From a virus (lineage: Duplodnaviria; Caudoviricetes): a stretch of DNA of 56,139 nt. The notes beneath the pieces are model-generated. The model had not been told where the DNA came from. It made no database searches and saw only the letters and a list, made by a program, of their open reading frames with translations. Location: IMG/VR virus record IMGVR_UViG_3300029986_000023, positions 1-56,139 of that record. The stretch is one strand, 5' to 3'. The translations under genes and the position numbers were made by a program. Below, piece after piece: positions 1 through 56,139 of this stretch. Every line of letters begins with the position of its first letter. Positions within the stretch are counted from its first letter, which is position 1.

Positions 1-1712
1 CTGAACGAGTGCGAGGGTCATAGAAGGATTTTAGGAGTAAACAGGGATATATCCGACGGTCGCTCCACCCGTGATCACCTTGATAAATCCTTGTGGGTTA
101 GAGGTCGTTGCTCCAGACGTCCAGGTCGTCGCTGGGGTCGAGGTGGTCGCGGTGTAGGTGATATTGGCTGTCGTACTTCCAATGCCCGAAAGATCAATAC
201 CTCCCGTGAAGCGAGACAAGCCAGCCTTCACGTTGATGGCGTAGGCGTTGGTGAGCGTCGCGTTCGTGCCTGCGATGGGTGCGCCACTGATAGTTACCGT
301 TGATGCAACGGTAAAAGTTGAAGCGGCGGCGGCGGCAAACGTCGGGGCATTAAATAAAACGTAATCTGCTTCTGCAACGGTACCTGTGGCCCATGTCATC
401 GTAGACGTGACCATGTTCAGCTGTGGAGCGTTGTTTGTGGCTGTGATCGACGAGAAATTCGGTGGAGTGATGGAAAGCGAAGCTGGGGCCGAACTTGTAT
501 TGGTAGGCGTGATGGTGACTGATCCTGTGGGTGTAAGAGCAAGGTGAGTTAGCCCACCACCCGCACTCAAAATCATTCCACCGCTATTCTTGGCCCATAA
601 GTTGAGCTGACCAGAATTGCTCCAAATTTGAGCATTGTTCGTCGTAGCCGTCGAAGCACCGCCTGTGAATCCAACAGCACCACCAGCGATGTTTAGAGCA
701 TAACCCTGTGTGATGGTCGCATTCGTTCCCGCGATCGGAGCACCAGAAATAGTTACGGTCGAAGCCACAGTAAAGGTAGAAGCAGCAGCAGCAGCAAAAG
801 TAGGGGCATTAATTTGCATGTAATCAGCCTCTGCAACCGTACCTGTCGCCCACGTTTGAGTAGACGTAACGAACAAGAATTCTGGAGCGTTCACTGTGGT
901 CGTTATACCCGTATTATTTGGCGGCGTCCATGAAGAAAAAGCAACTGCCCCAGATGAAGCTGCAGACCCGTTCCATACTTGTGAGCCAGTGGCTGCAACC
1001 GCTAAAGCAATTGTAGTGTTGTTCACAATAAACTGAAGTGTCGCATTATTCGGTACAACTCGAAAGACCCCTGCACGACCGAAGGTGCCATTATTTTCAG
1101 TAAAACCAACAATTAAACCATAACTACCTGCAACACCACTATTAACTGCAAAATAGGATTCATTGGATGTACCTGAACTCGACGTACTTATTTGTAAGAC
1201 TTGCGTTACATCATTAGTGATGATTGCTTCACCCGAACCATTAGCTCGATGAAAAAAAGCCGTACATAAACCCATACTAAGGTAGCCTGTTGACACGGAG
1301 GCGTTTACTTGAAGCTGACCATCTAAACGAGTTACACCGCCTTTAGACCATAAACAATACCCATTCGTAATTGTAGCATTCGTACCAGCAATTGGAGCAC
1401 CTGAAATAGTAAACGTAGCCGCAGAAGTAATTGTCGAAGCTCCCGCGAACGCCAAAGTGGGCGCATTGAATTGAGCGTAATCGTATTCAGCCAATGCACC
1501 TGTCGCGTAGGTTTGCGTTGAGGTTGCAAGTATAAATTGCGGCGCGTTTGTCGAGAGCGTGATTGCTGTATTGGATGCTGGCGTAAACAAGGCTGTGATG
1601 GGCACGCCTGATGAAGATGCTGTTTGCGCTACGGAAAGAGTAGCCGTTGGCGAAGCTGTGCCAATCCCTAAACGAAAGTTCGTATCGTCCCAAAAGAACT
1701 TGGCATTGTCTT
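1..1712. repeat. Direct repeat with 38013..~39262 (near-identical apart from a 459-bp indel and a diverged patch at ~200-340)
   Basis: Position 1 ctgaacgagtgcgagggtcatagaagg equals 38013; stop codons at 31 and 38043 give an offset of 38,012. Confidence 0.95.
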
Positions 1713-1932
1713 GGGCAAGGACACCGGCTGGACCAACAAATAAAACAGAACCCTGTGTCGCACTAGTAATCGTGTCACCAATGGCTAGTGTTAAAGAACC
1801 AGTCACGGATAAAAGGAGCCGACCGCTTGAATCAACTTGAACTGGACACACCAAACCAGTCGTTGCATCAACCGCTAAAAGGGTTGGACGTGAGTTTGCA
1901 TCTCTTGGCGCGTTTCCATCGGGTGCTGCCAT
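31..1932 (-). CDS. Fibre/spike-like structural protein, module A allele (633 aa, three internal repeats)
   Basis: Thr/Ser/Ala/Gly-rich; DNAKFFWDDTNFRLGIGT fibre-type motif; three ...APTFAAAAASTFT..STVTISGAPIAGTNAT-like repeats; largely near-identical to 38043..39380. Confidence 0.65.
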   Translation of the reverse strand: MAAPDGNAPRDANSRPTLLAVDATTGLVCPVQVDSSGRLLLSVTGSLTLAIGDTITSATQGSVLFVGPAGVLAQDNAKFFWDDTNFRLGIGTASPTATLSVAQTASSSGVPITALFTPASNTAITLSTNAPQFILATSTQTYATGALAEYDYAQFNAPTLAFAGASTITSAATFTISGAPIAGTNATITNGYCLWSKGGVTRLDGQLQVNASVSTGYLSMGLCTAFFHRANGSGEAIITNDVTQVLQISTSSSGTSNESYFAVNSGVAGSYGLIVGFTENNGTFGRAGVFRVVPNNATLQFIVNNTTIALAVAATGSQVWNGSAASSGAVAFSSWTPPNNTGITTTVNAPEFLFVTSTQTWATGTVAEADYMQINAPTFAAAAASTFTVASTVTISGAPIAGTNATITQGYALNIAGGAVGFTGGASTATTNNAQIWSNSGQLNLWAKNSGGMILSAGGGLTHLALTPTGSVTITPTNTSSAPASLSITPPNFSSITATNNAPQLNMVTSTMTWATGTVAEADYVLFNAPTFAAAAASTFTVASTVTISGAPIAGTNATLTNAYAINVKAGLSRFTGGIDLSGIGSTTANITYTATTSTPATTWTSGATTSNPQGFIKVITGGATVGYIPVYS

Positions 1933-1937
1933 ATAGT

Positions 1938-2216
1938 TTAGCTAAATGTTCCTAAAAGATTTCCAGTCGAATTTTCAATCAAACATGCTTGCGTAGTACC
2001 GGAAGGATTTTGACCAAGCATTGATCTAACATCATTTGCATCGCTGGCTGCATTCGTTTGAGTTACCGTGATAGACCCAGAAGCCGCTACAATGCTCGCC
2101 AATAGATAGCCCGTTGCATGGTCGATTTGAAGTGGAACAACTGTACCGCTGGGATTCACTCCTTTAGCTGGTGGTACGCTGTTCGCATCGGGAGCGAAAT
2201 TATCTATTTGTGGCAT
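1938..2216 (-). CDS. Small structural protein, paralogous to the N-terminus of 31..1932
   Basis: Two copies of a (P/S)DAN..P...G.NPSGT motif; resembles APRDANSRPTLLAVDATTG..P.Q.D..G.LL at the fibre N-terminus. Confidence 0.55.
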   Translation of the reverse strand: MPQIDNFAPDANSVPPAKGVNPSGTVVPLQIDHATGYLLASIVAASGSITVTQTNAASDANDVRSMLGQNPSGTTQACLIENSTGNLLGTFS

Positions 2217-2922
2217 ATTTGGTTTTCATTAGATCGAGGGCCGATTTTAACTTCTGACGATCATCAGCGATCTTACTTTCAAGGACTTTCAATTCCTTTC
2301 GTTTCTCATCCACCAGAAGTTCTTGAGCATTCAAATCATCTCGATCGTGATCTAAGGCTTGATATTTACGTTCTAACTTCTCCTCCTCATGGGCTACTGC
2401 ATCACATCGTACTTGTGTTTCTTCTCTTAACTTTTTAGCTTCCGCTTGAGCAAGCTTTACTTTTTGCTCTGCGCTTGTCTTGAGAGAAATAGCATTGGCT
2501 TTTTCTTTCGAGGCAACCGCCAATGATGTTTTGGCCTCACGTAAGGTTTGTTCTACTTGTTCGTGAAGTTGGCTTGTTTGAAACTCCTTAGATGCGATCT
2601 CTTGCATCCTAACCTCCAACCACTCGGCTTTCGCCTTTAGACTTGTCTCAAACTCTTGTAGAGGCTCAAGGGCTTTAGATTTACGTTTCTCAAGCTCCCA
2701 AACAGTCGTTTCGAGGGCATTCTTGCTTATAGTTAGAGGTTCTATGAAGGCTTTATAATCACGTTCATTCGTGAGTTTCTTTAGTTTCAATTCATCATTG
2801 AGGCGGTTCAGATCGTTCGTCTTTTCAGCAAGAGCCTTGGTAATTTTTACCGTCTCCAAAATTACAGCGGCCTTTTGCTCGTCGTAATCTTTTTGAACTT
2901 CTTTCTTGCTGAAAAGTTGCAT
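2200..2922 (-). CDS. Coiled-coil protein (240 aa)
   Basis: Heptad-like K/E/L composition; N-terminus MQLFSKKEV resembles MKLFQKSDL of syntenic 39740..39934. Confidence 0.65.
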   Translation of the reverse strand: MQLFSKKEVQKDYDEQKAAVILETVKITKALAEKTNDLNRLNDELKLKKLTNERDYKAFIEPLTISKNALETTVWELEKRKSKALEPLQEFETSLKAKAEWLEVRMQEIASKEFQTSQLHEQVEQTLREAKTSLAVASKEKANAISLKTSAEQKVKLAQAEAKKLREETQVRCDAVAHEEEKLERKYQALDHDRDDLNAQELLVDEKRKELKVLESKIADDRQKLKSALDLMKTKYATNR

Positions 2923-2932
2923 AAGACTTCTA

Positions 2933-3553
2933 TTAAGTTGTTACGCCTTCAAACTCTTCTGACTGCTTCACCCCTACAACTGCTTTAGGTGGACGTCCCA
3001 TACGTTTCTTTGGGACCGAAACCTCATCTACAACTGGAGCCGGCAGAGCCACACCAGCTAACGATGAAGGAATCGTCAGAGCTTTCATTGTGTACTGTTC
3101 AACCAAATTGGGGTGGCGTGTGTCCCAAATTTGCGTTTTACCTTTTCGAGCCAAGCGTGGATTGCTTTTCAGACCAATATAATGAATAGCGATATCACGA
3201 GCAAAGTGTCGTGGAATACTTTCGTTCAAGAGCAAACGGCCCATCTCGTCATCATCATCGGAATCGATTGAAACGCGATAGACGCAACCTGCCTTAAACG
3301 TGTAGTTACGACTGTCCCATTTACCGGTGAAATCGTGATCCATGTAGTTATAGACCACTTGATTTTTAGGATAGACAGGACGAGCTTGTTTCTTTCCATT
3401 TACCATGGTTGTTGCAACGGTCGGTGATTGACCGCTCATTTTATTCATGGCTTCGGCAACTTGCTTTTGAATCTCGGCATTCATTTCTTGAGGTGTCATA
3501 TTATTCCCTGAATAATCTCCCGATGTTAGCAAGGTGGCAGGGATGCGGGACAT
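2933..3553 (-). CDS. Conserved head-module hypothetical protein
   Basis: NYMDHDFTGKWDSRNYTFK..RHFA aligns with NFTDRTFTWQWNSVSYTFK..EHFA in 39931..40395. Confidence 0.7.
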   Translation of the reverse strand: MSRIPATLLTSGDYSGNNMTPQEMNAEIQKQVAEAMNKMSGQSPTVATTMVNGKKQARPVYPKNQVVYNYMDHDFTGKWDSRNYTFKAGCVYRVSIDSDDDDEMGRLLLNESIPRHFARDIAIHYIGLKSNPRLARKGKTQIWDTRHPNLVEQYTMKALTIPSSLAGVALPAPVVDEVSVPKKRMGRPPKAVVGVKQSEEFEGVTT

Positions 3554-3599
3554 CCTTTTCGAGGATCAGTCTAGCCACCTTGTATTTCCTTCTTGAGAA

Positions 3600-4355
3600 C
3601 TAGCTCAAGTTGAGGAAAGCCATTTGATAATCTGTCGAGGTAAGCGTCTGCATGGCGTAGCCGACGTTTACGAGCGTGGAAGCCCATGTCTTCAGCGCAC
3701 CTGCAGTCGCACCGGAAGGAGCAAGAGCAAGACCAACGGCTGTGCTGGAATCGTTCAACACGTTGCATGGTCCTTTAACCTGCAACCAACCGTAGTAAAG
3801 TTGAGTGCCAACTACAGAAGCCGAGAGAGGATAAATACACACACCTGCTGGAATGCCAGTAGCGGTCGTTGGGGAAACAATCGTGCCCGAGAATGGGTTC
3901 AAGATCATATCGACAACCGAACTAGCTGTAATCGCAACTTGCAAAGGATCAGCCAGCGTCAAGACAACAGTGGTTGAGAGAGCAGCCGCTGGATGAGAAG
4001 CGATCTTGTAGGAGTAACCTTGACCTGGTGCCGAGATGACGGACAAGAAACCTTCCGAATATTGGTTGGCAGTAATCGCGTTCGTACCACCAAGAGCAAC
4101 GCTCACCTGTGTAGCGCCGATTGCGGCCGCGACTGGTGTCAAACCTTGTTCGGTCGTTACCTGAACAGGGCCTTGTTGAAGTTTGCCTGGAATACTCGCT
4201 ACGGTGCCATTTTGGCAATAACGAAATTCCGAACCGTTGTTTGAATACATCTTGGTGCCAAGGGCAACAAGTTCTGTAAGGTCTTGGTTGAATGGGCCGT
4301 TAGATGGCGCGGTCAACGCGGGACCTGTGAAAGCTGTAGCTGGAGCAATAGCCAT
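3600..4355 (-). CDS. Putative capsid decoration/cement protein 2 (module A)
   Basis: Downstream of the MCP; homologue of 40478..41203 (G.EF.Y.Q.G..A..PGK, GWLQVKG/GFLQTKG, VLND..T.VGL); start reassigned to MAIAPAT. Confidence 0.6.
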   Translation of the reverse strand: MAIAPATAFTGPALTAPSNGPFNQDLTELVALGTKMYSNNGSEFRYCQNGTVASIPGKLQQGPVQVTTEQGLTPVAAAIGATQVSVALGGTNAITANQYSEGFLSVISAPGQGYSYKIASHPAAALSTTVVLTLADPLQVAITASSVVDMILNPFSGTIVSPTTATGIPAGVCIYPLSASVVGTQLYYGWLQVKGPCNVLNDSSTAVGLALAPSGATAGALKTWASTLVNVGYAMQTLTSTDYQMAFLNLS

Positions 4356-4375
4356 AAAATAAACTTTTGTGTGAA

Positions 4376-4963
4376 TTAGGAAATTGGAGTAGCGAGCGTT
4401 CCTGAACCGTAGATCGTTCCCGTTACAAACCACTGGGTCGTAGAGAGGCCGATATAGGTTAAGATCGTACCGATCAAACCACCAGTGGTTGTACCGCTCA
4501 TGGTAATTGTCGAGTTTGATGTACCGTTGGCCGCGAAACCAGCCGGAGATGCTGTGGCGATGCTAAGCACCTCAACGGCACCCAAAATGAATTGGGAACC
4601 GGTCGCGAAAGTTGCGACGGAATCACCAACCGATGTGACCGAGGTGGTAACCAGGAAAGTAAACTCGAGACCTTTCGCTGCTGTCGGCAGGACGTATGCC
4701 TTTCCAGCAGCAGTATCAAACAGGAAGATTTGACCGCTTTGAGCAGCCGTGAGAGCCAAGCCGGCGGCTGAACCATTAACGGCGTATGTGCCCTGAGTGG
4801 TACCATTGATAGTTGTGCCAGCAGGAAGTTTTACGCTTGTAACAGTTGAGAAATCTACTAACGAACCAGTGCTCGTAATAGTACCGGTCGTTGTAGCATT
4901 CTTGGCCGTGTTCCAACCGTCCCACATTCCAGGAGGTAAGACGTTTTCTGTTAATAGAGACAT
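4376..4963 (-). CDS. Putative capsid decoration protein 1 (module A)
   Basis: Immediately after the MCP; LTAAQSGQ.FL.D.A.G.AY.LPT and ANGTSN.T..M.G.TTGGLIGT shared with 41223..41804. Confidence 0.6.
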   Translation of the reverse strand: MSLLTENVLPPGMWDGWNTAKNATTTGTITSTGSLVDFSTVTSVKLPAGTTINGTTQGTYAVNGSAAGLALTAAQSGQIFLFDTAAGKAYVLPTAAKGLEFTFLVTTSVTSVGDSVATFATGSQFILGAVEVLSIATASPAGFAANGTSNSTITMSGTTTGGLIGTILTYIGLSTTQWFVTGTIYGSGTLATPIS

Positions 4964-4994
4964 AGCGAAGTTGTTATGCGCCTTGCGCTATGAA

Positions 4995-6032
4995 TTAGAT
5001 ACCTGCCGAGATCGCGTTGAGCTGGGCGTTATAACGTGGGTTTTTGTAGATCATGTTACCCGCAAGCACTGTGAAACCGGACATAATCATCTGGTTTACA
5101 GGGCGTACAAATTCAGTCCAGTGGAAACCGTATTCACGAGCCAATTCTGGGTCTGGTTCACCATCCATGATATCGGCTTCGGCAAACTTCACTGGCTTAC
5201 CTTCTGGCCATTCTGGGAGATATTGAAACTCCATCGACATGTCGTTGATAAACCACATGACGTTCGCAGGAGCGATCATATCAGCCCATACTGACGCATT
5301 GTTGAATTGCAACGCTTTGGTACCACCAAGGCCCAAGTTATAGCTGCGTCCCGCGGCGTTCGTTGGGACTTCAAAACGCATGATAGGATCAAGCAACTGT
5401 TGATAATCCGTGCGCACGGCTGTCGTGGTAAAGATATGATTTACCATTTCGACACCCTGCCAGGTGCTGTCGTAGGTCGAATACATCTGGGCAAGCGTCA
5501 ATTTGTTGAGAGTCGCAGCGTTTACCGTCGCATCCAATGCTGGATATGTAGCGCGGGATTGTCCACCGATTGTTGCAACCGTGTTACCGTTATCAACACC
5601 AGCAGCAAGACCAAGCAAATCTTGACCGTTAGAACCTGCGGCATAGAATTGCGTACCAACAAGCTGCGTCAAGTCGCGTGTATCGGAACCGATCTGGCGC
5701 TCAATCAGGTTAGCCACTTCACCTTCTGTTTGGTTCAGGGCTACATCTGTGTAGTTGAGCGTGGTTGCTTGATATAAGAACGCACATTGATAGATAAGTT
5801 TGATCGTGTTATCAACTTGCGAGTTGCTCAAAAGCTGGGCGCCAACGAACGAACCTTGGTTGGTATTTTCAGTCCACTTGAAAGCATAGGCGGCTTGCGA
5901 ACCTTTCCAGGTCGAGGCTGCACCTTTAGAAATAAAGTGACCGGCGGCAATGTTTCCGACAAGGGCACCTTCAATCAAGCGTTGATAAAGGAACTCGAGT
6001 GTCGAATCTGAGACTTTGTTTGTCAAAGCCAT
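4995..6032 (-). CDS. Major capsid protein (module A, 345 aa)
   Basis: Follows portal and scaffold; LLGLAAGVD.G..VATIGG.SR.TYP motif shared with 42513..43562. Confidence 0.8.
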   Translation of the reverse strand: MALTNKVSDSTLEFLYQRLIEGALVGNIAAGHFISKGAASTWKGSQAAYAFKWTENTNQGSFVGAQLLSNSQVDNTIKLIYQCAFLYQATTLNYTDVALNQTEGEVANLIERQIGSDTRDLTQLVGTQFYAAGSNGQDLLGLAAGVDNGNTVATIGGQSRATYPALDATVNAATLNKLTLAQMYSTYDSTWQGVEMVNHIFTTTAVRTDYQQLLDPIMRFEVPTNAAGRSYNLGLGGTKALQFNNASVWADMIAPANVMWFINDMSMEFQYLPEWPEGKPVKFAEADIMDGEPDPELAREYGFHWTEFVRPVNQMIMSGFTVLAGNMIYKNPRYNAQLNAISAGI

Positions 6033-6046
6033 AAAGTTTTAATTAA

Positions 6047-6850
6047 CTATCTCTGTGATTTAAGAAATTGAGTGAGAGACATATTTCGTACTTGATCTCG
6101 TGACAGGAGATTTGGTTTTGGGGATCGTGAAACGACACCCGAACCAGCCATCTTTTTTGCCACTTCGCGGGAAGGATTTACTTTAGGTACAGTCGCTTCC
6201 TGACGCGTTGCCATGTAGATAGCGAAAGCCTTATCTAAATCGGGAATACGATGACCAAATTCGTTAGGTGATTCCGTGAGTAGATTTGCTGTTTCAATGA
6301 TCTTTTTGATCTGCTTAAAATCAGCATTCTTGTCACCATCAGTGAATTTGATACCTGTTTTTTCTTCCCATTCCTTAGTTTTTTCAGCTTGTAATTCTCG
6401 GAATTGAGACAATGATTTTTGTTCATTGGTCTTTTCTTGAATCTCTTGCTGATGTTCAGCTTCCCTAATTTCTTTAGCTTTTGATGTGATCAGCTTGTTG
6501 AGTGAATCAACAGCTTTTGGATCTTTGCCAACGAGATACTCGGCATCGGGGTCTACGGCAGTCGGCTGTGCTGCCTTAGCACTTTCTGCCAGTTTAGCCT
6601 CTAAGTCGGCGATCTTACTTTCAAGAGCTTTGAAGCGAGGGCGTTGATGGTAAGGAATCTTCTCTTTTGGTTCCACTTCTTCTTTAGTTTGTACGTTGTC
6701 CGCGACTTCTGATTCAACAACAGGTTCTGAAACCACTTCCTCGGTCTTTTCAGGCTCTGGTTGTGGTTCTTCTTTTGATGGCTTCAAGCTTTCAAAACCA
6801 TCACTTAACATGTTGTTATTTATTAAATGCGCTGCAATCGAATCTTTCAT
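6047..6850 (-). CDS. Capsid scaffolding protein (module A)
   Basis: Acidic N-terminus, IPY..RFK motif, coiled coil, directly upstream of the MCP. Confidence 0.7.
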   Translation of the reverse strand: MKDSIAAHLINNNMLSDGFESLKPSKEEPQPEPEKTEEVVSEPVVESEVADNVQTKEEVEPKEKIPYHQRPRFKALESKIADLEAKLAESAKAAQPTAVDPDAEYLVGKDPKAVDSLNKLITSKAKEIREAEHQQEIQEKTNEQKSLSQFRELQAEKTKEWEEKTGIKFTDGDKNADFKQIKKIIETANLLTESPNEFGHRIPDLDKAFAIYMATRQEATVPKVNPSREVAKKMAGSGVVSRSPKPNLLSRDQVRNMSLTQFLKSQR

Positions 6851-6937
6851 ATAATGGATTCAGCCTTTCGGCCTCATTTAATGACTTACGCAGTGCTGTT
6901 CTTTAATGTCTACAACTCGAGGAAAAGACATGATTTG

Positions 6938-7222
6938 TTACTCTGCTGGCTCCTCTTCTTCGTCTCCTTCTGAATATTCATCAGGATCACAAACTTTGAG
7001 GTCTTCCATCATTCCATCAAGGCATTCTTCCCAATCCATCTCGCCCTCTGCGTATTCTTCCAAATGTTCTTCAATGATTGATTTGACGAGCTTCAGGCCT
7101 TTTTCCCGCTGTTCACTAGACAGCATCTCTTTGACGATCTTTGAACCAGTCTTTTTCTCAACGCCCTTAAGAGCTTCTAAATAGTCTTTCCGTTCTTCGC
7201 TATCTGCGAAATAAGGTGTCAT
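6938..7222 (-). CDS. Acidic hypothetical protein
   Basis: ATG-initiated ORF filling the portal-scaffold gap. Confidence 0.6.
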   Translation of the reverse strand: MTPYFADSEERKDYLEALKGVEKKTGSKIVKEMLSSEQREKGLKLVKSIIEEHLEEYAEGEMDWEECLDGMMEDLKVCDPDEYSEGDEEEEPAE

Positions 7223-7230
7223 ATTTTAGG

Positions 7231-9120
7231 TTATTGAATAGGCGGCATTGGGACTGGTGCGGCAGGTCCTGGAGGGCCAGGTGGCGCTGGGGGTGGACCA
7301 GGCGGTGCAGCAGGTGGAGGTGGAGCTGCTGGCTGTTGTGGTGCTGCGGGCGCAGGAGCCTGTTGAGGAGCCATGGCTTGCTGTAACGCTTGCATGGCTT
7401 CTGGTGAAAGCGTCGTATACGCTTGCATATAGGCCATGGGGTTTATCTTGAGCAACATGGCTGCCCCTGCGGTTGCTTTTGGATCGGGATATTCAAGGCG
7501 TTCAAGTTCCGTAACAATGTCTATAGACCCAGAGCCAAATAGATCAACTGCTTCGTTGCGTCGCATCAAAGGATTGCGTGGGAGCATTGAGCCCTCTTCA
7601 ACAGTGATGTTCAAAATCTTAGTCAAATCAGTCTTTGCAACACCCTCTTCATTTGGCTCATCTTGATAGACGTACATCATCTGTGCCATGTAGTTGAAAA
7701 CGAAATCGACCATTTGCTCGATCTGTTCAACGACAGGAGCCGAGCGCGATGTGTCGTCTTGGTTTTTAATGATCTGACCACGCACTGATTCTTCGGAAGC
7801 AGTACCGGAAGGCGTAACACCACGAATCCCGAAGATGTTCTGAATCTCTAAACGTTTATCTTGAATATCCTCGACGATATACGCTGGTAACGCAGGAGCT
7901 TGAAATCGCTGCACAACCTTTGTAATGTCGTCACCTGGTGCCCTGATAGCTCCACCACGTTTTAACGCAGCTACGGCTTGTGTAGCTTGATCCTGATCCA
8001 TCTTGTTAGAGAATACCCAACCGTTATTTGAATCGTCGGCATTCTTGTCGATCTGTTTGGTGCGCTTGTTTAACAAGTCTTGCATCGAGATTGATTGTTC
8101 AATGAACGAAGTGAAGTCAAACGGTCGCTCACCATCATTGAAGAACCACATGAAGCTAAATGGCATTTCAGGATGAATGAAATGGTTAGCTCCAAGAACT
8201 TGTTGTGTCTCGCCAGTCTCCTCTCCATCATCACCTTTAATTGGTTCATCGTAACCATAATTCCAGTGAGGATTCTTATTCTTATCCAAGATATGCCCGC
8301 GCATCTCCCAAAAGACATATTCAGAAGTCCACCACTCACGAAAGCCTAGTACGGTACCTAATTTTCCACCGCATGCACGTGTGAGCCATTCCTTCTGCTC
8401 TGGGAAACGCACGATCAGGTTTTCACCTGAATCAAACACGTATTGACCGATGTAACGACCTGTAAACTTGCCACCATCAAACGTTCCTTTAGGATCAATA
8501 ATAAGTTTCTTTGGATCAACCTTTTCAACGTTGATTGATAAAGTCTTTTGATTCCACGTAACTTTTAGCACTCCGAGTAAGTCAATCAACCAGTCTCGCA
8601 CCGCGGACCGGACTTTAACGCGTAAATGTACTTTGTCTGATACGTCTTCAAGACTACGACCTACAGCGTCGGCTAAAGCAATACCTGTATCTGTATCATC
8701 AGTCTCTACGTTTGGTTCAGGGTCTTCACGGGCTACCATCGGTAACAACGTTTCAACGGCTTGGAAGATTGCGTTATCTACAATTCCATACCCATCACCA
8801 TTGCCTGTGTGACCATTGCTCATTCCGTAATGTTCACCTTTGTAGTATTTGAAGTTCCTTGAAGAACGCATCTTTACTTCCGCGTAGTAACCAGCAAACT
8901 CAGAAGTCCATGTAGAAGTGAGTGTTGATAACTCCTCGTCAGTCATCTCCAAACTAAGAACATCCTCGGGTGAGGTGATGCGCCCTTCTGTTTGGTTATC
9001 AATAGCTTTCTTTGTTTTGTTGAAAGGTGCGAAAAGACCACCCACTTGGTCAATAATGCCCTTAAGTGCAGGGTTGATTCCACCTGTCTCTGATCGTTTG
9101 CGACCGATGCCTGAAGCCAT
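7231..9120 (-). CDS. Portal protein (module A, P22-like, Pro-rich tail)
   Basis: After TerL; DN.IF.A.ET..P, KNPHWNY and EGSM.P..P..RRNEAV.LF motifs shared with 44529..46415. Confidence 0.85.
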   Translation of the reverse strand: MASGIGRKRSETGGINPALKGIIDQVGGLFAPFNKTKKAIDNQTEGRITSPEDVLSLEMTDEELSTLTSTWTSEFAGYYAEVKMRSSRNFKYYKGEHYGMSNGHTGNGDGYGIVDNAIFQAVETLLPMVAREDPEPNVETDDTDTGIALADAVGRSLEDVSDKVHLRVKVRSAVRDWLIDLLGVLKVTWNQKTLSINVEKVDPKKLIIDPKGTFDGGKFTGRYIGQYVFDSGENLIVRFPEQKEWLTRACGGKLGTVLGFREWWTSEYVFWEMRGHILDKNKNPHWNYGYDEPIKGDDGEETGETQQVLGANHFIHPEMPFSFMWFFNDGERPFDFTSFIEQSISMQDLLNKRTKQIDKNADDSNNGWVFSNKMDQDQATQAVAALKRGGAIRAPGDDITKVVQRFQAPALPAYIVEDIQDKRLEIQNIFGIRGVTPSGTASEESVRGQIIKNQDDTSRSAPVVEQIEQMVDFVFNYMAQMMYVYQDEPNEEGVAKTDLTKILNITVEEGSMLPRNPLMRRNEAVDLFGSGSIDIVTELERLEYPDPKATAGAAMLLKINPMAYMQAYTTLSPEAMQALQQAMAPQQAPAPAAPQQPAAPPPPAAPPGPPPAPPGPPGPAAPVPMPPIQ

Positions 9121-9122
9121 AC

Positions 9123-9157
9123 AAAAAAGGCGACAAAGAATGAATCTTGTCGCCCCT
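9123..9157 (-). terminator. Terminator-like hairpin plus U-tract directly before the portal ATG
   Basis: Minus strand GGCGACAA-N10-TTGTCGCC-TTTTTT-GT-ATG. Confidence 0.6.
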
Positions 9158-9195
9158 CTCGTTACAAGCTAGGGCTTTCTAGCTAGAATTAAACA

Positions 9196-9375
9196 CTAAA
9201 CTTTTGGATGTGTCAAATATAAATGTTTCTCGCATTTAGAATAGTTACCCAAATCATCAAAGTGAGCGACAAAACTTCCCTGTGTCATATCAAATAATCC
9301 GTCCTGCGCGAAAGCAATGATCTTATCAAAATGCATATCACAATAAGCGTGAAATGCTTCTGAACTAGATGTCAC
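9196..9375 (-). CDS. Small conserved protein between TerL and portal
   Basis: GLFDMTQGSFVAHFD resembles GAFDIAEGSVTIHYD of syntenic 46480..46686; likely GTG start at 9375. Confidence 0.6.
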   Translation of the reverse strand: MTSSSEAFHAYCDMHFDKIIAFAQDGLFDMTQGSFVAHFDDLGNYSKCEKHLYLTHPKV

Positions 9376-10984
9376 GCCAATCCCTGTCCCGTTCAGGACG
9401 ACGGTTATTGATCCCAACCCAAGAGGTTTTTCCATCATAAGATGTTATTGGCGCTTGAGGGATTGAATTCCAATCAAACGCATTAGGATCAACAAAGTTT
9501 CCGCCGTCTTTGAATCCAAACTTGTCCATTCCCACGCGAAAATAGACGAGTGCGTGGACGAGGTGATCTGGCCCGTTTCGTTGCCATACATATTGCTTTA
9601 CACCTAACTTATCCTCTTCTTCTGTTCGGTAAATGTTAGCAAAGTGCAGCCAAACTTGTTGCCAGTCCTCTCGTGTGCCGTAGATCGGAATGCGCTTGGC
9701 ACTAAACTCATCAATCAACATCTGAATCGTCCTGTTGCGGTCTACAACTACTTTGCCGTACTCGCTTCCTTCTCCCCATTGAATGAGCTGTTGGGTTTTT
9801 CTGTCTCGCCTGTAGTAAGTGAGAAACACGCGGCCATTATATCGCTCTTGCAACTCTCTAATGCCGATAAGGTCGCCTCCCTGATCGCTAACCAGGATAG
9901 ATTTAGGCCAGCGTTTGAGGAGCCGTTCAAGCTCATCATAAGACTCGCAAGATCCCCAATGGAACACTCCGTCTTTATTTCCACAGACGTACCAAATTGG
10001 GAGTCCGGTATCAACACCAATAACAACGGGATCTTCTTCGGTGTGTTGCTCATAATCCTTAAGGTTTTGGAAAAGCTTATCCTCAGTCATCTTGCTGCCG
10101 CTTCCAACGAACGGTTGGCCTAAGACGAAGTTGCTAAAATTCTCGGCTGTCATCGTCCTGTGGGCTTCAATGATCTCTGCCGCACTTACCGAAGGAACCA
10201 TGAGCTGGCTGATCCAGTAACCACTATATTTTGGCTTTACTTCAAATTTTCTGGCATGCCACTCTCCGTGACGTCTATCGTTATCTGATATTTCTTGCCC
10301 ACAAGCTGCACATATAAATCTTTTCTGTTGTTGATCCACGTTATTTGGCCATTGAAGAAACTGTTGCTTTTTGCAAAATCCACAAGTAACAAACCAATGC
10401 TTTTGATCGCTTTCCTGCCAGAATCTATGAACTCCGTTTCCTTCAAAAGAAGGGTTACTAAATCGCCATTGCCACTTCTTTTTCGAGTGTTGGAGGCGCG
10501 AGACATATTGGTCAATTACGGGTTGATTAGACCGATCTTCTTCATCGTGAATGTTTAGATCGCTTGAGAATGATAGGGCTGCGCGTTCAGTCCAGGTACC
10601 ACGCAAGTAGACTGTATTTTGTCCTATACGCTTCTGTTCAACACTGTCCTTATCTCCGCTTATCCAACTCTGTAAAACAGGATTTTCATTGACAATAGGA
10701 TCGAGTTTACCGCTCACCAGATCATGCGCATCAGTAACTGTAGGCATTGTATATACTGCGTTGATTCCAAAGTTCTTTACTGCCCACAACATCTTGAGAA
10801 GAAACGTTGTCGTCTTACCACACTGGGCAGCTGCTAGAACAACTTGGAAGGGTGACCAGTCTTTCAGGATGTCCCAAAGATAAGGGTGTTCATTTAGATC
10901 AAAAGGCTTACCATTCTCTGTCTTGATTTGGTTTGAGTTTATCCAGGCGATAATACTTTGATTTTCAGCATCTTTGAGATTCAT
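9365..10984 (-). CDS. terL: Terminase large subunit (lambda gpA-like), module A
   Basis: Walker A-like AAAQCGKTT, Walker B NIHDEED, CxxC..CxxC, nuclease GVDTG and DHLVHA. Confidence 0.9.
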   Translation of the reverse strand: MNLKDAENQSIIAWINSNQIKTENGKPFDLNEHPYLWDILKDWSPFQVVLAAAQCGKTTTFLLKMLWAVKNFGINAVYTMPTVTDAHDLVSGKLDPIVNENPVLQSWISGDKDSVEQKRIGQNTVYLRGTWTERAALSFSSDLNIHDEEDRSNQPVIDQYVSRLQHSKKKWQWRFSNPSFEGNGVHRFWQESDQKHWFVTCGFCKKQQFLQWPNNVDQQQKRFICAACGQEISDNDRRHGEWHARKFEVKPKYSGYWISQLMVPSVSAAEIIEAHRTMTAENFSNFVLGQPFVGSGSKMTEDKLFQNLKDYEQHTEEDPVVIGVDTGLPIWYVCGNKDGVFHWGSCESYDELERLLKRWPKSILVSDQGGDLIGIRELQERYNGRVFLTYYRRDRKTQQLIQWGEGSEYGKVVVDRNRTIQMLIDEFSAKRIPIYGTREDWQQVWLHFANIYRTEEEDKLGVKQYVWQRNGPDHLVHALVYFRVGMDKFGFKDGGNFVDPNAFDWNSIPQAPITSYDGKTSWVGINNRRPERDRDWRDI

Positions 10985-11346
10985 TGGCTCATCATCTCAT
11001 TACGTCTCTTAATAGTTGAGCGTTTAGGATCGAAATTCGGATTGTTTATTGCATGCTGAAACTTCTCATGCGTACCAATCTCCCAATCAGCATGTCGTGT
11101 TTCCTTCTCAATCCTGCGCTCATGCTCTTGTTCTGCCTTAGTCTTCACACCATAGCCGTAAATCATTCGATAGATTGGTTCTGTTAGACCTTGTGGCTGA
11201 CAGAAGCTCCTCAAATGTGAACGCCAGTAGCGAGACTTCCAACCTCGTGCCTTGTTAATGTCGTCGAGCAAGAAACTATCCTTGTGACCACAATAAATAC
11301 ATACCTCAAGTTGCTCACGTTGGTTGCTGTGGCGAACTCGAAACAT
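10981..11346 (-). CDS. CxxC-containing hypothetical protein
   Basis: CIYCG; YW...Q....IYRMIYG resembles YW...LLQ....LFEKVYG of 48690..49010; start reassigned to MFRVRH. Confidence 0.55.
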   Translation of the reverse strand: MFRVRHSNQREQLEVCIYCGHKDSFLLDDINKARGWKSRYWRSHLRSFCQPQGLTEPIYRMIYGYGVKTKAEQEHERRIEKETRHADWEIGTHEKFQHAINNPNFDPKRSTIKRRNEMMSQ

Positions 11347-11650
11347 GTGTAACTTCGCCGACCGGCAACGCGCTTCCTGTGGGACTAACATAATTAGGAT
11401 CAACAGGTGTTGAGTTAAAAATGTGCTCACCAATCGTTTCTTCCGGTGGTGGTTCTACAATCGTAAACTTATCGGAACTCAAAGTACGATCCGTTAAATG
11501 AGCAATCGCGTGTTCGACAGCTTTACTGGCTACTTTACCAACCGTTGTCTCAGTATTTCTGTGCCACGTCTCACCAACAAGAATACCCGTAATGAATCCT
11601 AAGATTGCGGTTGCGGCGGGGGTGAGCCAATCCATATTATTCAATTCCAA
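11315..11650 (-). CDS. N-terminally membrane-anchored protein
   Basis: Hydrophobic AILGFITGILVG; counterpart FILGLIVGLLIA in 49313..49552. Confidence 0.6.
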   Translation of the reverse strand: MELNNMDWLTPAATAILGFITGILVGETWHRNTETTVGKVASKAVEHAIAHLTDRTLSSDKFTIVEPPPEETIGEHIFNSTPVDPNYVSPTGSALPVGEVTHVSSSPQQPT

Positions 11651-12125
11651 ACGCTTTGCTCATCTCTGCGATGAACGGACGTGGATTAACAGGAGTACGT
11701 GACTTAACACCATCGACAACAGTCTCTTGGGTGAAGTCGTTGAATACTTCTGCTCCTAGCTTTTCAACGAAGCTCTTAACAAGATCATATTTATCATCAG
11801 CTAACTCGACGGAAGCTTTGGCCTTCTCTTCTGTGAATTCAGCGTTGATCTCTGATTGAAACTGTTCAAGCTGTTCAGTGGTGTATTTCTCACCGTCGGC
11901 TAAGACATGGTCCGCGTCCCATTTCGTTTTGAATTCGTACATTGATTCCACAAGGTCTTTACTCTTGGTTTGAGCAGCAAACATCAACTCATCACCAATC
12001 TTGTCTAAACGATTGATAGAACGCACAGCATCTCCCCCTAAGACGGCTACTTTGCGCGTATCAAATGATTTTACAGCTTGTCCTAGAACACTTAATGAAT
12101 TGGCGGTCAATGAGATTGTTTTCAT
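11637..12125 (-). CDS. Hypothetical protein
   Basis: 162-aa ATG ORF tightly packed after groL. Confidence 0.7.
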   Translation of the reverse strand: MKTISLTANSLSVLGQAVKSFDTRKVAVLGGDAVRSINRLDKIGDELMFAAQTKSKDLVESMYEFKTKWDADHVLADGEKYTTEQLEQFQSEINAEFTEEKAKASVELADDKYDLVKSFVEKLGAEVFNDFTQETVVDGVKSRTPVNPRPFIAEMSKAFGIE

Positions 12126-12131
12126 ATTATT

Positions 12132-14019
<1,888 letters not shown>

Positions 14020-14052
14020 AGTCCCGCTATGAAAATAATTAGTAATCCACGA

Positions 14053-14481
14053 TCACTTGATCATGGTTTTCTTTAACACATCTTCAAGTTTTGCAAGAGC
14101 CGCTAAGACTTCCGGTGTCTGTTCCACGTTGCTAGTTTTGATTTGTCCCGAGTGTTCTGTTTCTGATTTATCGTGGTAGCCATGCTTGCCCAAAACGAGC
14201 TTGGCGATGTTGGCGTTGTAGTTGCCGGCGAGTCCATGATCTATCAACTTTTCCTGCTGTTTTTGGTTTAATTCATCTAATACGTCGGAAAATTCAGGGT
14301 GAACCTTTGCCCATTCGTAGAGCGTGTCTATGTTCACTCCCAGCCAATTTGCCATGCCAGGAGCCTTTGGTAAGTTTACTATTGGAACCGGTCCGCCTAA
14401 CTTGTCTTTACAATTAACAATATACTCCCGCGCCATACGGCAAGTTTCTTTATTAAACAGTGTTGGCCTTCCTGCTGGCAT
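14053..14481 (-). CDS. terS: Terminase small subunit (P22 gp3-like), module A
   Basis: MPAGRPT, G.A.WLGV..DTLYEW...HPEFSD, GL.G.YNANIAKL.L..HGY.DK. Confidence 0.8.
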   Translation of the reverse strand: MPAGRPTLFNKETCRMAREYIVNCKDKLGGPVPIVNLPKAPGMANWLGVNIDTLYEWAKVHPEFSDVLDELNQKQQEKLIDHGLAGNYNANIAKLVLGKHGYHDKSETEHSGQIKTSNVEQTPEVLAALAKLEDVLKKTMIK

Positions 14482-14497
14482 AATATTTATTCATTTT

Positions 14498-14593
14498 TTA
14501 TAAATGATCCTTGTGACAGCGGACGCGCATAGGCTACTTAAAACGAAGACTTTCATATAATAGATTCAAGCTCCGTATCCACTACGTTTCGGT
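14498..14593 (-). pseudogene. Collapsed remnants of two module-B genes
   Basis: MRVRCHKDHL* (14498..14530) vs MRVRCYVCHKDH (48690..49010); RNVVDTELESII* vs RNGVDTELESII* (49313..49552). Confidence 0.6.
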
Positions 14594-14815
14594 GGTTTAA
14601 TTTCTCCTGTACAGATACCGTGTGAAGGTCAAGTAGATTCCTAGATTAGAAAGTACAAATAACCATTCACACAGTGTCTCTAAAGACGAATCAGGCTAGG
14701 AGGGGCAAGTCAGTTCGAGGACATTATCCATGTGACAATGTGATTGCTTGCCCGCGTGTTGCCTGTACGCTCTCTATCGTGAGTAGCTGGACGATACCAG
14801 TGATGGTATGTGGTT

Positions 14816-14844
14816 AGGTTAGCACAAAAAAGTTGAATTGTCAA
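14816..14844 (-). promoter_or_regulatory. Sigma70-type promoter for the module A packaging/head operon
   Basis: TTGACA-17-TAACCT with GTGC before the -10. Confidence 0.6.
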
Positions 14845-15225
14845 TTATACAAATTGTATTTTCTTATTGAGCTTAATTGACTCTAGCATAAACTTCGCAT
14901 TTTTCGCTTCGGGGTTTTCGTCGCAGTAATCCTGCAAACCTTTCATAATTCCTTTGCGAGCCGCATCGCTTTTGTAAATCGTACTGTTAATTGTTTCTCC
15001 AGTAATCCCAGTAAATTCTTTAGCTGTTTCTACAGGCCGCTTGTCGGGGTAGCGTTCGTAATACTGCTGGATGGTTAAAATCTCAGCAATGGCTGAACCT
15101 TTTATTTTCTGGCCATCGAATGTTTCAAACCATTGATCGGCATGGATTATTTTTAGTGCCTCGTTTTCTTCGGAACCTATTAAAAGATGTGATCCTGTAA
15201 ACGTGATAATAGCATTGGTTTTCAT
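14845..15225 (-). CDS. Hypothetical protein downstream of the initiator
   Basis: 126-aa ATG ORF in the position where helicase loaders often lie; no motif recognised. Confidence 0.65.
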   Translation of the reverse strand: MKTNAIITFTGSHLLIGSEENEALKIIHADQWFETFDGQKIKGSAIAEILTIQQYYERYPDKRPVETAKEFTGITGETINSTIYKSDAARKGIMKGLQDYCDENPEAKNAKFMLESIKLNKKIQFV

Positions 15226-15229
15226 ACAA

Positions 15230-15982
15230 TTAGTTTGTTTGAGGTTTTTTAGCTCGTACCGTCATGGATTCAATTGTTTGTTTGTGCGGATCGGTTTTTG
15301 TTTTGCTTTGATGAGCTATTAAGGCTGCGAGCTTGTCACGTAGCTGTACTGGAGTGGTTATGGTTGGCGCGTAAACGTCTCCAGACACGCTTACGGCATA
15401 GTCTATGGCTGCTATGACCTTTTGGATGCCGTAACGCTTTATAAGCGATTCTGCGGCCTTGCGTTGGGTTAGGTTTCCGAATTGTATTTGGGGGTTGAGG
15501 GTATCGTAAAATCTCTTAAAGACTTGATTGACTTCATCGCCGCCAGCGAGAGCTGGCAGTTCAGTATTCTTTACATTCTTATCATTCTTTACATTCTTAT
15601 TTATAGTGTGGCTTTCGTTTCCCCTCCGTTTCCCCTCTGTGTAGGTTTCCGTGTGGCTTTTGTAATTTTCTAGTGTTTGATATTTATCGTAGTTAAGCAA
15701 AGAAATGAACATTCCGCGTGTGGTTTTCCGTGTCCCCAACATACCCTGCTCCTTTGCCCATTTTATGAAACTCTCGATTTGATGCTTAGAAGCCTTGGTA
15801 TATAGCTGAATTTCGTTGTAGGTCAGCAGGACTTCCCCACGTTTGAACTGCTTTTCATCTTTGTAGTTAGCTAACTGGACGAGACAGAACCAAATCTTGA
15901 ACCACTTATCAGGCTTCCAAAAGAACACGTCACTCTCGAGAGTCTTCCTAGACCATATAGACGCGCCAGCAAGTTCGCGCAT
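15230..15982 (-). CDS. Phage replication initiator (lambda O/DnaD-like N-terminal wHTH)
   Basis: SRK..ES.VF..KP..WFKIW...V..AN.....KRG...T......ISLLNYDKYQ pattern; internal DNA repeats. Confidence 0.75.
   Translation of the reverse strand: MRELAGASIWSRKTLESDVFFWKPDKWFKIWFCLVQLANYKDEKQFKRGEVLLTYNEIQLYTKASKHQIESFIKWAKEQGMLGTRKTTRGMFISLLNYDKYQTLENYKSHTETYTEGKRRGNESHTINKNVKNDKNVKNTELPALAGGDEVNQVFKRFYDTLNPQIQFGNLTQRKAAESLIKRYGIQKVIAAIDYAVSVSGDVYAPTITTPVQLRDKLAALIAHQSKTKTDPHKQTIESMTVRAKKPQTN
15566..15660. repeat. Iteron-like repeats within the initiator (candidate origin)
   Basis: attctttacattcttat x2, gtttcccctc x2, gtgtggcttt x2. Confidence 0.55.
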
Positions 15983-15983
15983 A

Positions 15984-16238
15984 TTATTTTTTGGCCTCTG
16001 GAATCCAGGCGATATCTCCCTTAATCATCACTCCTCCATGCTGTAAAAGATTCTTTTTTAGTTTCTTACCTACTTGGCTCGTGGAATCATGCCTACCAGG
16101 TATGTGGGGTGCGTCTGTTAAGTTCACTTTCTCCCCGACCAAGAGCAAGCGGATGAAAAAAGCTCGCCGTGAATCCATTGGTAGAAAGTCCAACTGCTTA
16201 CCTAAATCCTGCCAAACAAACTTCATGTTTTTAGACAT
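15984..16238 (-). CDS. Hypothetical basic protein
   Basis: First ORF of the leftward replication operon. Confidence 0.6.
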   Translation of the reverse strand: MSKNMKFVWQDLGKQLDFLPMDSRRAFFIRLLLVGEKVNLTDAPHIPGRHDSTSQVGKKLKKNLLQHGGVMIKGDIAWIPEAKK

Positions 16239-16339
16239 AAAAAACCGGTAATGTTCCAGCCGTGAAGCCCCACACTAGGTGGCGCGGCCCGAACGCTAAC
16301 GGTTTTTTAAAGTCATGGGCTTACATGACAAGCAAAAAC

Positions 16340-16368
16340 ACAATAGCACGTATTTCATCCATTTGCAA
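16340..16368 (-). promoter_or_regulatory. Leftward promoter
   Basis: TTGCAA-17-TATTGT with GTGC before the -10. Confidence 0.5.
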
Positions 16369-16377
16369 GGGGATGGT

Positions 16378-16406
16378 TTGACATACTATTTAACAGGTGG
16401 TAGCAT
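16378..16406 (+). promoter_or_regulatory. Rightward promoter
   Basis: TTGACA-17-TAGCAT. Confidence 0.65.
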
Positions 16407-16430
16407 GGCCTTGGCTTAAAATGTCAACCT

Positions 16431-16598
16431 ATGAATCATATTGAAATTGCTAAAGCTCAAGCCCGCGAATGGGGTCGTATTGGAGGCATGCAACGCAAGC
16501 AATCAATGAAAAATGGTGGCTATTCAAAGATTGGAAAAGCAGGAGCAGAGAAGCGATGGGGTAAGAAACAGGTTGTGGATAAAGATGCCTTGACTTAA
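16431..16598 (+). CDS. Small basic KGG-like protein (55 aa, not in ORF track)
   Basis: MNHIEIAKAQAREWGRIGGMQRKQSMKNGGYSKIGKAGAEKRWGKK..., directly after the promoter. Confidence 0.6.
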   Translation: MNHIEIAKAQAREWGRIGGMQRKQSMKNGGYSKIGKAGAEKRWGKKQVVDKDALT

Positions 16599-16618
16599 TA
16601 GCAGGGGGGTGCTAAAGT
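16574..16618 (+). promoter_or_regulatory. Early promoter preceded by a DnaA-box consensus
   Basis: TGTGGATAA (reverse complement of TTATCCACA), then TTGACT-17-TAAAGT; same layout at 50345..50386. Confidence 0.65.
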
Positions 16619-16724
16619 ATATCCATGAGCCTAACAGCTCACTGACGGACAACCCCTCGTACCTACGACCCGGTAATAACTGGCTCTTGCGTACGAGGGT
16701 GAAGAACCACTAATAACCCACATT

Positions 16725-16847
16725 ATGATCTACCGATACTCTGACTGGAAAGCCCGTGAAGAAGGAAAAAAGATCACGTTTCATCTGCTCTGTGTCGTCG
16801 TAGGAATCATTGGTTACGTCATGCTCGCTCATTATCTAGGCATGTGA
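16725..16847 (+). CDS. 40-aa membrane peptide
   Basis: MIYRYSDWKAREEGKKITFHLLCVVVGIIGYVMLAHYLGM; stop overlaps the next start. Confidence 0.45.
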   Translation: MIYRYSDWKAREEGKKITFHLLCVVVGIIGYVMLAHYLGM

Positions 16848-16996
16848 AAAAGAAACACACCGCCAAGCCATGTCCTCTGTGTGGAGGGAAACGGTACTGT
16901 AAGCCAGTGAGTATAAAGATGATCACCAATAGTCTGTTTGAACATGAGATGGTAACTACCTGGCGCGAAGTGTGTAAAAAGTGTTCACCAATATGA
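16844..16996 (+). CDS. 50-aa Zn-ribbon peptide
   Basis: GTG start; CPLC...CKKC; ATGA coupling to the next ORF. Confidence 0.45.
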   Translation: MKKKHTAKPCPLCGGKRYCKPVSIKMITNSLFEHEMVTTWREVCKKCSPI

Positions 16997-17094
16997 AACC
17001 TATTATTTGTGAGTTCTGTGATGAACCGCTTGATTATTGCACCTGTGAATTGCCGGAAGACGAGCCGGACCGAGACCTTTACGACGATAAGTGA
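16993..17094 (+). CDS. 33-aa Cys/acidic peptide
   Basis: MKPIICEFCDEPLDYCTCELPEDEPDRDLYDDK. Confidence 0.45.
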   Translation: MKPIICEFCDEPLDYCTCELPEDEPDRDLYDDK

Positions 17095-17115
17095 TTTTAT
17101 TCATTAACAGATCCT

Positions 17116-17835
17116 ATGGAAAATACAAAAGCTATCGCAGTGAAGCAACCATGGACGAAAGAACAAATGGCTCTTATCACACGCACGGTCGCCAAAGGTG
17201 CAACGCAGGATGAACTTGGCTTGTTCTTCAACATCGCTAAGCGTTCAGGACTGGACGTCTTCACCAAACAAATTCATTTCGTGAAACGCAAGGTTTGGAA
17301 CAAGGACACACAGCAGAGTGAAGAAGTCGGAACGATTCAAACGGGCATTGACGGCTACCGTTCCATCGCTGAACGCTCTGGGACGCTCGCAGGCATTGAT
17401 GACGTTTTGTACGACACGGAAACCGATGAACACCCGAACAAGGCCAGCGTGACCGTGTATCGGTTGATTGGTGGCACTCGCGTTGCGTTCACCGCCTCTG
17501 CGCGCTGGACGGAATACGCCGCCATTCATCCAAAATCAAAAGAAGTCATGGGCCAATGGAAAAAGATGCCGTATCTCATGCTCGGCAAGTGCGCCGAGGC
17601 TCTGGCTCTTCGCAAGGCGTTCCCCAACGACCTTTCAGGCTTGTACACCCAAGAAGAAATGGATCAGGCACAGGAACCGATCGTGGACGCTACACCGCCG
17701 ACCGTTGCCGCGAAGAAAGTCAAGGCAGAAAAGCTGATGGAACGTCAACCCGTGACCGAAAGCATGACGGAGGAGACACCGATCACCGCCGAAGAGGTGG
17801 CCGAGCTTGATGCTGAAGCAGCCCAACAATCCTAG
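17116..17835 (+). CDS. bet: Bet/RecT-family ssDNA annealing protein
   Basis: GLDVFTKQIHFVKR, IQTGIDGYRSIAERSG, W.KMPYLMLGKCAEALALRKAFP..LSGLYT.EEM. Confidence 0.93.
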   Translation: MENTKAIAVKQPWTKEQMALITRTVAKGATQDELGLFFNIAKRSGLDVFTKQIHFVKRKVWNKDTQQSEEVGTIQTGIDGYRSIAERSGTLAGIDDVLYDTETDEHPNKASVTVYRLIGGTRVAFTASARWTEYAAIHPKSKEVMGQWKKMPYLMLGKCAEALALRKAFPNDLSGLYTQEEMDQAQEPIVDATPPTVAAKKVKAEKLMERQPVTESMTEETPITAEEVAELDAEAAQQS

Positions 17836-17836
17836 T

Positions 17837-18595
17837 ATGCCAAAAGAAACAGACATCATCAGTCAGGCATATCACGGAGCCTACGAAATACGATTTTCTC
17901 CAGGCGCGCACCGCTATTGGGTTCGCAAGACGGGCGACGAGAAGTGGGAAAGCATTTCAGGCGTCACGACCATTCTGAACAAAGTCATCCCCAAGAACCT
18001 TGTTCAGTGGGCCGCAGATCAGGCCGTGGCTTCGCTTACGCCGCATTTGGGACAGGAGTTGACACAAACCATGCTGGAGGACGCCAGGAACGCTCACCGA
18101 GTCACTAAAGAGGAAGCGGGTGGCATTGGCAAGGCCGTCCACGCTTGGGTGGAACGATTCTGCCTCGGAAAAGGCAAACCCATCCCGCTGCCTGACGACG
18201 AAAAGGAATTGAACGGCGTCACGGGTTTTCTCAACTGGTGGAACAAGACGGGTGCGGAGATCATCGAAAGCGAGCGGTTCGTGTACCAACCAGAAAAGCA
18301 CTACATCGGAACGATGGATGCCTATGTCAAAATCAAAGACAAGTTCTACGTCGCGGATTGGAAAACGGGCAAAAACTTCTACGCCGACCATTTGCTTCAA
18401 GTGGCTGGGTACAGTTCAGCTTTTCGAATGGAAACAGGGAACCAAATCGACGGCATCATCGTCGCGAAGTTCAATAAAGAGGACGGCACGTTCGAAGAAA
18501 AGATCATCGAAAACATTACGCCGCTCGAACAAGCGTTCGACCGCGCGCTGAGGTTCTCGCGTGATTTGGATGATGCCGTAAAATTGGTTAAATGA
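17837..18595 (+). CDS. PD-(D/E)XK exonuclease (Bet partner)
   Basis: GVTTIL, G.AVH, GTMD..V...DWKTG, LQVAGY. Confidence 0.85.
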   Translation: MPKETDIISQAYHGAYEIRFSPGAHRYWVRKTGDEKWESISGVTTILNKVIPKNLVQWAADQAVASLTPHLGQELTQTMLEDARNAHRVTKEEAGGIGKAVHAWVERFCLGKGKPIPLPDDEKELNGVTGFLNWWNKTGAEIIESERFVYQPEKHYIGTMDAYVKIKDKFYVADWKTGKNFYADHLLQVAGYSSAFRMETGNQIDGIIVAKFNKEDGTFEEKIIENITPLEQAFDRALRFSRDLDDAVKLVK

Positions 18596-18596
18596 T

Positions 18597-19355
18597 ATGC
18601 CCAAACAACTTCCTTCCAACCGCGTGAAAGAAATAACAATGGAAAAAGGTTGCACGACTCAAGAAGCCATCCTCGCCTACCTCGACGAACGCGAAACTGA
18701 AGAGAAGCGTGTCGAAGATGCTACGATGAAATACAACATTGAACTGGCTAAGATGCACAAGTTCTACAACTCAAATAAAGCAACCCCTGTTACGCCATCT
18801 AAGGACGAAGGTAACAAGAATATTTGCCTGCCTGAAACCAAATGTAATTTGTGCGGCATGATGGGAAATCCACCGTGGTATCACCAATGTCCTGGTCTGT
18901 TCAACCAATCACACTGGGGGACTGACCATCCCCAACTTGTCGGTCTTGCTAAAGAGATTGAAAAGATGACGGAAGAAGCAAAGCCCTGTCGCCCAAGTAG
19001 AGTAGCGGCACCGTCAGAAGTCAATGAAAAAGCCAGCCTTGTTGAAAAACTCTTTGCCCGAAAGTGTGAGGCAAAATATAGAGATTTGGTGTCTAATTCT
19101 TCAACTATGACTTGTGGAAAATCACTTCCTTGTCCCGACCATCCCCCTCAACCAAAACCACGCTGGAGACCGAGCCTTGGAGAAACAAGTTATTCCATAG
19201 ATTGGGATGGCGAAATTGTGAAAGACGGCGCATGGGAAGATTTGGAATATGAAAACGCGCGTTGGGCTTTTGGCAATTGCTTCCCGTCCCGTGAGAAAGC
19301 AGAGGCTGCCGCGCAAGCTATCAAGGAGCTGCTAATGAAAATACAAGGAGAATAA
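18597..19355 (+). CDS. Mosaic hypothetical protein
   Basis: C-terminal PQPKPRW...GNCFP.REKAEAAAQAIKELL shared with 50571..50807. Confidence 0.7.
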   Translation: MPKQLPSNRVKEITMEKGCTTQEAILAYLDERETEEKRVEDATMKYNIELAKMHKFYNSNKATPVTPSKDEGNKNICLPETKCNLCGMMGNPPWYHQCPGLFNQSHWGTDHPQLVGLAKEIEKMTEEAKPCRPSRVAAPSEVNEKASLVEKLFARKCEAKYRDLVSNSSTMTCGKSLPCPDHPPQPKPRWRPSLGETSYSIDWDGEIVKDGAWEDLEYENARWAFGNCFPSREKAEAAAQAIKELLMKIQGE

Positions 19356-19359
19356 TAAT

Positions 19360-19584
19360 ATGGGACACTGGGAAAGAGAAATTGGATACAGATGTTCTGA
19401 TGATTGTAAACAGTCTGGCTGTCCAGGACATACAATGAAAGTGGAAATCTTTACCGTAACCGATTCTTTAAAGGTTACTCCAGATATTAAAGACGGAACC
19501 GATTTCTTTTACTTGGATACGAATCGTTTTGAAACTCTTAAAAAAGTTCTAAAAGAATGGGATTATAGTGGTTTCAATTTCTAA
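19360..19584 (+). CDS. Hypothetical protein
   Basis: Packed ATG ORF; CSDDC...GCPGH. Confidence 0.6.
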   Translation: MGHWEREIGYRCSDDCKQSGCPGHTMKVEIFTVTDSLKVTPDIKDGTDFFYLDTNRFETLKKVLKEWDYSGFNF

Positions 19585-19617
19585 CCCCTTTGGCCGCCAT
19601 CCTAACGAATCCTGAAT

Positions 19618-19869
19618 ATGACTATCGAGACCGCTTGGAACGAAATAGCAATAGGAATGAAGCAAGATGAGCCTCAAGCAAACTTTGATTTGTTCCAATC
19701 CATCCTCCAACGCTTCGCCCTGGAGTTCGTGGAGGCGAGTGTCGGTGTGAAGCAGAAATGTACGCATCAAGACCCACAGTTTTGCAAGGACGTGAAGTGT
19801 CCGAAGATTCAGTGGAACGCTTGTCGTGAGCAAACCTTGGAGGCGGCACGTAAGATACTTGGCTTATGA
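19618..19869 (+). CDS. Hypothetical protein
   Basis: ILQRFALEFV and TLEAARKILG shared with 52647..52901. Confidence 0.65.
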   Translation: MTIETAWNEIAIGMKQDEPQANFDLFQSILQRFALEFVEASVGVKQKCTHQDPQFCKDVKCPKIQWNACREQTLEAARKILGL

Positions 19870-19906
19870 ACTGCCCACAATGCTCCAAATACATTAGCGA
19901 CTGGCG

Positions 19907-20173
19907 ATGGTGGCCGTTCTATGTGGGGTTCGTGCTTGGCCTTTTACTGGGAACGAAATAAATATGAGCCAAATCATTCATGGAGATTGCTTGGACTTTA
20001 TTCCAACTCTCTGTGATGAGATTGATAGGCTCAACGCCCTCCTCTCCCAATATCGTGCCTTCAAAGAGGCGGTGGAGAAAGGTTTTATGAATCAGAAGGA
20101 AGGCAACGAATCGTTTGAAGACTTCAAGAAGCGTCGCGACGCCGCCCTGCTCTTAGCCCCTAAAGACGAATAG
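19907..20173 (+). CDS. Ead/Ea22-like fragment protein
   Basis: L.DEIDRL; ends RDAALLLAPKDE like 52962..53684; true start may be MSQII. Confidence 0.5.
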   Translation: MVAVLCGVRAWPFTGNEINMSQIIHGDCLDFIPTLCDEIDRLNALLSQYRAFKEAVEKGFMNQKEGNESFEDFKKRRDAALLLAPKDE

Positions 20174-20175
20174 GT

Positions 20176-20355
20176 ATGCTCAAATTCATTGACGAGCTTG
20201 CTGACGTATCCGATGCTGATATTGAGGTGATTGAGAAAATGTTACTACGGACGAAGATTGAAAACCACATGGTTTGGATTCATGGAGTGACAAAGAAATC
20301 TCCCCTCGCTCTTAGTCCTAAAGACGAAATGGTATGCACAAACCAAAAACCGTAA
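20176..20355 (+). CDS. 59-aa hypothetical protein (not in ORF track)
   Basis: MLKFIDELADVSDADIEVIEKMLL...LALSPKDE... Confidence 0.45.
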   Translation: MLKFIDELADVSDADIEVIEKMLLRTKIENHMVWIHGVTKKSPLALSPKDEMVCTNQKP

Positions 20356-20485
20356 CGTATTACTGCTACTGCCAAGAGTGCATGGACGAATGCCGCTTCA
20401 CCTTGCAGGGTGCTGAACAAACGCCGCCAGCTCGACCTACCAAATCCGCCAGCCCGACCGTACAAGGTCGCTAACCATCCCTGGT

Positions 20486-20833
20486 ATGAACACCTACTGC
20501 CAAAAGCACGCTAAACAGAAAATCTATCTCACCTGTTTGTGTGCTGTTGAGCATGGGTGTCCAGTTTGTAAACATGAAATACCTGATATGCCACCTATTA
20601 ACGAATTGATCGAGAAGTTGAAGGGATTGGAAACGAGGGCTACGAAAGGGCCGTGGAATGGATTTGGAGACATCCTTGAGTTCGTGATGGCCCTCCGCAA
20701 CGCCTTTCACCAGCTAGTAAGTGAGATTGAACGGTTGCAGGCGATGTGTTTCAAACAGGCGGTTGTTCTTGGCGAAATGCAAACCCAACTAAAGCAAGCC
20801 GAAGCTCTAAGATGTCCACATACGATTGGATGA
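20486..20833 (+). CDS. Ead/Ea22-like protein
   Basis: LE.RATKGPW..F.MALRN.F..LVSEIERL; 3' part identical to 53687..53998. Confidence 0.6.
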   Translation: MNTYCQKHAKQKIYLTCLCAVEHGCPVCKHEIPDMPPINELIEKLKGLETRATKGPWNGFGDILEFVMALRNAFHQLVSEIERLQAMCFKQAVVLGEMQTQLKQAEALRCPHTIG

Positions 20834-20890
20834 TATGCCTTGCAACCATGATGAAGCTGAACGTGATCGAGCATTGAAACTTAGACCTCT

Positions 20891-21145
20891 ATGAAATCAA
20901 TCATTATCTCACTCATTACTTGGATATTGTTTTTACTTGCTGCCCGTCGTTCTTATGTGATCTGGTTATATCTAGGCAATTTGTTGGATGAAATAAGCTA
21001 CTACGCCAATAAAGACATTAACAGTAATAAAGACTGGCGATGGCGTTATAAAGAATTTAACAAAGTATCTCAAGTTCAAATGCTTATCAAATTTTGGAAA
21101 CCGTTAAAATCGTTTTGGAAAGACCATTCCTTCCATACAGACTAA
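20891..21145 (+). CDS. Membrane-anchored hypothetical protein
   Basis: Hydrophobic N-terminus; AT-rich. Confidence 0.6.
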   Translation: MKSIIISLITWILFLLAARRSYVIWLYLGNLLDEISYYANKDINSNKDWRWRYKEFNKVSQVQMLIKFWKPLKSFWKDHSFHTD

Positions 21146-21190
21146 TATGCTCTGTCTCACCTACTAATCTAATAAAATATCAATAAACAT

Positions 21191-21553
21191 ATGAACTCAA
21201 TCATTATCGACGGAGTAACCTACGTCCCAGAAGGAACAATTAAAGGCCAAACAGCTGTGAACACTGACGGTTTGAAATACTGCATTGTTCGTACTTACAG
21301 TGCTGGTGTATTCGCTGGTTATCTCAAAAGTCTCGTGGGAAAAGAAGGTATCGTTTTGAATGCTCGACGTTTGTGGTACTGGGCAGGAGCCGCTTCACTC
21401 TCTCAACTTGCTATGGAAGGTGTGAGTAAACCAAAAGAATGTAAGTTTCCTTGCGAAGTTAACGAGGTGCAATTATCAGAAGTAATTGAAGTAATCCCAT
21501 GTACCGAAGAAGCTCAAAAGTCCATCGCTAAGGTGGCGAACTGGAGTGAGTAA
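21191..21553 (+). CDS. DUF6948-like phage protein
   Basis: CIVRTYSAGVFAG...NARRLWYWAGAASLSQLA.EGV. Confidence 0.75.
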   Translation: MNSIIIDGVTYVPEGTIKGQTAVNTDGLKYCIVRTYSAGVFAGYLKSLVGKEGIVLNARRLWYWAGAASLSQLAMEGVSKPKECKFPCEVNEVQLSEVIEVIPCTEEAQKSIAKVANWSE

Positions 21554-21821
21554 TATGACCACTACAATCGCGTCAGGCAACGGCTACGGCGACGGCTACG
21601 GAAACGGCAACGGCTACGGCTACGGAAACGGCAACGGCTACGGAAACGGCAACGGCTACGGAAACGGCGACGGCGACGGCTACGGCGACGGCTACGGAAA
21701 CGGCTACGGCGACGGCAACGGCTACGGCTACGGAAACGGCAACGGCTACGGAAACGGCAACGGCGACGGCAACGGCAACGGCTACGGAAACGGAAACGGC
21801 AACGGCAACGGCAACGGCTAG
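21546..21821 (+). CDS. Gly-X repeat protein, (G[NDY])n
   Basis: Hexamer repeat GG(C/A)-(A/G/T)AC; follows the DUF6948 gene. Confidence 0.65.
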   Translation: MSNMTTTIASGNGYGDGYGNGNGYGYGNGNGYGNGNGYGNGDGDGYGDGYGNGYGDGNGYGYGNGNGYGNGNGDGNGNGYGNGNGNGNGNG

Positions 21822-21823
21822 GC

Positions 21824-22099
21824 TTGTATGTCTTTTTGTCTCACCTGTGGCTCTACAACACTATGAAAAAGGCATTAGTTGAACTACGAATTCAAATGGT
21901 TATAGATGCGCCGGATTATTCAAATGATCCTGATGAAGAAAACTTAAGTGAATTCTATTTTGAACAACACAAGTGCGTAGAGGATTTGATAGATGAATTG
22001 AAGAAGACGCAAAAGGAAGGAGTCTGTAGGTGTAACGATGCCTCTATCCATTTTCTGGGTTTTGAAGGCGGAGAAAACAAACTGGAACAACCTGAATAA
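21824..22099 (+). CDS. Hypothetical protein
   Basis: ORF track; likely start MKKALV. Confidence 0.55.
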   Translation: MYVFLSHLWLYNTMKKALVELRIQMVIDAPDYSNDPDEENLSEFYFEQHKCVEDLIDELKKTQKEGVCRCNDASIHFLGFEGGENKLEQPE

Positions 22100-22257
22100 A
22101 GTAGTATAATGGATTAGCCAATGGTAGCGCGAGCTGGCGAGGTTCCGTCTTCGTCGGTTCCGTCGAGTACATAGTTTACGCGTTGAATGGTTCGATTCCG
22201 CCCTGGTGGGCAACGGGTTCGGCTGTGTACTCAACAGAACGAAAGCTCAAAAACTTG

Positions 22258-22474
22258 TTCATTTGATTGAGTTCATGAGGCGGCCGAGGAGTCGCTAAAA
22301 GGTGCATAATGAGACACTGGGGAGGCTCAACCAAGGCCGCAAGGCTGTATTACCAAGTGTGTCTGCCCGTCAAAGCGGGCCGTGAACTCTATTGAATGAA
22401 TATGGCTTAGTAATACGCAAGCCTGCGAGTATAAAGATCGTAGAGGATAAGATTCACGACATAATCGCTAAGCC
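22258..22474 (+). ncRNA. Candidate structured RNA (two multibranch domains)
   Basis: ttcatttgattgagttcatg pairs with cgtgaactctattgaatgaa via G-U; ggcttag/ctaagcc; internal ggcc-gcaa-ggct and gcccg..cgggc hairpins. Confidence 0.5.
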
Positions 22475-22491
22475 CCACTGGGCCGAATCAT

Positions 22492-22854
22492 TTGAGTGAT
22501 ATGGAAGAGAAACCAAAAATAGATAACAAGAGAACGCTATCACAGAATCGAGCTTTGCATTTATACTTTACTCTCGTTGCCACGTCTTTGAATGCCGCTG
22601 GAATAGAAATCAAGGCGTCACTCCCCGACATGGAGATTCCATGGTCGCCAGAGACGGTCAAAATTCTTCTATGGAAGACGGTTCAAAGAATACTGGTTCA
22701 AAAGGAACACACGGCGGACTTGTCCACAAAGGAAATTGATTTGGTGTATGACGTGGTGAATCGTCATCTGGCATCGCTCGGCATCCATGAGGCATTTCCA
22801 AGCATTGAGACTTTGATGCTGATAAACCCCAGCAAAAGTGATACAATATCCTAA
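22492..22854 (+). CDS. ninB: NinB-like protein
   Basis: RTLSQNRALHLYF..VA, HTADLSTKE; upstream of NinG. Confidence 0.65.
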   Translation: MSDMEEKPKIDNKRTLSQNRALHLYFTLVATSLNAAGIEIKASLPDMEIPWSPETVKILLWKTVQRILVQKEHTADLSTKEIDLVYDVVNRHLASLGIHEAFPSIETLMLINPSKSDTIS

Positions 22855-23264
22855 TGAACTACTTCAAAGTAAAATCCAAAAAGAAACCATCAATAAGTCG
22901 TTTGAAAAAACAACTTGAGATTCTAGTAAAACAATTCGTGAAAATAAGGGACAAAAACATTTGTCAGCGGTGCGGCAAGTACGTTACAGGATCAGATTGT
23001 CACGGGTCACACGTCATCCCTGTATCTGCTGGGAATCAATTCCGTTTCGATCCTTTGAACATCAAGACACTTTGTTATCACTGCCACATAAATTGGTGGC
23101 ACAAGAATCCTATTGAAGCTGGTGACTGGTTCCAAGCCAAATTTCCTGAACGTTATGATTACCTATTTGGTAAACCAAGAATGTCAGTAAAATACACGGT
23201 TCAATGGTATCAAGACATGATAGAGAAATATAAAGCACTTTTGAAAACTTTGTCGAAGGAGTAA
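22854..23264 (+). CDS. ninG: NinG/Rap-like HNH nuclease
   Basis: FVKIRD...CQRCG...HGSHVIP......RFDPLNI..LC..CH. Confidence 0.8.
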   Translation: MNYFKVKSKKKPSISRLKKQLEILVKQFVKIRDKNICQRCGKYVTGSDCHGSHVIPVSAGNQFRFDPLNIKTLCYHCHINWWHKNPIEAGDWFQAKFPERYDYLFGKPRMSVKYTVQWYQDMIEKYKALLKTLSKE

Positions 23265-23274
23265 AATATAAACA

Positions 23275-23725
23275 CAGCGCGACATTCCCACATTCGTTTG
23301 TGGGTAGGCACTGATTGGCTATCTATTTCATCACTGTCAGGTGGTGTGCATAGGGTCGTAGCTGAACAGGAACCCGCTCAAATCTTCATAAACATGAATT
23401 GGTGAGGTTTTGAAACTTCCTCGCCCGTTCGTGCGCTTGACCAAATGTAAAGAAAACGGATAGCAAATTGGCCTCAAATGCCAGCTCCGTTTAAGACGTT
23501 GGTTAGGCACACGAGCGTTCGTGCGCTCTGTTCTTTGAAGAACCTTTATCGGAGCGCATCGACCCCAACTCTTCCACGTTGGGCGTTCCGTTTAACTGTC
23601 CGAAATTATCGGACGTTTGAACGGAGCGATTAACGCTCCTCAGAGACGGAATTGGTGAGACGTAAAATCTCGCCCGTTTCGTCCTCATTCGAGCTTGGGT
23701 GTCTTGGGCTAGAGTGAGAACGGAA
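23275..23725 (+). ncRNA. Candidate long structured RNA/leader
   Basis: Run of G-U-rich hairpins (e.g. 23584-23628, 23679-23724); twice-repeated GAATTGGTGAG..CTCGCCCGTT motif. Confidence 0.45.
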
Positions 23726-23739
23726 CGAAAGGAGATAAC

Positions 23740-23901
23740 ATGGAAACTGAAGATCCCGTGATCAAGTGGATGAGAAGCACTGTGATGGTTTGTCACAACT
23801 GCCGTCGAAGTACACGCCACGATGTGGGTGTGAAATACGTTGACGGAAAGGAGATAGACATTCGCAACTGTCTGCACTGCAAGACGCTTACGGAAAGCTA
23901 A
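23740..23901 (+). CDS. 53-aa Zn-ribbon protein (not in ORF track)
   Basis: AAGGAGA SD; METEDPVIKWMRSTVMVCHNC...RNCLHCKTLTES. Confidence 0.65.
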   Translation: METEDPVIKWMRSTVMVCHNCRRSTRHDVGVKYVDGKEIDIRNCLHCKTLTES

Positions 23902-23942
23902 CAAGCCTTCCGTTTTTCATCAAAAAACACCCGTAATGGGTG
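23890..23942. terminator. Back-to-back terminators at the convergence of early and late transcription
   Basis: Plus strand acggaa..ttccgt-tttt; minus strand caccc-attac-gggtg-tttttt. Confidence 0.6.
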
Positions 23943-23943
23943 C

Positions 23944-24312
23944 TTATTTGTATTCCTCAATAAGTTGATCGTAAGTTTCCCAAGGTATCCCAAGTTTGTT
24001 AGCGATTAAATGCTCCACAACCGTGGCAAAGTCATGGAATGGCGCGTATGGAGCATCAGGGTCGTTGCCCGCTTCTCCAGGCTTACCAGAGGCCAGAAAT
24101 GAGGCATCGAAGGCCGTCACTTGTTCATCCGTCACCCCATTCTTCATGCAAAGGTAAAACTCTACCAATTCATGTACCAAGAGTACAAAGTTCATGTCGG
24201 CATCGCCCAAGTCCACGCCTTTGATGTAACCGCCGTAAGCAGTAGGAATCCAATCGCCTACATCTTCATTCCTGATATCTTTTTTATCCACCGTTTCAAG
24301 AATGAAGCGCAT
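23944..24312 (-). CDS. HExxE-motif putative metallo-hydrolase/peptidase
   Basis: LLVHELVEFYLC..., distal PYAPFHDFAT; start reassigned to MRFILE. Confidence 0.55.
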   Translation of the reverse strand: MRFILETVDKKDIRNEDVGDWIPTAYGGYIKGVDLGDADMNFVLLVHELVEFYLCMKNGVTDEQVTAFDASFLASGKPGEAGNDPDAPYAPFHDFATVVEHLIANKLGIPWETYDQLIEEYK

Positions 24313-24313
24313 A

Positions 24314-24454
24314 TCAACGGCATTGAGGAGGAATGCCTGAAATCTTGCCACATGCACAGACGCCGCTTCGATCCGTTTGGACGTGCATGTTTCCCACGCA
24401 GTTGTTTTTGCTGAACTTCCTTTTGAACTTGGAGAACCATTGGCGAAGTTTCAT
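24314..24454 (-). CDS. 46-aa basic, Cys-containing peptide (not in ORF track)
   Basis: MKLRQWFSKFKRKFSKNNCVGNMHVQTDRSGVCACGKISGIPPQCR; fills the gap exactly (3-nt and 1-nt spacers). Confidence 0.55.
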   Translation of the reverse strand: MKLRQWFSKFKRKFSKNNCVGNMHVQTDRSGVCACGKISGIPPQCR

Positions 24455-24457
24455 AGG

Positions 24458-25840
24458 CTAAAAGAGGTTATTTTTTAGGCCGTAAGCGTAGCGTTTCTGA
24501 ATGGCCCCAGGATATGCCTTGGAGAGATAGTCGAGAAGAGGGCGGGTGTATTTGTTTGGAAAGTTGAATCCTTCGAGGTTATTGTAGCAATCCTTCGCCG
24601 CACTCGGAATCGAATCACCAGTACCCGTAACAACCGCAAGCTGATAATCGGCCCCAACCGTCACAAGTTGGTCGCCTTTCATCTTGACATCCATGTTCCA
24701 AACATTGTCTTGGATTTCTTCGTCGTAATCAACATCGGCATCCTCTGGTGTTACGATCTTTCCGTCACTGTTTTTGAAGTTGAAAACTCGAACGCTGGAG
24801 GCGAATTTATGAGGTGCGTTCTCATAAGGATTGCGATGTTCCATCAGAGCCTCGAAAAATTCTTTACACGAACCCACAAGAGCCAATTCGCTATAAAGGC
24901 AATTGAAGCCCGCTCGATTGGAGCAGAATTCGGAAAAGTAAGGCGTACCATCAGTTGGATCAAATAAAATGGATGCGTCAAAAATGAATACGCCCTTATG
25001 TGCCTTTGCCATTTTGTAGACAGCGGGTGGGAAGGCCATTTCATTGATCTGCGCTCCTGGATCCGTTGTGAAGACCAGATCGGCCGAGCAACCTGTCAAA
25101 AAAGAAATATCACCCGCTCCGATCTTCTTCAATTCAATATCAACAGTCGTGGCGACGAGTTTTCCATCGACAAACAATGCTTCGGGGGTGATCTCTACGG
25201 CATTGGCAATCTTTTTTTCTAACAGAAAACCACCACGCTCAAATTCCTTTTGGTTTTTCTCCAACTTTTTTGTGATGTCATCGCGTGCCTTTTCTGGATC
25301 ATCAGAATCAGGTACGGAGGTGGGAGCAGATTCGTCAAATCCTTTGGCGACCCATGCGGAATCGGTATCCTGTAGAAATTGAATAGCGTCGGCTACCTTG
25401 GAAAACTCATGCTCTTCGGCTACCTCTAAACCAGGATAGTTGGCCTCGACAAACTTTTTAGCAGCGGCACGATCTACCTCTAACTTTCGATCTTCCTCCG
25501 TACAGTACAAGCCCATCATCTTACAGTCCTTCAACTGTTCGGCGTACTCAAAAACCAAGTTGAATCCCGCGAAGAAAAACGCCTCTTCAGGTTTCTTGTC
25601 ATTCAAAACCATCTGAACCATCTTTTCAGGAGTGACTTTTTTCACGATCCCGTCGAAAGCAGACATGCGTTTCTTCTTGTCATCACTCTCTTCGTGTTTT
25701 TTTCCGTCAGCCGAGGTTTCCGTGGATCGAATATCAGGCAAAAGAGACACAACAACGTCCACACCTTCACGTTGTAAATGTTCAGCCACGGGAAGACATT
25801 CCCCGAAGAAATCCATGAAATAAGCGCGTTTCAAGGGCAT
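24458..25840 (-). CDS. PurD-like ATP-grasp ligase
   Basis: LEVDRAAAKKF, WVAKG, FLLEKKI...EI, KKIGAGD..FLTG, YFSEF..RAG correspond to GAR-synthetase motifs; start reassigned to MPLKRA. Confidence 0.7.
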   Translation of the reverse strand: MPLKRAYFMDFFGECLPVAEHLQREGVDVVVSLLPDIRSTETSADGKKHEESDDKKKRMSAFDGIVKKVTPEKMVQMVLNDKKPEEAFFFAGFNLVFEYAEQLKDCKMMGLYCTEEDRKLEVDRAAAKKFVEANYPGLEVAEEHEFSKVADAIQFLQDTDSAWVAKGFDESAPTSVPDSDDPEKARDDITKKLEKNQKEFERGGFLLEKKIANAVEITPEALFVDGKLVATTVDIELKKIGAGDISFLTGCSADLVFTTDPGAQINEMAFPPAVYKMAKAHKGVFIFDASILFDPTDGTPYFSEFCSNRAGFNCLYSELALVGSCKEFFEALMEHRNPYENAPHKFASSVRVFNFKNSDGKIVTPEDADVDYDEEIQDNVWNMDVKMKGDQLVTVGADYQLAVVTGTGDSIPSAAKDCYNNLEGFNFPNKYTRPLLDYLSKAYPGAIQKRYAYGLKNNLF

Positions 25841-25848
25841 AGGTGGTG

Positions 25849-25877
25849 TTGACAAATCTATGAATCCATGATACGCT
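25849..25877 (+). promoter_or_regulatory. Promoter for the HNH-AP2 gene
   Basis: TTGACA-17-TACGCT. Confidence 0.55.
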
Positions 25878-25981
25878 TTCCGTGCGAAAAGTCCAGCCAA
25901 AAAAGTCACTCAAAGGTTGAGAGGTGGAGAAATCCACGCGGTAGCTGGTACCGTCGCACTCTCAGCCTCTGAGTGATTTTT

Positions 25982-26467
25982 ATGAAAAAAATAGAATTGA
26001 CAAAAGGGTATCATGCGAAGGTAGATGACGATGATTTTGATCGTATTTCAAAGTCTTCGTGGTATCTACATAGCATGACCAAAAAATCAAAACTGGTTTA
26101 TGCCTCCAGGAAACTACCGAATTATGGAAAAGATGTATCAATGCATCGGATCATAATGGAGGCCGAAAAAGGCCAGCATGTAGATCACATAAATGGCGAT
26201 GGACTCGACAACCGAAAGGAAAATCTGCGTCTCTGCTGTCATTCGGAGAATTTGAGAAACCGAGGAAAGAATGTCAATAACACTTCAGGATTTAAAGGCG
26301 TCGTAAAGCAGAAAAATGGTAAGCCATGGTCGGCGGAAATTACGGTAAATTATAAACACATCCATTTAGGAACATTCAAAACAAAAATCGAGGCAGCAAA
26401 GGCCTACAACGTAGCAGCACTAAAATATCACGGCGAGTTTGCTCGACTAAACGTAATTCCAAAATAA
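25982..26467 (+). CDS. HNH-AP2 homing endonuclease, free-standing and antisense to the late operon
   Basis: VDHINGDGLDNRKENLR, NNTSGFKGV, W.A.I...HLGTF....EAA.AYN.AA..YHGEFARLN. Confidence 0.92.
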   Translation: MKKIELTKGYHAKVDDDDFDRISKSSWYLHSMTKKSKLVYASRKLPNYGKDVSMHRIIMEAEKGQHVDHINGDGLDNRKENLRLCCHSENLRNRGKNVNNTSGFKGVVKQKNGKPWSAEITVNYKHIHLGTFKTKIEAAKAYNVAALKYHGEFARLNVIPK

Positions 26468-26594
26468 TATGACCGATATTCTACTTGCCGCAATTCTCGC
26501 AGTGATAATCAAAGTTGCTGTGGATCATCGTAACGATTGAATGTAATCACTAAATGATATGCTTCAAACATTTCTGATTATCTGTTGTCTCTGG

Positions 26595-28331
26595 CTACTG
26601 ATTACCAAAAACTGATACGGCTGCTTTTTTAGCTGCCCCTTTTAAAAGAGGTTTTGCTATGGGAGCAATCGCTTTGGCGAACATTGGGACGCGGGTTGCC
26701 GTCTCACCAACGATTCGTGGAGAAGAGGTAGCTGCCGTCGCTGCCATGCCAGGTATCACATAAGGATTATGGATCATGGACTCAAAGCCACCCATCCCCT
26801 CACTCCCAAGCAAAAACGTAGTTAGATATGATCCAAGACCCTCCGCTGTCCATTTTGACATGAGAAGTCCCGCGATGTCAGACATCAAATCCTTACTGGC
26901 TTTTGCTCCGAGTTGTTCCGTCACGTTTCGATAGACAATCGACTTTGGATTGAAGACGTTGAGTAGTTTACGGGCAGCCGTAGTCGGGGTTTTCGTCTCA
27001 AGGCTCAATGCACTTTTGGCTTGGTCAATAAATTGTGAGGCGGCGGCGTATTCTTTGTTCATCACTCCAACTTCAGGAGCACGCTCCGAGATATAATCCG
27101 AGAGGCCAGAAGAAAGTCCTGTGACGATGGCATCAAAGGATTTGGCAGCTCCGCTTGGAGAAATGCCACCCACACGATAGCTGGAGATGATCTTACGCAA
27201 CTGGTTCATGCCTTTTGGTGTTGTGTCATCCCAATCATAGACGCGTTGAACCAATTCCGTGAGATTGTTCTGATAGGATTTTGGGAGCGTGGCTTTTGTA
27301 AAATCAAGATTGGTTCCCTTTGTCGGAACATTGAAGTCAGTGAGCGTCTGTGTGATGCTCTTTTTTATTCCTTGTGTGGTAAGTGCCTTTTCGGGAACTG
27401 ACTTTTCTACTGCGGCCATGTTTGCCTCGTAAGCATCGCTGCGCGCGGATTTGAGGGCATCGAGAGCATCCTTAGCATCCTGCGTAATTTTCTCTGCGCC
27501 AAGTTCGGGATTCTCGGACATCTTTTTGATCGACGCCTGAACCGCTTCAGGATTTTCAATCGCGTAATTAATGGCAGCCTTCGGGACGCCGCTTAATTTC
27601 GATGCGACGAACGTAGCCGCCTCCTTTGCCATGTTTCCAAAAGGTTTGGACGCCGCAGCCATTACAGGCTCCAGGAGAGGCATAGCAGCCCCCAATGCGG
27701 CTCCATATGCTCCTTGTTTCCATGATCCAGTTTGGGCGGCGGAAAGCGCGCCTGTTTCTGCGGCCTGTGTAGCCATTCGAGGCAGAAGCGCGGCACCAGC
27801 CTCTTCACCCATGCCAGGCACGGCAAATTCAGCCACGTTCGCCGCAAGCGCGCCTGCCTGTTCTGGTAGACCTTTTGGAGCGAAGTCCTGTTGAGATTTT
27901 GTCACGCCCTGCTGGATGCCTTGTTGAACCTCTCCCGCCATCTGTGGAGTAAATCCAAGTTTGCGAGCGACAGGTTGGATGACATCTTTGGCGATGGTTT
28001 TTCCAACAGGAGTTGAGGCCGCCCAGTTTCCAGCCGTCACGCCGAGTTCTGCCGCGTTTGGAACCATTCCAGCGATCTGTTTTCCAGCACCGACGAGAGC
28101 TTCGTTCCCGATGTTGACGGGATTATATTTATTGATTGTACCCATTACATCCTCCGCTTTTTGCGTCCATGTTTCTGGTGCTGGAGTTGGAGCAGATGTA
28201 GTATTCGCCGCTGACGGCATAAACCCCAAATCGGAATACTGATTTGACGAAGCAGGCGCAGCCGTAGTTGGTGCGCTTGTTTTCGGTTGTACCGCAGAAG
28301 GCATGAAGCCCAGCGAGGAGTAGTCATCCAT
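26595..28331 (-). CDS. Putative DNA ejection/internal virion protein
   Basis: Ala/Gly-rich helical protein at the end of a podovirus-type tail block; repeated YS.LGFMPSA. Confidence 0.55.
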   Translation of the reverse strand: MDDYSSLGFMPSAVQPKTSAPTTAAPASSNQYSDLGFMPSAANTTSAPTPAPETWTQKAEDVMGTINKYNPVNIGNEALVGAGKQIAGMVPNAAELGVTAGNWAASTPVGKTIAKDVIQPVARKLGFTPQMAGEVQQGIQQGVTKSQQDFAPKGLPEQAGALAANVAEFAVPGMGEEAGAALLPRMATQAAETGALSAAQTGSWKQGAYGAALGAAMPLLEPVMAAASKPFGNMAKEAATFVASKLSGVPKAAINYAIENPEAVQASIKKMSENPELGAEKITQDAKDALDALKSARSDAYEANMAAVEKSVPEKALTTQGIKKSITQTLTDFNVPTKGTNLDFTKATLPKSYQNNLTELVQRVYDWDDTTPKGMNQLRKIISSYRVGGISPSGAAKSFDAIVTGLSSGLSDYISERAPEVGVMNKEYAAASQFIDQAKSALSLETKTPTTAARKLLNVFNPKSIVYRNVTEQLGAKASKDLMSDIAGLLMSKWTAEGLGSYLTTFLLGSEGMGGFESMIHNPYVIPGMAATAATSSPRIVGETATRVPMFAKAIAPIAKPLLKGAAKKAAVSVFGNQ

Positions 28332-28332
28332 A

Positions 28333-31077
28333 TTATTGATTCGTTTGTATCTGAGTGAATCCCTGGCTCAATGCTTTTTGAAGATTTGAAGCTGGCATCC
28401 AACCAGTAGTACCGTCAGGAGATGTAACCTGGACAGGAAGGTTCAAAAGACCCTGTGCGTACATTCCAGCCTGACTGTTAATTGCGTTGATTTTGTTGTC
28501 CACGAACCCCTTCAATTGATTCATATTTGAAGTGAATTGATCGACTGTAAGTGTTGGATCGACCACATCCAAACCAAGTTGGGTTTTCAAATCGGAAGCG
28601 GAACCGTAACCAAGGATTCCAGCTATGTCGTCGCCAAGAAGTTTCTGTGCTTGGGCGAAATTTGCCGCGTTCGTATTTCCGAACTCAACCCCCGATTCCA
28701 GTTGAATGTTATTCAAAGTCTTCGGGCCTTTATAATTTGCGTTCTTTGCGAGATTTATCAACGTGTCAAAGTTTGGATATGCACTGACGATGGCCTGTGC
28801 CTGCGTAATCGTGGCTGGAGTTGTGGCATAACCGTACTGCTTCTGTGCCTCGGCAGCATTGAAATTCGGATTGATTTGAGATGCTCGCATTTCCACCTGA
28901 TTGATTTCGCCAGCTCCGCCACGGCTCATTGATACCTGTGAAGGCGCGATAGTTCCATCAGCGAGAGCCTGTGCCACACTTTCCAAGTTCGGGTTCGACA
29001 AAGGCGTTCCAGTTGACTTCGAAGATGTAGAAGTTGCCGAAGACTTAGCCGCACCGCCCGCTGGGATGTTTGCGATCGTTTTCGTGCCATCGGGTGCGAC
29101 GTAGTAGCTCGTTCCGCTCGCATCCTGATAGTTGGCTGGTTGACCGCTCGCTGTCGTCAAACCAGAGACCGTTGGCGTAGGTGTGACAGCCTTACCTAAT
29201 CCACCCTTCATGGCAGGAGTAGAAGTTGTGGTGCCTAGACCACCGCCCGTTGATGCAGGGGCTGAAGTAGATCCACTTGAGGATCCACCGCTCGATGTCG
29301 CACCACCAGTGCCAGGCTCTGGGCCGTATGAATAGCTGACGGCTCCCGTGGTCGGATCGGTCGTGGAACCCGTACGAACCTCTTTCGGCGCGCCATTCGC
29401 GACCGTGGCTCCCGTCAATGGGTTCACCAACGAAGCACCCGCCGCAAGAGCAACTGGAGCAGGAACGGCGGCGGCGTAGTTCTCCTCCGCAAATTGTTCG
29501 TCCGAAGTAGCCGTATCCAAAGCGGTTGCGCGCTTCGCCTGAAGTTCTTTGAGTTGATCCTCTACGTTCGTTTGTGAAACGCCAAGAGCGGCAGATTGCG
29601 CGTCTGCTTTACGCTGAAGAGCTGCCTGCTGGCCTGTGACGAAAGCTTGTGCAATCGGTTGACCTTCTACATTCACATCGTTCGACAAAAGGGTCGACGT
29701 GATCGCTTCTTGTTCTTCGTTCAATGTGTCTAATGTGTTTTGAAGTGTCGTTTCGTCAGCCGTCGGTGCCTCAGCCGAGATGATCTGACCCTGGAAATAG
29801 GTAATTTGGGCTTTTAGATCTTGAATTGAACCAGCGGGATATCCCGAAGAGCCAGGCATACCGTTGGCCGTGCTCGCCCCTGGAACCTGTGTGGAGACTG
29901 GCGCGCCCGTTGCGCCTCCAGCACCACCTGTGCCTCCTGCTGCGCTTCCAGTTGAACCGAAAGAACTTCCGCCACCGCCAGGTGTCACACCAGGCAGTGC
30001 GTAAATCTGACCATTTGATCCACGAAAAATCTGGCTTTCCGTCAGACCTGCGAGCTGGCTCGGCCCAGTAAGCAAGGTTGATCCTGGCGGCGGGCTCAAT
30101 GTGTTCGAACCAGCGGGACCACCAGCATCAGCGAGTGTGATTGCGGAACCCGATGCGTTCGCGCCAGCCGCGGGCGTGATGGGCGTGCTCGTTCCACCAC
30201 CAGGAAGAACAGTTGAACCGTTACCTCCAGGTGCGGGCGGAGCCGTGGTGCCAGCAGGCGCAACCGACGTACCGCTCGAAGTGGTGCCGCTATTCCCGCC
30301 ATTAGCAGTCACAGGGGGTGGAGTGCTAACTGGTGCTGTCGTTCCATTTACTGCTGGTACGTTACCCGCATTTCCAGCTAGCGCGGGAGATGGAGCCGCA
30401 GCTGTTCCAGCGATCCAGTTTCCGTTTGCGTCTTGATAGGCAATTCCTGTGAGCGGGATGCCGTAATTCGCGGCCACGTTCAGATAGCCTTGAATGCCAG
30501 CGATTTGAGATTGAACCGCTGCTTGCTGCTGTGGGGTATTCTGTCCGTTCGCAAGAATGTTTTGAATGTTGGAATACGCGTTGCTGATGCGATCGGAAAT
30601 CTGACTCTGCGCGTCAGTATAATTTTGTTGTGCGCGGCCAACACCCGATGCTCCTAATGCTTGAATGTTACTGGCTCCAGCTACGCCCATTTGTGCAAGA
30701 GCCTGAAGATATGTTGAAGCATTCGGGTCGGAAGGGTTGTACGGCGTCGATCCATTGATAATACCTTGATACCACGTCAAAGCTGCCTGCTGTGGCGTTG
30801 ATGCCGCAGGAGCTTTTGAAGTGAAGCCAGGTGTGTTTGCCGAGGCTCCAGTCGGCGCGGCCACTCCACCCGCAGGCATTGGTGGGGCTGCGGCAGGGGC
30901 GGGAGCTGGTTGTGTCACGGGCGGTGGTGTCGTTGGAACCACTGGAGCGGGCGGGGTTTGGTTATACGTCGCACTTGAAGCGACTGCTCCTGCTTTATTT
31001 CCAGACGCAGTCAAAGCGGCTTCCTTTTGAAGTTGAAGGGTTGCCGCTGAAGGAGTGGGTGTGATTGGATTTGGCAT
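28333..31077 (-). CDS. Putative DNA ejection protein (914 aa, low complexity)
   Basis: P/A/G/T/S-rich with a central coiled coil; position after the fibre gene. Confidence 0.55.
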   Translation of the reverse strand: MPNPITPTPSAATLQLQKEAALTASGNKAGAVASSATYNQTPPAPVVPTTPPPVTQPAPAPAAAPPMPAGGVAAPTGASANTPGFTSKAPAASTPQQAALTWYQGIINGSTPYNPSDPNASTYLQALAQMGVAGASNIQALGASGVGRAQQNYTDAQSQISDRISNAYSNIQNILANGQNTPQQQAAVQSQIAGIQGYLNVAANYGIPLTGIAYQDANGNWIAGTAAAPSPALAGNAGNVPAVNGTTAPVSTPPPVTANGGNSGTTSSGTSVAPAGTTAPPAPGGNGSTVLPGGGTSTPITPAAGANASGSAITLADAGGPAGSNTLSPPPGSTLLTGPSQLAGLTESQIFRGSNGQIYALPGVTPGGGGSSFGSTGSAAGGTGGAGGATGAPVSTQVPGASTANGMPGSSGYPAGSIQDLKAQITYFQGQIISAEAPTADETTLQNTLDTLNEEQEAITSTLLSNDVNVEGQPIAQAFVTGQQAALQRKADAQSAALGVSQTNVEDQLKELQAKRATALDTATSDEQFAEENYAAAVPAPVALAAGASLVNPLTGATVANGAPKEVRTGSTTDPTTGAVSYSYGPEPGTGGATSSGGSSSGSTSAPASTGGGLGTTTSTPAMKGGLGKAVTPTPTVSGLTTASGQPANYQDASGTSYYVAPDGTKTIANIPAGGAAKSSATSTSSKSTGTPLSNPNLESVAQALADGTIAPSQVSMSRGGAGEINQVEMRASQINPNFNAAEAQKQYGYATTPATITQAQAIVSAYPNFDTLINLAKNANYKGPKTLNNIQLESGVEFGNTNAANFAQAQKLLGDDIAGILGYGSASDLKTQLGLDVVDPTLTVDQFTSNMNQLKGFVDNKINAINSQAGMYAQGLLNLPVQVTSPDGTTGWMPASNLQKALSQGFTQIQTNQ

Positions 31078-31093
31078 ATGGTGATTTTAGCAC

Positions 31094-33409
31094 TTAGACC
31101 TGAAGTTTGATAATCGTTCCTGACGCTGCCGTAGCTCCATTTGATCCAGTTGCACCATTATTCGCCGTGCCAGTGGAGAAGTGTGCGCCAGTTCCACCAG
31201 TTCCCCCAGATCCAACGCTGCCCGCTGCTACACTTTCCGTTCCTGTATCGGTAATGGCTGAAAAAACCATGATGATGACGCCTCCTGGCCCAGGCGCGCC
31301 TCCACCGCCTCCACCGCCTCCACCTGCACCTGCTTGGGAAACTGTGCCGACTGTCCCGTTACCGCCGTTACCGCCGTTACCGCCGTTACCGCCAAGTGCT
31401 TGAATCGTGCCTGCATTGACGATGATCCGAGCAAAGATTGGAACGATACCACCTGGCGTTCCAGCACTACCACCACCTCCGCCGCCCCCAGATGATGCTG
31501 AATTGCCGTTGGCGAAGGAAGCAGCTCCATCACCCCCCCCCGTGCCACCAGTGGAACCCGCCGCGACCGTTAGTGGTGTGAGAGATGGGAATAAATCCTG
31601 TAAGAGATAACAAGCTGCCCCCGTGTGGAGGGTATTGAAGATCGTACCTGAAACTGTGCCAGCGGTTCCAACCGAACCTCCCGTGCCATTTGGAGAAGTC
31701 GATCCTCCCGTGGCTGTACCACCAGATGCGCCCTGACCTGCTTTAACGCCTGGATTGCCAGTGATAGCCTTCGTTACCGAAGTTCCAGTCGATGAAGCAC
31801 TAGAGTTTTGACCTGCGCCGTTATTAACGGACACGCCAGTTGCGCCTGCTGTTCCTGCACCACCATCCACCGTTCCATTAACGGAGCCTGAAGCTAATGG
31901 GCCAGGAGATGATCCTGCGGATCCGCCTGTGATGCCTGAAGCGTTGCCACCCGTATTTCCGTTATTCCCATTCCATCGTATAAATGCTCCCGAATTGATT
32001 GTGAGAGTTCCACTGACGAATAAACGGAATCCGTTCGTCACAATGACATCCCCGCTGTTGAGCGTTGCATTCGAATAGAATGTGTCCCTTGTCAAAGTTT
32101 TTGTCCCTCCTCCTCCCGCAAGAGTCCCATCAGAACCGTCACCGAAAATGTCCTCGTTTGTGATTGGGGAACCGTTCACGACTAGCTTTCCCGATGCCGT
32201 GTCGTAGGTGAGGTAATTGCCCGTCGTGATCTGGCCAATGGAAATCCCATAGGTACTTGAAACGAAACCATTGATTCCGTTCAACTGACCAATGCGAACT
32301 TGCTCCGTGACCGAAGACCATGGAGAACCAGTGTGCGTCTGAATGCTCATGTACGGCGCATTGGTTTGATCCACCGTGTTGAAAATGAGGCCTTGTCCTG
32401 ATTGACCATAATCAGCCACTGCCGCGCCCGCGCGGAATGTGGCGTTTGTTCCGTTATTTTTCGTACAGACATATCGGAAGAAAGTCGTTTGATCTGACAC
32501 CGAAGAAACTGTCATCCAATTATCATTTCCACTGCCGTCCTTGATACGAAGAATGTCATTCGCAGCAAACACCTGAATGTGACCAGACGGCGGATCGTTA
32601 ATATCCACATTGAACGTCGTCGGAGATGTTGCCGTCGTAACATCCGCGCGCAATGAGCCACCAGATAGAGCCAGGAGCGTTGACCCAGCCGTTACCTGAA
32701 CGGAAGCATACGAAAGAACCGACGAATGGAATTCGCCGCGCACCAAGATGTTATTGAACTCGGCATTTCCGCTATTTGAAATCGTCCAACCGATTGATCC
32801 TGAAGCGTAGTTGGAAGAGCTGATTGCCGAGGATGTGAACGTGGCCCCTGCAATCGTCCCTGATATAGCAGTTATACTTCCATTTGCCGCCGATATGATG
32901 AAATTCTGCGTGTTTGCCGATAGACCAAATAAACCTGTTTTGTCTATATAAATGCCCGTGCCCGACGAAGGTGAAGTCGGGGGAACCGTCCCAAACGCGA
33001 GCGAAGCGGATGCACCGCTTGTGAGTGTTAGGCCAGTAGATGAGATGGTTGTTGAACCAATGGAGAATCCGCCGATCGTTCCGCTTGTGGCTGTGATGGA
33101 ACCAGAGATGATGGCACCCGTGGCCCGTAAAACACCTGCCATTGTTACCGAGAAAGGCGCGGTGGCAAATGTACCACTGCCGAGATACAGACCTTGGTTT
33201 GTGACGTTGAAGGCGTTTGAGCCTGCTCCAGACGAGAGAGGAACCGTGAGCTGTGACAAAGCTGTTTTGATCATTCCCTGAACGACATCAGCGGTGACGT
33301 AATCCGATGTGTCTGAATTGTCCGAAGAATTATCCGATGAGGAATCCGAAGATATGGGAACATTATTCCCGTCGTAATAAATGTTCAAATCTTCGTACTC
33401 TTCAGCCAT
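31094..33409 (-). CDS. Tail fibre/spike with Gly-rich C-terminus
   Basis: ITATSGTIGGF repeats, FGDGSDG, poly-Gly GGNGGNGG; start reassigned to MAEEY. Confidence 0.7.
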   Translation of the reverse strand: MAEEYEDLNIYYDGNNVPISSDSSSDNSSDNSDTSDYVTADVVQGMIKTALSQLTVPLSSGAGSNAFNVTNQGLYLGSGTFATAPFSVTMAGVLRATGAIISGSITATSGTIGGFSIGSTTISSTGLTLTSGASASLAFGTVPPTSPSSGTGIYIDKTGLFGLSANTQNFIISAANGSITAISGTIAGATFTSSAISSSNYASGSIGWTISNSGNAEFNNILVRGEFHSSVLSYASVQVTAGSTLLALSGGSLRADVTTATSPTTFNVDINDPPSGHIQVFAANDILRIKDGSGNDNWMTVSSVSDQTTFFRYVCTKNNGTNATFRAGAAVADYGQSGQGLIFNTVDQTNAPYMSIQTHTGSPWSSVTEQVRIGQLNGINGFVSSTYGISIGQITTGNYLTYDTASGKLVVNGSPITNEDIFGDGSDGTLAGGGGTKTLTRDTFYSNATLNSGDVIVTNGFRLFVSGTLTINSGAFIRWNGNNGNTGGNASGITGGSAGSSPGPLASGSVNGTVDGGAGTAGATGVSVNNGAGQNSSASSTGTSVTKAITGNPGVKAGQGASGGTATGGSTSPNGTGGSVGTAGTVSGTIFNTLHTGAACYLLQDLFPSLTPLTVAAGSTGGTGGGDGAASFANGNSASSGGGGGGGSAGTPGGIVPIFARIIVNAGTIQALGGNGGNGGNGGNGTVGTVSQAGAGGGGGGGGGAPGPGGVIIMVFSAITDTGTESVAAGSVGSGGTGGTGAHFSTGTANNGATGSNGATAASGTIIKLQV

Positions 33410-33413
33410 ATAT

Positions 33414-34994
33414 TTATTGGTTCGTTTCGTCTTCGAATGTCTCGATGTCAATCAAGATTGGGAATAATAACGGTAGAGCAGTTGTGCCTGTCCAAACTAA
33501 TTGGAGGAAGAAATTGTTTTGTGTTGTATTACCAACAATCTGCGGCTGCTTATAGAGAACCTTGCGTTGGGCTGGGTAATTCGTGTTGTTGATTGTCGCC
33601 AACGTAAGTGTCAAAGATTCATCATCGAAATAAATCTTTGGCGTAATCGTAGTATTAGAATCAACCGCTCCCCCAAATGGGATGCGGATTTTTTTTATGT
33701 TGAAGCGTTGACCAATCATTGCCATTGGCAGGTTCAAAACGGATGCGAGAGTGGTAGACCCATAACTATCGGCAGCGAATGTTCCAGTGTCGGCCCAAGC
33801 CTGAATCAACTGATTCGATGCACGCGCGCTCTGAAGAGCAAGCATGAGGGCTGTTATGTTTGGATTGACTATCGATACATCATTCGCGCGCGAAATACAC
33901 TGAAGACCACTGCTTAGATCCCCCCCATCATATCCGTAGGCAAAAACCACTGCCGCGAGGGATGGATAGGTAATTTGTTGACCCCAAACCACGCCCGATT
34001 CGATGTTGTCCACTGCTCCTGCGAGTGGAGGTTGACCATCTTCTAGTGAAACAAGGTCAGAGACGGTGTCGCCGTTGCCCGTGTACTGCGTCAGGCGCAC
34101 GCCTGCGCCCGCGTTACCACTCCAAATGGTCAAATAACCGTCTGCATACGTCAGGGCCGTTGCCATCGGGTCAGGCAGGGCAATCTGACGATAGAAAGTG
34201 ACCGTATTTGTTGGATCCCACAAAAACAGAGCCGCTTGACCCTGATTGATGGCTGCGGAGGTCGATTGGATGGCGATAACCGCGATGTCTGTGCCAAAAT
34301 TACAGATCGAGGTCGGATAGAACCCGTAATTGAGGTCGAGGACGTTATACGCGGAGCCATTGTTGGTATCTCCTTCGTTAGTTCCTTTTGTGGTTGCTAT
34401 TTTGTGGACTAAACCTTGACCATTGATGTAATCGACGAAGTAAAGATTGCCGTCCGAGTGTGCGAATGCCCAGTGGTTAGGCAAAGTCGCCTGATTGAAC
34501 TGCGGATAGGTCGTCGCGGTCAACGCCGTCTGGCTGCCGAGTGTAGAGCCAGTCCAAACACCATCGACAAGCGTCGGTGAATTGTTCAGAGGCCCATACC
34601 GCGACACGTCGTTCTTTGAAGAACCCGTGCCGAAGATATAAATGTAGTTGTTGTAGTACGCCGCGCCTTCTGCGTTCCCGCCAGCGACCGTAGCGACCAA
34701 TGTTTCAGATCCAAGAGCTGCTGTGTACGAGAGTAGGCTTCCATTTTTCAGCACGGCATAGATCAGCGCGTTCTTTGGCGACGTGATCCACTGAATGACA
34801 TAAGAAGTCATCGCACTGCTTGAAAATGACTTGAAACTTGTGGGAACCGCCATGCCTGACGTAAGCACAGAATCTCCCACAGGTAGGTCAGGGTCAATCG
34901 CAATCGAAGCGGTGAATTGACCGCTCTTGGGCATATATTTGGTATCAGCGCGCCCGTTGGCTATGCCGTCGATTGTGATGCGCTTGAGTGCCAT
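33414..34994 (-). CDS. Tail nozzle/stabilisation protein (P22 gp10-like role)
   Basis: 526-aa beta-rich protein following the adaptor. Confidence 0.55.
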   Translation of the reverse strand: MALKRITIDGIANGRADTKYMPKSGQFTASIAIDPDLPVGDSVLTSGMAVPTSFKSFSSSAMTSYVIQWITSPKNALIYAVLKNGSLLSYTAALGSETLVATVAGGNAEGAAYYNNYIYIFGTGSSKNDVSRYGPLNNSPTLVDGVWTGSTLGSQTALTATTYPQFNQATLPNHWAFAHSDGNLYFVDYINGQGLVHKIATTKGTNEGDTNNGSAYNVLDLNYGFYPTSICNFGTDIAVIAIQSTSAAINQGQAALFLWDPTNTVTFYRQIALPDPMATALTYADGYLTIWSGNAGAGVRLTQYTGNGDTVSDLVSLEDGQPPLAGAVDNIESGVVWGQQITYPSLAAVVFAYGYDGGDLSSGLQCISRANDVSIVNPNITALMLALQSARASNQLIQAWADTGTFAADSYGSTTLASVLNLPMAMIGQRFNIKKIRIPFGGAVDSNTTITPKIYFDDESLTLTLATINNTNYPAQRKVLYKQPQIVGNTTQNNFFLQLVWTGTTALPLLFPILIDIETFEDETNQ

Positions 34995-35013
34995 ATTTTT
35001 GCTAGGTTAAGCA

Positions 35014-35913
35014 CTAAAGTGTAACAAAAAGGTTAGGATTCGTCTGCACATGGTCATCATCAATAGCAGGATTCATGGTCTTCGTAGAATGATCGTAAAC
35101 GAGCTGTGCGTATTTTTTATCGTACATATCGACTGCTGTGTCGTAGCGATCTTTCTCTGGCTGAACAGTCGCCCAGTACGGCTGCTCCGCTTCGTAGATT
35201 GGAAGATCCTGATACGCTTCGGGAAGTGCGGACATCTGCCCAATAGTGTAAGTGGCATTGGCTGAGATTGTGGTACCAGCATAAGGCCGCGTAAGTGTCA
35301 AGGCCGTCGCTGATTGAACCGATGCAATCTGATACCAAAATTCATCGCCGTTAGTGGTGGCAACATCGCTTGCGTTGATACGGATATAACGGCCAGCCAT
35401 CGCCGCTGTCCATGTCGTGCCTGAACCAGTGAGTGTGAACGCGTTATTCGTTACCGCGCTTACACTGCCTGTCGTGTAATCAGCTCGGCTCAAATCAACC
35501 ACGCGGCGGCGGTAGGTGTAGTTGATTGAATTGCCGTTTGAAGAAGGCGTTGGATAAAAGAGAATTTGCTTGTTAATGATGAAGTACCAATTCTGAATGT
35601 TCGAGGTAATTGTAGTGTTTTGGTTCAACAAATCCCAGAAATCTTTATTCGGTGCTTCGCTTGGAACGTAGGTTGTCGTACCAACAAGAAAATTTACGTT
35701 CTCCAACGTGTCGTAATCGTAGGGCAAATTGTAAGCCTGCTGGCTCGCGACGGTTTGATCGGTAAAAGTTGTTTGCATGAAATCCCAATCACGAGCCGCG
35801 CAGATCTTACGAATCGAATCGTTCATCAGTTCCGCACCGACCGCCAAGTTTGCCGACGATGAATCGTTGGTCAGCGTGCCATATAGTTTTTGGAGGTCGG
35901 TAAAACTTTTCAC
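35014..35913 (-). CDS. Head-tail adaptor-like protein with inserted beta domain
   Basis: N..IR.I...RDW.F, Y.LP.D, FYPTP, LPEAYQDLPIY; insert TLTGSGTTWTAAMAG. Confidence 0.6.
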   Translation of the reverse strand: MKSFTDLQKLYGTLTNDSSSANLAVGAELMNDSIRKICAARDWDFMQTTFTDQTVASQQAYNLPYDYDTLENVNFLVGTTTYVPSEAPNKDFWDLLNQNTTITSNIQNWYFIINKQILFYPTPSSNGNSINYTYRRRVVDLSRADYTTGSVSAVTNNAFTLTGSGTTWTAAMAGRYIRINASDVATTNGDEFWYQIASVQSATALTLTRPYAGTTISANATYTIGQMSALPEAYQDLPIYEAEQPYWATVQPEKDRYDTAVDMYDKKYAQLVYDHSTKTMNPAIDDDHVQTNPNLFVTL

Positions 35914-35924
35914 AGGAGGGGGGG

Positions 35925-36191
35925 TTAGGCTGATGTGGTTGAAGCATCCACTACGGTCGCTGGTGCAGCAGTCGTAGTTGTTACCGTTGTGGCTGTAGGT
36001 GGCGTCGGAAGTCCTATAGGCTCGCCTGTAACGAAACGTAGAATAAGATTCACGATTGCGAGGGCTAACACTGCGTAGCCAATCCAGGCTGTCGGCAGGA
36101 GGCCGTTCTGCTGTACTACCAGGCCGACAATGGCAGCCACGGATGTAAGCCCGTTAATCCAAACTGTTTTTGAATCCCAAAATGCTTTCAT
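35925..36191 (-). CDS. Holin-like protein (two TM segments)
   Basis: W.SKTVWIN...AIVNLILRFVT.EPI; start reassigned to MKAFW. Confidence 0.65.
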   Translation of the reverse strand: MKAFWDSKTVWINGLTSVAAIVGLVVQQNGLLPTAWIGYAVLALAIVNLILRFVTGEPIGLPTPPTATTVTTTTAAPATVVDASTTSA

Positions 36192-36195
36192 ATAT

Positions 36196-36480
36196 TTAGA
36201 CGCCCGCAGCGGTCGCGGCGATAGCGTTTTGAGCGATTTGCAAACCTTCGGCGTCCGTGGAAGGAGCGGCCTCTTGGTTGAACCAGACCTCGGCACTTAC
36301 GAGCTGGAAGCCTTGATGCGCCATGAGGGATTGAGCGAGCGCAGGGGATTTAAGGGAGATGCGCGCACCAGAAGTAATTGTGCCAGCTGGATCATTCACA
36401 TTCGAGCTGAATTGGGCAACGTACAAAGCGTCCATGTTCAAAGCGGATTGAATGTCGGCAGGGAGTTGAGAAAACAACAT
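36196..36480 (-). CDS. Hypothetical protein
   Basis: Packed ORF in the lysis region. Confidence 0.55.
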   Translation of the reverse strand: MLFSQLPADIQSALNMDALYVAQFSSNVNDPAGTITSGARISLKSPALAQSLMAHQGFQLVSAEVWFNQEAAPSTDAEGLQIAQNAIAATAAGV

Positions 36481-36487
36481 ATTTTTG

Positions 36488-36967
36488 TTATGCGTGAATA
36501 AAGAAACGTCCTCCGTCTATGTTTTTCCAAGTGCCTTTTGCTTGATCGACTTTCTGATACCAGGAATCGGCTACGTTGAAATCATTTCCAAAGATCGGAA
36601 TAGACCAACCGAGGACGAAGTGTGATTTATTGTTCACCCACAGGACGACACCCGTGTTCGTTCCTTGGATAGCAGCTTTGATCGCGACATCATTCTCACC
36701 AACCGTGGCACCCGTATATTTCAGGTTACCTAGTTTGGCGCACAAAGCGTCGTAAATCACCAGACCATCTGGGGTAAACAAGGAGGCATCCGTACACACT
36801 TGATCTGGCGTCCACTTCATTCCTCCGTAGAAATAGTTTGAAAGAGTGATGACCGAACACAGATCACAACCATCATGCCCCACAGTGAGATTTGATGCGC
36901 CGAGTTTCATGTTGGCCCACGGTTGTTCTTGCTGGCCAAGGATGCGAAATTTTGGAAGTGCTGGCAT
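36488..36967 (-). CDS. C39-like cysteine peptidase (candidate endolysin)
   Basis: Q...W....LG....TVG.DGC..S, HFVL, VADSW (Cys-His-Asp). Confidence 0.7.
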   Translation of the reverse strand: MPALPKFRILGQQEQPWANMKLGASNLTVGHDGCDLCSVITLSNYFYGGMKWTPDQVCTDASLFTPDGLVIYDALCAKLGNLKYTGATVGENDVAIKAAIQGTNTGVVLWVNNKSHFVLGWSIPIFGNDFNVADSWYQKVDQAKGTWKNIDGGRFFIHA

Positions 36968-36971
36968 ACCT

Positions 36972-37382
36972 TTAGAGTTTGAAGAATAAAATCTTCAAGA
37001 CAACTCCGATAATCGCTGTGAAGATGACTGCGGCAGTCCCATAGACAGTGTTCCTTACAGGAGCAAAATCACTTGACGTAACGCAATTCTCAACGGAGTT
37101 TTCTATGGTCTTAAACTCTTCTTTTGTGACGTATTTGTTCTCCAGGTTATCGAGTTTATCGTTCACTTTATCGAGAGTATCAGTAATGTATTTGATCTCT
37201 CGTGCCTGAACCGCTGCTGCCGTCGTCAATGTAGCAATGGCACTGGCAGCCGCTGCGTTGATCACGTTTTTTGCTTCTGCCGCGGCTTGGGCCACAACAT
37301 GAGCCGCATCAGCAGCCGCTTCATTGATTTTGGAGACAGCTTCGTCAGGCATATGTTTATACGGCTTCTTTGGCCGATTCAA
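36972..37382 (-). CDS. Coiled-coil protein with C-terminal TM segment (holin-associated)
   Basis: KLDNLENKYVTKEEF...F.PV...VYG..AVIFTAIIGVVL. Confidence 0.6.
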   Translation of the reverse strand: MNRPKKPYKHMPDEAVSKINEAAADAAHVVAQAAAEAKNVINAAAASAIATLTTAAAVQAREIKYITDTLDKVNDKLDNLENKYVTKEEFKTIENSVENCVTSSDFAPVRNTVYGTAAVIFTAIIGVVLKILFFKL

Positions 37383-37797
37383 GATCGCAGATCATCTGTT
37401 CGACGTTGATCATTTGGACACCCTCGAATTTGTCTTTTAATTCGGCTGACGACCAATCAATCTTTTTCAACACTTCAATGAACGCATTGACGCCTTCTGC
37501 CATAGCTTCGACCTCGATTGGCAGTTTGTTACCCTTCGTCATTTCTTCCGTGGCTGCTGTGACTTGCGCCATAAATTCCACTGTCACAGGGACGTTTCCT
37601 TTTAGTTGATTGTTCAAGATTGTCAGTTCTTGCGATTTCGATTGAAGTGCTTCTTCCGTCGGTTCAATCTCCGTGCGGATTTTGTGGAGACATTTGATAG
37701 CTTTGCGTTGCGTATCAAGTGACATCCCTTGAAGGCCAAACTTTGAAAAGAAGATGGCAGTCGCGGCTACTGGTTGTGTGGTCGTAAACTTAACCAT
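37357..37797 (-). CDS. Hypothetical protein
   Basis: 146-aa ATG ORF in the late operon. Confidence 0.65.
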   Translation of the reverse strand: MVKFTTTQPVAATAIFFSKFGLQGMSLDTQRKAIKCLHKIRTEIEPTEEALQSKSQELTILNNQLKGNVPVTVEFMAQVTAATEEMTKGNKLPIEVEAMAEGVNAFIEVLKKIDWSSAELKDKFEGVQMINVEQMICDLESAKEAV

Positions 37798-37808
37798 ATT
37801 TTGAAAGA

Positions 37809-38033
37809 TTAAACCGTGATTGCATTAGCGAGGCAGAACGCTTCCATCGTTTCACAATCAGCGAGAGCTTGTGTGTTGAGCGCAACGGCGGCGGTTACGA
37901 TAGGTGTTTGTGCCTGTGTATTTGCTTGGATGGCATCAACTTGTACTTTTGAAAATGTCTGAACAGATCCATCGTCGGCAGTGACCTGAAGCGCGTTGTT
38001 TCCGTCGGCATCCTGAACGAGTGCGAGGGTCAT
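37809..38033 (-). CDS. Small protein after the fibre gene (possible fibre chaperone)
   Basis: Its 5' end also appears at window positions 1..21. Confidence 0.55.
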   Translation of the reverse strand: MTLALVQDADGNNALQVTADDGSVQTFSKVQVDAIQANTQAQTPIVTAAVALNTQALADCETMEAFCLANAITV

Positions 38034-38042
38034 AGAAGGATT

Positions 38043-39380
38043 TTAGGAGTAAACAGGGATATATCCGACGGTCGCTCCACCCGTGATCACCTTGATAAAT
38101 CCTTGTGGGTTAGAGGTCGTTGCTCCAGTCGTCCAGGTCGTCGCTGGGGTCGAGGTGGTCGCGGTGTAGGTGATATTGGCTGTCGTACTTCCGATACCCG
38201 AAAGATCTATACCGCCATCAGCGCGTATTGAACCAGATTTGATCCACAGAGCATATTTGTTCGTCAGCGTTGCATTGCTCCCAGCTATTGGCGCGCCCGT
38301 AATTGTCACTGTACTCGCTGCTGTGAACGTAGAGGCAGCAGCAGCGGCAAACGTCGGGGCATTAATTTGCATGTAATCAGCCTCTGCAACCGTACCTGTC
38401 GCCCACGTTTGAGTAGACGTAACGAACAAGAATTCTGGAGCGTTCACTGTGGTCGTTATACCCGTATTATTTGGCGGAGTCCATGAAGAAAAAGCAACTG
38501 CCCCAGATGAAGTTGCAGACCCGTTCCATGCTTGTGAGCCAGAGGCTGCAACCGCTAAAGCAATTGTAGTGTTGTTCACAATAAACTGAAGTGTCGCATT
38601 ATTCGGTATAACTCGAAAGACCCCTGCACGACCGAAGGTGCCATTATTTTCAGTAAAACCAACAACTAAACCATAACTACCTGCAACACCACTATTAACT
38701 GCAAAATAGGATTCATTGGATGTACCTGAACTCGACGTACTCATTTGTAAGACTTGCGTTCCATCATTAGTGATGATTGCTTCACCCGCTCCATTAGCTC
38801 GATGAACAAAAGCCGTACATAAACCCATACTAAGGTAGCCTGTTGACACGGAGGCGTTTACTTGAAGCTGACCATCTAAACGAGTTACACCGCCTTTAGA
38901 CCATAAACAATACCCATTCGTAATTGTAGCATTCGTACCAGCAATTGGAGCACCTGAAATAGTAAACGTAGCCGCAGAAGTAATTGTCGAAGCTCCCGCG
39001 AACGCCAAAGTGGGCGCATTGAATTGAGCGTAATCGTATTCAGCCAATGCACCTGTCGCGTAGGTTTGCGTTGAGGTTGCAAGTATAAATTGCGGCGCGT
39101 TTGTCGAGAGCGTGATTGCTGTATTGGATGCTGGCGTAAACAAGGCTGTGATGGGCACGCCTGATGAAGATGCTGTTTGCGCTACGGAAAGAGTAGCCGT
39201 TGGCGAAGCTGTGCCAATCCCTAAACGAAAGTTCGTATTATCCCAAAAGAACTTGGCATTGTCTTGTCCCAGATTTCCTGAACCGTCTACGAACAAAACT
39301 GATCCACTGGTTCCACTCCCAACGGCATCCCCAATAGCCATGACTCCGCTATTGCCGCCGCTTCCAAAAAAAGCTGACAT
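38043..39380 (-). CDS. Fibre/spike-like protein, module B allele (445 aa, two repeats)
   Basis: Near-identical to 31..1932 except for the N-terminus and one missing 153-aa unit. Confidence 0.65.
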   Translation of the reverse strand: MSAFFGSGGNSGVMAIGDAVGSGTSGSVLFVDGSGNLGQDNAKFFWDNTNFRLGIGTASPTATLSVAQTASSSGVPITALFTPASNTAITLSTNAPQFILATSTQTYATGALAEYDYAQFNAPTLAFAGASTITSAATFTISGAPIAGTNATITNGYCLWSKGGVTRLDGQLQVNASVSTGYLSMGLCTAFVHRANGAGEAIITNDGTQVLQMSTSSSGTSNESYFAVNSGVAGSYGLVVGFTENNGTFGRAGVFRVIPNNATLQFIVNNTTIALAVAASGSQAWNGSATSSGAVAFSSWTPPNNTGITTTVNAPEFLFVTSTQTWATGTVAEADYMQINAPTFAAAAASTFTAASTVTITGAPIAGSNATLTNKYALWIKSGSIRADGGIDLSGIGSTTANITYTATTSTPATTWTTGATTSNPQGFIKVITGGATVGYIPVYS

Positions 39381-39391
39381 ACGGGGATGTG

Positions 39392-39736
39392 TTAGGAGTT
39401 AAGCGTCAAATCTTGTGCGTACCAAACAGAACCACTTACCTGTTGAGAAGCCGACAAGTTGAGGACGAAATTGGAGCCATCTGCGAGAACAAACGGGCAG
39501 TGATCGCACGAATCATGTTCCCATCCCATATTGGATGTGAAGTCCATCACGTCCATTATTTTTGTCGCTCCGTTGTACAGCGTGATGTTGTTGCTTACAT
39601 TGCAAAACAAGGTAATCCGATGGATACGGATCGTCTTTCCAGCAACGCCCGTGATGATGGTGTTGTTGCCAGACGTAGCAATCGAGATGTCCGCGCGGAT
39701 AATCTCGCCTTTGTGTCGAAGAAGTTCTTGGGACAT
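39392..39736 (-). CDS. Small beta-rich structural protein
   Basis: ADISIATSGNNTIITGVAG..FVLNLSA..QVSG; occupies the slot of 1938..2216. Confidence 0.6.
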   Translation of the reverse strand: MSQELLRHKGEIIRADISIATSGNNTIITGVAGKTIRIHRITLFCNVSNNITLYNGATKIMDVMDFTSNMGWEHDSCDHCPFVLADGSNFVLNLSASQQVSGSVWYAQDLTLNS

Positions 39737-39739
39737 ATT

Positions 39740-39934
39740 TTAGGATAAATCTCTCCGCTTGTTCCGTAAGTCAGTAACGTCGTTGATGAGGCTCTGATGT
39801 TCGTCGCGCAGTTTATTCACGTCCTTGATGAGTTTGGCGATCTCCGATTGAAGTTTCGCTTTCATTTGGGTCAAGGTTGCAAGTTGTTCCTGCTGCGCTT
39901 TTCGTAGGTCGCTCTTTTGAAAGAGCTTCATCAT
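39740..39934 (-). CDS. Short coiled-coil protein
   Basis: Short counterpart of 2200..2922. Confidence 0.6.
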   Translation of the reverse strand: MMKLFQKSDLRKAQQEQLATLTQMKAKLQSEIAKLIKDVNKLRDEHQSLINDVTDLRNKRRDLS

Positions 39935-40395
39935 ACGGCGGCTTCAGTTACGGGAGCGGGAGGAGTGTATTTAGGGCAGCCTTTTTTGTGTCGAACGCCC
40001 TTTGAATCGCATGTGTCGCAGAAAGGAGCTTTGCCCTTAATGCTGGAGCTTGGCTGATCTGGCTGCGGCAAGTGCGGAGGCACTGGCTTGTTCTTGTTCA
40101 AAAGCTCCGTGGTCATTTGGTTCTGGTCAACCTCCTCGGAATCATCTTGCTGGAAGATAATCTTGGCATAGATTTCAGCGCGCACAGGTACGCTATTCGT
40201 GCGAATCTGTTTCTCGGCATCTTTGACGCCAATGTTCATGTGGTTGATCTCGTCGTCGATCAGGTGCTTGGCAAAGTGTTCTGCCAACCAATCCTCCAAA
40301 AAGATTTCCTGGTGAGGTTTGAAGGTGTAACTGACGCTGTTCCACTGCCAGGTAAAGGTACGATCCGTGAAGTTCTTGAACAAGACGCTTTTCAT
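39931..40395 (-). CDS. Conserved head-module hypothetical protein with C-terminal CxxC..H...C
   Basis: Homologue of 2933..3553; FCDTCDSKGVRHKKGC. Confidence 0.7.
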   Translation of the reverse strand: MKSVLFKNFTDRTFTWQWNSVSYTFKPHQEIFLEDWLAEHFAKHLIDDEINHMNIGVKDAEKQIRTNSVPVRAEIYAKIIFQQDDSEEVDQNQMTTELLNKNKPVPPHLPQPDQPSSSIKGKAPFCDTCDSKGVRHKKGCPKYTPPAPVTEAAV

Positions 40396-40436
40396 AAGGG
40401 TTTGGCGGTGGATGAGTTCCGCTATTTGACATCCGA

Positions 40437-40461
40437 CGGGGCTGTTTTAGGCACAGCCCCG
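40437..40461. terminator. Intergenic hairpin after the decoration genes
   Basis: cggggctg-N9-cagccccg; no clear U-tract. Confidence 0.35.
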
Positions 40462-40477
40462 ATAAGCCTTTGAACAA

Positions 40478-41203
40478 TTAGATGTTCAAGAAAACCAAGT
40501 TGTACTTCGTTGTCACGCCCGTTTGAGCGGCCATGCCGATCTGAACGGTCGTCGCAGCCACCGTCATCACAGCACCAGCGGTGTTGGTTGAAGGGGAAAC
40601 GCCGAGGCCGACGGTCGTACCAGCATCGTTCAAGACAGCGATCAAACCTTTCGTCTGGAGGAAGCCGAAATCTGTCGCAGCGACAGGATAAAGAGCCACA
40701 CCAGCAACGGCGTTGGTTGCGGTCGTAGGATAGATGATGGTGTTCGCGTACAAGTTCGGCATCAAGCTGATGCGCGAGGTCGTGTCGAGCGTCGTGATCA
40801 CAGGATCTTCAATCGTGATGACCACCGTACCAGTCGTGGTGGACTGGGCCGTGTTGGTTTTCACGAAGAAGGTTTGACCAGCACCCGTGCCGTCGTTCAC
40901 GAAGCAATAGCCGTTCGCGTATTGACCGAGTGTCGAGGCGGTGCCGCCGAGCGTTGCGCTGATGGATTGACCACCAGTGACAGTGAACGGTGTGACGCAA
41001 ACCATGTTTTGGTGGTTGGCGACGACAGCCGCGCCTTGATAGACCTTACCTGGAACCCAGGCGGTCGCGCCGACTTGGGCGTAAACGAACTCGCGACCGT
41101 CCGTTGAACGGATACGATCACCGAGGTTCGCACCTTGTGTGGTGTTGTCCGAGAAGGCCAGATCAGGCGCGGTGACCATTCCTGGACAGAGTTTTGTAGC
41201 CAT
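40478..41203 (-). CDS. Putative decoration protein 2 (module B)
   Basis: Homologue of 3600..4355; start reassigned to MATKL. Confidence 0.6.
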   Translation of the reverse strand: MATKLCPGMVTAPDLAFSDNTTQGANLGDRIRSTDGREFVYAQVGATAWVPGKVYQGAAVVANHQNMVCVTPFTVTGGQSISATLGGTASTLGQYANGYCFVNDGTGAGQTFFVKTNTAQSTTTGTVVITIEDPVITTLDTTSRISLMPNLYANTIIYPTTATNAVAGVALYPVAATDFGFLQTKGLIAVLNDAGTTVGLGVSPSTNTAGAVMTVAATTVQIGMAAQTGVTTKYNLVFLNI

Positions 41204-41222
41204 AAAATAGGGCTTAGATGAT

Positions 41223-41804
41223 TTATGTAATCGGTGTGGCAAGCGTACCAGAGGCGGCGACCAAACCTGTTACGTTCCACACGGTCGCGGAGATGGCCGT
41301 GAACGTGAGCGTGGTCCCGATCAATCCACCCGTCGTTGAACCGTTCATCGAGAGGGTGTAGTTGCTCGTTCCGTTTGCGAAGAACGCTTTGGTAGTAGCC
41401 GATGCGCTGATAAGCGATTGAACCGCGCCTGAAAGAAAGATGCTTGACTGGACTGCTGTGACGCTGTGCGCGTTGGAGGTAACCGACACGCTCACAATGA
41501 ACGTGAAGATCATCCCCGCAACAGGCGTCGTCGGTAGCGTATACGCGATACCCGTCGCAGCATCCATCAAGAATACCTGACCGCTTTGGGCGGCCGTGAG
41601 CGCAACGGTCGCGCCACCAGAGGCGTTGACTGCGCCTGGAACACCGAGCACGCCGCCAATCGTCGTACCAGCGGGAAGCGTGGTCGCACCCGTAACAGCG
41701 AGCGTGCCCGTAACAGCGAGCGTGCCGCCGAGTACCACGTTCTTGTTCGTGTTGAGCCCCTGGTACTTCACCAGAGGCAAAGCATCTTCGAGTAACATCG
41801 ACAT
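41223..41804 (-). CDS. Putative decoration protein 1 (module B)
   Basis: Homologue of 4376..4963. Confidence 0.6.
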   Translation of the reverse strand: MSMLLEDALPLVKYQGLNTNKNVVLGGTLAVTGTLAVTGATTLPAGTTIGGVLGVPGAVNASGGATVALTAAQSGQVFLMDAATGIAYTLPTTPVAGMIFTFIVSVSVTSNAHSVTAVQSSIFLSGAVQSLISASATTKAFFANGTSNYTLSMNGSTTGGLIGTTLTFTAISATVWNVTGLVAASGTLATPIT

Positions 41805-41844
41805 AATCTTGTAGACCCTCCCCCGTAAACGGGGTCAAAGGTGA

Positions 41845-42468
41845 TTATTTTTTCTTAGAAGACCAGAATCGTTTAGAACGTAGTTCACTCACTCGTTTCG
41901 CCTGCCAGTCTTTCATTTCGGGACGATCCCAATGTTCGTGGCTATGCGTCGACTGAGTAAGCAGTTCAAGATTTTCTGGTCGATTATCGTCTTTGAATCC
42001 ATTGATGTGGTGAACAACCTCATGCTCTTCGAGCAATCTTCCAAGTTTTGTTTCCATCACAAGGCGATGTTCTCGAACATATCCATTCGCTAATGCGTTC
42101 GGATGATCTGGCTGTCTCACATAAACGTATCCATCTTTGCTTAAGACCTTTCCGCCTTTCCAAACATTGTTTCCGTTTCCAGTTCCATGATTGAGAGTCT
42201 GAATGACTTTCAAACGATGTTCCTCGGTTAGTTTCTTCCCAAGATGAGCCTGACGCAGCTTTTCTTTGGTTTCTATCGAATGATGATAACCAAGCCGTGA
42301 AAATGGAATCCCTTTAGTTGAGAACGGACGAGCCTTTACTCCGAGCTTTTTCAATCGGCGCGAGATTGACTTTGCGTCGCAGCCGAATTGCTTACCGAGG
42401 ACTGTCATTGACTTTCCTTCGGCGTATTCCTTGACGAGCTGATCTTCGTTGAGAGATGTGGGTTTCAT
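41845..42468 (-). CDS. HNH homing endonuclease (HTH + NUMOD3 + HNH)
   Basis: HHSIETKEKLRQAHLGKK, WKGG, EHRLVME..LGR.L...EVVHHING.KDDNRPENL. Confidence 0.92.
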   Translation of the reverse strand: MKPTSLNEDQLVKEYAEGKSMTVLGKQFGCDAKSISRRLKKLGVKARPFSTKGIPFSRLGYHHSIETKEKLRQAHLGKKLTEEHRLKVIQTLNHGTGNGNNVWKGGKVLSKDGYVYVRQPDHPNALANGYVREHRLVMETKLGRLLEEHEVVHHINGFKDDNRPENLELLTQSTHSHEHWDRPEMKDWQAKRVSELRSKRFWSSKKK

Positions 42469-42512
42469 AGGCCACTATATTCTCACTTCTGATCTACACC
42501 GTCAAGCAATTT

Positions 42513-43562
42513 TTACACACCTGTCACGCCTGTCAAAACGCCCTGGCGCAACGGGTTGTCGCAGCAGAGTTCGCCACCGAGGTAAATGTGACCGACGACA
42601 GCAGCGGCATCCGAAGGCTTGATCCAGCCGCTCCATGAGAAGCCGAGGCCCAGCACGTTCGAGTAATCGTTGCCTTCGATGTCAACGGACTTGTACTTAA
42701 TGGCTTCCGTCATCGCCATCGGGAGCGCGCGCCACTCAATGAAGTTTTCGTTCAAGAAGTAGAGGTTGCCGACCGTACACTTTTCATCAGCCAAGATCGC
42801 GAAGCCCTTATAGTCCAAGCCAGTGAAGCCTGTACCACCGATGAAGCCCGACTGGGAGTTCAAGCCCTTGTTGTCGTTCTTCATGTTAGCTGGCGTCTTG
42901 TTGATGCGTTCTTGCGGCTGGAGAAGCTGTTCGTACAAAGCCCAGGTCGCGGGATCGGTCACACCGACAGTCGGCTTGATCGTGCCAGAGGTCACGGCGT
43001 TGTAGAGCGTCGCCATTTTCGGCAAGGACAGTGTGCCGCCCGAAGCCGTTTTGGTTGCTTTGATGGTTGGGAAAGTCGTGCGGGACAATCCACCGAACGT
43101 CGCAACGGAAGTACCGTCATCGACGATCGCAGCGAGACCCAAAGGATCTTTGTTTCCGTTGCCCGTGCCATCGAGATAGAACAAGCCACCGACCGAATCG
43201 GCCATGTCTTGTGCGGCACCCTTCACTTCGATCGCAGCGAGGTCGATGATCTGATCATCCGTCGCGTTGGCGGACAATTCATCAAGCGGCAAGGCGACCG
43301 AGATTTGATAGAAAGCAGGATCGAAGGCCAAGAGCTGGCGGTTGTTCGTGGCGGACGTGGAGAACGTATCCATGCCTGCGAACGAGGTTCCCGTGCTGTT
43401 CTTAGAGACTTTCACTGGGTACTTCATTTGGTTACCGCTCCACTTTTTCGCGCGCGATACAGTGCGTGTGAAGAACACGTTGCTTTTAAGCACAGTGTCA
43501 ACCACGAAAGGCATCAGCTTGAAACGTGTGGTAGTGGTAACTCGATTGCCTAATGTAGCCAT
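42513..43562 (-). CDS. Major capsid protein (module B, 349 aa)
   Basis: DGTGNGNKDPLGLAAIVDDG..VATFGGLSR.TFP; follows the scaffold. Confidence 0.85.
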   Translation of the reverse strand: MATLGNRVTTTTRFKLMPFVVDTVLKSNVFFTRTVSRAKKWSGNQMKYPVKVSKNSTGTSFAGMDTFSTSATNNRQLLAFDPAFYQISVALPLDELSANATDDQIIDLAAIEVKGAAQDMADSVGGLFYLDGTGNGNKDPLGLAAIVDDGTSVATFGGLSRTTFPTIKATKTASGGTLSLPKMATLYNAVTSGTIKPTVGVTDPATWALYEQLLQPQERINKTPANMKNDNKGLNSQSGFIGGTGFTGLDYKGFAILADEKCTVGNLYFLNENFIEWRALPMAMTEAIKYKSVDIEGNDYSNVLGLGFSWSGWIKPSDAAAVVGHIYLGGELCCDNPLRQGVLTGVTGV

Positions 43563-43580
43563 AGAGTTGAATGAGTGAGA

Positions 43581-44360
43581 TTAAAACAGGTCGGTTACGT
43601 CTTTTCCTGCGAAGTCCGCAGCGGTCATGTAGTCTTTTTCACCGCTTCCATCACCGCCGCTGTGCGAGGGTGACAGTGAATTGGCGAAGGACTTGCGCGC
43701 ACCCATGCGGGCTGCGTTGGAATTGCCGTTGATTTTTTCCATCAGCGTCAGACCCTTGGCCAGATCGTAGTTTCCGTCTTGATCCATGACTGGATTTTCG
43801 AGCATAAACTTCGCGAGTTCCTGGCGTTGCTCTGGGGTTTTGATACGCCCGCTTTCTTCAAGCGCGGCATACTGATCGTCGATGAAATCATTAGCTTCTT
43901 CAGTTGCTCGCTGCTCCGCAAGTCGTGGAGCCTCTTGTTCGCGAACCAATTCTTCCTTCACGCGCTGACGTTCAGACGCTTGATGGGCTTGGTATGCGTC
44001 CCAAGCGGCCTTGTCGCCTCCAAACCATGCTGGCACCGCCTGATCAGTGCTGGCGGCTGGTGCGGCGGCTTGCGTAGCTTTACGCTCCTGCTCTTCCTTG
44101 AAGGCAAGAAGTTCTTCGTTCTGGCGTAACAGTTCGCGATTGCGGCGCGCAACTTCGCGCAAGCGACCAACTGGTACTTTGTGCGATTCCGCACTCTTAG
44201 GATCAGTGACTTCGCCAGGAGTATTCTCGCCCTCCTGCGATGGCTCGTCTTCCTCTGATTCTTTGTCCGCTAGCGGGGCGGGAGGAGTTGTCATCTCCTC
44301 TGTCTGCTCGACAAACGGATCTTCACCGTCGGTCGGCAGGCTCGCTAAAAAGTCTGACAC
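43581..44360 (-). CDS. Scaffolding protein (module B)
   Basis: Acidic N-terminus, VP..RLREV, coiled coil, upstream of the MCP. Confidence 0.7.
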   Translation of the reverse strand: MSDFLASLPTDGEDPFVEQTEEMTTPPAPLADKESEEDEPSQEGENTPGEVTDPKSAESHKVPVGRLREVARRNRELLRQNEELLAFKEEQERKATQAAAPAASTDQAVPAWFGGDKAAWDAYQAHQASERQRVKEELVREQEAPRLAEQRATEEANDFIDDQYAALEESGRIKTPEQRQELAKFMLENPVMDQDGNYDLAKGLTLMEKINGNSNAARMGARKSFANSLSPSHSGGDGSGEKDYMTAADFAGKDVTDLF

Positions 44361-44388
44361 AAGGTTTTTGGTTTAATTGTGAATGAAA

Positions 44389-44523
44389 TTACTTACCTGG
44401 CATCGGCTGTGGCGCGGCGGCGGCAGCCTTCAACGCGTCGGCTTGATAGCCCAGTTTCGACTTTTTCTTTTTCTTCATCGGCATCTTTCCTTTCGGCATA
44501 GCTGCGGGCGGGGGAAAAGGCAT
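44389..44523 (-). CDS. 44-aa Lys/Pro-rich peptide (not in ORF track)
   Basis: MPFPPPAAMPKGKMPMKKKKKSKLGYQADALK..., fills the portal-scaffold gap. Confidence 0.45.
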   Translation of the reverse strand: MPFPPPAAMPKGKMPMKKKKKSKLGYQADALKAAAAAPQPMPGK

Positions 44524-44528
44524 ACATC

Positions 44529-46415
44529 TTAGGCTAAGGGGTTATTAGAGGCTCCGAGCGCAGGCATCGGGCCTGCTGGAGGTGCTGGGGCTTGTTGCGG
44601 TGGCGGTAGACCCGCTGGGGAACCAGGCGGCGCACCAGGGACACCAGGCGGTGCTGGCGGCGCGGCTGGCCCACCCGCAGGTGATACCTGACCAGAATCA
44701 TCTGGCTTCTGTGGCTGATTCAATTCTGGGAAGAGCGAAGCAGGATTTGATTTCCACAGATACAAGTTCTTCGCGGCCTCGCGTGGGTTCGGGTAATCGA
44801 GGCGTTCAAACAGCGTGATAGGATCGAGCGCACCAGCCGAGAACAATTCCACGGCTTCGTTGCGGCGCGACATCGGATCTTGCGGGATCATCGAACCTTC
44901 CTTGATCGTGACGCGGATGCGGCGGTTCAGATCCGACTTCTTCAGCTCGACGTACTCGACGGCGTTTTCCTTCCCGATGATCGAAGCAGTGTGATCCTCG
45001 GAGTAGTAGACGTAGAAGAGTTGAACCCACCAGTTGTAAATGTTGTCGGCTGCCTGTTCGATGAAGGCTGTGACACCCCCACCGATTCGATCCAATTCCT
45101 GCGAGCGCGCGGCTGCTTGACCCTTCTGCGTCTTGGAATCGCCTTGAGCAGCTTGACCACCCGACAAGACTTTCGTTCCAAATATGCCTTTGAGTTCGTT
45201 GCGATAGTCCAGGAGTGTTTGATAGACCATCGGAGCCAACTCTGGGGCTGCTAGGCGTGCGATGGCTTTATTCACGTCACCGCTTGGAACCCAGATCGTG
45301 TTGCCCTTGCGGACGGCTCCAGCGACGCTGTATGCCTGCTCCTTGGTGAACACGTCGCCCGACACTGCCAAACCATTGTTGGTATTCTGCGCGTTCTTGC
45401 GGATCTGTTTGTTCAGTTCGTTGATGTTCTTTTGGTTTGGAATCGCTTGCTCGAACATGTTCGTATCGTCCACTGGATGCTTGCCCAAGTTGAAGACCGA
45501 CAGGAAGATGAACGGCATTTTGCGCTGCTGGAAGTGGTTCAACCCACGGCGCAAGGCTTTCGGACTGACACCTGGAATGTTCGGATCAGGCGGGATGTCG
45601 TAGTTCCAGTGAGGATTGCGGCCTTTGGAAAGGACTTTCTTCTTCAACGTCGAGAACGTCATGTCGGGCGTCCACCACTCGATGAAGCCGATCTCAGTTG
45701 CATCGTTGTCCTTTGATTCCGTGTCGATTTCCTTGGCCATCGACTTGAACATGCGCTTCATGTCGCCTGCCGTTTCCTTGCGGTGAATGCCGAGGTACCC
45801 GCCCGTGTACTCGCCTTTCTCGTCGATCGTGGCATCAGGGTCGAGGATCATCACCTGTGGACGTTTGACGACCGTCTTGATGTCGTCCGACTGCTCTGAC
45901 CAACCGACCTGCACCACACCGAGGAAGTACATAGCCCAGTAGCGCGTGAGACGCGACAGGCTGATTTTGAGCGACTGACGATCGGCCTGGAAGCGGAGGA
46001 ACTGGGCCACCTTGTCCGCGAGATCAATGCCGTCAGGCGTGTTGTCCGTCGTCACGACTGGATCAGGATTGCGCGCCGATGAGAACGGGATGAAGGTTTC
46101 GAGAGCTTCCCAAAGCGTGTTGTCCGCCATTGGATCGTTCTTCACCATGTCGTCGATGTTGTTGTTGAACGCCTTGCCCAACCAGTATTCATCCGAGGCT
46201 TTGCGACGCTTCTGAAGGCCAGAATCAAAATCCTTCCAGCGATCCTCCCAAGTTTTCGCTGATTTCAAAAGATCAGCGTCATTGGTGTCTGTTTGTAATT
46301 CAGGAAGAGAAGGCGTGAGTGGGCCTTCCATCGTTTCCAGTTTTTCGGGATTCTCAACCTTGTTGATATCTTGGCCAAGGGAGAAGAATCCATCGAGTAA
46401 ATCAGGAGAACCCAT
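44529..46415 (-). CDS. Portal protein (module B)
   Basis: Homologue of 7231..9120, including the Pro-rich tail. Confidence 0.85.
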   Translation of the reverse strand: MGSPDLLDGFFSLGQDINKVENPEKLETMEGPLTPSLPELQTDTNDADLLKSAKTWEDRWKDFDSGLQKRRKASDEYWLGKAFNNNIDDMVKNDPMADNTLWEALETFIPFSSARNPDPVVTTDNTPDGIDLADKVAQFLRFQADRQSLKISLSRLTRYWAMYFLGVVQVGWSEQSDDIKTVVKRPQVMILDPDATIDEKGEYTGGYLGIHRKETAGDMKRMFKSMAKEIDTESKDNDATEIGFIEWWTPDMTFSTLKKKVLSKGRNPHWNYDIPPDPNIPGVSPKALRRGLNHFQQRKMPFIFLSVFNLGKHPVDDTNMFEQAIPNQKNINELNKQIRKNAQNTNNGLAVSGDVFTKEQAYSVAGAVRKGNTIWVPSGDVNKAIARLAAPELAPMVYQTLLDYRNELKGIFGTKVLSGGQAAQGDSKTQKGQAAARSQELDRIGGGVTAFIEQAADNIYNWWVQLFYVYYSEDHTASIIGKENAVEYVELKKSDLNRRIRVTIKEGSMIPQDPMSRRNEAVELFSAGALDPITLFERLDYPNPREAAKNLYLWKSNPASLFPELNQPQKPDDSGQVSPAGGPAAPPAPPGVPGAPPGSPAGLPPPQQAPAPPAGPMPALGASNNPLA

Positions 46416-46417
46416 AC

Positions 46418-46462
46418 AAAAAGGCGAGACACCAAAGAATAAATTCTTGAAGGTATCCCGCC
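46418..46462 (-). terminator. Terminator-like hairpin plus U-tract before the portal ATG
   Basis: Minus strand GGCGGGATACC..GGTGTCTCGCC-TTTTT-GT-ATG. Confidence 0.6.
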
Positions 46463-46479
46463 GCTGTATAGGTAGGGAA

Positions 46480-46686
46480 TCAGGAGCAACCGAGTACGGC
46501 TAAGTTGTCTTTACGTTCCAATTTCTTGATACAACCCGCGCTATCATAGTGGATTGTAACACTTCCTTCCGCTATGTCAAAAGCACCCGAAGCAATCAAG
46601 ATGTTTGCCAGGTCAATGTACCGCTGGATCTTGGTGTCAGCCGATACGATCTGGATTGAAAGCAGGGTGGGTGGCATATCAATCAT
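46480..46686 (-). CDS. Small conserved protein between TerL and portal
   Basis: Homologue of 9196..9375. Confidence 0.6.
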   Translation of the reverse strand: MIDMPPTLLSIQIVSADTKIQRYIDLANILIASGAFDIAEGSVTIHYDSAGCIKKLERKDNLAVLGCS

Positions 46687-48355
46687 CGGTTACCTCGTCC
46701 TCGTCTGGAAACGCTGGCGATGGCGCGTGCGTCTTGCCGAAGATGAGCGATGGCGACGGTCGAAGCTCGGTTGAGTCCTCGCCTGATGACATGAACGAGG
46801 CTTGACCCTTCTGCCCGTATTTCTCCATGCCGACGCGCCACAGCACCGTTGCGTGCGCCCAGTGATCCATGCCGTTTGAAGAGAGCCACTGGAAGATGTC
46901 GTTGGCCCGCGAATCCTTGCCGTTGACCTTGTAGAGCGTGCGCCAGTGTTTGATGTAATCCTCCCAATCCATCAGGTTGCCTTGAAGCGGGATGCGGCGC
47001 GTCAGGAACTCGTCAATCACTAACTGGATCATCGGGTTACGATCCGAGGCCACGGAGCCGAAGTCTTGTTTCTCACCCCATTTTATAAGATTGAAGTTCT
47101 TCTTGTCGCGTGCGTAGTGGTTCAGAAACACTCGACCAGGGAACTTCTCACGCAACTCGCGCGGCCCTGTGATGTCAGGGGCACCATCGACGATCAGAAC
47201 AGCAGTTGAATCGTTGCGAAGATATTGCTCGATCGTCTTCCAGCTTTCCGTCACGCCGTAGAAGTAAAGTCCCTCGGAGTTGCCCATGACGTAGTGCTTC
47301 TTGACGCCACTATCGCAGCCGATGATTGTTCCCTTCTGCGAGTTGACCTGGAGCGTCATGTTGCGCGTGAAGATGTCGTCGCTGATCGACGAACCATCCA
47401 CAGCGTATGGCAGACCGAGAACCGATCCCCAAAAGTATTCGTGTCCCTTGGTGTTGAAGTATCCCAGGATCTCGCGTGCCGTGACCCAGGGAGCCATCAT
47501 CAGGCTCATGTGGTAGCCAGACCATTCACCAACAGCTGTGGGCTTCCAGACGCCAACCCGACGTGTCTCACGGGTGATCTCGGCGTCACAACCGAGACAT
47601 TGGTAACACTCGCGCACCTTGTCGATGGATTCAGGCCAGCGAAGATACTGCTCCTCACCACACTCGGGGCAGGTGATGAACCATTCTTTCTTGTCCGAGA
47701 GTTCCCACGCAACGGAGCCAGCCGCACCCATGTTGCGAGGGTTGGTGAACTGCCACTTGCCTTTGTACTTGGACTGCTGAAGGCGTGAGTCCAGCTTCTC
47801 GATGTTCTCCTGGCTCGACGCGTCGAGTTCGTCGTTGACGTTCAGATCCGACGTGGTGATGAGCGTGTCGGCCAGCGTGTTGGTTCCCTGGTAGTTGACC
47901 ATGTTATCCCCAACCTGCTTCTGTTCGAGCGTGTCTGATGTTTTGATGTACTTCTGAAGCTCTGGGTTGTTTTCGATGATGCGGTTGACCTTGGAGCGAA
48001 CGAAGCCGTACATCGCATCCATCGTCGGCAGTGTGTAGATGATCTCAAACCTTTTATACTTTGCGGCCCACAGAGTCTTGATGATCATCAGCGTTGAGAA
48101 GCCGAGCTGCGCTGCCTTCAGCACGATCTGAAGCGACGACCAATCATCAGCGATATCAAAAAGAAAAAGATGGTCGCGCCAATCGAGCGATTCACCTTTC
48201 TCGTTCTTCACGTTGTAGAGATCAAGCCAAATGGAAAACTCCAACGTCGTCAGGTCGATGAGATCCTGCTTAGTTGGACTTGACGTATTTTGTTCGGACG
48301 TTGGTTTTGATCCCATGTGAGAGGAGAGCCAATTCTTCCAAACGAGCCTGATCAA
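46679..48355 (-). CDS. terL: Terminase large subunit (gpA-like), module B
   Basis: KAAQLGFST, NVNDELD, CPEC..CLGC, GCDSG, DHWAHA; true start may be 48316. Confidence 0.9.
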   Translation of the reverse strand: MIRLVWKNWLSSHMGSKPTSEQNTSSPTKQDLIDLTTLEFSIWLDLYNVKNEKGESLDWRDHLFLFDIADDWSSLQIVLKAAQLGFSTLMIIKTLWAAKYKRFEIIYTLPTMDAMYGFVRSKVNRIIENNPELQKYIKTSDTLEQKQVGDNMVNYQGTNTLADTLITTSDLNVNDELDASSQENIEKLDSRLQQSKYKGKWQFTNPRNMGAAGSVAWELSDKKEWFITCPECGEEQYLRWPESIDKVRECYQCLGCDAEITRETRRVGVWKPTAVGEWSGYHMSLMMAPWVTAREILGYFNTKGHEYFWGSVLGLPYAVDGSSISDDIFTRNMTLQVNSQKGTIIGCDSGVKKHYVMGNSEGLYFYGVTESWKTIEQYLRNDSTAVLIVDGAPDITGPRELREKFPGRVFLNHYARDKKNFNLIKWGEKQDFGSVASDRNPMIQLVIDEFLTRRIPLQGNLMDWEDYIKHWRTLYKVNGKDSRANDIFQWLSSNGMDHWAHATVLWRVGMEKYGQKGQASFMSSGEDSTELRPSPSLIFGKTHAPSPAFPDEDEVTDD

Positions 48356-48683
48356 TGTTCACTTGAAGCACTTCAGCCTTAATGGGCGCGTATGTCCCAT
48401 GAACCTTGAAAGTCATGTCAGCAGCCGTCAAACGATCTCGCGCTTTCTCTTCCACATTGGTAAGGATCTCGCTCACAACTCCCTTGGCAGTTTCAGGATC
48501 GAAGCCAAGTATTCTCATTTCCTCTTGGACGCCTTTTGCGGCTATCACACGGCCAGGTGTTGCTTTCGCTGTCGTTTCGTCGTAGCCAGCTGAAACCAGC
48601 ATTGTGTCTAACCTGTCGTAATCCCCATTAGACACTGCCTCGACGAGTTTCTTAGCAAGCCGTTTCTGTCGCAAAGTGGCCAT
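48270..48683 (-). CDS. Probable terminase small subunit (module B; not visibly related to A's)
   Basis: Directly upstream of TerL; T.RQKR....AGY...TA..P, DRL.AADM.FKVHGTYAP. Confidence 0.6.
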   Translation of the reverse strand: MATLRQKRLAKKLVEAVSNGDYDRLDTMLVSAGYDETTAKATPGRVIAAKGVQEEMRILGFDPETAKGVVSEILTNVEEKARDRLTAADMTFKVHGTYAPIKAEVLQVNIDQARLEELALLSHGIKTNVRTKYVKSN

Positions 48684-48689
48684 ATCTCA

Positions 48690-49010
48690 TCATAATAGCT
48701 CGTTACCCTCCTGTTTAGCCAGTTTCGTTGCGAATGGATCGGTGGGAGATCCGTAAACCTTCTCAAACAATCCGTCGGTGTTGCGTTGGAGTAAATCCTG
48801 CCAGTGCCAGTAACGCTGCTCGAATATCTGACGATCAACCTCGGCGGTTCGATAGCTCTGATGTGGTGTCCAGCCCTTACACTTCCAACAAGTAGCGTTG
48901 CCTGCACGAAAGAACCAGTTGTCGGGATTCATGCGTACCCGATCTGGGATGACTGGCAGTCGTCCTTGCCAGGAGTGATCTTTGTGGCAGACGTAGCAGC
49001 GGACGCGCAT
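48690..49010 (-). CDS. Zn-finger hypothetical protein
   Basis: CYVC, CWKC. Confidence 0.6.
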   Translation of the reverse strand: MRVRCYVCHKDHSWQGRLPVIPDRVRMNPDNWFFRAGNATCWKCKGWTPHQSYRTAEVDRQIFEQRYWHWQDLLQRNTDGLFEKVYGSPTDPFATKLAKQEGNELL

Positions 49011-49013
49011 AGG

Positions 49014-49307
49014 CTATTTGGTTTTCCATTCACCGTTCCAGGTTTCGTCGAAGCCGCCAATCTTTTCTGCCGAACCGATCAATTCTCTCAACGAGGCCTG
49101 GATCACTTCTTCGAGGCGTTCCACATCGTCTTGCCGCATCGTCATCGCCCAGGTGTAGATCTTCGGGATCACTGAACCAGGTTCAAACTCTGTCGGCTGC
49201 TCTTTCAACTTGCCAGCGATTTTATACACAACTGCCTCGGAATCTGGTAATGGAATTGGGCCTTCGAGGTAAATGCCTGGAACGTACATTTCGCCAAAGT
49301 GGGCCAT
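49014..49307 (-). CDS. Hypothetical protein
   Basis: Packed ATG ORF. Confidence 0.6.
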   Translation of the reverse strand: MAHFGEMYVPGIYLEGPIPLPDSEAVVYKIAGKLKEQPTEFEPGSVIPKIYTWAMTMRQDDVERLEEVIQASLRELIGSAEKIGGFDETWNGEWKTK

Positions 49308-49312
49308 AGAGA

Positions 49313-49552
49313 TCAGATGATTGATTCAAGCTCCGTATCCACTCCGTTTCGGTCGTTCTCTTCGAGCAGCTCGTCGCGCGCCAGGGTTTCGTCGTCCGTG
49401 TCGAGGATAGCCGCCTTGATGCGTGGTACTGCCTGCTGGACGCGGTAGATGATCTTACGAGAGGCTGGCAGCTTGGTTTCGATGACCAAGATAGCCAAAG
49501 AACATCCAAAGGCTATGAGAAGACCCACAATTAGGCCGAGGATGAACATCAT
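49313..49552 (-). CDS. Membrane-anchored protein
   Basis: Hydrophobic N-terminus. Confidence 0.6.
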   Translation of the reverse strand: MMFILGLIVGLLIAFGCSLAILVIETKLPASRKIIYRVQQAVPRIKAAILDTDDETLARDELLEENDRNGVDTELESII

Positions 49553-49767
49553 GTTGACTCTACTTTATCAGATTTTAGGTGCTTTGTCAATCTTTCCTTG
49601 TGGATTCTTTCTAAGACGCCAAACGGAGGCTCTAGAGATTCTACCCATTGATCTACGAGCTTCTGTTTGTTTTTTTCATCACGGACGAGATCCAGCAAGT
49701 TCATAAATTCTTTTTGGAAATTCAAACGCCTTGCCATCGCGAAGCATTTTTCCTTCAATAGTTTCAA
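49549..49767 (-). CDS. Hypothetical protein
   Basis: Stop overlaps the next start; own start uncertain. Confidence 0.4.
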   Translation of the reverse strand: MKLLKEKCFAMARRLNFQKEFMNLLDLVRDEKNKQKLVDQWVESLEPPFGVLERIHKERLTKHLKSDKVEST

Positions 49768-49936
49768 ACGTAACCGTCAATCCCCCTTTGGGAATCGGTT
49801 TCGATTTATCCCAAGAAACCTCTGAACCGCACATCTTACAGGTAGCGGTGATTGTGCTAATGCGATGCGTCGCAGTTGATTCCGTTTCGTGATGGTACGA
49901 CCAGTTGTTTTCCAAACACTTGTTACAAGCTATCAT
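49679..49936 (-). CDS. Zn-ribbon protein
   Basis: CNKC...CKMC; start reassigned to MIACNK. Confidence 0.55.
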   Translation of the reverse strand: MIACNKCLENNWSYHHETESTATHRISTITATCKMCGSEVSWDKSKPIPKGGLTVTFETIEGKMLRDGKAFEFPKRIYELAGSRP

Positions 49937-50344
49937 ATCGGGCAGTCCTGGAAGCGAAGACAAAAGCCCCCGTAAGTTAAGGGATTTAGTTATTGACGTT
50001 GATAGGGTTGTCTCTCCCATCGTCTCACCAGCCTTCTGTACTCGCCCCGCCATGGGGATTGCCTACGTCGATCAGCGTAAGGAGGAACGCTGATCACACG
50101 CTGTTATCGGTTTAGTCACTACCGCCCTGGGGTAGCTCCATCGCTCGACATCAGTTCCCGTGACTTGGCTTGGCATCCAGGGGTGGCTCACGGGATTCGC
50201 CCGACCACGTTCCCAGCCGTCAGCTCACGGGCATAAAACAAATCCCGCTTGATGTTTTGCGGGATATGTGCGAACATGATCCAGCGAACATGATCCCAAA
50301 GTACCACGGAAAAAGACTTCGGTCAAACCTCCGTGGTATTTTTT

Positions 50345-50386
50345 TGTGGATAACTAATTGACCCGTGTCCCACTCTGTGCTAAAGT
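50345..50386 (+). promoter_or_regulatory. Early promoter with upstream DnaA-box consensus (module B)
   Basis: TGTGGATAA, then TTGACC-17-TAAAGT. Confidence 0.65.
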
Positions 50387-50395
50387 AGAGGAACT

Positions 50396-50569
50396 ATGTC
50401 AATCAATTTCAATGAAGGAAAGATCGAGTGCGATGAGTGCGGAGAAAGCGAGATTTTTACTGGCTGCGTTCACTACAAGGAATTTGTCGAGGAAACGAAA
50501 CAAAATGGATGGACGGCCCAACAAGTCGAGGAAACATGGATAAATAAATGCCCGCATTGTTCACAATAA
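50396..50569 (+). CDS. 57-aa Zn-ribbon protein (not in ORF track)
   Basis: IECDECG...GW.......NKCPHC. Confidence 0.65.
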   Translation: MSINFNEGKIECDECGESEIFTGCVHYKEFVEETKQNGWTAQQVEETWINKCPHCSQ

Positions 50570-50570
50570 T

Positions 50571-50807
50571 ATGCCCCTTTCCCTGAAACAAGAAATCGTC
50601 CACGCGCCTCCCCCTCAACCAAAACCACGCTGGAAGCCGTCCAAAGAATATTGGTTTGTGAATCTGTATTGTGGTGTCGGTTGGTCAGAGGTTGGATTCG
50701 AACATGAAGAGAAGTTATTTGCTGTCGGCAACTGCTTCCCCACCCGTGAGAAGGCCGAGGCTGCCGCGCAAGCCATTAAAGAATTACTAAATAAACTCAA
50801 CCAATAA
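50571..50807 (+). CDS. Hypothetical protein
   Basis: Stand-alone version of the C-terminal domain of 18597..19355. Confidence 0.65.
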   Translation: MPLSLKQEIVHAPPPQPKPRWKPSKEYWFVNLYCGVGWSEVGFEHEEKLFAVGNCFPTREKAEAAAQAIKELLNKLNQ

Positions 50808-50879
50808 ATGTATGACAAAGACGATCACGATTGATGGAGTGGAATACGTCCGCAGGTCTGATGTTAAAGAAGTTTAATT

Positions 50880-51338
50880 GTGAATAGGGATATGCGAGAA
50901 ATACGATTTAGAGCATGGCACAAAACATGGTCGAAAGAAAAATCAGATGACATTGATGGAAAGATAAACGGTATGCAACGTGTAAGAAGCATCCATGAAA
51001 CGCTATCAGGAAATCAGGAAGTACGACTTTGGAACTGGCAGTCATTTTGTCCTATTGAAGACGTTGAACTCATGCAATTTACAGGCCTCCTCGATACGAA
51101 AGGAAAGGAATGCTTCGAGGGAGATCTAGGAAAAGATTGTTTTGGTAAACTTTGGGAGTTTCGTTGGGATGAAACTCAGGCGGGATTTCGAGTCAGACTC
51201 ATTGGTGACGAAAACCTGCCAATAGAGACAATGACGCGTCCAATCGACGGAAGTATCTCCTACAAGAAACCGAACATGGTCAAGCTGGAAGTCATCGGCA
51301 ACATCTGGGAACACAAACACTTGCTCGAAGGCAAGTAA
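50880..51338 (+). CDS. YopX-family protein
   Basis: MREIRFRAW, ELMQFTGLLD.KGKE.FEGD, EVIGNIWEH..LLE. Confidence 0.9.
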   Translation: MNRDMREIRFRAWHKTWSKEKSDDIDGKINGMQRVRSIHETLSGNQEVRLWNWQSFCPIEDVELMQFTGLLDTKGKECFEGDLGKDCFGKLWEFRWDETQAGFRVRLIGDENLPIETMTRPIDGSISYKKPNMVKLEVIGNIWEHKHLLEGK

Positions 51339-51438
51339 AAGAATGCCGCATCGCTTTGCAGGGTGCTGAACAAACGCCGCCAGCTCGACCTACCAAATCA
51401 GAACGAGGTTAAAAAATGAATTGATAAAGAAATAGGGT

Positions 51439-51927
51439 ATGCAAGAACATCAATTTCGCTTCGTACTCGAAGATAAAGAAAAACTTGTAAGGTTGTTGGC
51501 ATTTACGTGTGGATGGCAACAGGCTTGGCTATCAAGACAGCGTGAGTCATTAGAGAATCTTTATGGAAGAAAAGCTGATTTGATGGATGCGGCTGTTGAA
51601 ATGATAGATTATAGGTCTTATCCAGTTGACGATCACAGCTGTCTTGACCATTCGTTTTTACAGGCATTCTTCTCTAGGTTCCCACAAATTGAAATCTTGG
51701 TTAGACCAGACCTAACTTTCGTGGATGCGCCTGTTCCCGCGCTGATGGCCGAAAGCTACAGATACGAAGACGCTTGGAAACATCACGCGCAGGTAATGGT
51801 GTTGATGGAACCGAAAGAGCGCATCAAATATCTTTACTCATACGTCCCTGAATCTTTCAAAAAGTCCTTGAAGGAGCGTCAAGAGAAGGCGCGAGTCAGA
51901 ATCAATGAAATGGCAAAGGATTACTAG
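51439..51927 (+). CDS. Hypothetical protein
   Basis: 162-aa ATG ORF. Confidence 0.65.
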   Translation: MQEHQFRFVLEDKEKLVRLLAFTCGWQQAWLSRQRESLENLYGRKADLMDAAVEMIDYRSYPVDDHSCLDHSFLQAFFSRFPQIEILVRPDLTFVDAPVPALMAESYRYEDAWKHHAQVMVLMEPKERIKYLYSYVPESFKKSLKERQEKARVRINEMAKDY

Positions 51928-52006
51928 CCATCCCGCGCCTCTCATCTAAATCCCCGCCAGCCATCCATCCCTGGTAGCAAAGTGGTGAATGACAAAATAA
52001 TAATTT

Positions 52007-52171
52007 ATGACATTCGCAACAAAATACAAAAATCTAATGAGCTTGTGGGACATGCTCCCCCAAATTATAAAGACAATAGAGCGTCTGGAGACAGAAAATA
52101 AAGCATTAAAATTAGAACGAGATCAAGTACGAAAAGATGTAGCACGCCTGCTCGAACTCGCTAAATCTTAA
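52007..52171 (+). CDS. 54-aa coiled-coil peptide (not in ORF track)
   Basis: Contains TIERLE.EN, as in 52962..53684. Confidence 0.5.
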   Translation: MTFATKYKNLMSLWDMLPQIIKTIERLETENKALKLERDQVRKDVARLLELAKS

Positions 52172-52279
52172 TCCAACTTGTGGGATGTGATGGATGATTG
52201 AAGGATGCTGGCTCTCGTAAGAAGTCAGGTTTTAAACGGATTCATCCATTCAATCATTCCTTTCATCCCGCAACTAACT

Positions 52280-52444
52280 ATGAAACTTCAACTCCATCAA
52301 AAGACCGAGCGCATCATCGGTGCGTTGCGTATTGAAGGCCCCGTGTTCGACAAGATAGAACGCATCGCTAAGAAGCAGAAGACCAGCAACCAAACCGTCA
52401 TTCGTGCCATCTTAAATCAAGTGATTGATTCGGTGGAAGAATAA
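52280..52444 (+). CDS. Ribbon-helix-helix (CopG/Arc-like) protein
   Basis: ALRIEGPVFDKIERIAKKQKTSNQTVIRAIL. Confidence 0.7.
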   Translation: MKLQLHQKTERIIGALRIEGPVFDKIERIAKKQKTSNQTVIRAILNQVIDSVEE

Positions 52445-52445
52445 T

Positions 52446-52613
52446 ATGAACCTTAAACAAGTCCTAGGATATGGCATTTTATCAGTTCCCTTTGTCTTGC
52501 TTGTTCTTGGGTTATTTTTGACAGAGGGATGGAGAAAGGGATTGACCATTCTCCTTGTCGCCTCGACCGCGGTCGTCTGCATATTAGTTGGAACCTGGTT
52601 GCTTAATTCCTAA
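52446..52613 (+). CDS. Two-TM membrane protein
   Basis: Two hydrophobic stretches. Confidence 0.6.
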   Translation: MNLKQVLGYGILSVPFVLLVLGLFLTEGWRKGLTILLVASTAVVCILVGTWLLNS

Positions 52614-52646
52614 CCCCTTTGGCCGCCATCCTAACGAATCCTGAAT

Positions 52647-52901
52647 ATGACCATTGATGAATGTTTCCAAGCCATAGATAAAGGTGAAGGTTTGTTCTTT
52701 TATCCCGACGACATAAAAGAAATCCTCCAACGCTTCGCCCTGGAGTTCGTTACGAGTTGTTTACCAGTAGAAATGAAGATGACGTTAGTGCGTGGAACCG
52801 TTGATCCAGACGATTATTACCGCGATGAATATTACGTCGATGGATTTAACTACTGCCGCACCGCGACGTTGGAGGCGGCGCGTAAGATACTTGGTGTATG
52901 A
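52647..52901 (+). CDS. Hypothetical protein
   Basis: Mosaic homologue of 19618..19869. Confidence 0.65.
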   Translation: MTIDECFQAIDKGEGLFFYPDDIKEILQRFALEFVTSCLPVEMKMTLVRGTVDPDDYYRDEYYVDGFNYCRTATLEAARKILGV

Positions 52902-52961
52902 ACGATTCTTGGTACATTGGTTTCATGGTCGGTTTCATGACAGCTGTTGTGATCCTCGGGA

Positions 52962-53684
52962 TTGCTATTACTATCATTACGTATTGATATGCCCATCCAC
53001 GACACAATCGAAGAGTTGAAGAAACTGGAAGCGAAGGCGACGAAAGGACCTCGTGATGGCGCACGAGCAATCCTGACAAACATTAAAATTGAAGGAGTTG
53101 AGACAACCGAATTGAATCAAGATGAATTGAAGTTTATATCGGCTGTATTGGCGGCCTTCCCCTCCCTCATCGCCGAGTTAGAGCGGTTGGATCGCAGCAA
53201 CAAGGCCAAAGGCGAGTTCGCTGATAAACTCTGTGATGAACAGGAAAAAGTAAAGCGGTTGGAAGAAGAAGTCCAATACCTTCGAGCAGCATTTGTAGAG
53301 GATTCAAAAACGATTATCAACTGCAAAGGAAGCGAATTTCAAAAAACCAAAACGATAGAGCGGTTGGAGAAAGAGAATGAGAAATTGGTGAAATGGCACG
53401 AAGGAAACAAAATCCTGTCCGAAAGTTATAGAGGGCAGAACGAAGAACTCACCCGTCTCCGCGAAACGATAGAGCGGTTGGAGAAAGAGAATGAACAGAA
53501 AACGGATGCGATTTCAGTTTACGCGATTTGGAAGAAAGATTGGGAATCCCGTGAAGCTAAGTGGCAGAAATACTCAGAGAGTGTAGAGAAGATTCTCAAT
53601 GCTTTCTACGGTTCGTGGGTTTTAGGTCAGAAGTGGATAGACCAACGTGACGCCGCCCTCGCTCTTGCGCCTAAAAACGAATAG
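52962..53684 (+). CDS. Ead/Ea22-like coiled-coil protein
   Basis: LEAKATKGP..FI.A...FPSLIAELERL; TIERLEKENE x2. Confidence 0.65.
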   Translation: MLLLSLRIDMPIHDTIEELKKLEAKATKGPRDGARAILTNIKIEGVETTELNQDELKFISAVLAAFPSLIAELERLDRSNKAKGEFADKLCDEQEKVKRLEEEVQYLRAAFVEDSKTIINCKGSEFQKTKTIERLEKENEKLVKWHEGNKILSESYRGQNEELTRLRETIERLEKENEQKTDAISVYAIWKKDWESREAKWQKYSESVEKILNAFYGSWVLGQKWIDQRDAALALAPKNE

Positions 53685-53686
53685 AT

Positions 53687-53998
53687 ATGCTCGACCTCCA
53701 AAAACTGAAAGACCTCGAATCAAAGGCGACGAAAGGGAAATACGAAGTTGATGAAGATACAGTTTCCGTCAATATAAACTCGTTGATGGAAACAGGTGAT
53801 GTCTATTTTATCGCGGACGACTTCTTCACTCGTGAGGATGCCGATTTCATCGTCGCCCTCCGAAATTCATTTGGCCAGCTAGTAAGTGAGATTGAACGGT
53901 TGCAGGCGATGTGTTTCAAACAGGCGGTTGTTCTTGGCGAAATGCAAACCCAACTAAAGCAAGCCGAAGCTCTAAGATGTCCACATACGATTGGATGA
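53687..53998 (+). CDS. Ead/Ea22-like protein
   Basis: LESKATKG..DADFIVALRN..LVSEIERL. Confidence 0.65.
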   Translation: MLDLQKLKDLESKATKGKYEVDEDTVSVNINSLMETGDVYFIADDFFTREDADFIVALRNSFGQLVSEIERLQAMCFKQAVVLGEMQTQLKQAEALRCPHTIG

Positions 53999-54230
53999 TA
54001 TGCCTTGCAACCATGATGAAGTAAACCTAATCCGTTCTGGTGGTGGTGATCCAAATCCATTACCTATTTGCAAGAATTGTGGAGCTATCATTGTTCAATT
54101 AAAAAGACGCACCCCCGAAGAGATACAGGTCTACTGGATGGAACGTGAGGCGAAGTGGCAAGTGTTCGCCTCTCAATTTGAACGCACAATGTTACCTGAA
54201 GACCCACGCATGAAACTAAAACCAAACTGA
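53991..54230 (+). CDS. Hypothetical protein
   Basis: CNH..CKNCG; EREAKWQ. Confidence 0.55.
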   Translation: MDDMPCNHDEVNLIRSGGGDPNPLPICKNCGAIIVQLKRRTPEEIQVYWMEREAKWQVFASQFERTMLPEDPRMKLKPN

Positions 54231-54245
54231 TATATCGGTATCAAT

Positions 54246-54647
54246 ATGTCATCTAAAACGACACATTGCGAGAAACACGCCAAAGACAGATTTATTACAA
54301 CTTGCCTCTGTAATCCGTCTCATTGTGCCTCTTGCGCTCATCCAATGACGGGATTTGAAAAGGACTTTATGACACACTTAAAATCCGTATCACTTGAGAC
54401 AAAAGTCTCTGTGAAGATACCAAGGAACCAAAAGGAAATGGATAAAATCATTGAGAAAATTAAACATGACACATTCTGCAAGCCAGACCATAACGTTGAA
54501 TCCGACGGAATGGTTGCCTTAAAACTTTCGAGGGCAGATGTTGCTGGACTTATTGTAGCCGTTCAATACCATATAGACGAAAACGAGGACGGACGGGTCG
54601 AGCTAAAGCGTATTCGTACCCACTTGGAAAAAGCTTTGAAGTACTAA
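54246..54647 (+). CDS. Hypothetical protein with Cys/His-rich N-terminus
   Basis: T.C.KHAK....TCLC shared with the N-terminus of 20486..20833. Confidence 0.6.
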   Translation: MSSKTTHCEKHAKDRFITTCLCNPSHCASCAHPMTGFEKDFMTHLKSVSLETKVSVKIPRNQKEMDKIIEKIKHDTFCKPDHNVESDGMVALKLSRADVAGLIVAVQYHIDENEDGRVELKRIRTHLEKALKY

Positions 54648-54693
54648 TATGCTCATGTCTCACCTACTAATCTAATAAAATATCAATAAACAT

Positions 54694-55056
54694 ATGAAAT
54701 CAATCATTATCGACGGAGTAACCTACGTCCCAGAAGGAACAATTAAAGGCCAAACAGCTGTGAACACTGACGGTTTGAAATACTGCATTGTTCGTACTTA
54801 CAGTGCTGGTGTATTCGCTGGTTATCTCAAAAGTCTCGTGGGAAAAGAAGGTATCGTTTTGAATGCTCGACGTTTGTGGTACTGGGCAGGAGCCGCTTCA
54901 CTCTCTCAACTTGCTATGGAAGGTGTGAGTAAACCAAAAGAATGTAAGTTTCCTTGCGAAGTTAACGAGGTGCAATTATCAGAAGTAATTGAAGTAATCC
55001 CATGTACCGAAGAAGCTCAAAAGTCCATCGCTAAGGTGGCGAACTGGAGTGAGTAA
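54694..55056 (+). CDS. DUF6948-like protein (second copy)
   Basis: Identical to 21191..21553 except residue 2. Confidence 0.75.
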   Translation: MKSIIIDGVTYVPEGTIKGQTAVNTDGLKYCIVRTYSAGVFAGYLKSLVGKEGIVLNARRLWYWAGAASLSQLAMEGVSKPKECKFPCEVNEVQLSEVIEVIPCTEEAQKSIAKVANWSE

Positions 55057-55324
55057 TATGACCACTACAATCGCGTCAGGCAACGGCTACGGCGACGGCT
55101 ACGGAAACGGCAACGGCTACGGCTACGGAAACGGCAACGGCTACGGAAACGGCAACGGCTACGGAAACGGCGACGGCGACGGCTACGGCGACGGCTACGG
55201 AAACGGCTACGGCGACGGCAACGGCTACGGCTACGGAAACGGCAACGGCTACGGAAACGGCAACGGCGACGGCAACGGCAACGGCTACGGAAACGGAAAC
55301 GGCAACGGCAACGGCAACGGCTAG
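55049..55324 (+). CDS. Gly-X repeat protein (second copy)
   Basis: Identical to 21546..21821. Confidence 0.65.
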   Translation: MSNMTTTIASGNGYGDGYGNGNGYGYGNGNGYGNGNGYGNGDGDGYGDGYGNGYGDGNGYGYGNGNGYGNGNGDGNGNGYGNGNGNGNGNG

Positions 55325-55326
55325 GC

Positions 55327-55602
55327 TTGTATGTCTTTTTGTCTCACCTGTGGCTCTACAACACTATGAAAAAGGCATTAGTTGAACTACGAATTCAAAT
55401 GGTTATAGATGCGCCGGATTATTCAAATGATCCTGATGAAGAAAACTTAAGTGAATTCTATTTTGAACAACACAAGTGCGTAGAGGATTTGATAGATGAA
55501 TTGAAGAAGACGCAAAAGGAAGGAGTCTGTAGGTGTAACGATGCCTCTATCCATTTTCTGGGTTTTGAAGGCGGAGAAAACAAACTGGAACAACCTGAAT
55601 AA
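55327..55602 (+). CDS. Hypothetical protein (second copy)
   Basis: Identical to 21824..22099. Confidence 0.55.
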   Translation: MYVFLSHLWLYNTMKKALVELRIQMVIDAPDYSNDPDEENLSEFYFEQHKCVEDLIDELKKTQKEGVCRCNDASIHFLGFEGGENKLEQPE

Positions 55603-55994
55603 AGTAGTATAATGGATTAGCCAATGGTAGCGCGAGCTGGCGAGGTTCCGTCTTCGTCGGTTCCGTCGAGTACATAGTTTACGCGTTGAATGGTTCGATT
55701 CCGCCCTGGTGGGCAACGGGTTCGGCTGTGTACTCAACAGAACGAAAGCTCAAAAACTTGTTCATTTGATTGAGTTCATGAGGCGGCCGAGGAGTCGCTA
55801 AAAGGTGCATAATGAGACACTGGGGAGGCTCAACCAAGGCCGCAAGGCTGTATTACCAAGTGTGTCTGCCCGTCAAAGCGGGCCGTGAACTCTATTGAAT
55901 GAATATGGCTTAGTAATACGCAAGCCTGCGAGTATAAAGATCGTAGAGGATAAGATTCACGACATAATCGCTAAGCCCCACTGGGCCGAATCAT

Positions 55995-56139
55995 TTGAGT
56001 GATATGGAAGAGAAACCAAAAATAGATAACAAGAGAACGCTATCACAGAATCGAGCTTTGCATTTATACTTTACTCTCGTTGCCACGTCTTTGAATGCCG
56101 CTGGAATAGAAATCAAGGCGTCACTCCCCGACATGGAGA
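55995..56139 (+). CDS. ninB: NinB-like protein, 5' part, cut by the window end
   Basis: Identical to 22492..22636. Confidence 0.6.
   Translation, partial: MSDMEEKPKIDNKRTLSQNRALHLYFTLVATSLNAAGIEIKASLPDME

Follow-up and report, generated by a model that had tools for sequence, protein, structure and literature searches.

Mosaic phage populations are known to yield shared unitigs and chimeric contigs (PMC10563150). In P22-like phages, the passages of PMC2629481 on mosaicism describe little or no exchange within the procapsid-assembly cluster (portal to gp10), 'presumably' because divergent assembly proteins stop interacting; this counts against heads being swapped onto an identical adaptor. 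TM7 phage DolZOral124_53_65 (MG269973.1; 38,840 bp) and Caudoviricetes sp. cthkR962 (MW202566.1; 38,956 bp) are circular genomes with one portal and one head module each. Homologues of window proteins were found in both (portal 23–27%, MCP 23–35%, adaptor 26–29%, GroEL 28–33%), and GroEL, present in both genomes, was encoded in the window only by segment A. No nucleotide similarity to the window was found for either genome, and they are distant relatives only.

The window, the whole 56,139-bp stretch analysed here, is an entire record consisting of one contig from a peat virus, rated 100% complete and 'linear'. It had been read in an earlier note as two diverged head modules (A and B) joined to one tail block (S). 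On the evidence below it is most likely one whole 33.5-kb phage genome plus 21 kb of a co-occurring relative, and 'two heads on one tail' is most likely an assembly artefact and no new virus type. In a self-comparison, the final 1,497 nt of the contig duplicated 21141–22636 (54643–56139; 99.87% identity) at an offset of 33,502/33,503, in agreement with the 33,503 given before. The two copies differed only by a 1-nt indel (21152/54655) and a C/A difference (21196/54699); 21197–22636 was 100% identical to the second copy from 54700 onward. The contig thus passes from S through B and back into S over 1,497 nt, so that 21141–56139 forms a complete, closed circle of 33.5 kb (B+S). At the other junction, 1–411 matched 38013–38423 at 81%, with 1–116 and 118–180 exact, so that the identity noted earlier between 1..21 and 38013..38033 holds, and 716–1713 matched 38269–39266 at 96%. 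Segment A is flanked on both sides by blocks common to phage 2. Features are listed in the table below.

Table. Coordinates of segments, nodes and genes in the 56,139-bp window.
Feature	Position	Strand	Notes
Segment A	1..21140	.	21.1-kb phage 1 fragment; late head operon minus strand, early genes plus strand
Fibre, A allele	31..1932	-	633 aa; A-type N-terminus and 153-aa internal insertion
MCP A	4995..6032	-	phrog_9953, E 1.4e-22; 27.6% to MCP B
Portal A	7231..9120	-	phrog_156; 31.5% to portal B
TerL A	9365..10984	-	phrog_675, E 1.2e-91; Pfam GpA_ATPase
GroEL	12132..13718	-	Pfam Cpn60_TCP1 5.8e-61; A only
GroES	13720..14019	-	Pfam Cpn10 6.1e-13; A only
P22 gp3-type small terminase	14053..14481	-	Pfam GP3_package 3.4e-19; A only
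RecT	17116..17835	+	Pfam RecT 2.9e-26; A early recombination gene
PD-(D/E)XK nuclease, weak match	17807..18595	+	PDDEXK_1 under its cut-off; A early recombination gene
Node 1, early operon end	21153..23257	+	2.1 kb; DUF6948 gene, six-residue-tandem-repeat gene, NinG/HNH gene
S-main, single-copy tail/late block	23258..37836	-	14,579 nt; the alternative path substitutes exactly this stretch
Tail adaptor, single copy	35014..35913	-	Pfam SU10_adaptor (PF24175) 6.8e-11, 43.4 bits vs cut-off 27
Node 2	37837..38216	-	0.38 kb; most of 74-aa gene (37809–38033) and fibre 3' end
Segment B	38013..54642	.	Phage 2 head operon and early genes; with 21141–38012 closes to 33.5-kb circle
Fibre, B allele	38043..39380	-	445 aa; BLASTP
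HNH endonuclease	41845..42468	-	Inserted directly downstream of MCP B; phrog_20891 4.7e-29; Pfam HNH_3
MCP B	42513..43562	-	phrog_9953 8.8e-49
Portal B	44529..46415	-	phrog_156
TerL B	46679..48355	-	phrog_675 1.5e-60
Second pass into start of node 1	54643..56139	+	Contig ends inside, at the equivalent of position 22636

All five complete relatives that were checked (rated 100% by CheckV, terminal repeats in two) measured 37.1–44.3 kb and carried a single portal. The 56.1-kb record carries two portals, two TerL and two MCP genes, so that single-copy hallmark genes are duplicated on an over-long contig, as in a chimera. The longest contig was 44,306 bp among the best 80 IMG/VR relatives, 39,223 bp among 37 clusters of portal homologues, and 40,837 bp among 120 adaptor homologues listed of 311; no adaptor homologue with a 51,580-bp contig fingerprint was present among those 120. 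Similarities of TerL, portal and adaptor indicated that modules are reshuffled within these relatives.

Both head sets are encoded on the minus strand, and their duplication and divergence, as described earlier, are real: A and B proteins were 38% (TerL), 31.5% (portal) and 27.6% (MCP) identical by BLASTP, fell into the same three PHROG families, and included a small protein of 80/68 aa at 29% (E 3.6e-4). Eleven gene pairs had been claimed. Homology was found by BLASTP for five, and the remainder were not detectably homologous; a sixth (2933–3553 / 39931–40395) was connected only via shared matches in related loci. No A/B similarity was found for the pairs labelled scaffold, 'TerS' or 'decoration'. 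The B gene after MCP, taken for a decoration protein, is an HNH endonuclease, and the A gene matching a Pfam small terminase does not adjoin TerL as had been proposed, since GroES and GroEL lie in between. Neither portal passed its Pfam gathering score (portal A, 20.8 bits to P22_portal, cut-off 26.1; portal B, 24.7 bits to SU10_portal, cut-off 30), and neither was thus classed as P22-like or SU10-like; a precomputed PF16510 label was found on many portal homologues. The higher GC of B was borne out (0.51–0.56 vs 0.44–0.50 in the A head region). GC3 was 0.43 in A, 0.48 in S and 0.59 in B, and S-main is not tied to B by this composition.

The adaptor, which carries an SU10-type domain, is single as stated before, without a paralogue in all-vs-all BLASTP; the labels 'nozzle', 'ejection' and 'lysis' found no family support in profile searches. 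Its N-domain was 30–44% identical to adaptors of B-like relatives and 33% to that of one A-like relative, and judged by these identities appears no nearer to the former than to the latter. The A and B fibre alleles were 90.7% identical over 377 aa (BLASTP), with a near-identical core of ~1 kb common to both phages, and in other assemblies each N-terminus type occurs both with and without the insertion.

Independent assemblies were represented by Logan contigs of four peat runs (X1, X4, X11 and X22), compared over 18500–38499. In these runs, contigs broke at 21153/21182, 23172/23201 and 37837/37866, which are the borders of the proposed nodes; the junctions between parts of the window thus lie in shared sequence and coincide with branch points of independent assemblies. 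A-early and B-early both lead into node 1 (Pfam families DUF6948 and NinG/HNH), from which two paths exit at 23257. Node 2 is entered by S-main and by the alternative path and left by A-type and B-type fibre sequences. The alternative path, which leaves at 23257, re-enters at 37837 and skips the whole tail block, was evident in four of four runs: as one contig linking the two positions in each of X4 and X11 (depth 22.3 and 51), and as loose ends of 255 nt or more, lying beyond 23257 in X1 and ahead of 37837 in X22. Linked variants 23202G/23225A were present in all four. An A-type contig corresponding to the joint from 38213 to 38344 had a depth of 22.2 in X4. The C-terminus of the alternative 79-aa allele P0081 (...FCDANTIIVPLTTP) equals the translated loose end; this allele, on 37 contigs, is about as common as the window's 74-aa allele (34 contigs). 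For NinG, the alternative allele (P0040; 135 aa, with Q117E and a differing C-terminus) was found on 15 contigs and the window allele on 24.

The depths given here are k-mer means per contig rather than raw-read values, for the span 18500–38499, which lies between the two sets of head genes. In X11, A-early was at 53, 53.3 and 44, the alternative path at 51, and node 1 at 79.8–84.5. A patch common to A and B (20710–20856) was at 89.1, which places B-early at ~36; the tail block (31364–37866) was at 36.1, under A-early and equal to this estimate. In X4, A-early was at 17.3–22.4, the A-type fibre end matched the alternative path, S-main was at 23.3–25.5 and node 1 at 47.3. In X1, A-early was at 4.6–4.7, the alternative path at 4.27 and S-main at 5.9–8.6. 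Node 1 depth equalled both phages summed (X4, X11), and in no run did S-main account for the whole flow through node 1. The alternative path tracked A-early (51 vs 53 in X11, 22.3 vs ~20 in X4, 4.3 vs 4.7 in X1), so that the parts differ in depth and the alternative continuation carries the matching one. X22, with an A-type fibre-end contig at 11.9, A-early at ~6 and the alternative path at 4.46, is not a neat fit for a genome in which A continues into that path. X11 alone separates the two populations well (51–53 vs 36, compared with 22 vs 25 in X4).

These depths bear on the proposal of a single replicon carrying both head modules (phage, cointegrate or tandem prophage), arranged as A-S-B-S or as one large circle (A, node 1, S, node 2, B, node 1, alternative path, node 2). 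The sequence is contiguous and rated complete, and the four parts have similar depth in X4 (20–27). An A-S-B-S molecule, however, needs S-main at twice A, and ratios of ~1.2 (X4) and 0.7 (X11) were found. Any single replicon needs A equal to B, yet the ratio of A-early to estimated B-early shifted from ~1.5 in X11 (53:36) to ~0.75 in X4 (~20:27), the independent variation that the earlier note had itself set against a single genome. Equal A and B with doubled S, as expected of a two-head phage, was not seen. The contig has no host flanks and no tRNA, no integrase was found among the proteins scanned (a subset of ORFs), and none of the five complete relatives has two portals. One phage with two interchangeable heads is not supported, in view of the X11 depths (A-early 44–53 vs tail 36.1), the shifting ratio and the five relatives, and the single replicon is highly improbable.

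That two phages co-occur, the other reading offered earlier, was supported; its corollary, that a 17-kb tail block is common to both and a single adaptor docks on two portals, is probably wrong. The contigs indicate that what is shared comprises node 1, node 2 and most of the fibre gene, with 23258–37836 replaced by the second path. Two real circles, A+S (38.0 kb) and B+S (33.5 kb), with the whole 17-kb S block in common would make one adaptor serve portals 31% identical, and would leave the alternative path to further variants. A-early is joined to S-main in the contig itself, the X4 depths (A ~20, S 23–25) are compatible with these circles, and so is the reshuffling of modules among relatives. 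A 28,570-bp ENA contig moreover combines the 633-aa fibre (P0097) and the window-type 74-aa allele (P0086) with the exact S adaptor (P0023), and a 34,391-bp contig combines a fibre with an A-type N-terminus (P0092) with a 914-aa S-main variant (P0032). Against this, a shared S block predicts S-main equal to node 1, whereas 25.5 vs 47.3 (X4) and 36.1 vs 80–89 (X11) were found; in X11, S-main was also below A-early (36.1 vs 53). In three runs the alternative path matched A-early in abundance, its alleles are as common as the window's, and short-read fibre combinations are unreliable because the near-identical fibre core occurs in both phages. We consider the two circles unlikely. The 28,570-bp and 34,391-bp contigs may represent additional chimeras or genuine recombinants. 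Viable recombinants in the peat whose A head is built on the S-main adaptor and tail used by the B head are quite unlikely; if they exist, this contig and the 28.6-kb and 34.4-kb contigs would be real A+S molecules, and the S adaptor would tolerate very divergent portals (31% identical).

The contig is thus probably an assembler walk across two co-occurring mosaic phages, A with the alternative path and B with S. A short-read metagenome assembler would have met a graph component of at least two podophage-like mosaic genomes, one running A, node 1, alternative path, node 2 and the other B, node 1, S-main, node 2. After A it would have taken the wrong exit from node 1, rounded the circle of phage 2, and halted on re-entering node 1. 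Most likely the A head is served by a separate tail module that this contig lacks; its adaptor and tail genes would sit on the alternative path, and with A so paired one adaptor need not fit two portals. We infer the pairing by depth parsimony, mainly from X11. Segment A joins the B+S circle only via node 1, node 2 and the fibre gene, and where two paths enter and two leave, the summed depths are also consistent with mixtures of the four possible pairings; the A-early to A-head link is given by the contig itself. What remains biologically is ordinary mosaicism: phages with ~30% identical head genes recently traded a fibre gene, one small late gene and an early block of 2 kb.

The main value of this result is in data quality: a public record rated '100% complete' and 'linear' probably holds one genome and roughly half of a second. 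A reader who trusts it would obtain too large a genome, see hallmark genes twice and be led to a spectacular but false story of two heads on one tail. A cheap, reusable check for over-long viral contigs asks whether the end repeats an internal stretch, whether hallmark gene counts match those of complete relatives, and whether contigs of independent assemblies branch and offer a second path whose depth matches.

The head genes resemble the P22-like mosaicism set out in the epsilon34 analysis (PMC2629481), where late operons are likewise syntenic and head genes orthologous yet very divergent (coat proteins 14–28% identical, vs 27.6% for the MCPs here), and where exchange falls mostly in receptor-binding and non-assembly genes, as here. 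The phages of that analysis are cultured and enterobacterial, whereas the window portals lie below the P22_portal and SU10_portal cut-offs. Phables (PMC10563150) describes shared unitigs of variant genomes leading to chimeric or over-long contigs, mostly for variants of >95% ANI, whereas here the likeness is confined to three short blocks and the heads are ~30% identical. As in the components described there, the mosaic phages share blocks with branch points at module borders, the contig is longer than the genome, hallmark genes are duplicated, and splitting the depth into flows resolves the genomes.

The record consists of one contig of 56,139 bp, classed as linear and 100% complete, and the window spans all of it. 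Comparison of the contig with itself bore out the layout described in the earlier note: segment A with a first head set, segment S with the tail block, segment B with a second head set, and then another copy of the initial 1.5 kb of S. Positions 54643-56139 were 99.87% identical to 21141-22636; the copies differed at two places only, 21152/54655 (1-nt indel) and 21196/54699 (C/A), which makes 21197-22636 an exact repeat. Positions 38013-38423 were 81% similar to 1-411 (exact runs 1-116 and 118-180), and 38269-39266 were 96% similar to 716-1713. S continued into B, and B led back to where S begins, overlapping it by 1,497 nt; 21141-56139 thus forms a closed 33.5-kb circle without A. The only contacts of A with this circle are through shared sequence at either end of A.

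Positions of segments, shared nodes and genes on the contig
Feature	Position	Strand	Remark
Segment A	1-21140		first head set and early genes (A-early)
Segment S	21141-38012		
Segment B	38013-54642		second head set and early genes (B-early)
Node 1	21153-23257		shared; early-operon end
S-main	23258-37836		tail/late block
Node 2	37837-38216		shared; 74-aa gene and fibre 3' end
Fibre gene alleles	31-1932 and 38043-39380	-	mosaic: N-terminus of either of two types; internal repeat-like insertion (153 aa) optional
GroEL (528 aa) and GroES (99 aa)	within 12132-14481	-	between gp3-type small terminase and TerL
91-aa gene	21546-21821		contains the 18-nt repeat
18-nt repeat	21576-21820 and 55079-55323	+	unit GGCAACGGCTACGGAAAC, 13.6 copies; six-residue peptide repeat
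NinG/HNH endonuclease	22854-23264	+	stop codon is the exact divergence point of the two late paths
HNH endonuclease	25973-26467	+	AP2 domain; inside tail block
HNH endonuclease	41845-42468	-	inserted after MCP B

Sequence from 33013-43012 was present in 24 peat-metagenome runs (at least 92% of sampled words), in all of them as Logan contigs, and the contigs of four runs (X1, X4, X11 and X22) were aligned to 18500-38499. Contigs broke at 21153/21182, 23172/23201 and 37837/37866, the borders of the two shared nodes, and a second route between the nodes was found in all four runs. One contig each in X4 and X11 linked 23257 to 37837, omitting 14,579 nt; in X1 and X22 this alternative path, which replaces S-main by sequence from outside the contig, showed up as loose ends that extended for 255 nt or more. 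Linked variants 23202G/23225A were present in 4/4 runs. The path departs at the NinG/HNH stop codon, starts with a hairpin followed by T's, and rejoins 28 nt short of the end of the 74-aa gene. Its NinG allele (P0040; 135 aa, Q117E, other C-terminus) was found on 15 contigs versus 24 with the window allele. Its version of the 74-aa gene (P0081; 79 aa), whose C-terminus ...FCDANTIIVPLTTP equals the translated loose end before 37837, was found on 37 contigs versus 34 with the window form. The alternative path is genuine and common. Loose-end 30-mers had no match in viral contigs or genome contigs, and the window 32-mer just ahead of 23257 had none in metagenome contigs, a search that would miss the alternative allele because it differs near its end.

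Depths were taken from Logan contigs over 18500-38499, a span beyond which the A and B head genes lie. X11 gave 53, 53.3 and 44 for A-early, 51 for the alternative path, 36.1 for S-main (31364-37866) and 79.8-84.5 for node 1; a patch common to A and B (20710-20856) stood at 89.1, which places B-early at ~36. X4 gave 17.3-22.4 for A-early, 22.3 for the alternative path, 23.3-25.5 for S-main, 47.3 for node 1 and 22.2 for the A-type fibre end. The corresponding values in X1 were 4.6-4.7 (A-early), 4.27 (alternative path), 5.9-8.6 (S-main) and 8.02 (node 1). In no run did S-main account for the whole flow through node 1, and in X11 A-early exceeded S-main. X22, a noisy run, had an A-type fibre-end contig at 11.9 against ~6 for A-early. 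X11 was without cover over 23836-31172; ~69% of this run was read and some records were filtered, and the hole was not counted as evidence, unlike the joining contig of that run. The A:B ratio varied by run from ~1.5 to ~0.75, and a single genome, for which the earlier note had expected equal depths of A and B, is contradicted on that note's own terms.

The simplest split of these depths is into two genomes, one of A and the alternative path and one of B and S-main; the contig would then have arisen because the assembly left node 1 by the wrong exit and afterwards went once round the second phage. On this reading the alternative path is predicted to span ~14-21 kb and to code for an adaptor and tail proteins distantly homologous to those of S-main. 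Mixtures of all pairings of the two entries with the two exits also fit, the depth totals at two-in/two-out nodes matching these as well, and X11 alone parts the two populations clearly by depth. It is very likely that the contig holds more than one replicon, and the partner of A is probably the alternative path rather than S-main. A replicon with two heads is contradicted by depth and by relatives with one portal each.

BLASTP between the A and B late operons gave 90.7% identity for the fibre, 38% for TerL, 31.5% for the portal, 27.6% for the MCP and 29% for a small protein (80/68 aa). Both TerLs matched phrog_675 and carried Pfam GpA_ATPase, both portals matched phrog_156, and both MCPs matched phrog_9953. 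Eleven gene pairs had been claimed as homologous; five were detectable by BLASTP and the remainder were not, a sixth (2933-3553 and 39931-40395) being linked solely via common matches in relatives. The higher GC content proposed for B was confirmed by composition. GroES, GroEL, a P22 gp3-type TerS and RecT were found in A alone. Gene families in S were DUF6948, the NinG/HNH gene, a further HNH gene and the sole SU10-type adaptor, which passed Pfam SU10_adaptor; the remaining S proteins had no family match in the scans, so that "nozzle", "ejection" and "lysis" are names without family support. Both portals scored under the Pfam cut-offs for P22_portal and SU10_portal and were therefore not assigned to those families.

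In nucleotide searches, neither A nor S nor B matched any cultured or GenBank phage. The nearest records by protein were two circular genomes, one of a TM7 phage (38,840 bp) and one of a Caudoviricetes phage from spring water (38,956 bp). Each has a single portal, MCP and adaptor and also a GroEL; GroEL homologues were present in both and in 15 of the related loci compared. The portal profile found at least 539 relatives in IMG/VR, with a longest contig of 44,306 bp among the best 80. Five complete relatives (37.1-44.3 kb) had one portal match each and the window record two. The longest contigs elsewhere were 39,223 bp (portal homologues) and 40,837 bp (adaptor homologues, among the matches listed). 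By these sizes and portal counts, a genome of 56 kb that carries two head sets has no counterpart in its own family. Among viral contigs, protein scans found no relatives of portal A, portal B, the 914-aa protein or P0081, nor any of the 159-aa S protein among metagenome contigs or of MCP A among genome contigs, collections from which near-identical records may be missing, so that these negatives carry little weight.

Portal and MCP were B-like in most of the best 80 IMG/VR relatives; five of these loci (L003-L006 and L008) were clearly A-like. TerL A was often as close as TerL B, or closer, to mostly B-like relatives (e.g., 50% vs 42% in locus L014), which indicates that the terminase has a history different from that of portal and MCP in these relatives. 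An adaptor match was found in 12/80 loci, all B-like. Just one A-like locus, L083, extends to the adaptor, and its N-domain was 33% identical to that of the S adaptor, within the B-like range of 30-44%. Adaptor affinity thus separates neither A nor B as owner of S-main. Likewise, GC3 (A 0.43, S 0.48, B 0.59), codon distance (S-A 0.57, S-B 0.77) and tetranucleotide correlation (S-A 0.71, S-B 0.78) assigned S-main to neither, and allele linkage in node 2 (the 37945-37973 cluster and 38129) varied by run and phased neither. Contigs of 28,570 bp and 34,391 bp carried an A-type fibre together with S-main proteins, and one of 51,580 bp carried a fibre with a B-type N-terminus together with the alternative 79-aa allele. 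These may be true recombinants, or further chimeras formed via the ~1-kb near-identical fibre core; the over-long 51,580-bp contig may be a mirror-image chimeric walk from B through the alternative path to A. A search for the adaptor of the alternative path found no adaptor homologue tied to this contig among the matches listed (120 of 311). In other assemblies all four combinations of fibre N-terminus type and 153-aa insertion were present, and the protein collection held fibre forms of 633, 585, 480, 445, 432 and 414 aa.

The 18-nt repeat, at which contig depth reached inflated values of 341-497 in X4 and X11, probably tangles assembly graphs. The three HNH-type endonuclease genes might promote module exchange here. 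A contig of depth 14.4 in X4 linked 26204 to 31300, omitting 5,095 nt with the 578-aa and 914-aa genes, and loose ends at 26512, 27942, 28683, 32654 and 34151 recurred across several runs; these peats thus contain more than two tail-block variants.

The observation of two head sets and one tail block was largely correct; its corollary, that S serves both A and B heads, probably does not hold. The layout is most reasonably regarded as an artefact of assembly from two otherwise ordinary mosaic phages. Mosaic variants in phage assembly graphs share unitigs and yield chimeric contigs, resolved by flow decomposition, according to PMC10563150. In P22-like phages, as described in PMC2629481, divergent procapsid-assembly clusters are unexchanged and receptor-binding and accessory genes are exchanged. 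That pattern agrees with the blocks shared here, and the unexchanged assembly clusters argue against one identical adaptor on portals 31% identical.

Follow-up and report, generated by a model that had tools for sequence, protein, structure and literature searches.

The 56,139-nucleotide virus record IMGVR_UViG_3300029986_000023 (hereafter the window, analysed at full length) is most likely the path A, S, B, S followed by an assembler through the figure-8 graph of two co-occurring sibling genomes, A+S and B+S, which on sequence grounds appear to be members of an uncultured podophage family. The whole of this explanation, in which B+S is moreover neither a module nor an obligate dependant of A, is given a probability of roughly 55%, and its first part, two genomes and not one molecule, is in itself very probable. 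We judge the two to be a mosaic phage pair of the ordinary kind and leave a small chance that one sibling is satellite-like. A preliminary description of this DNA had pointed to missing replication and recombination genes in B, and this part holds (neither an initiator or primase in B or S nor B+S abundant in samples lacking A was found), but its picture of B as a module of A, or as dependent on A, is not supported.

Two probable sibling genomes in one record

Self-BLASTN resolves the record into the layout A–S–B–S', as follows:

1..21140: arm A, head/packaging module (minus strand) and early region of sibling A+S
21141..38012: shared block S (self-BLASTN, PHROG/Pfam matches)
38013..54642: arm B, head/packaging module and early region of sibling B+S
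54643..56139: S', first part of S entered again, up to the record end (99.87% identity to 21141-22636)

Over its 1497 nt, S' differs from 21141-22636 at two positions, 21152 and 21196, both within 56 nt of the junction, and is identical after 21196. Positions 1-116 equal 38013-38128 exactly and A and B first differ at 117, which indicates that the record begins one k-mer-sized overlap before the branch. The record's first 21 nt hold the start of a 74-aa gene, and the rest of that gene forms the end of S (37809-38033), so real molecules must also have S ahead of A. A+S amounts to 38,012 bp and B+S to 33,502 bp, and the 56-kb record exceeds both. A TerL-family scan of IMG/VR gave at least 500 relatives, of which 80 were kept, the longest of these having 40,077 bp; relatives span 33.4-40.1 kb, a range that holds both siblings, and near-complete ones (96-97% completeness) measure 36.9, 37.9 and 37.3 kb, which leaves B+S 3-4 kb shorter. 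The record shows the marks of an assembly walk: an end at a graph branch, re-entry into a block already traversed, and a length well above that of its relatives.

In the available text of their paper, the CheckV authors regard over-long IMG/VR contigs as assembly artefacts (PMC8116208). As far as that text goes, the window resembles the concatenated contigs noted there in being far longer than its relatives and in an assembler passing through a genome more than once, but those cases repeat the same genome and are flagged by k-mer frequency, whereas here two diverged siblings are joined and 1.5 kb is duplicated. Because only 1.5 kb is repeated, a k-mer-duplication flag would probably miss the 56-kb record.

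Exact A and B proteins also lie on branch-length contigs in other assemblies (the longest of 19,793 bp for A-type and 16,010 bp for B-type), and the 56-kb record is the longest among the contigs with exact A or B proteins. Contigs with exact A proteins number 41-44, against 22-28 for exact B proteins, and S itself exists as two haplotypes, the A-linked variant of the DUF6948 protein being present on 27 contigs and the B-linked one on 16. The NinG-like protein occurs as a 136-aa form (24 contigs) and a 135-aa form (15 contigs), its second haplotype differing by two substitutions and one terminal residue, and a 137-aa protein has one sequence only, start codon aside. Depth in run X3 is 42-52 for A contigs and 31-36 for B-type unitigs (B/A ~0.6-0.85), and with such unequal values A and B are not in strict 1:1 linkage. 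These depths, as well as the co-occurrence figures below, derive from contigs of short-read runs, and short reads cannot phase the arms across 16.9 kb; S downstream of B was traversed for 1.5 kb only, and the full S once. The earlier suggestion of a head module B carried as a passenger by the replicon of A is not supported, in view of the branch-point start, the size of the relatives, the X3 ratio and the larger number of contigs with A-linked S.

A nearly identical block of ~16.9 kb, with tail, adaptor, presumed lysis and distal early genes, would be common to both siblings, and its 526-aa and 299-aa proteins show 48% and 42% identity to proteins of L004, the relative with the closest B-type head. 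The recognised content of S is:

21141..38012, plus: distal early genes (DUF6948, (GNGYG)n ORF, NinG/Rap-like HNH)
21141..38012, minus: tail, adaptor and presumed lysis genes
22854-23264: NinG/Rap-like HNH protein (PHROG/Pfam)
25973-26467: HNH endonuclease (PHROG/Pfam)
35014-35913: SU10_adaptor (6.8e-11)

Head modules and early regions of the two arms

Despite strong divergence, the head/packaging modules of A+S and B+S are homologous, while the two siblings differ in their early regions. Arm A contains:

4995-6032: major head protein (PHROG/Pfam)
7231-9120: portal (PHROG/Pfam)
9365-10984: TerL (PHROG/Pfam)
12132-13718: GroEL (PHROG/Pfam)
13720-14019: GroES (PHROG/Pfam)
14053-14481: TerS (GP3_package; PHROG/Pfam)
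15230-15982, minus: DnaD/O-like helicase loader/initiator (phrog_2514, E 6.5e-12)
15566-15733: direct repeats inside the initiator gene, candidate origin (repeat search)
17116-17835, plus: RecT-family annealing protein (Pfam RecT 2.9e-26, phrog_2449 5.1e-41)
17807-18595, plus: exonuclease (phrog_298 7.3e-26)

The initiator, the exonuclease and, as direct repeats, the iterons previously ascribed to A are all present, but the annealing protein that had been called Bet belongs to the RecT family. Arm B contains:

within 38043..48683, minus: 445-aa variable protein and head-completion ORFs
41845-42468, minus: HNH endonuclease
42513-43562, minus: major head protein
43581-44360, minus: scaffold-position ORF ("scaffold" from position only)
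44529-46415, minus: portal
46679-48355, minus: TerL (phrog_675)
48270-48683, minus: TerS-like (12 homologues in relatives, directly upstream of TerL there)
48690..50053, minus: four small ORFs of 106 aa (Cys-rich), 97 aa, 79 aa (hydrophobic) and 124 aa (Cys-rich)
50054..50395: non-coding region, 342 nt, no ORF
50270-50296: 14-nt direct repeat, two copies (repeat search)
50298-50347: hairpin and T-run (read from sequence)
50345-50353, minus: perfect DnaA-box 9-mer (window count not above chance)
50358-50386: sigma-70-like promoter site before the first plus-strand ORF (consensus match only)
50396..54647, plus: early operon, with a 57-aa Zn-ribbon-like ORF, 78 aa, small ORFs, 103 aa, 79 aa and 133 aa
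50880-51338, plus: YopX (PF09643, 4.1e-12)
51439-51927, plus: 162-aa ORF (8 unnamed homologues)
52962-53684, plus: 240-aa coiled-coil ORF

That B has its own head was rightly stated, since TerL, portal and major head protein are recognised (phrog_675 1.5e-60, phrog_156 5.4e-9, phrog_9953 8.8e-49). The two arms are syntenic, with gene-for-gene homologues at 38% (TerL), 31.5% (portal) and 27.6% (major head protein) identity, two further pairs at 38% and 52%, and a 445/633-aa protein at 91%. B shares with the TerL phrog_675 podophage family (L004, G002, G003, G006) homologous TerL, portal and major head protein in the family order TerS-TerL-portal-scaffold-major head protein-adaptor, together with the divergent early/late promoter layout, and is assigned to this family; GroES/GroEL are found in A and several members. 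B and L004 are 47% identical in TerL, 47% in portal and 59% in major head protein. Among 50,697 phage records there is no cultured relative, the best TerL identity being ~23%.

The non-coding DNA of B, put at ~400 bp in the preliminary description, is indeed free of ORFs but measures 342 nt, and is a candidate control region and/or origin. Its DnaA box and repeats are single occurrences, its RNA fold z-score is -2.7, and Rfam gave no match to it. The early promoter proposed there corresponds to the sigma-70-like site, a consensus match in a region where nine such sites are observed against 10.8 expected. Early ORFs of B have almost no homologues in the TerL phrog_675 family, and the 240-aa and 133-aa ORFs have near-identical relatives only.

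The four small minus-strand ORFs occupy the slot of the initiator in A and L004. They matched no family in PHROGs, Pfam or NCBIfam, and their hhalign probability against the initiator profile is at most 0.3%; for the 124-aa ORF no homologue was found beyond near-identical copies, and its AlphaFold model is unusable (pLDDT 41). In all, 86 window ORFs were scanned against PHROGs (E ≤ 1e-3) and Pfam (E ≤ 0.01), and 32 against NCBIfam (E ≤ 0.1), and no initiator, helicase, primase, polymerase, annealing protein, recombination exonuclease or integrase was matched by any B or S ORF; the family-specific initiator profile, PDB sequence searches and one structure search likewise gave no such match. The DNA-metabolism matches in B and S are the three HNH proteins listed above (41845-42468, 25973-26467 and the NinG/Rap-like 22854-23264). 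In the six-frame window, a family-initiator profile of nine sequences matched solely A's initiator frame (hmmsearch, E 1.4e-83), with a best E of 3.4 in B or S, and hhalign of 25 ORFs against it gave at most 0.9% probability, the control giving 100%. The reported lack of recognisable replication or recombination genes in B and S was thus borne out at every search sensitivity reached, and the cryptic initiator that had been suspected there did not emerge from profile, PDB sequence or structure searches. The 162-aa ORF, named beforehand as a candidate for this role, is rejected: its homologue on G001, a contig unrelated to the record, adjoins a separate O-like initiator, and its model (pLDDT 77.9) found no fold match in a structure search.

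Replication of the smaller sibling

One check proposed earlier was whether B-type MCP/TerL relatives carry replication genes. L004 has a DnaD/O-like initiator, Erf and a RecE-like exonuclease at syntenic sites, and together with 10 other relatives carries an initiator, helicase or primase, unlike B; eight of 19 distinct relatives, two of them 96-97% complete genomes, have no recognisable one in the 5.5-10 kb upstream of TerL. G002 and G003 resemble B in this respect, with none in any non-structural ORF of at least 60 aa (Pfam, PHROGs, E ≤ 1e-3). By our own tally, nine of the 19 have at least one of an annealing protein and a recombination exonuclease. Since two of the genomes without a recognisable initiator are 96-97% complete, its absence by annotation is common in the family, and the eight of 19 favour the ordinary reading of unrecognised or host-supplied replication functions.

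Given two genomes, B+S is probably autonomous. It would be a complete virion-encoding genome, with late genes running leftward from ~50050 and early genes rightward from the promoter-like site at 50358, that has lost, or never had, the DnaD/O-like initiator and the annealing-protein/exonuclease pair common in the family. We infer that its replication would rely on the host machinery and begin at an origin within 50054-50395, aided by at least one orphan early protein. The former proposal that B depends on A is not supported, with A's origin repeats absent from B and eight of 19 relatives equally devoid of a recognisable initiator, helicase or primase. Dependence on A is the less likely reading, and a missing initiator alone is no proof of a need for a helper.

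It is unlikely that B+S is a virion-complete, replication-defective sibling, akin to a satellite virus or a defective interfering genome, that multiplies only with A+S or another sibling. Such a genome would use the initiator/loader of the helper, or its RecT/exonuclease recombination across the shared 16.9-kb block, and common tail genes would keep both in one host. None of the searches revealed an initiator, helicase, primase, annealing protein or exonuclease in B or S, whereas A and L004 carry initiator, annealing protein and exonuclease at syntenic sites; B+S is 3-4 kb smaller than near-complete relatives, and exact A proteins lie on more contigs than exact B proteins (41-44 against 22-28). 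There is also precedent in MiniFlayer and MulchRoom, which, in the accessible part of the report, have capsid genes and no replication genes (PMC10690885). A was present, at similar depth, in all four runs examined among the 24 listed that hold B, with B/A ~0.6-1.1 over an 8-fold range of absolute depth; B+S abundant without A, which would speak for independence, was not seen, and co-occurrence at similar depth would fit dependence or physical linkage. These runs, however, are peat metagenomes of 2019-2020, probably from one sampling campaign, two of them flagged as possible sources, and they were assessed on contigs and not reads. Furthermore, neither B nor S contains the origin repeats of A, so that A's initiator has no evident site there, two 96-97% complete relatives are also devoid of a recognisable initiator, and nothing in B resembles a helper-exploiting function.

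A more specific version, decidedly unlikely, makes B+S a full-size, virion-complete "sibling satellite" that shed its initiator and recombination genes and now persists only through co-infection with A+S. The recently shared tail block of 16.9 kb would direct both to the same cells, where replication or RecT/exonuclease functions of the sibling would copy B+S. Such a genome would, if real, bridge defective phages and satellite viruses. The evidence does not raise an initiator-less dependent sibling above the ordinary explanation.

Highly improbable is a true B genome other than the B+S shown here, in which the B-linked S differs beyond 22636 and carries extra, possibly replication, genes skipped by the assembler. 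The record does stop 1.5 kb into S', the full S was traversed once, and the two S haplotypes have contig counts matching A-linked and B-linked variants. Yet the NinG-like haplotypes are nearly the same, so that the two S copies look collinear where visible, the 137-aa protein has a single sequence, and replication genes of relatives lie between the divergent promoter and TerS, not in the tail block.

The slimmest chance is left to a real A-S-B-S molecule, a heterodimeric cointegrate or concatemer that arose when S recombined and that has B on A's replicon: all four junction types are present or implied, three of the four runs give A and B similar depths, the RecT and exonuclease of A could make such molecules, and the same protein cluster holds another long contig of 51,580 bp, but the closed molecule would have 71.5 kb, about twice every near-complete relative, and two full head and packaging sets, its perfect 16.9-kb direct repeat should resolve fast with a RecT system, and the exact branch-point start, the X3 ratio, the differing contig numbers of the two S variants and the artefacts reported in the CheckV text (PMC8116208) all stand against it.

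Known systems and wider meaning

The idea of a virion-encoding element lacking replication genes is not new in kind, and satellite phages that bring their own capsid genes but none for replication have already been described, as far as the available text goes (PMC10690885). According to that text, the Streptomyces satellites MiniFlayer and MulchRoom encode a terminase, portal, capsid, scaffold and adaptor of their own and no recognisable replication genes, co-occur with a replication-competent phage as B+S does with A, and, in the case of MiniFlayer, lack an integrase as B+S does. They have 20-26 genes, against ~55 ORFs (own ORF call), a complete tail block and head genes homologous to A in B+S, and their helper dependence was shown by experiment, whereas that of B+S is hypothetical. 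With regard to satellites in general, B+S encodes encapsidation genes and, by annotation only, has no key replication genes, but it is neither much smaller than its would-be helper (33.5 against 38.0 kb) nor unrelated to it, the head being homologous and the tail block shared.

Capsid-forming PICIs are integrating elements without tails that carry replication genes. Like them (10.1101/2025.02.11.637232), B+S is mobile and brings capsid and packaging genes of its own. It differs in that tails are encoded, S holding adaptor and tail proteins, and in that no integrase or replication gene was matched (PHROGs, Pfam), and it is not placed among them.

The window is rated 100% complete and very likely holds two genomes in one string, so gene-content or genome-size statistics drawn from it would come out wrong. 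In this abundant uncultured family, a sizeable share of the members is without a recognisable replication protein, and an initiator-less sibling in need of its relative, if true, would illustrate a route from ordinary phages to satellite viruses. In lambdoid and P22-like phages, whole functional modules are swapped at gene boundaries between co-infecting relatives. As in that mosaicism, short high-identity patches flank the exchanged A/B blocks (self-BLASTN), but the A/B siblings have no cultured relative. In this pair, an entire tail, lysis and distal-early block was exchanged very recently between phages with only 28-38% identity in their head proteins.

Probably two genomes in one record

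Self-comparison resolves the record, which is classed as 'linear' with a CheckV completeness of 100, into four parts: arm A (1-21140), shared block S (21141-38012), arm B (38013-54642) and a second pass into S, here S' (54643-56139). Each arm holds a head and packaging module with an early region. In the preliminary description B was a module of one genome; the contig ends, the size of the relatives, the occurrence of branch-length contigs, the haplotypes of S and the hybrid forms of one protein indicate that this arrangement is most likely an assembly artefact, and that the record probably contains two genomes, A+S and B+S, instead of one.

S' shows only two differences from 21141-22636, at 21152 and 21196, both at most 56 nt from the junction. 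The left ends of A and B coincide exactly (1-116 = 38013-38128), with the first mismatch at 117, and further inside 716-1713 and 38269-39266 share 96% identity in the self-comparison. The start of the contig lies 116 nt, or one overlap-length, ahead of the point where A and B first differ. The initial seven codons of a 74-aa gene whose body lies at the end of S (37809-38033) make up the first 21 nt of the contig, which implies that S also precedes A in real molecules. After B, the contig goes into S again and ends.

An alignment-based scan of IMG/VR gave at least 500 relatives of the terminase large subunit (TerL), the longest of the 80 kept being 40,077 bp, and the three near-complete relatives (96-97% complete) measure 36.9, 37.9 and 37.3 kb. 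A+S amounts to 38,012 bp and B+S to 33,502 bp; a closed A-S-B-S molecule would reach 71.5 kb with two complete head and packaging sets. Exact A or B proteins were also found on numerous further contigs; the longest of these (19,793 bp for A-type and 16,010 bp for B-type) approximate a branch in length, and no contig in any protein cluster checked is longer than this record. S itself occurs as two slightly different haplotypes with contig counts that follow the arms: the DUF6948 variant adjoining A in 27 contigs and that adjoining B in 16, the 136-aa form of the NinG-like protein in 24 and its 135-aa form, which has two substitutions, in 15. Over-long IMG/VR contigs are described as assembly artefacts by the CheckV authors (PMC8116208). 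A k-mer check would probably miss this record, because its duplication is only 1.5 kb.

Two runs seemed to connect A 6101 with B 52116 on the reverse strand, but this proved to be a shared 18-mer and no junction. An exact 40-mer of the B TerL gave 0 matches in IMG/VR, and single-protein scans with this TerL in IMG/VR and JGI metagenomes, from which near-identical records were excluded, yielded only two relatives at 47%; the scan with P0066, a 480-aa variant protein, had the same result, with no second B+S assembly among the non-near-identical records.

Gene content and the missing replication genes of B

The 86 ORFs of the window were scanned against PHROGs (E≤1e-3) and Pfam (E≤0.01). No tRNA and 0 Rfam matches were found in the window.

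Features of A and S (coordinates, strand, description)
A: 31-1932, minus, 633-aa variable protein, with head-completion ORFs
A: 4995-6032, minus, major head protein
A: 7231-9120, minus, portal
A: 9365-10984, minus, TerL
A: 12132-14019, minus, GroEL/GroES, between TerL and TerS
A: 14053-14481, minus, TerS, P22-gp3-type
A: 14845-15225, minus, 126-aa ORF just downstream of the initiator
A: 15230-15982, minus, DnaD-like initiator (phrog_2514, 6.5e-12)
A: minus strand, 84-aa ORF listed after the initiator
A: 17116-17835, plus, RecT
A: 17807-18595, plus, exonuclease, with small plus-strand ORFs besides
S: plus strand, distal early genes: DUF6948, 91-aa (GNGYG)n ORF, NinG/Rap-like HNH protein
S: 23337-24357, minus, three small ORFs at the late-operon end, putative lysis genes by position only
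S: 35014-35913, minus, SU10-type adaptor, with large tail proteins also on the minus strand

The head module of B matches that of A gene for gene, with identities of 38% (TerL), 31.5% (portal), 27.6% (major head protein) and 38% and 52% (two further proteins); the 445-aa protein of B and the 633-aa protein of A are 91% identical. GroEL/GroES is present in A and absent from B; one or both occur in relatives L024, L057, L058, L065, L068, L074, L078 and G002. No endolysin or holin family was matched in the window by PHROGs or Pfam; relative G002, by contrast, encodes both an amidase and a holin. The 91-aa ORF of the shared early region (21546-21821, plus strand, repeated at 55049-55324) consists almost entirely of GNGYG-type repeats, encoded by 13.6 copies of an 18-nt unit. 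A homologue of the 126-aa ORF lies directly downstream of an O-like initiator in the unrelated phage contig G001 (26% identity, E 2e-9; locus L007, 878-1312), and by this synteny the ORF and the initiator may form a conserved initiator-partner pair.

The earlier observation that B has no recognisable replication or recombination genes is borne out by PHROGs, Pfam, NCBIfam, PADLOC and an initiator profile. The position of A's initiator is occupied in B by four small ORFs (124, 79, 97 and 106 aa, from 50053 to 48690). In place of RecT and exonuclease, B has 342 nt devoid of ORFs (50054-50395), after which come a Cys-rich ORF of 57 aa and a 78-aa ORF, the latter homologous to the C-terminus of a 252-aa protein of A. 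No ORF of B or S matched an initiator, helicase, primase, polymerase, annealing protein, recombination exonuclease or integrase in PHROGs and Pfam, in NCBIfam (32 ORFs, E≤0.1) or in PADLOC (30 ORFs), which returned only HNH-type matches on the NinG-like protein. A profile of nine initiators from the same phage family, searched against the six-frame translation of the window, recovered solely the gene of A (E 1.4e-83), the best value in B or S frames being E 3.4; with hhalign, none of 25 B and S ORFs exceeded 0.9% probability against the initiator alignment, and the positive control reached 100%. PDB sequence searches with nine B and S ORFs and an alignment of the 162-aa ORF found nothing below E 0.02 other than YopX, which led to uncharacterised proteins. 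For the 124-, 240- and 133-aa ORFs, nothing but near-identical relatives turned up among 5.8 billion clusters or 1.84 billion representatives, the AlphaFold model of the 124-aa ORF was unusable (pLDDT 41), and the ESM Atlas gave nothing usable for the 162- and 133-aa ORFs. A possible likeness of the 240- and 103-aa ORFs to Ead/Ea22 proteins received no support from Pfam and was dropped.

The 162-aa ORF at 51439-51927, once proposed as a cryptic initiator, is probably not one. It has 8 homologues, none of them named; in the 26-kb contig G001, one of these has a distinct O-like initiator 2.3 kb upstream of it, which argues against an initiator function. Its AlphaFold model, made with the 8-sequence alignment, has a mean pLDDT of 77.9 and found no fold match (Foldseek against PDB, best E 2.5; VIA wide, best Z 4.1; BFVD, best E 1.0); such misses are no evidence of a new fold.

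Direct repeats lie within the initiator gene of A (15566-15733), an arrangement that we take to resemble that of lambda O/ori. The four repeat motifs of A are absent from B and S at the mismatch levels tried. The ORF-free stretch of B has elements of its own, and its RNA fold is somewhat better than that of shuffles (z -2.7).

Elements in the non-coding region of B (coordinates, description)
50270-50296, 14-nt direct repeat, two copies
50298-50347, hairpin and T-run
50345-50353, minus strand, perfect DnaA-box 9-mer
50358-50386, promoter-like site

From these sequence elements we infer that 50054-50395 is a candidate control region and origin of B. The early region of A likewise contains one perfect DnaA box (16574-16582); one box per early region is a lead only, and DnaA boxes in the window are at chance levels (7 observed against 5.7 expected, or 15 against 11.5 with one mismatch) with no cluster. 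A 59-nt intergenic element shared by A (20388-20446) and B (51341-51399) at 95% identity occupies different relative operon positions; it has no stable RNA fold and could be a protein-binding or promoter element.

A and B in peat metagenomes

Positions 40001-50000 of B were present at 95-100% of sampled words in 24 peat-metagenome runs, 20 of which carry a flag as possible sources, and Logan contigs of four of them (X3, X8, X21 and X24) were compared with A 1-20000. On whether B ever occurs without A, the presence of A in 4/4 runs examined is weak evidence either way, because the runs are probably from one campaign and the comparison is at contig level. At 1159-1284 two unitigs were found together, one with the sequence of A and the other with exactly the five differences of B.

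Depths in the four runs (X3; X8; X21; X24)
A/B unitigs at 1159-1284: 42.2/35.7; 6.1/5.9; 8.7/7.1; 10.0/6.4
B-derived contigs on A patches at 19622-19837: 30.9; 9.6; 6.2; 7.0
Long A contigs: ~52; 8-10; 4-7; 6-9

Overall, A and B are similar in depth, with a B/A ratio of about 0.6-1.1, but in X3 the ratio is clearly below 1, which speaks against one molecule; together with the contig ends and sizes, this makes the notion of B as a passenger on the replicon of A unlikely. The depths would fit either siblings that share a host or dependence. A 52-nt unitig at the start of RecT (17073-17124) exceeds the depth of A in 4/4 runs (90 against 52 in X3), and in three of them (X8, X21 and X24) it has loose ends on both sides absent from the window; the same samples thus contain one or more additional siblings, flanked differently.

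The 445/633-aa protein (38043-39380 and 31-1932, both minus strand) belongs to a cluster whose members measure 414, 432, 445, 480, 585 or 633 aa and include reciprocal hybrids: the 480-aa form joins an A-type N-terminus to the short B-type body, the 585-aa form has the opposite combination, and their contigs reach 34,391 and 51,580 bp. These hybrids reflect either active recombination or alternative assembler paths through the 96% region. The body of the protein is repetitive and rich in Thr, Ser, Ala and Gly, a composition suggesting that it may be a variable fibre or decoration protein. Two homing-type HNH genes, one after the major head protein of B (41845-42468, minus) and one with HNH_3 and AP2 domains on the opposite strand within the tail block (25973-26467, plus), are possible drivers of mosaicism. 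GC3 is 0.65 in the B head (39392-48683), 0.43 in the A head, 0.48 in the S tail and 0.46 in the B early genes, whose codon usage matches that of the A and S early genes (r 0.85-0.90), and hence the B head module looks like the most recent import; as a guide to the native arm of S, the head and tail values were undecisive. L106 and L107, two loci of the same bin considered as mosaic siblings, are 99.6% identical and thus strain variants.

Replication genes among the relatives

No cultured relative was found, since TerL identity reaches at best ~23% in 50,697 phage records, and the MAG bins of the relatives span so many phyla that no host can be named. We compared 19 distinct relatives (20 initial loci, minus L040, identical to L039, and L071 and L069, identical to L068, plus L004 and G006). 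In each, ORFs of 95 aa or longer within a stretch of 5.5-10 kb upstream of TerL were searched against PHROGs, with cut-offs of E≤1e-3, ≤1e-6 and ≤1e-8 across the scans. The preliminary description had asked whether B-type relatives carry replication genes, and the answer is divided: an initiator, helicase or primase was found in 11/19 (L004, the closest relative with a B-type head, L014, L019, L023, L024, L039/40, L056, L058, L068, L077 and G006), and none of the three in the other 8 (L016 = G002, L029, L057 = G003, L063, L065, L074, L079 and L078, the last with 5.5 kb covered). When the non-structural ORFs of G002 and G003 (96-97% complete) were all rescanned down to 60 aa with Pfam and PHROGs (E≤1e-3), the sole matches were to exonucleases of YqaJ/RecE-like and DnaQ-like (phrog_403) type, a Rad52-like protein, NinG, methylases, GroES/GroEL and phrog_1347, an uncharacterised family that also matches parts of the L004 and L058 initiators and is represented here by a fragment-like 103-aa match. 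Unlike these two genomes, B additionally lacks an annealing protein or recombination exonuclease, and homologues of its early ORFs are almost lacking in the relatives.

Capsid-forming PICIs (cf-PICIs) carry an integrase and are not known to encode tails; B+S, with tails and no integrase, is not one of them. A described parallel for a dependent element is that of MiniFlayer and MulchRoom, satellite phages of Streptomyces that have terminase, portal, capsid, scaffold and adaptor genes and no replication genes (PMC10690885). In contrast to them, B+S is a full-size sibling of its putative helper, with its own tails and an only putative dependence. The proposal that B is a dependent element keeps in its favour the lack of recognisable replication genes; against it stand the eight relatives in the same situation and the absence from B of the repeats of A, and the ordinary alternative, a phage whose replication functions escape annotation or come from the host, fits the family, so we consider dependence unlikely. 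With 8/19 relatives giving no match, genomes of this family often lack an annotated initiator, helicase or primase, and the replication module is the family's most variable part.
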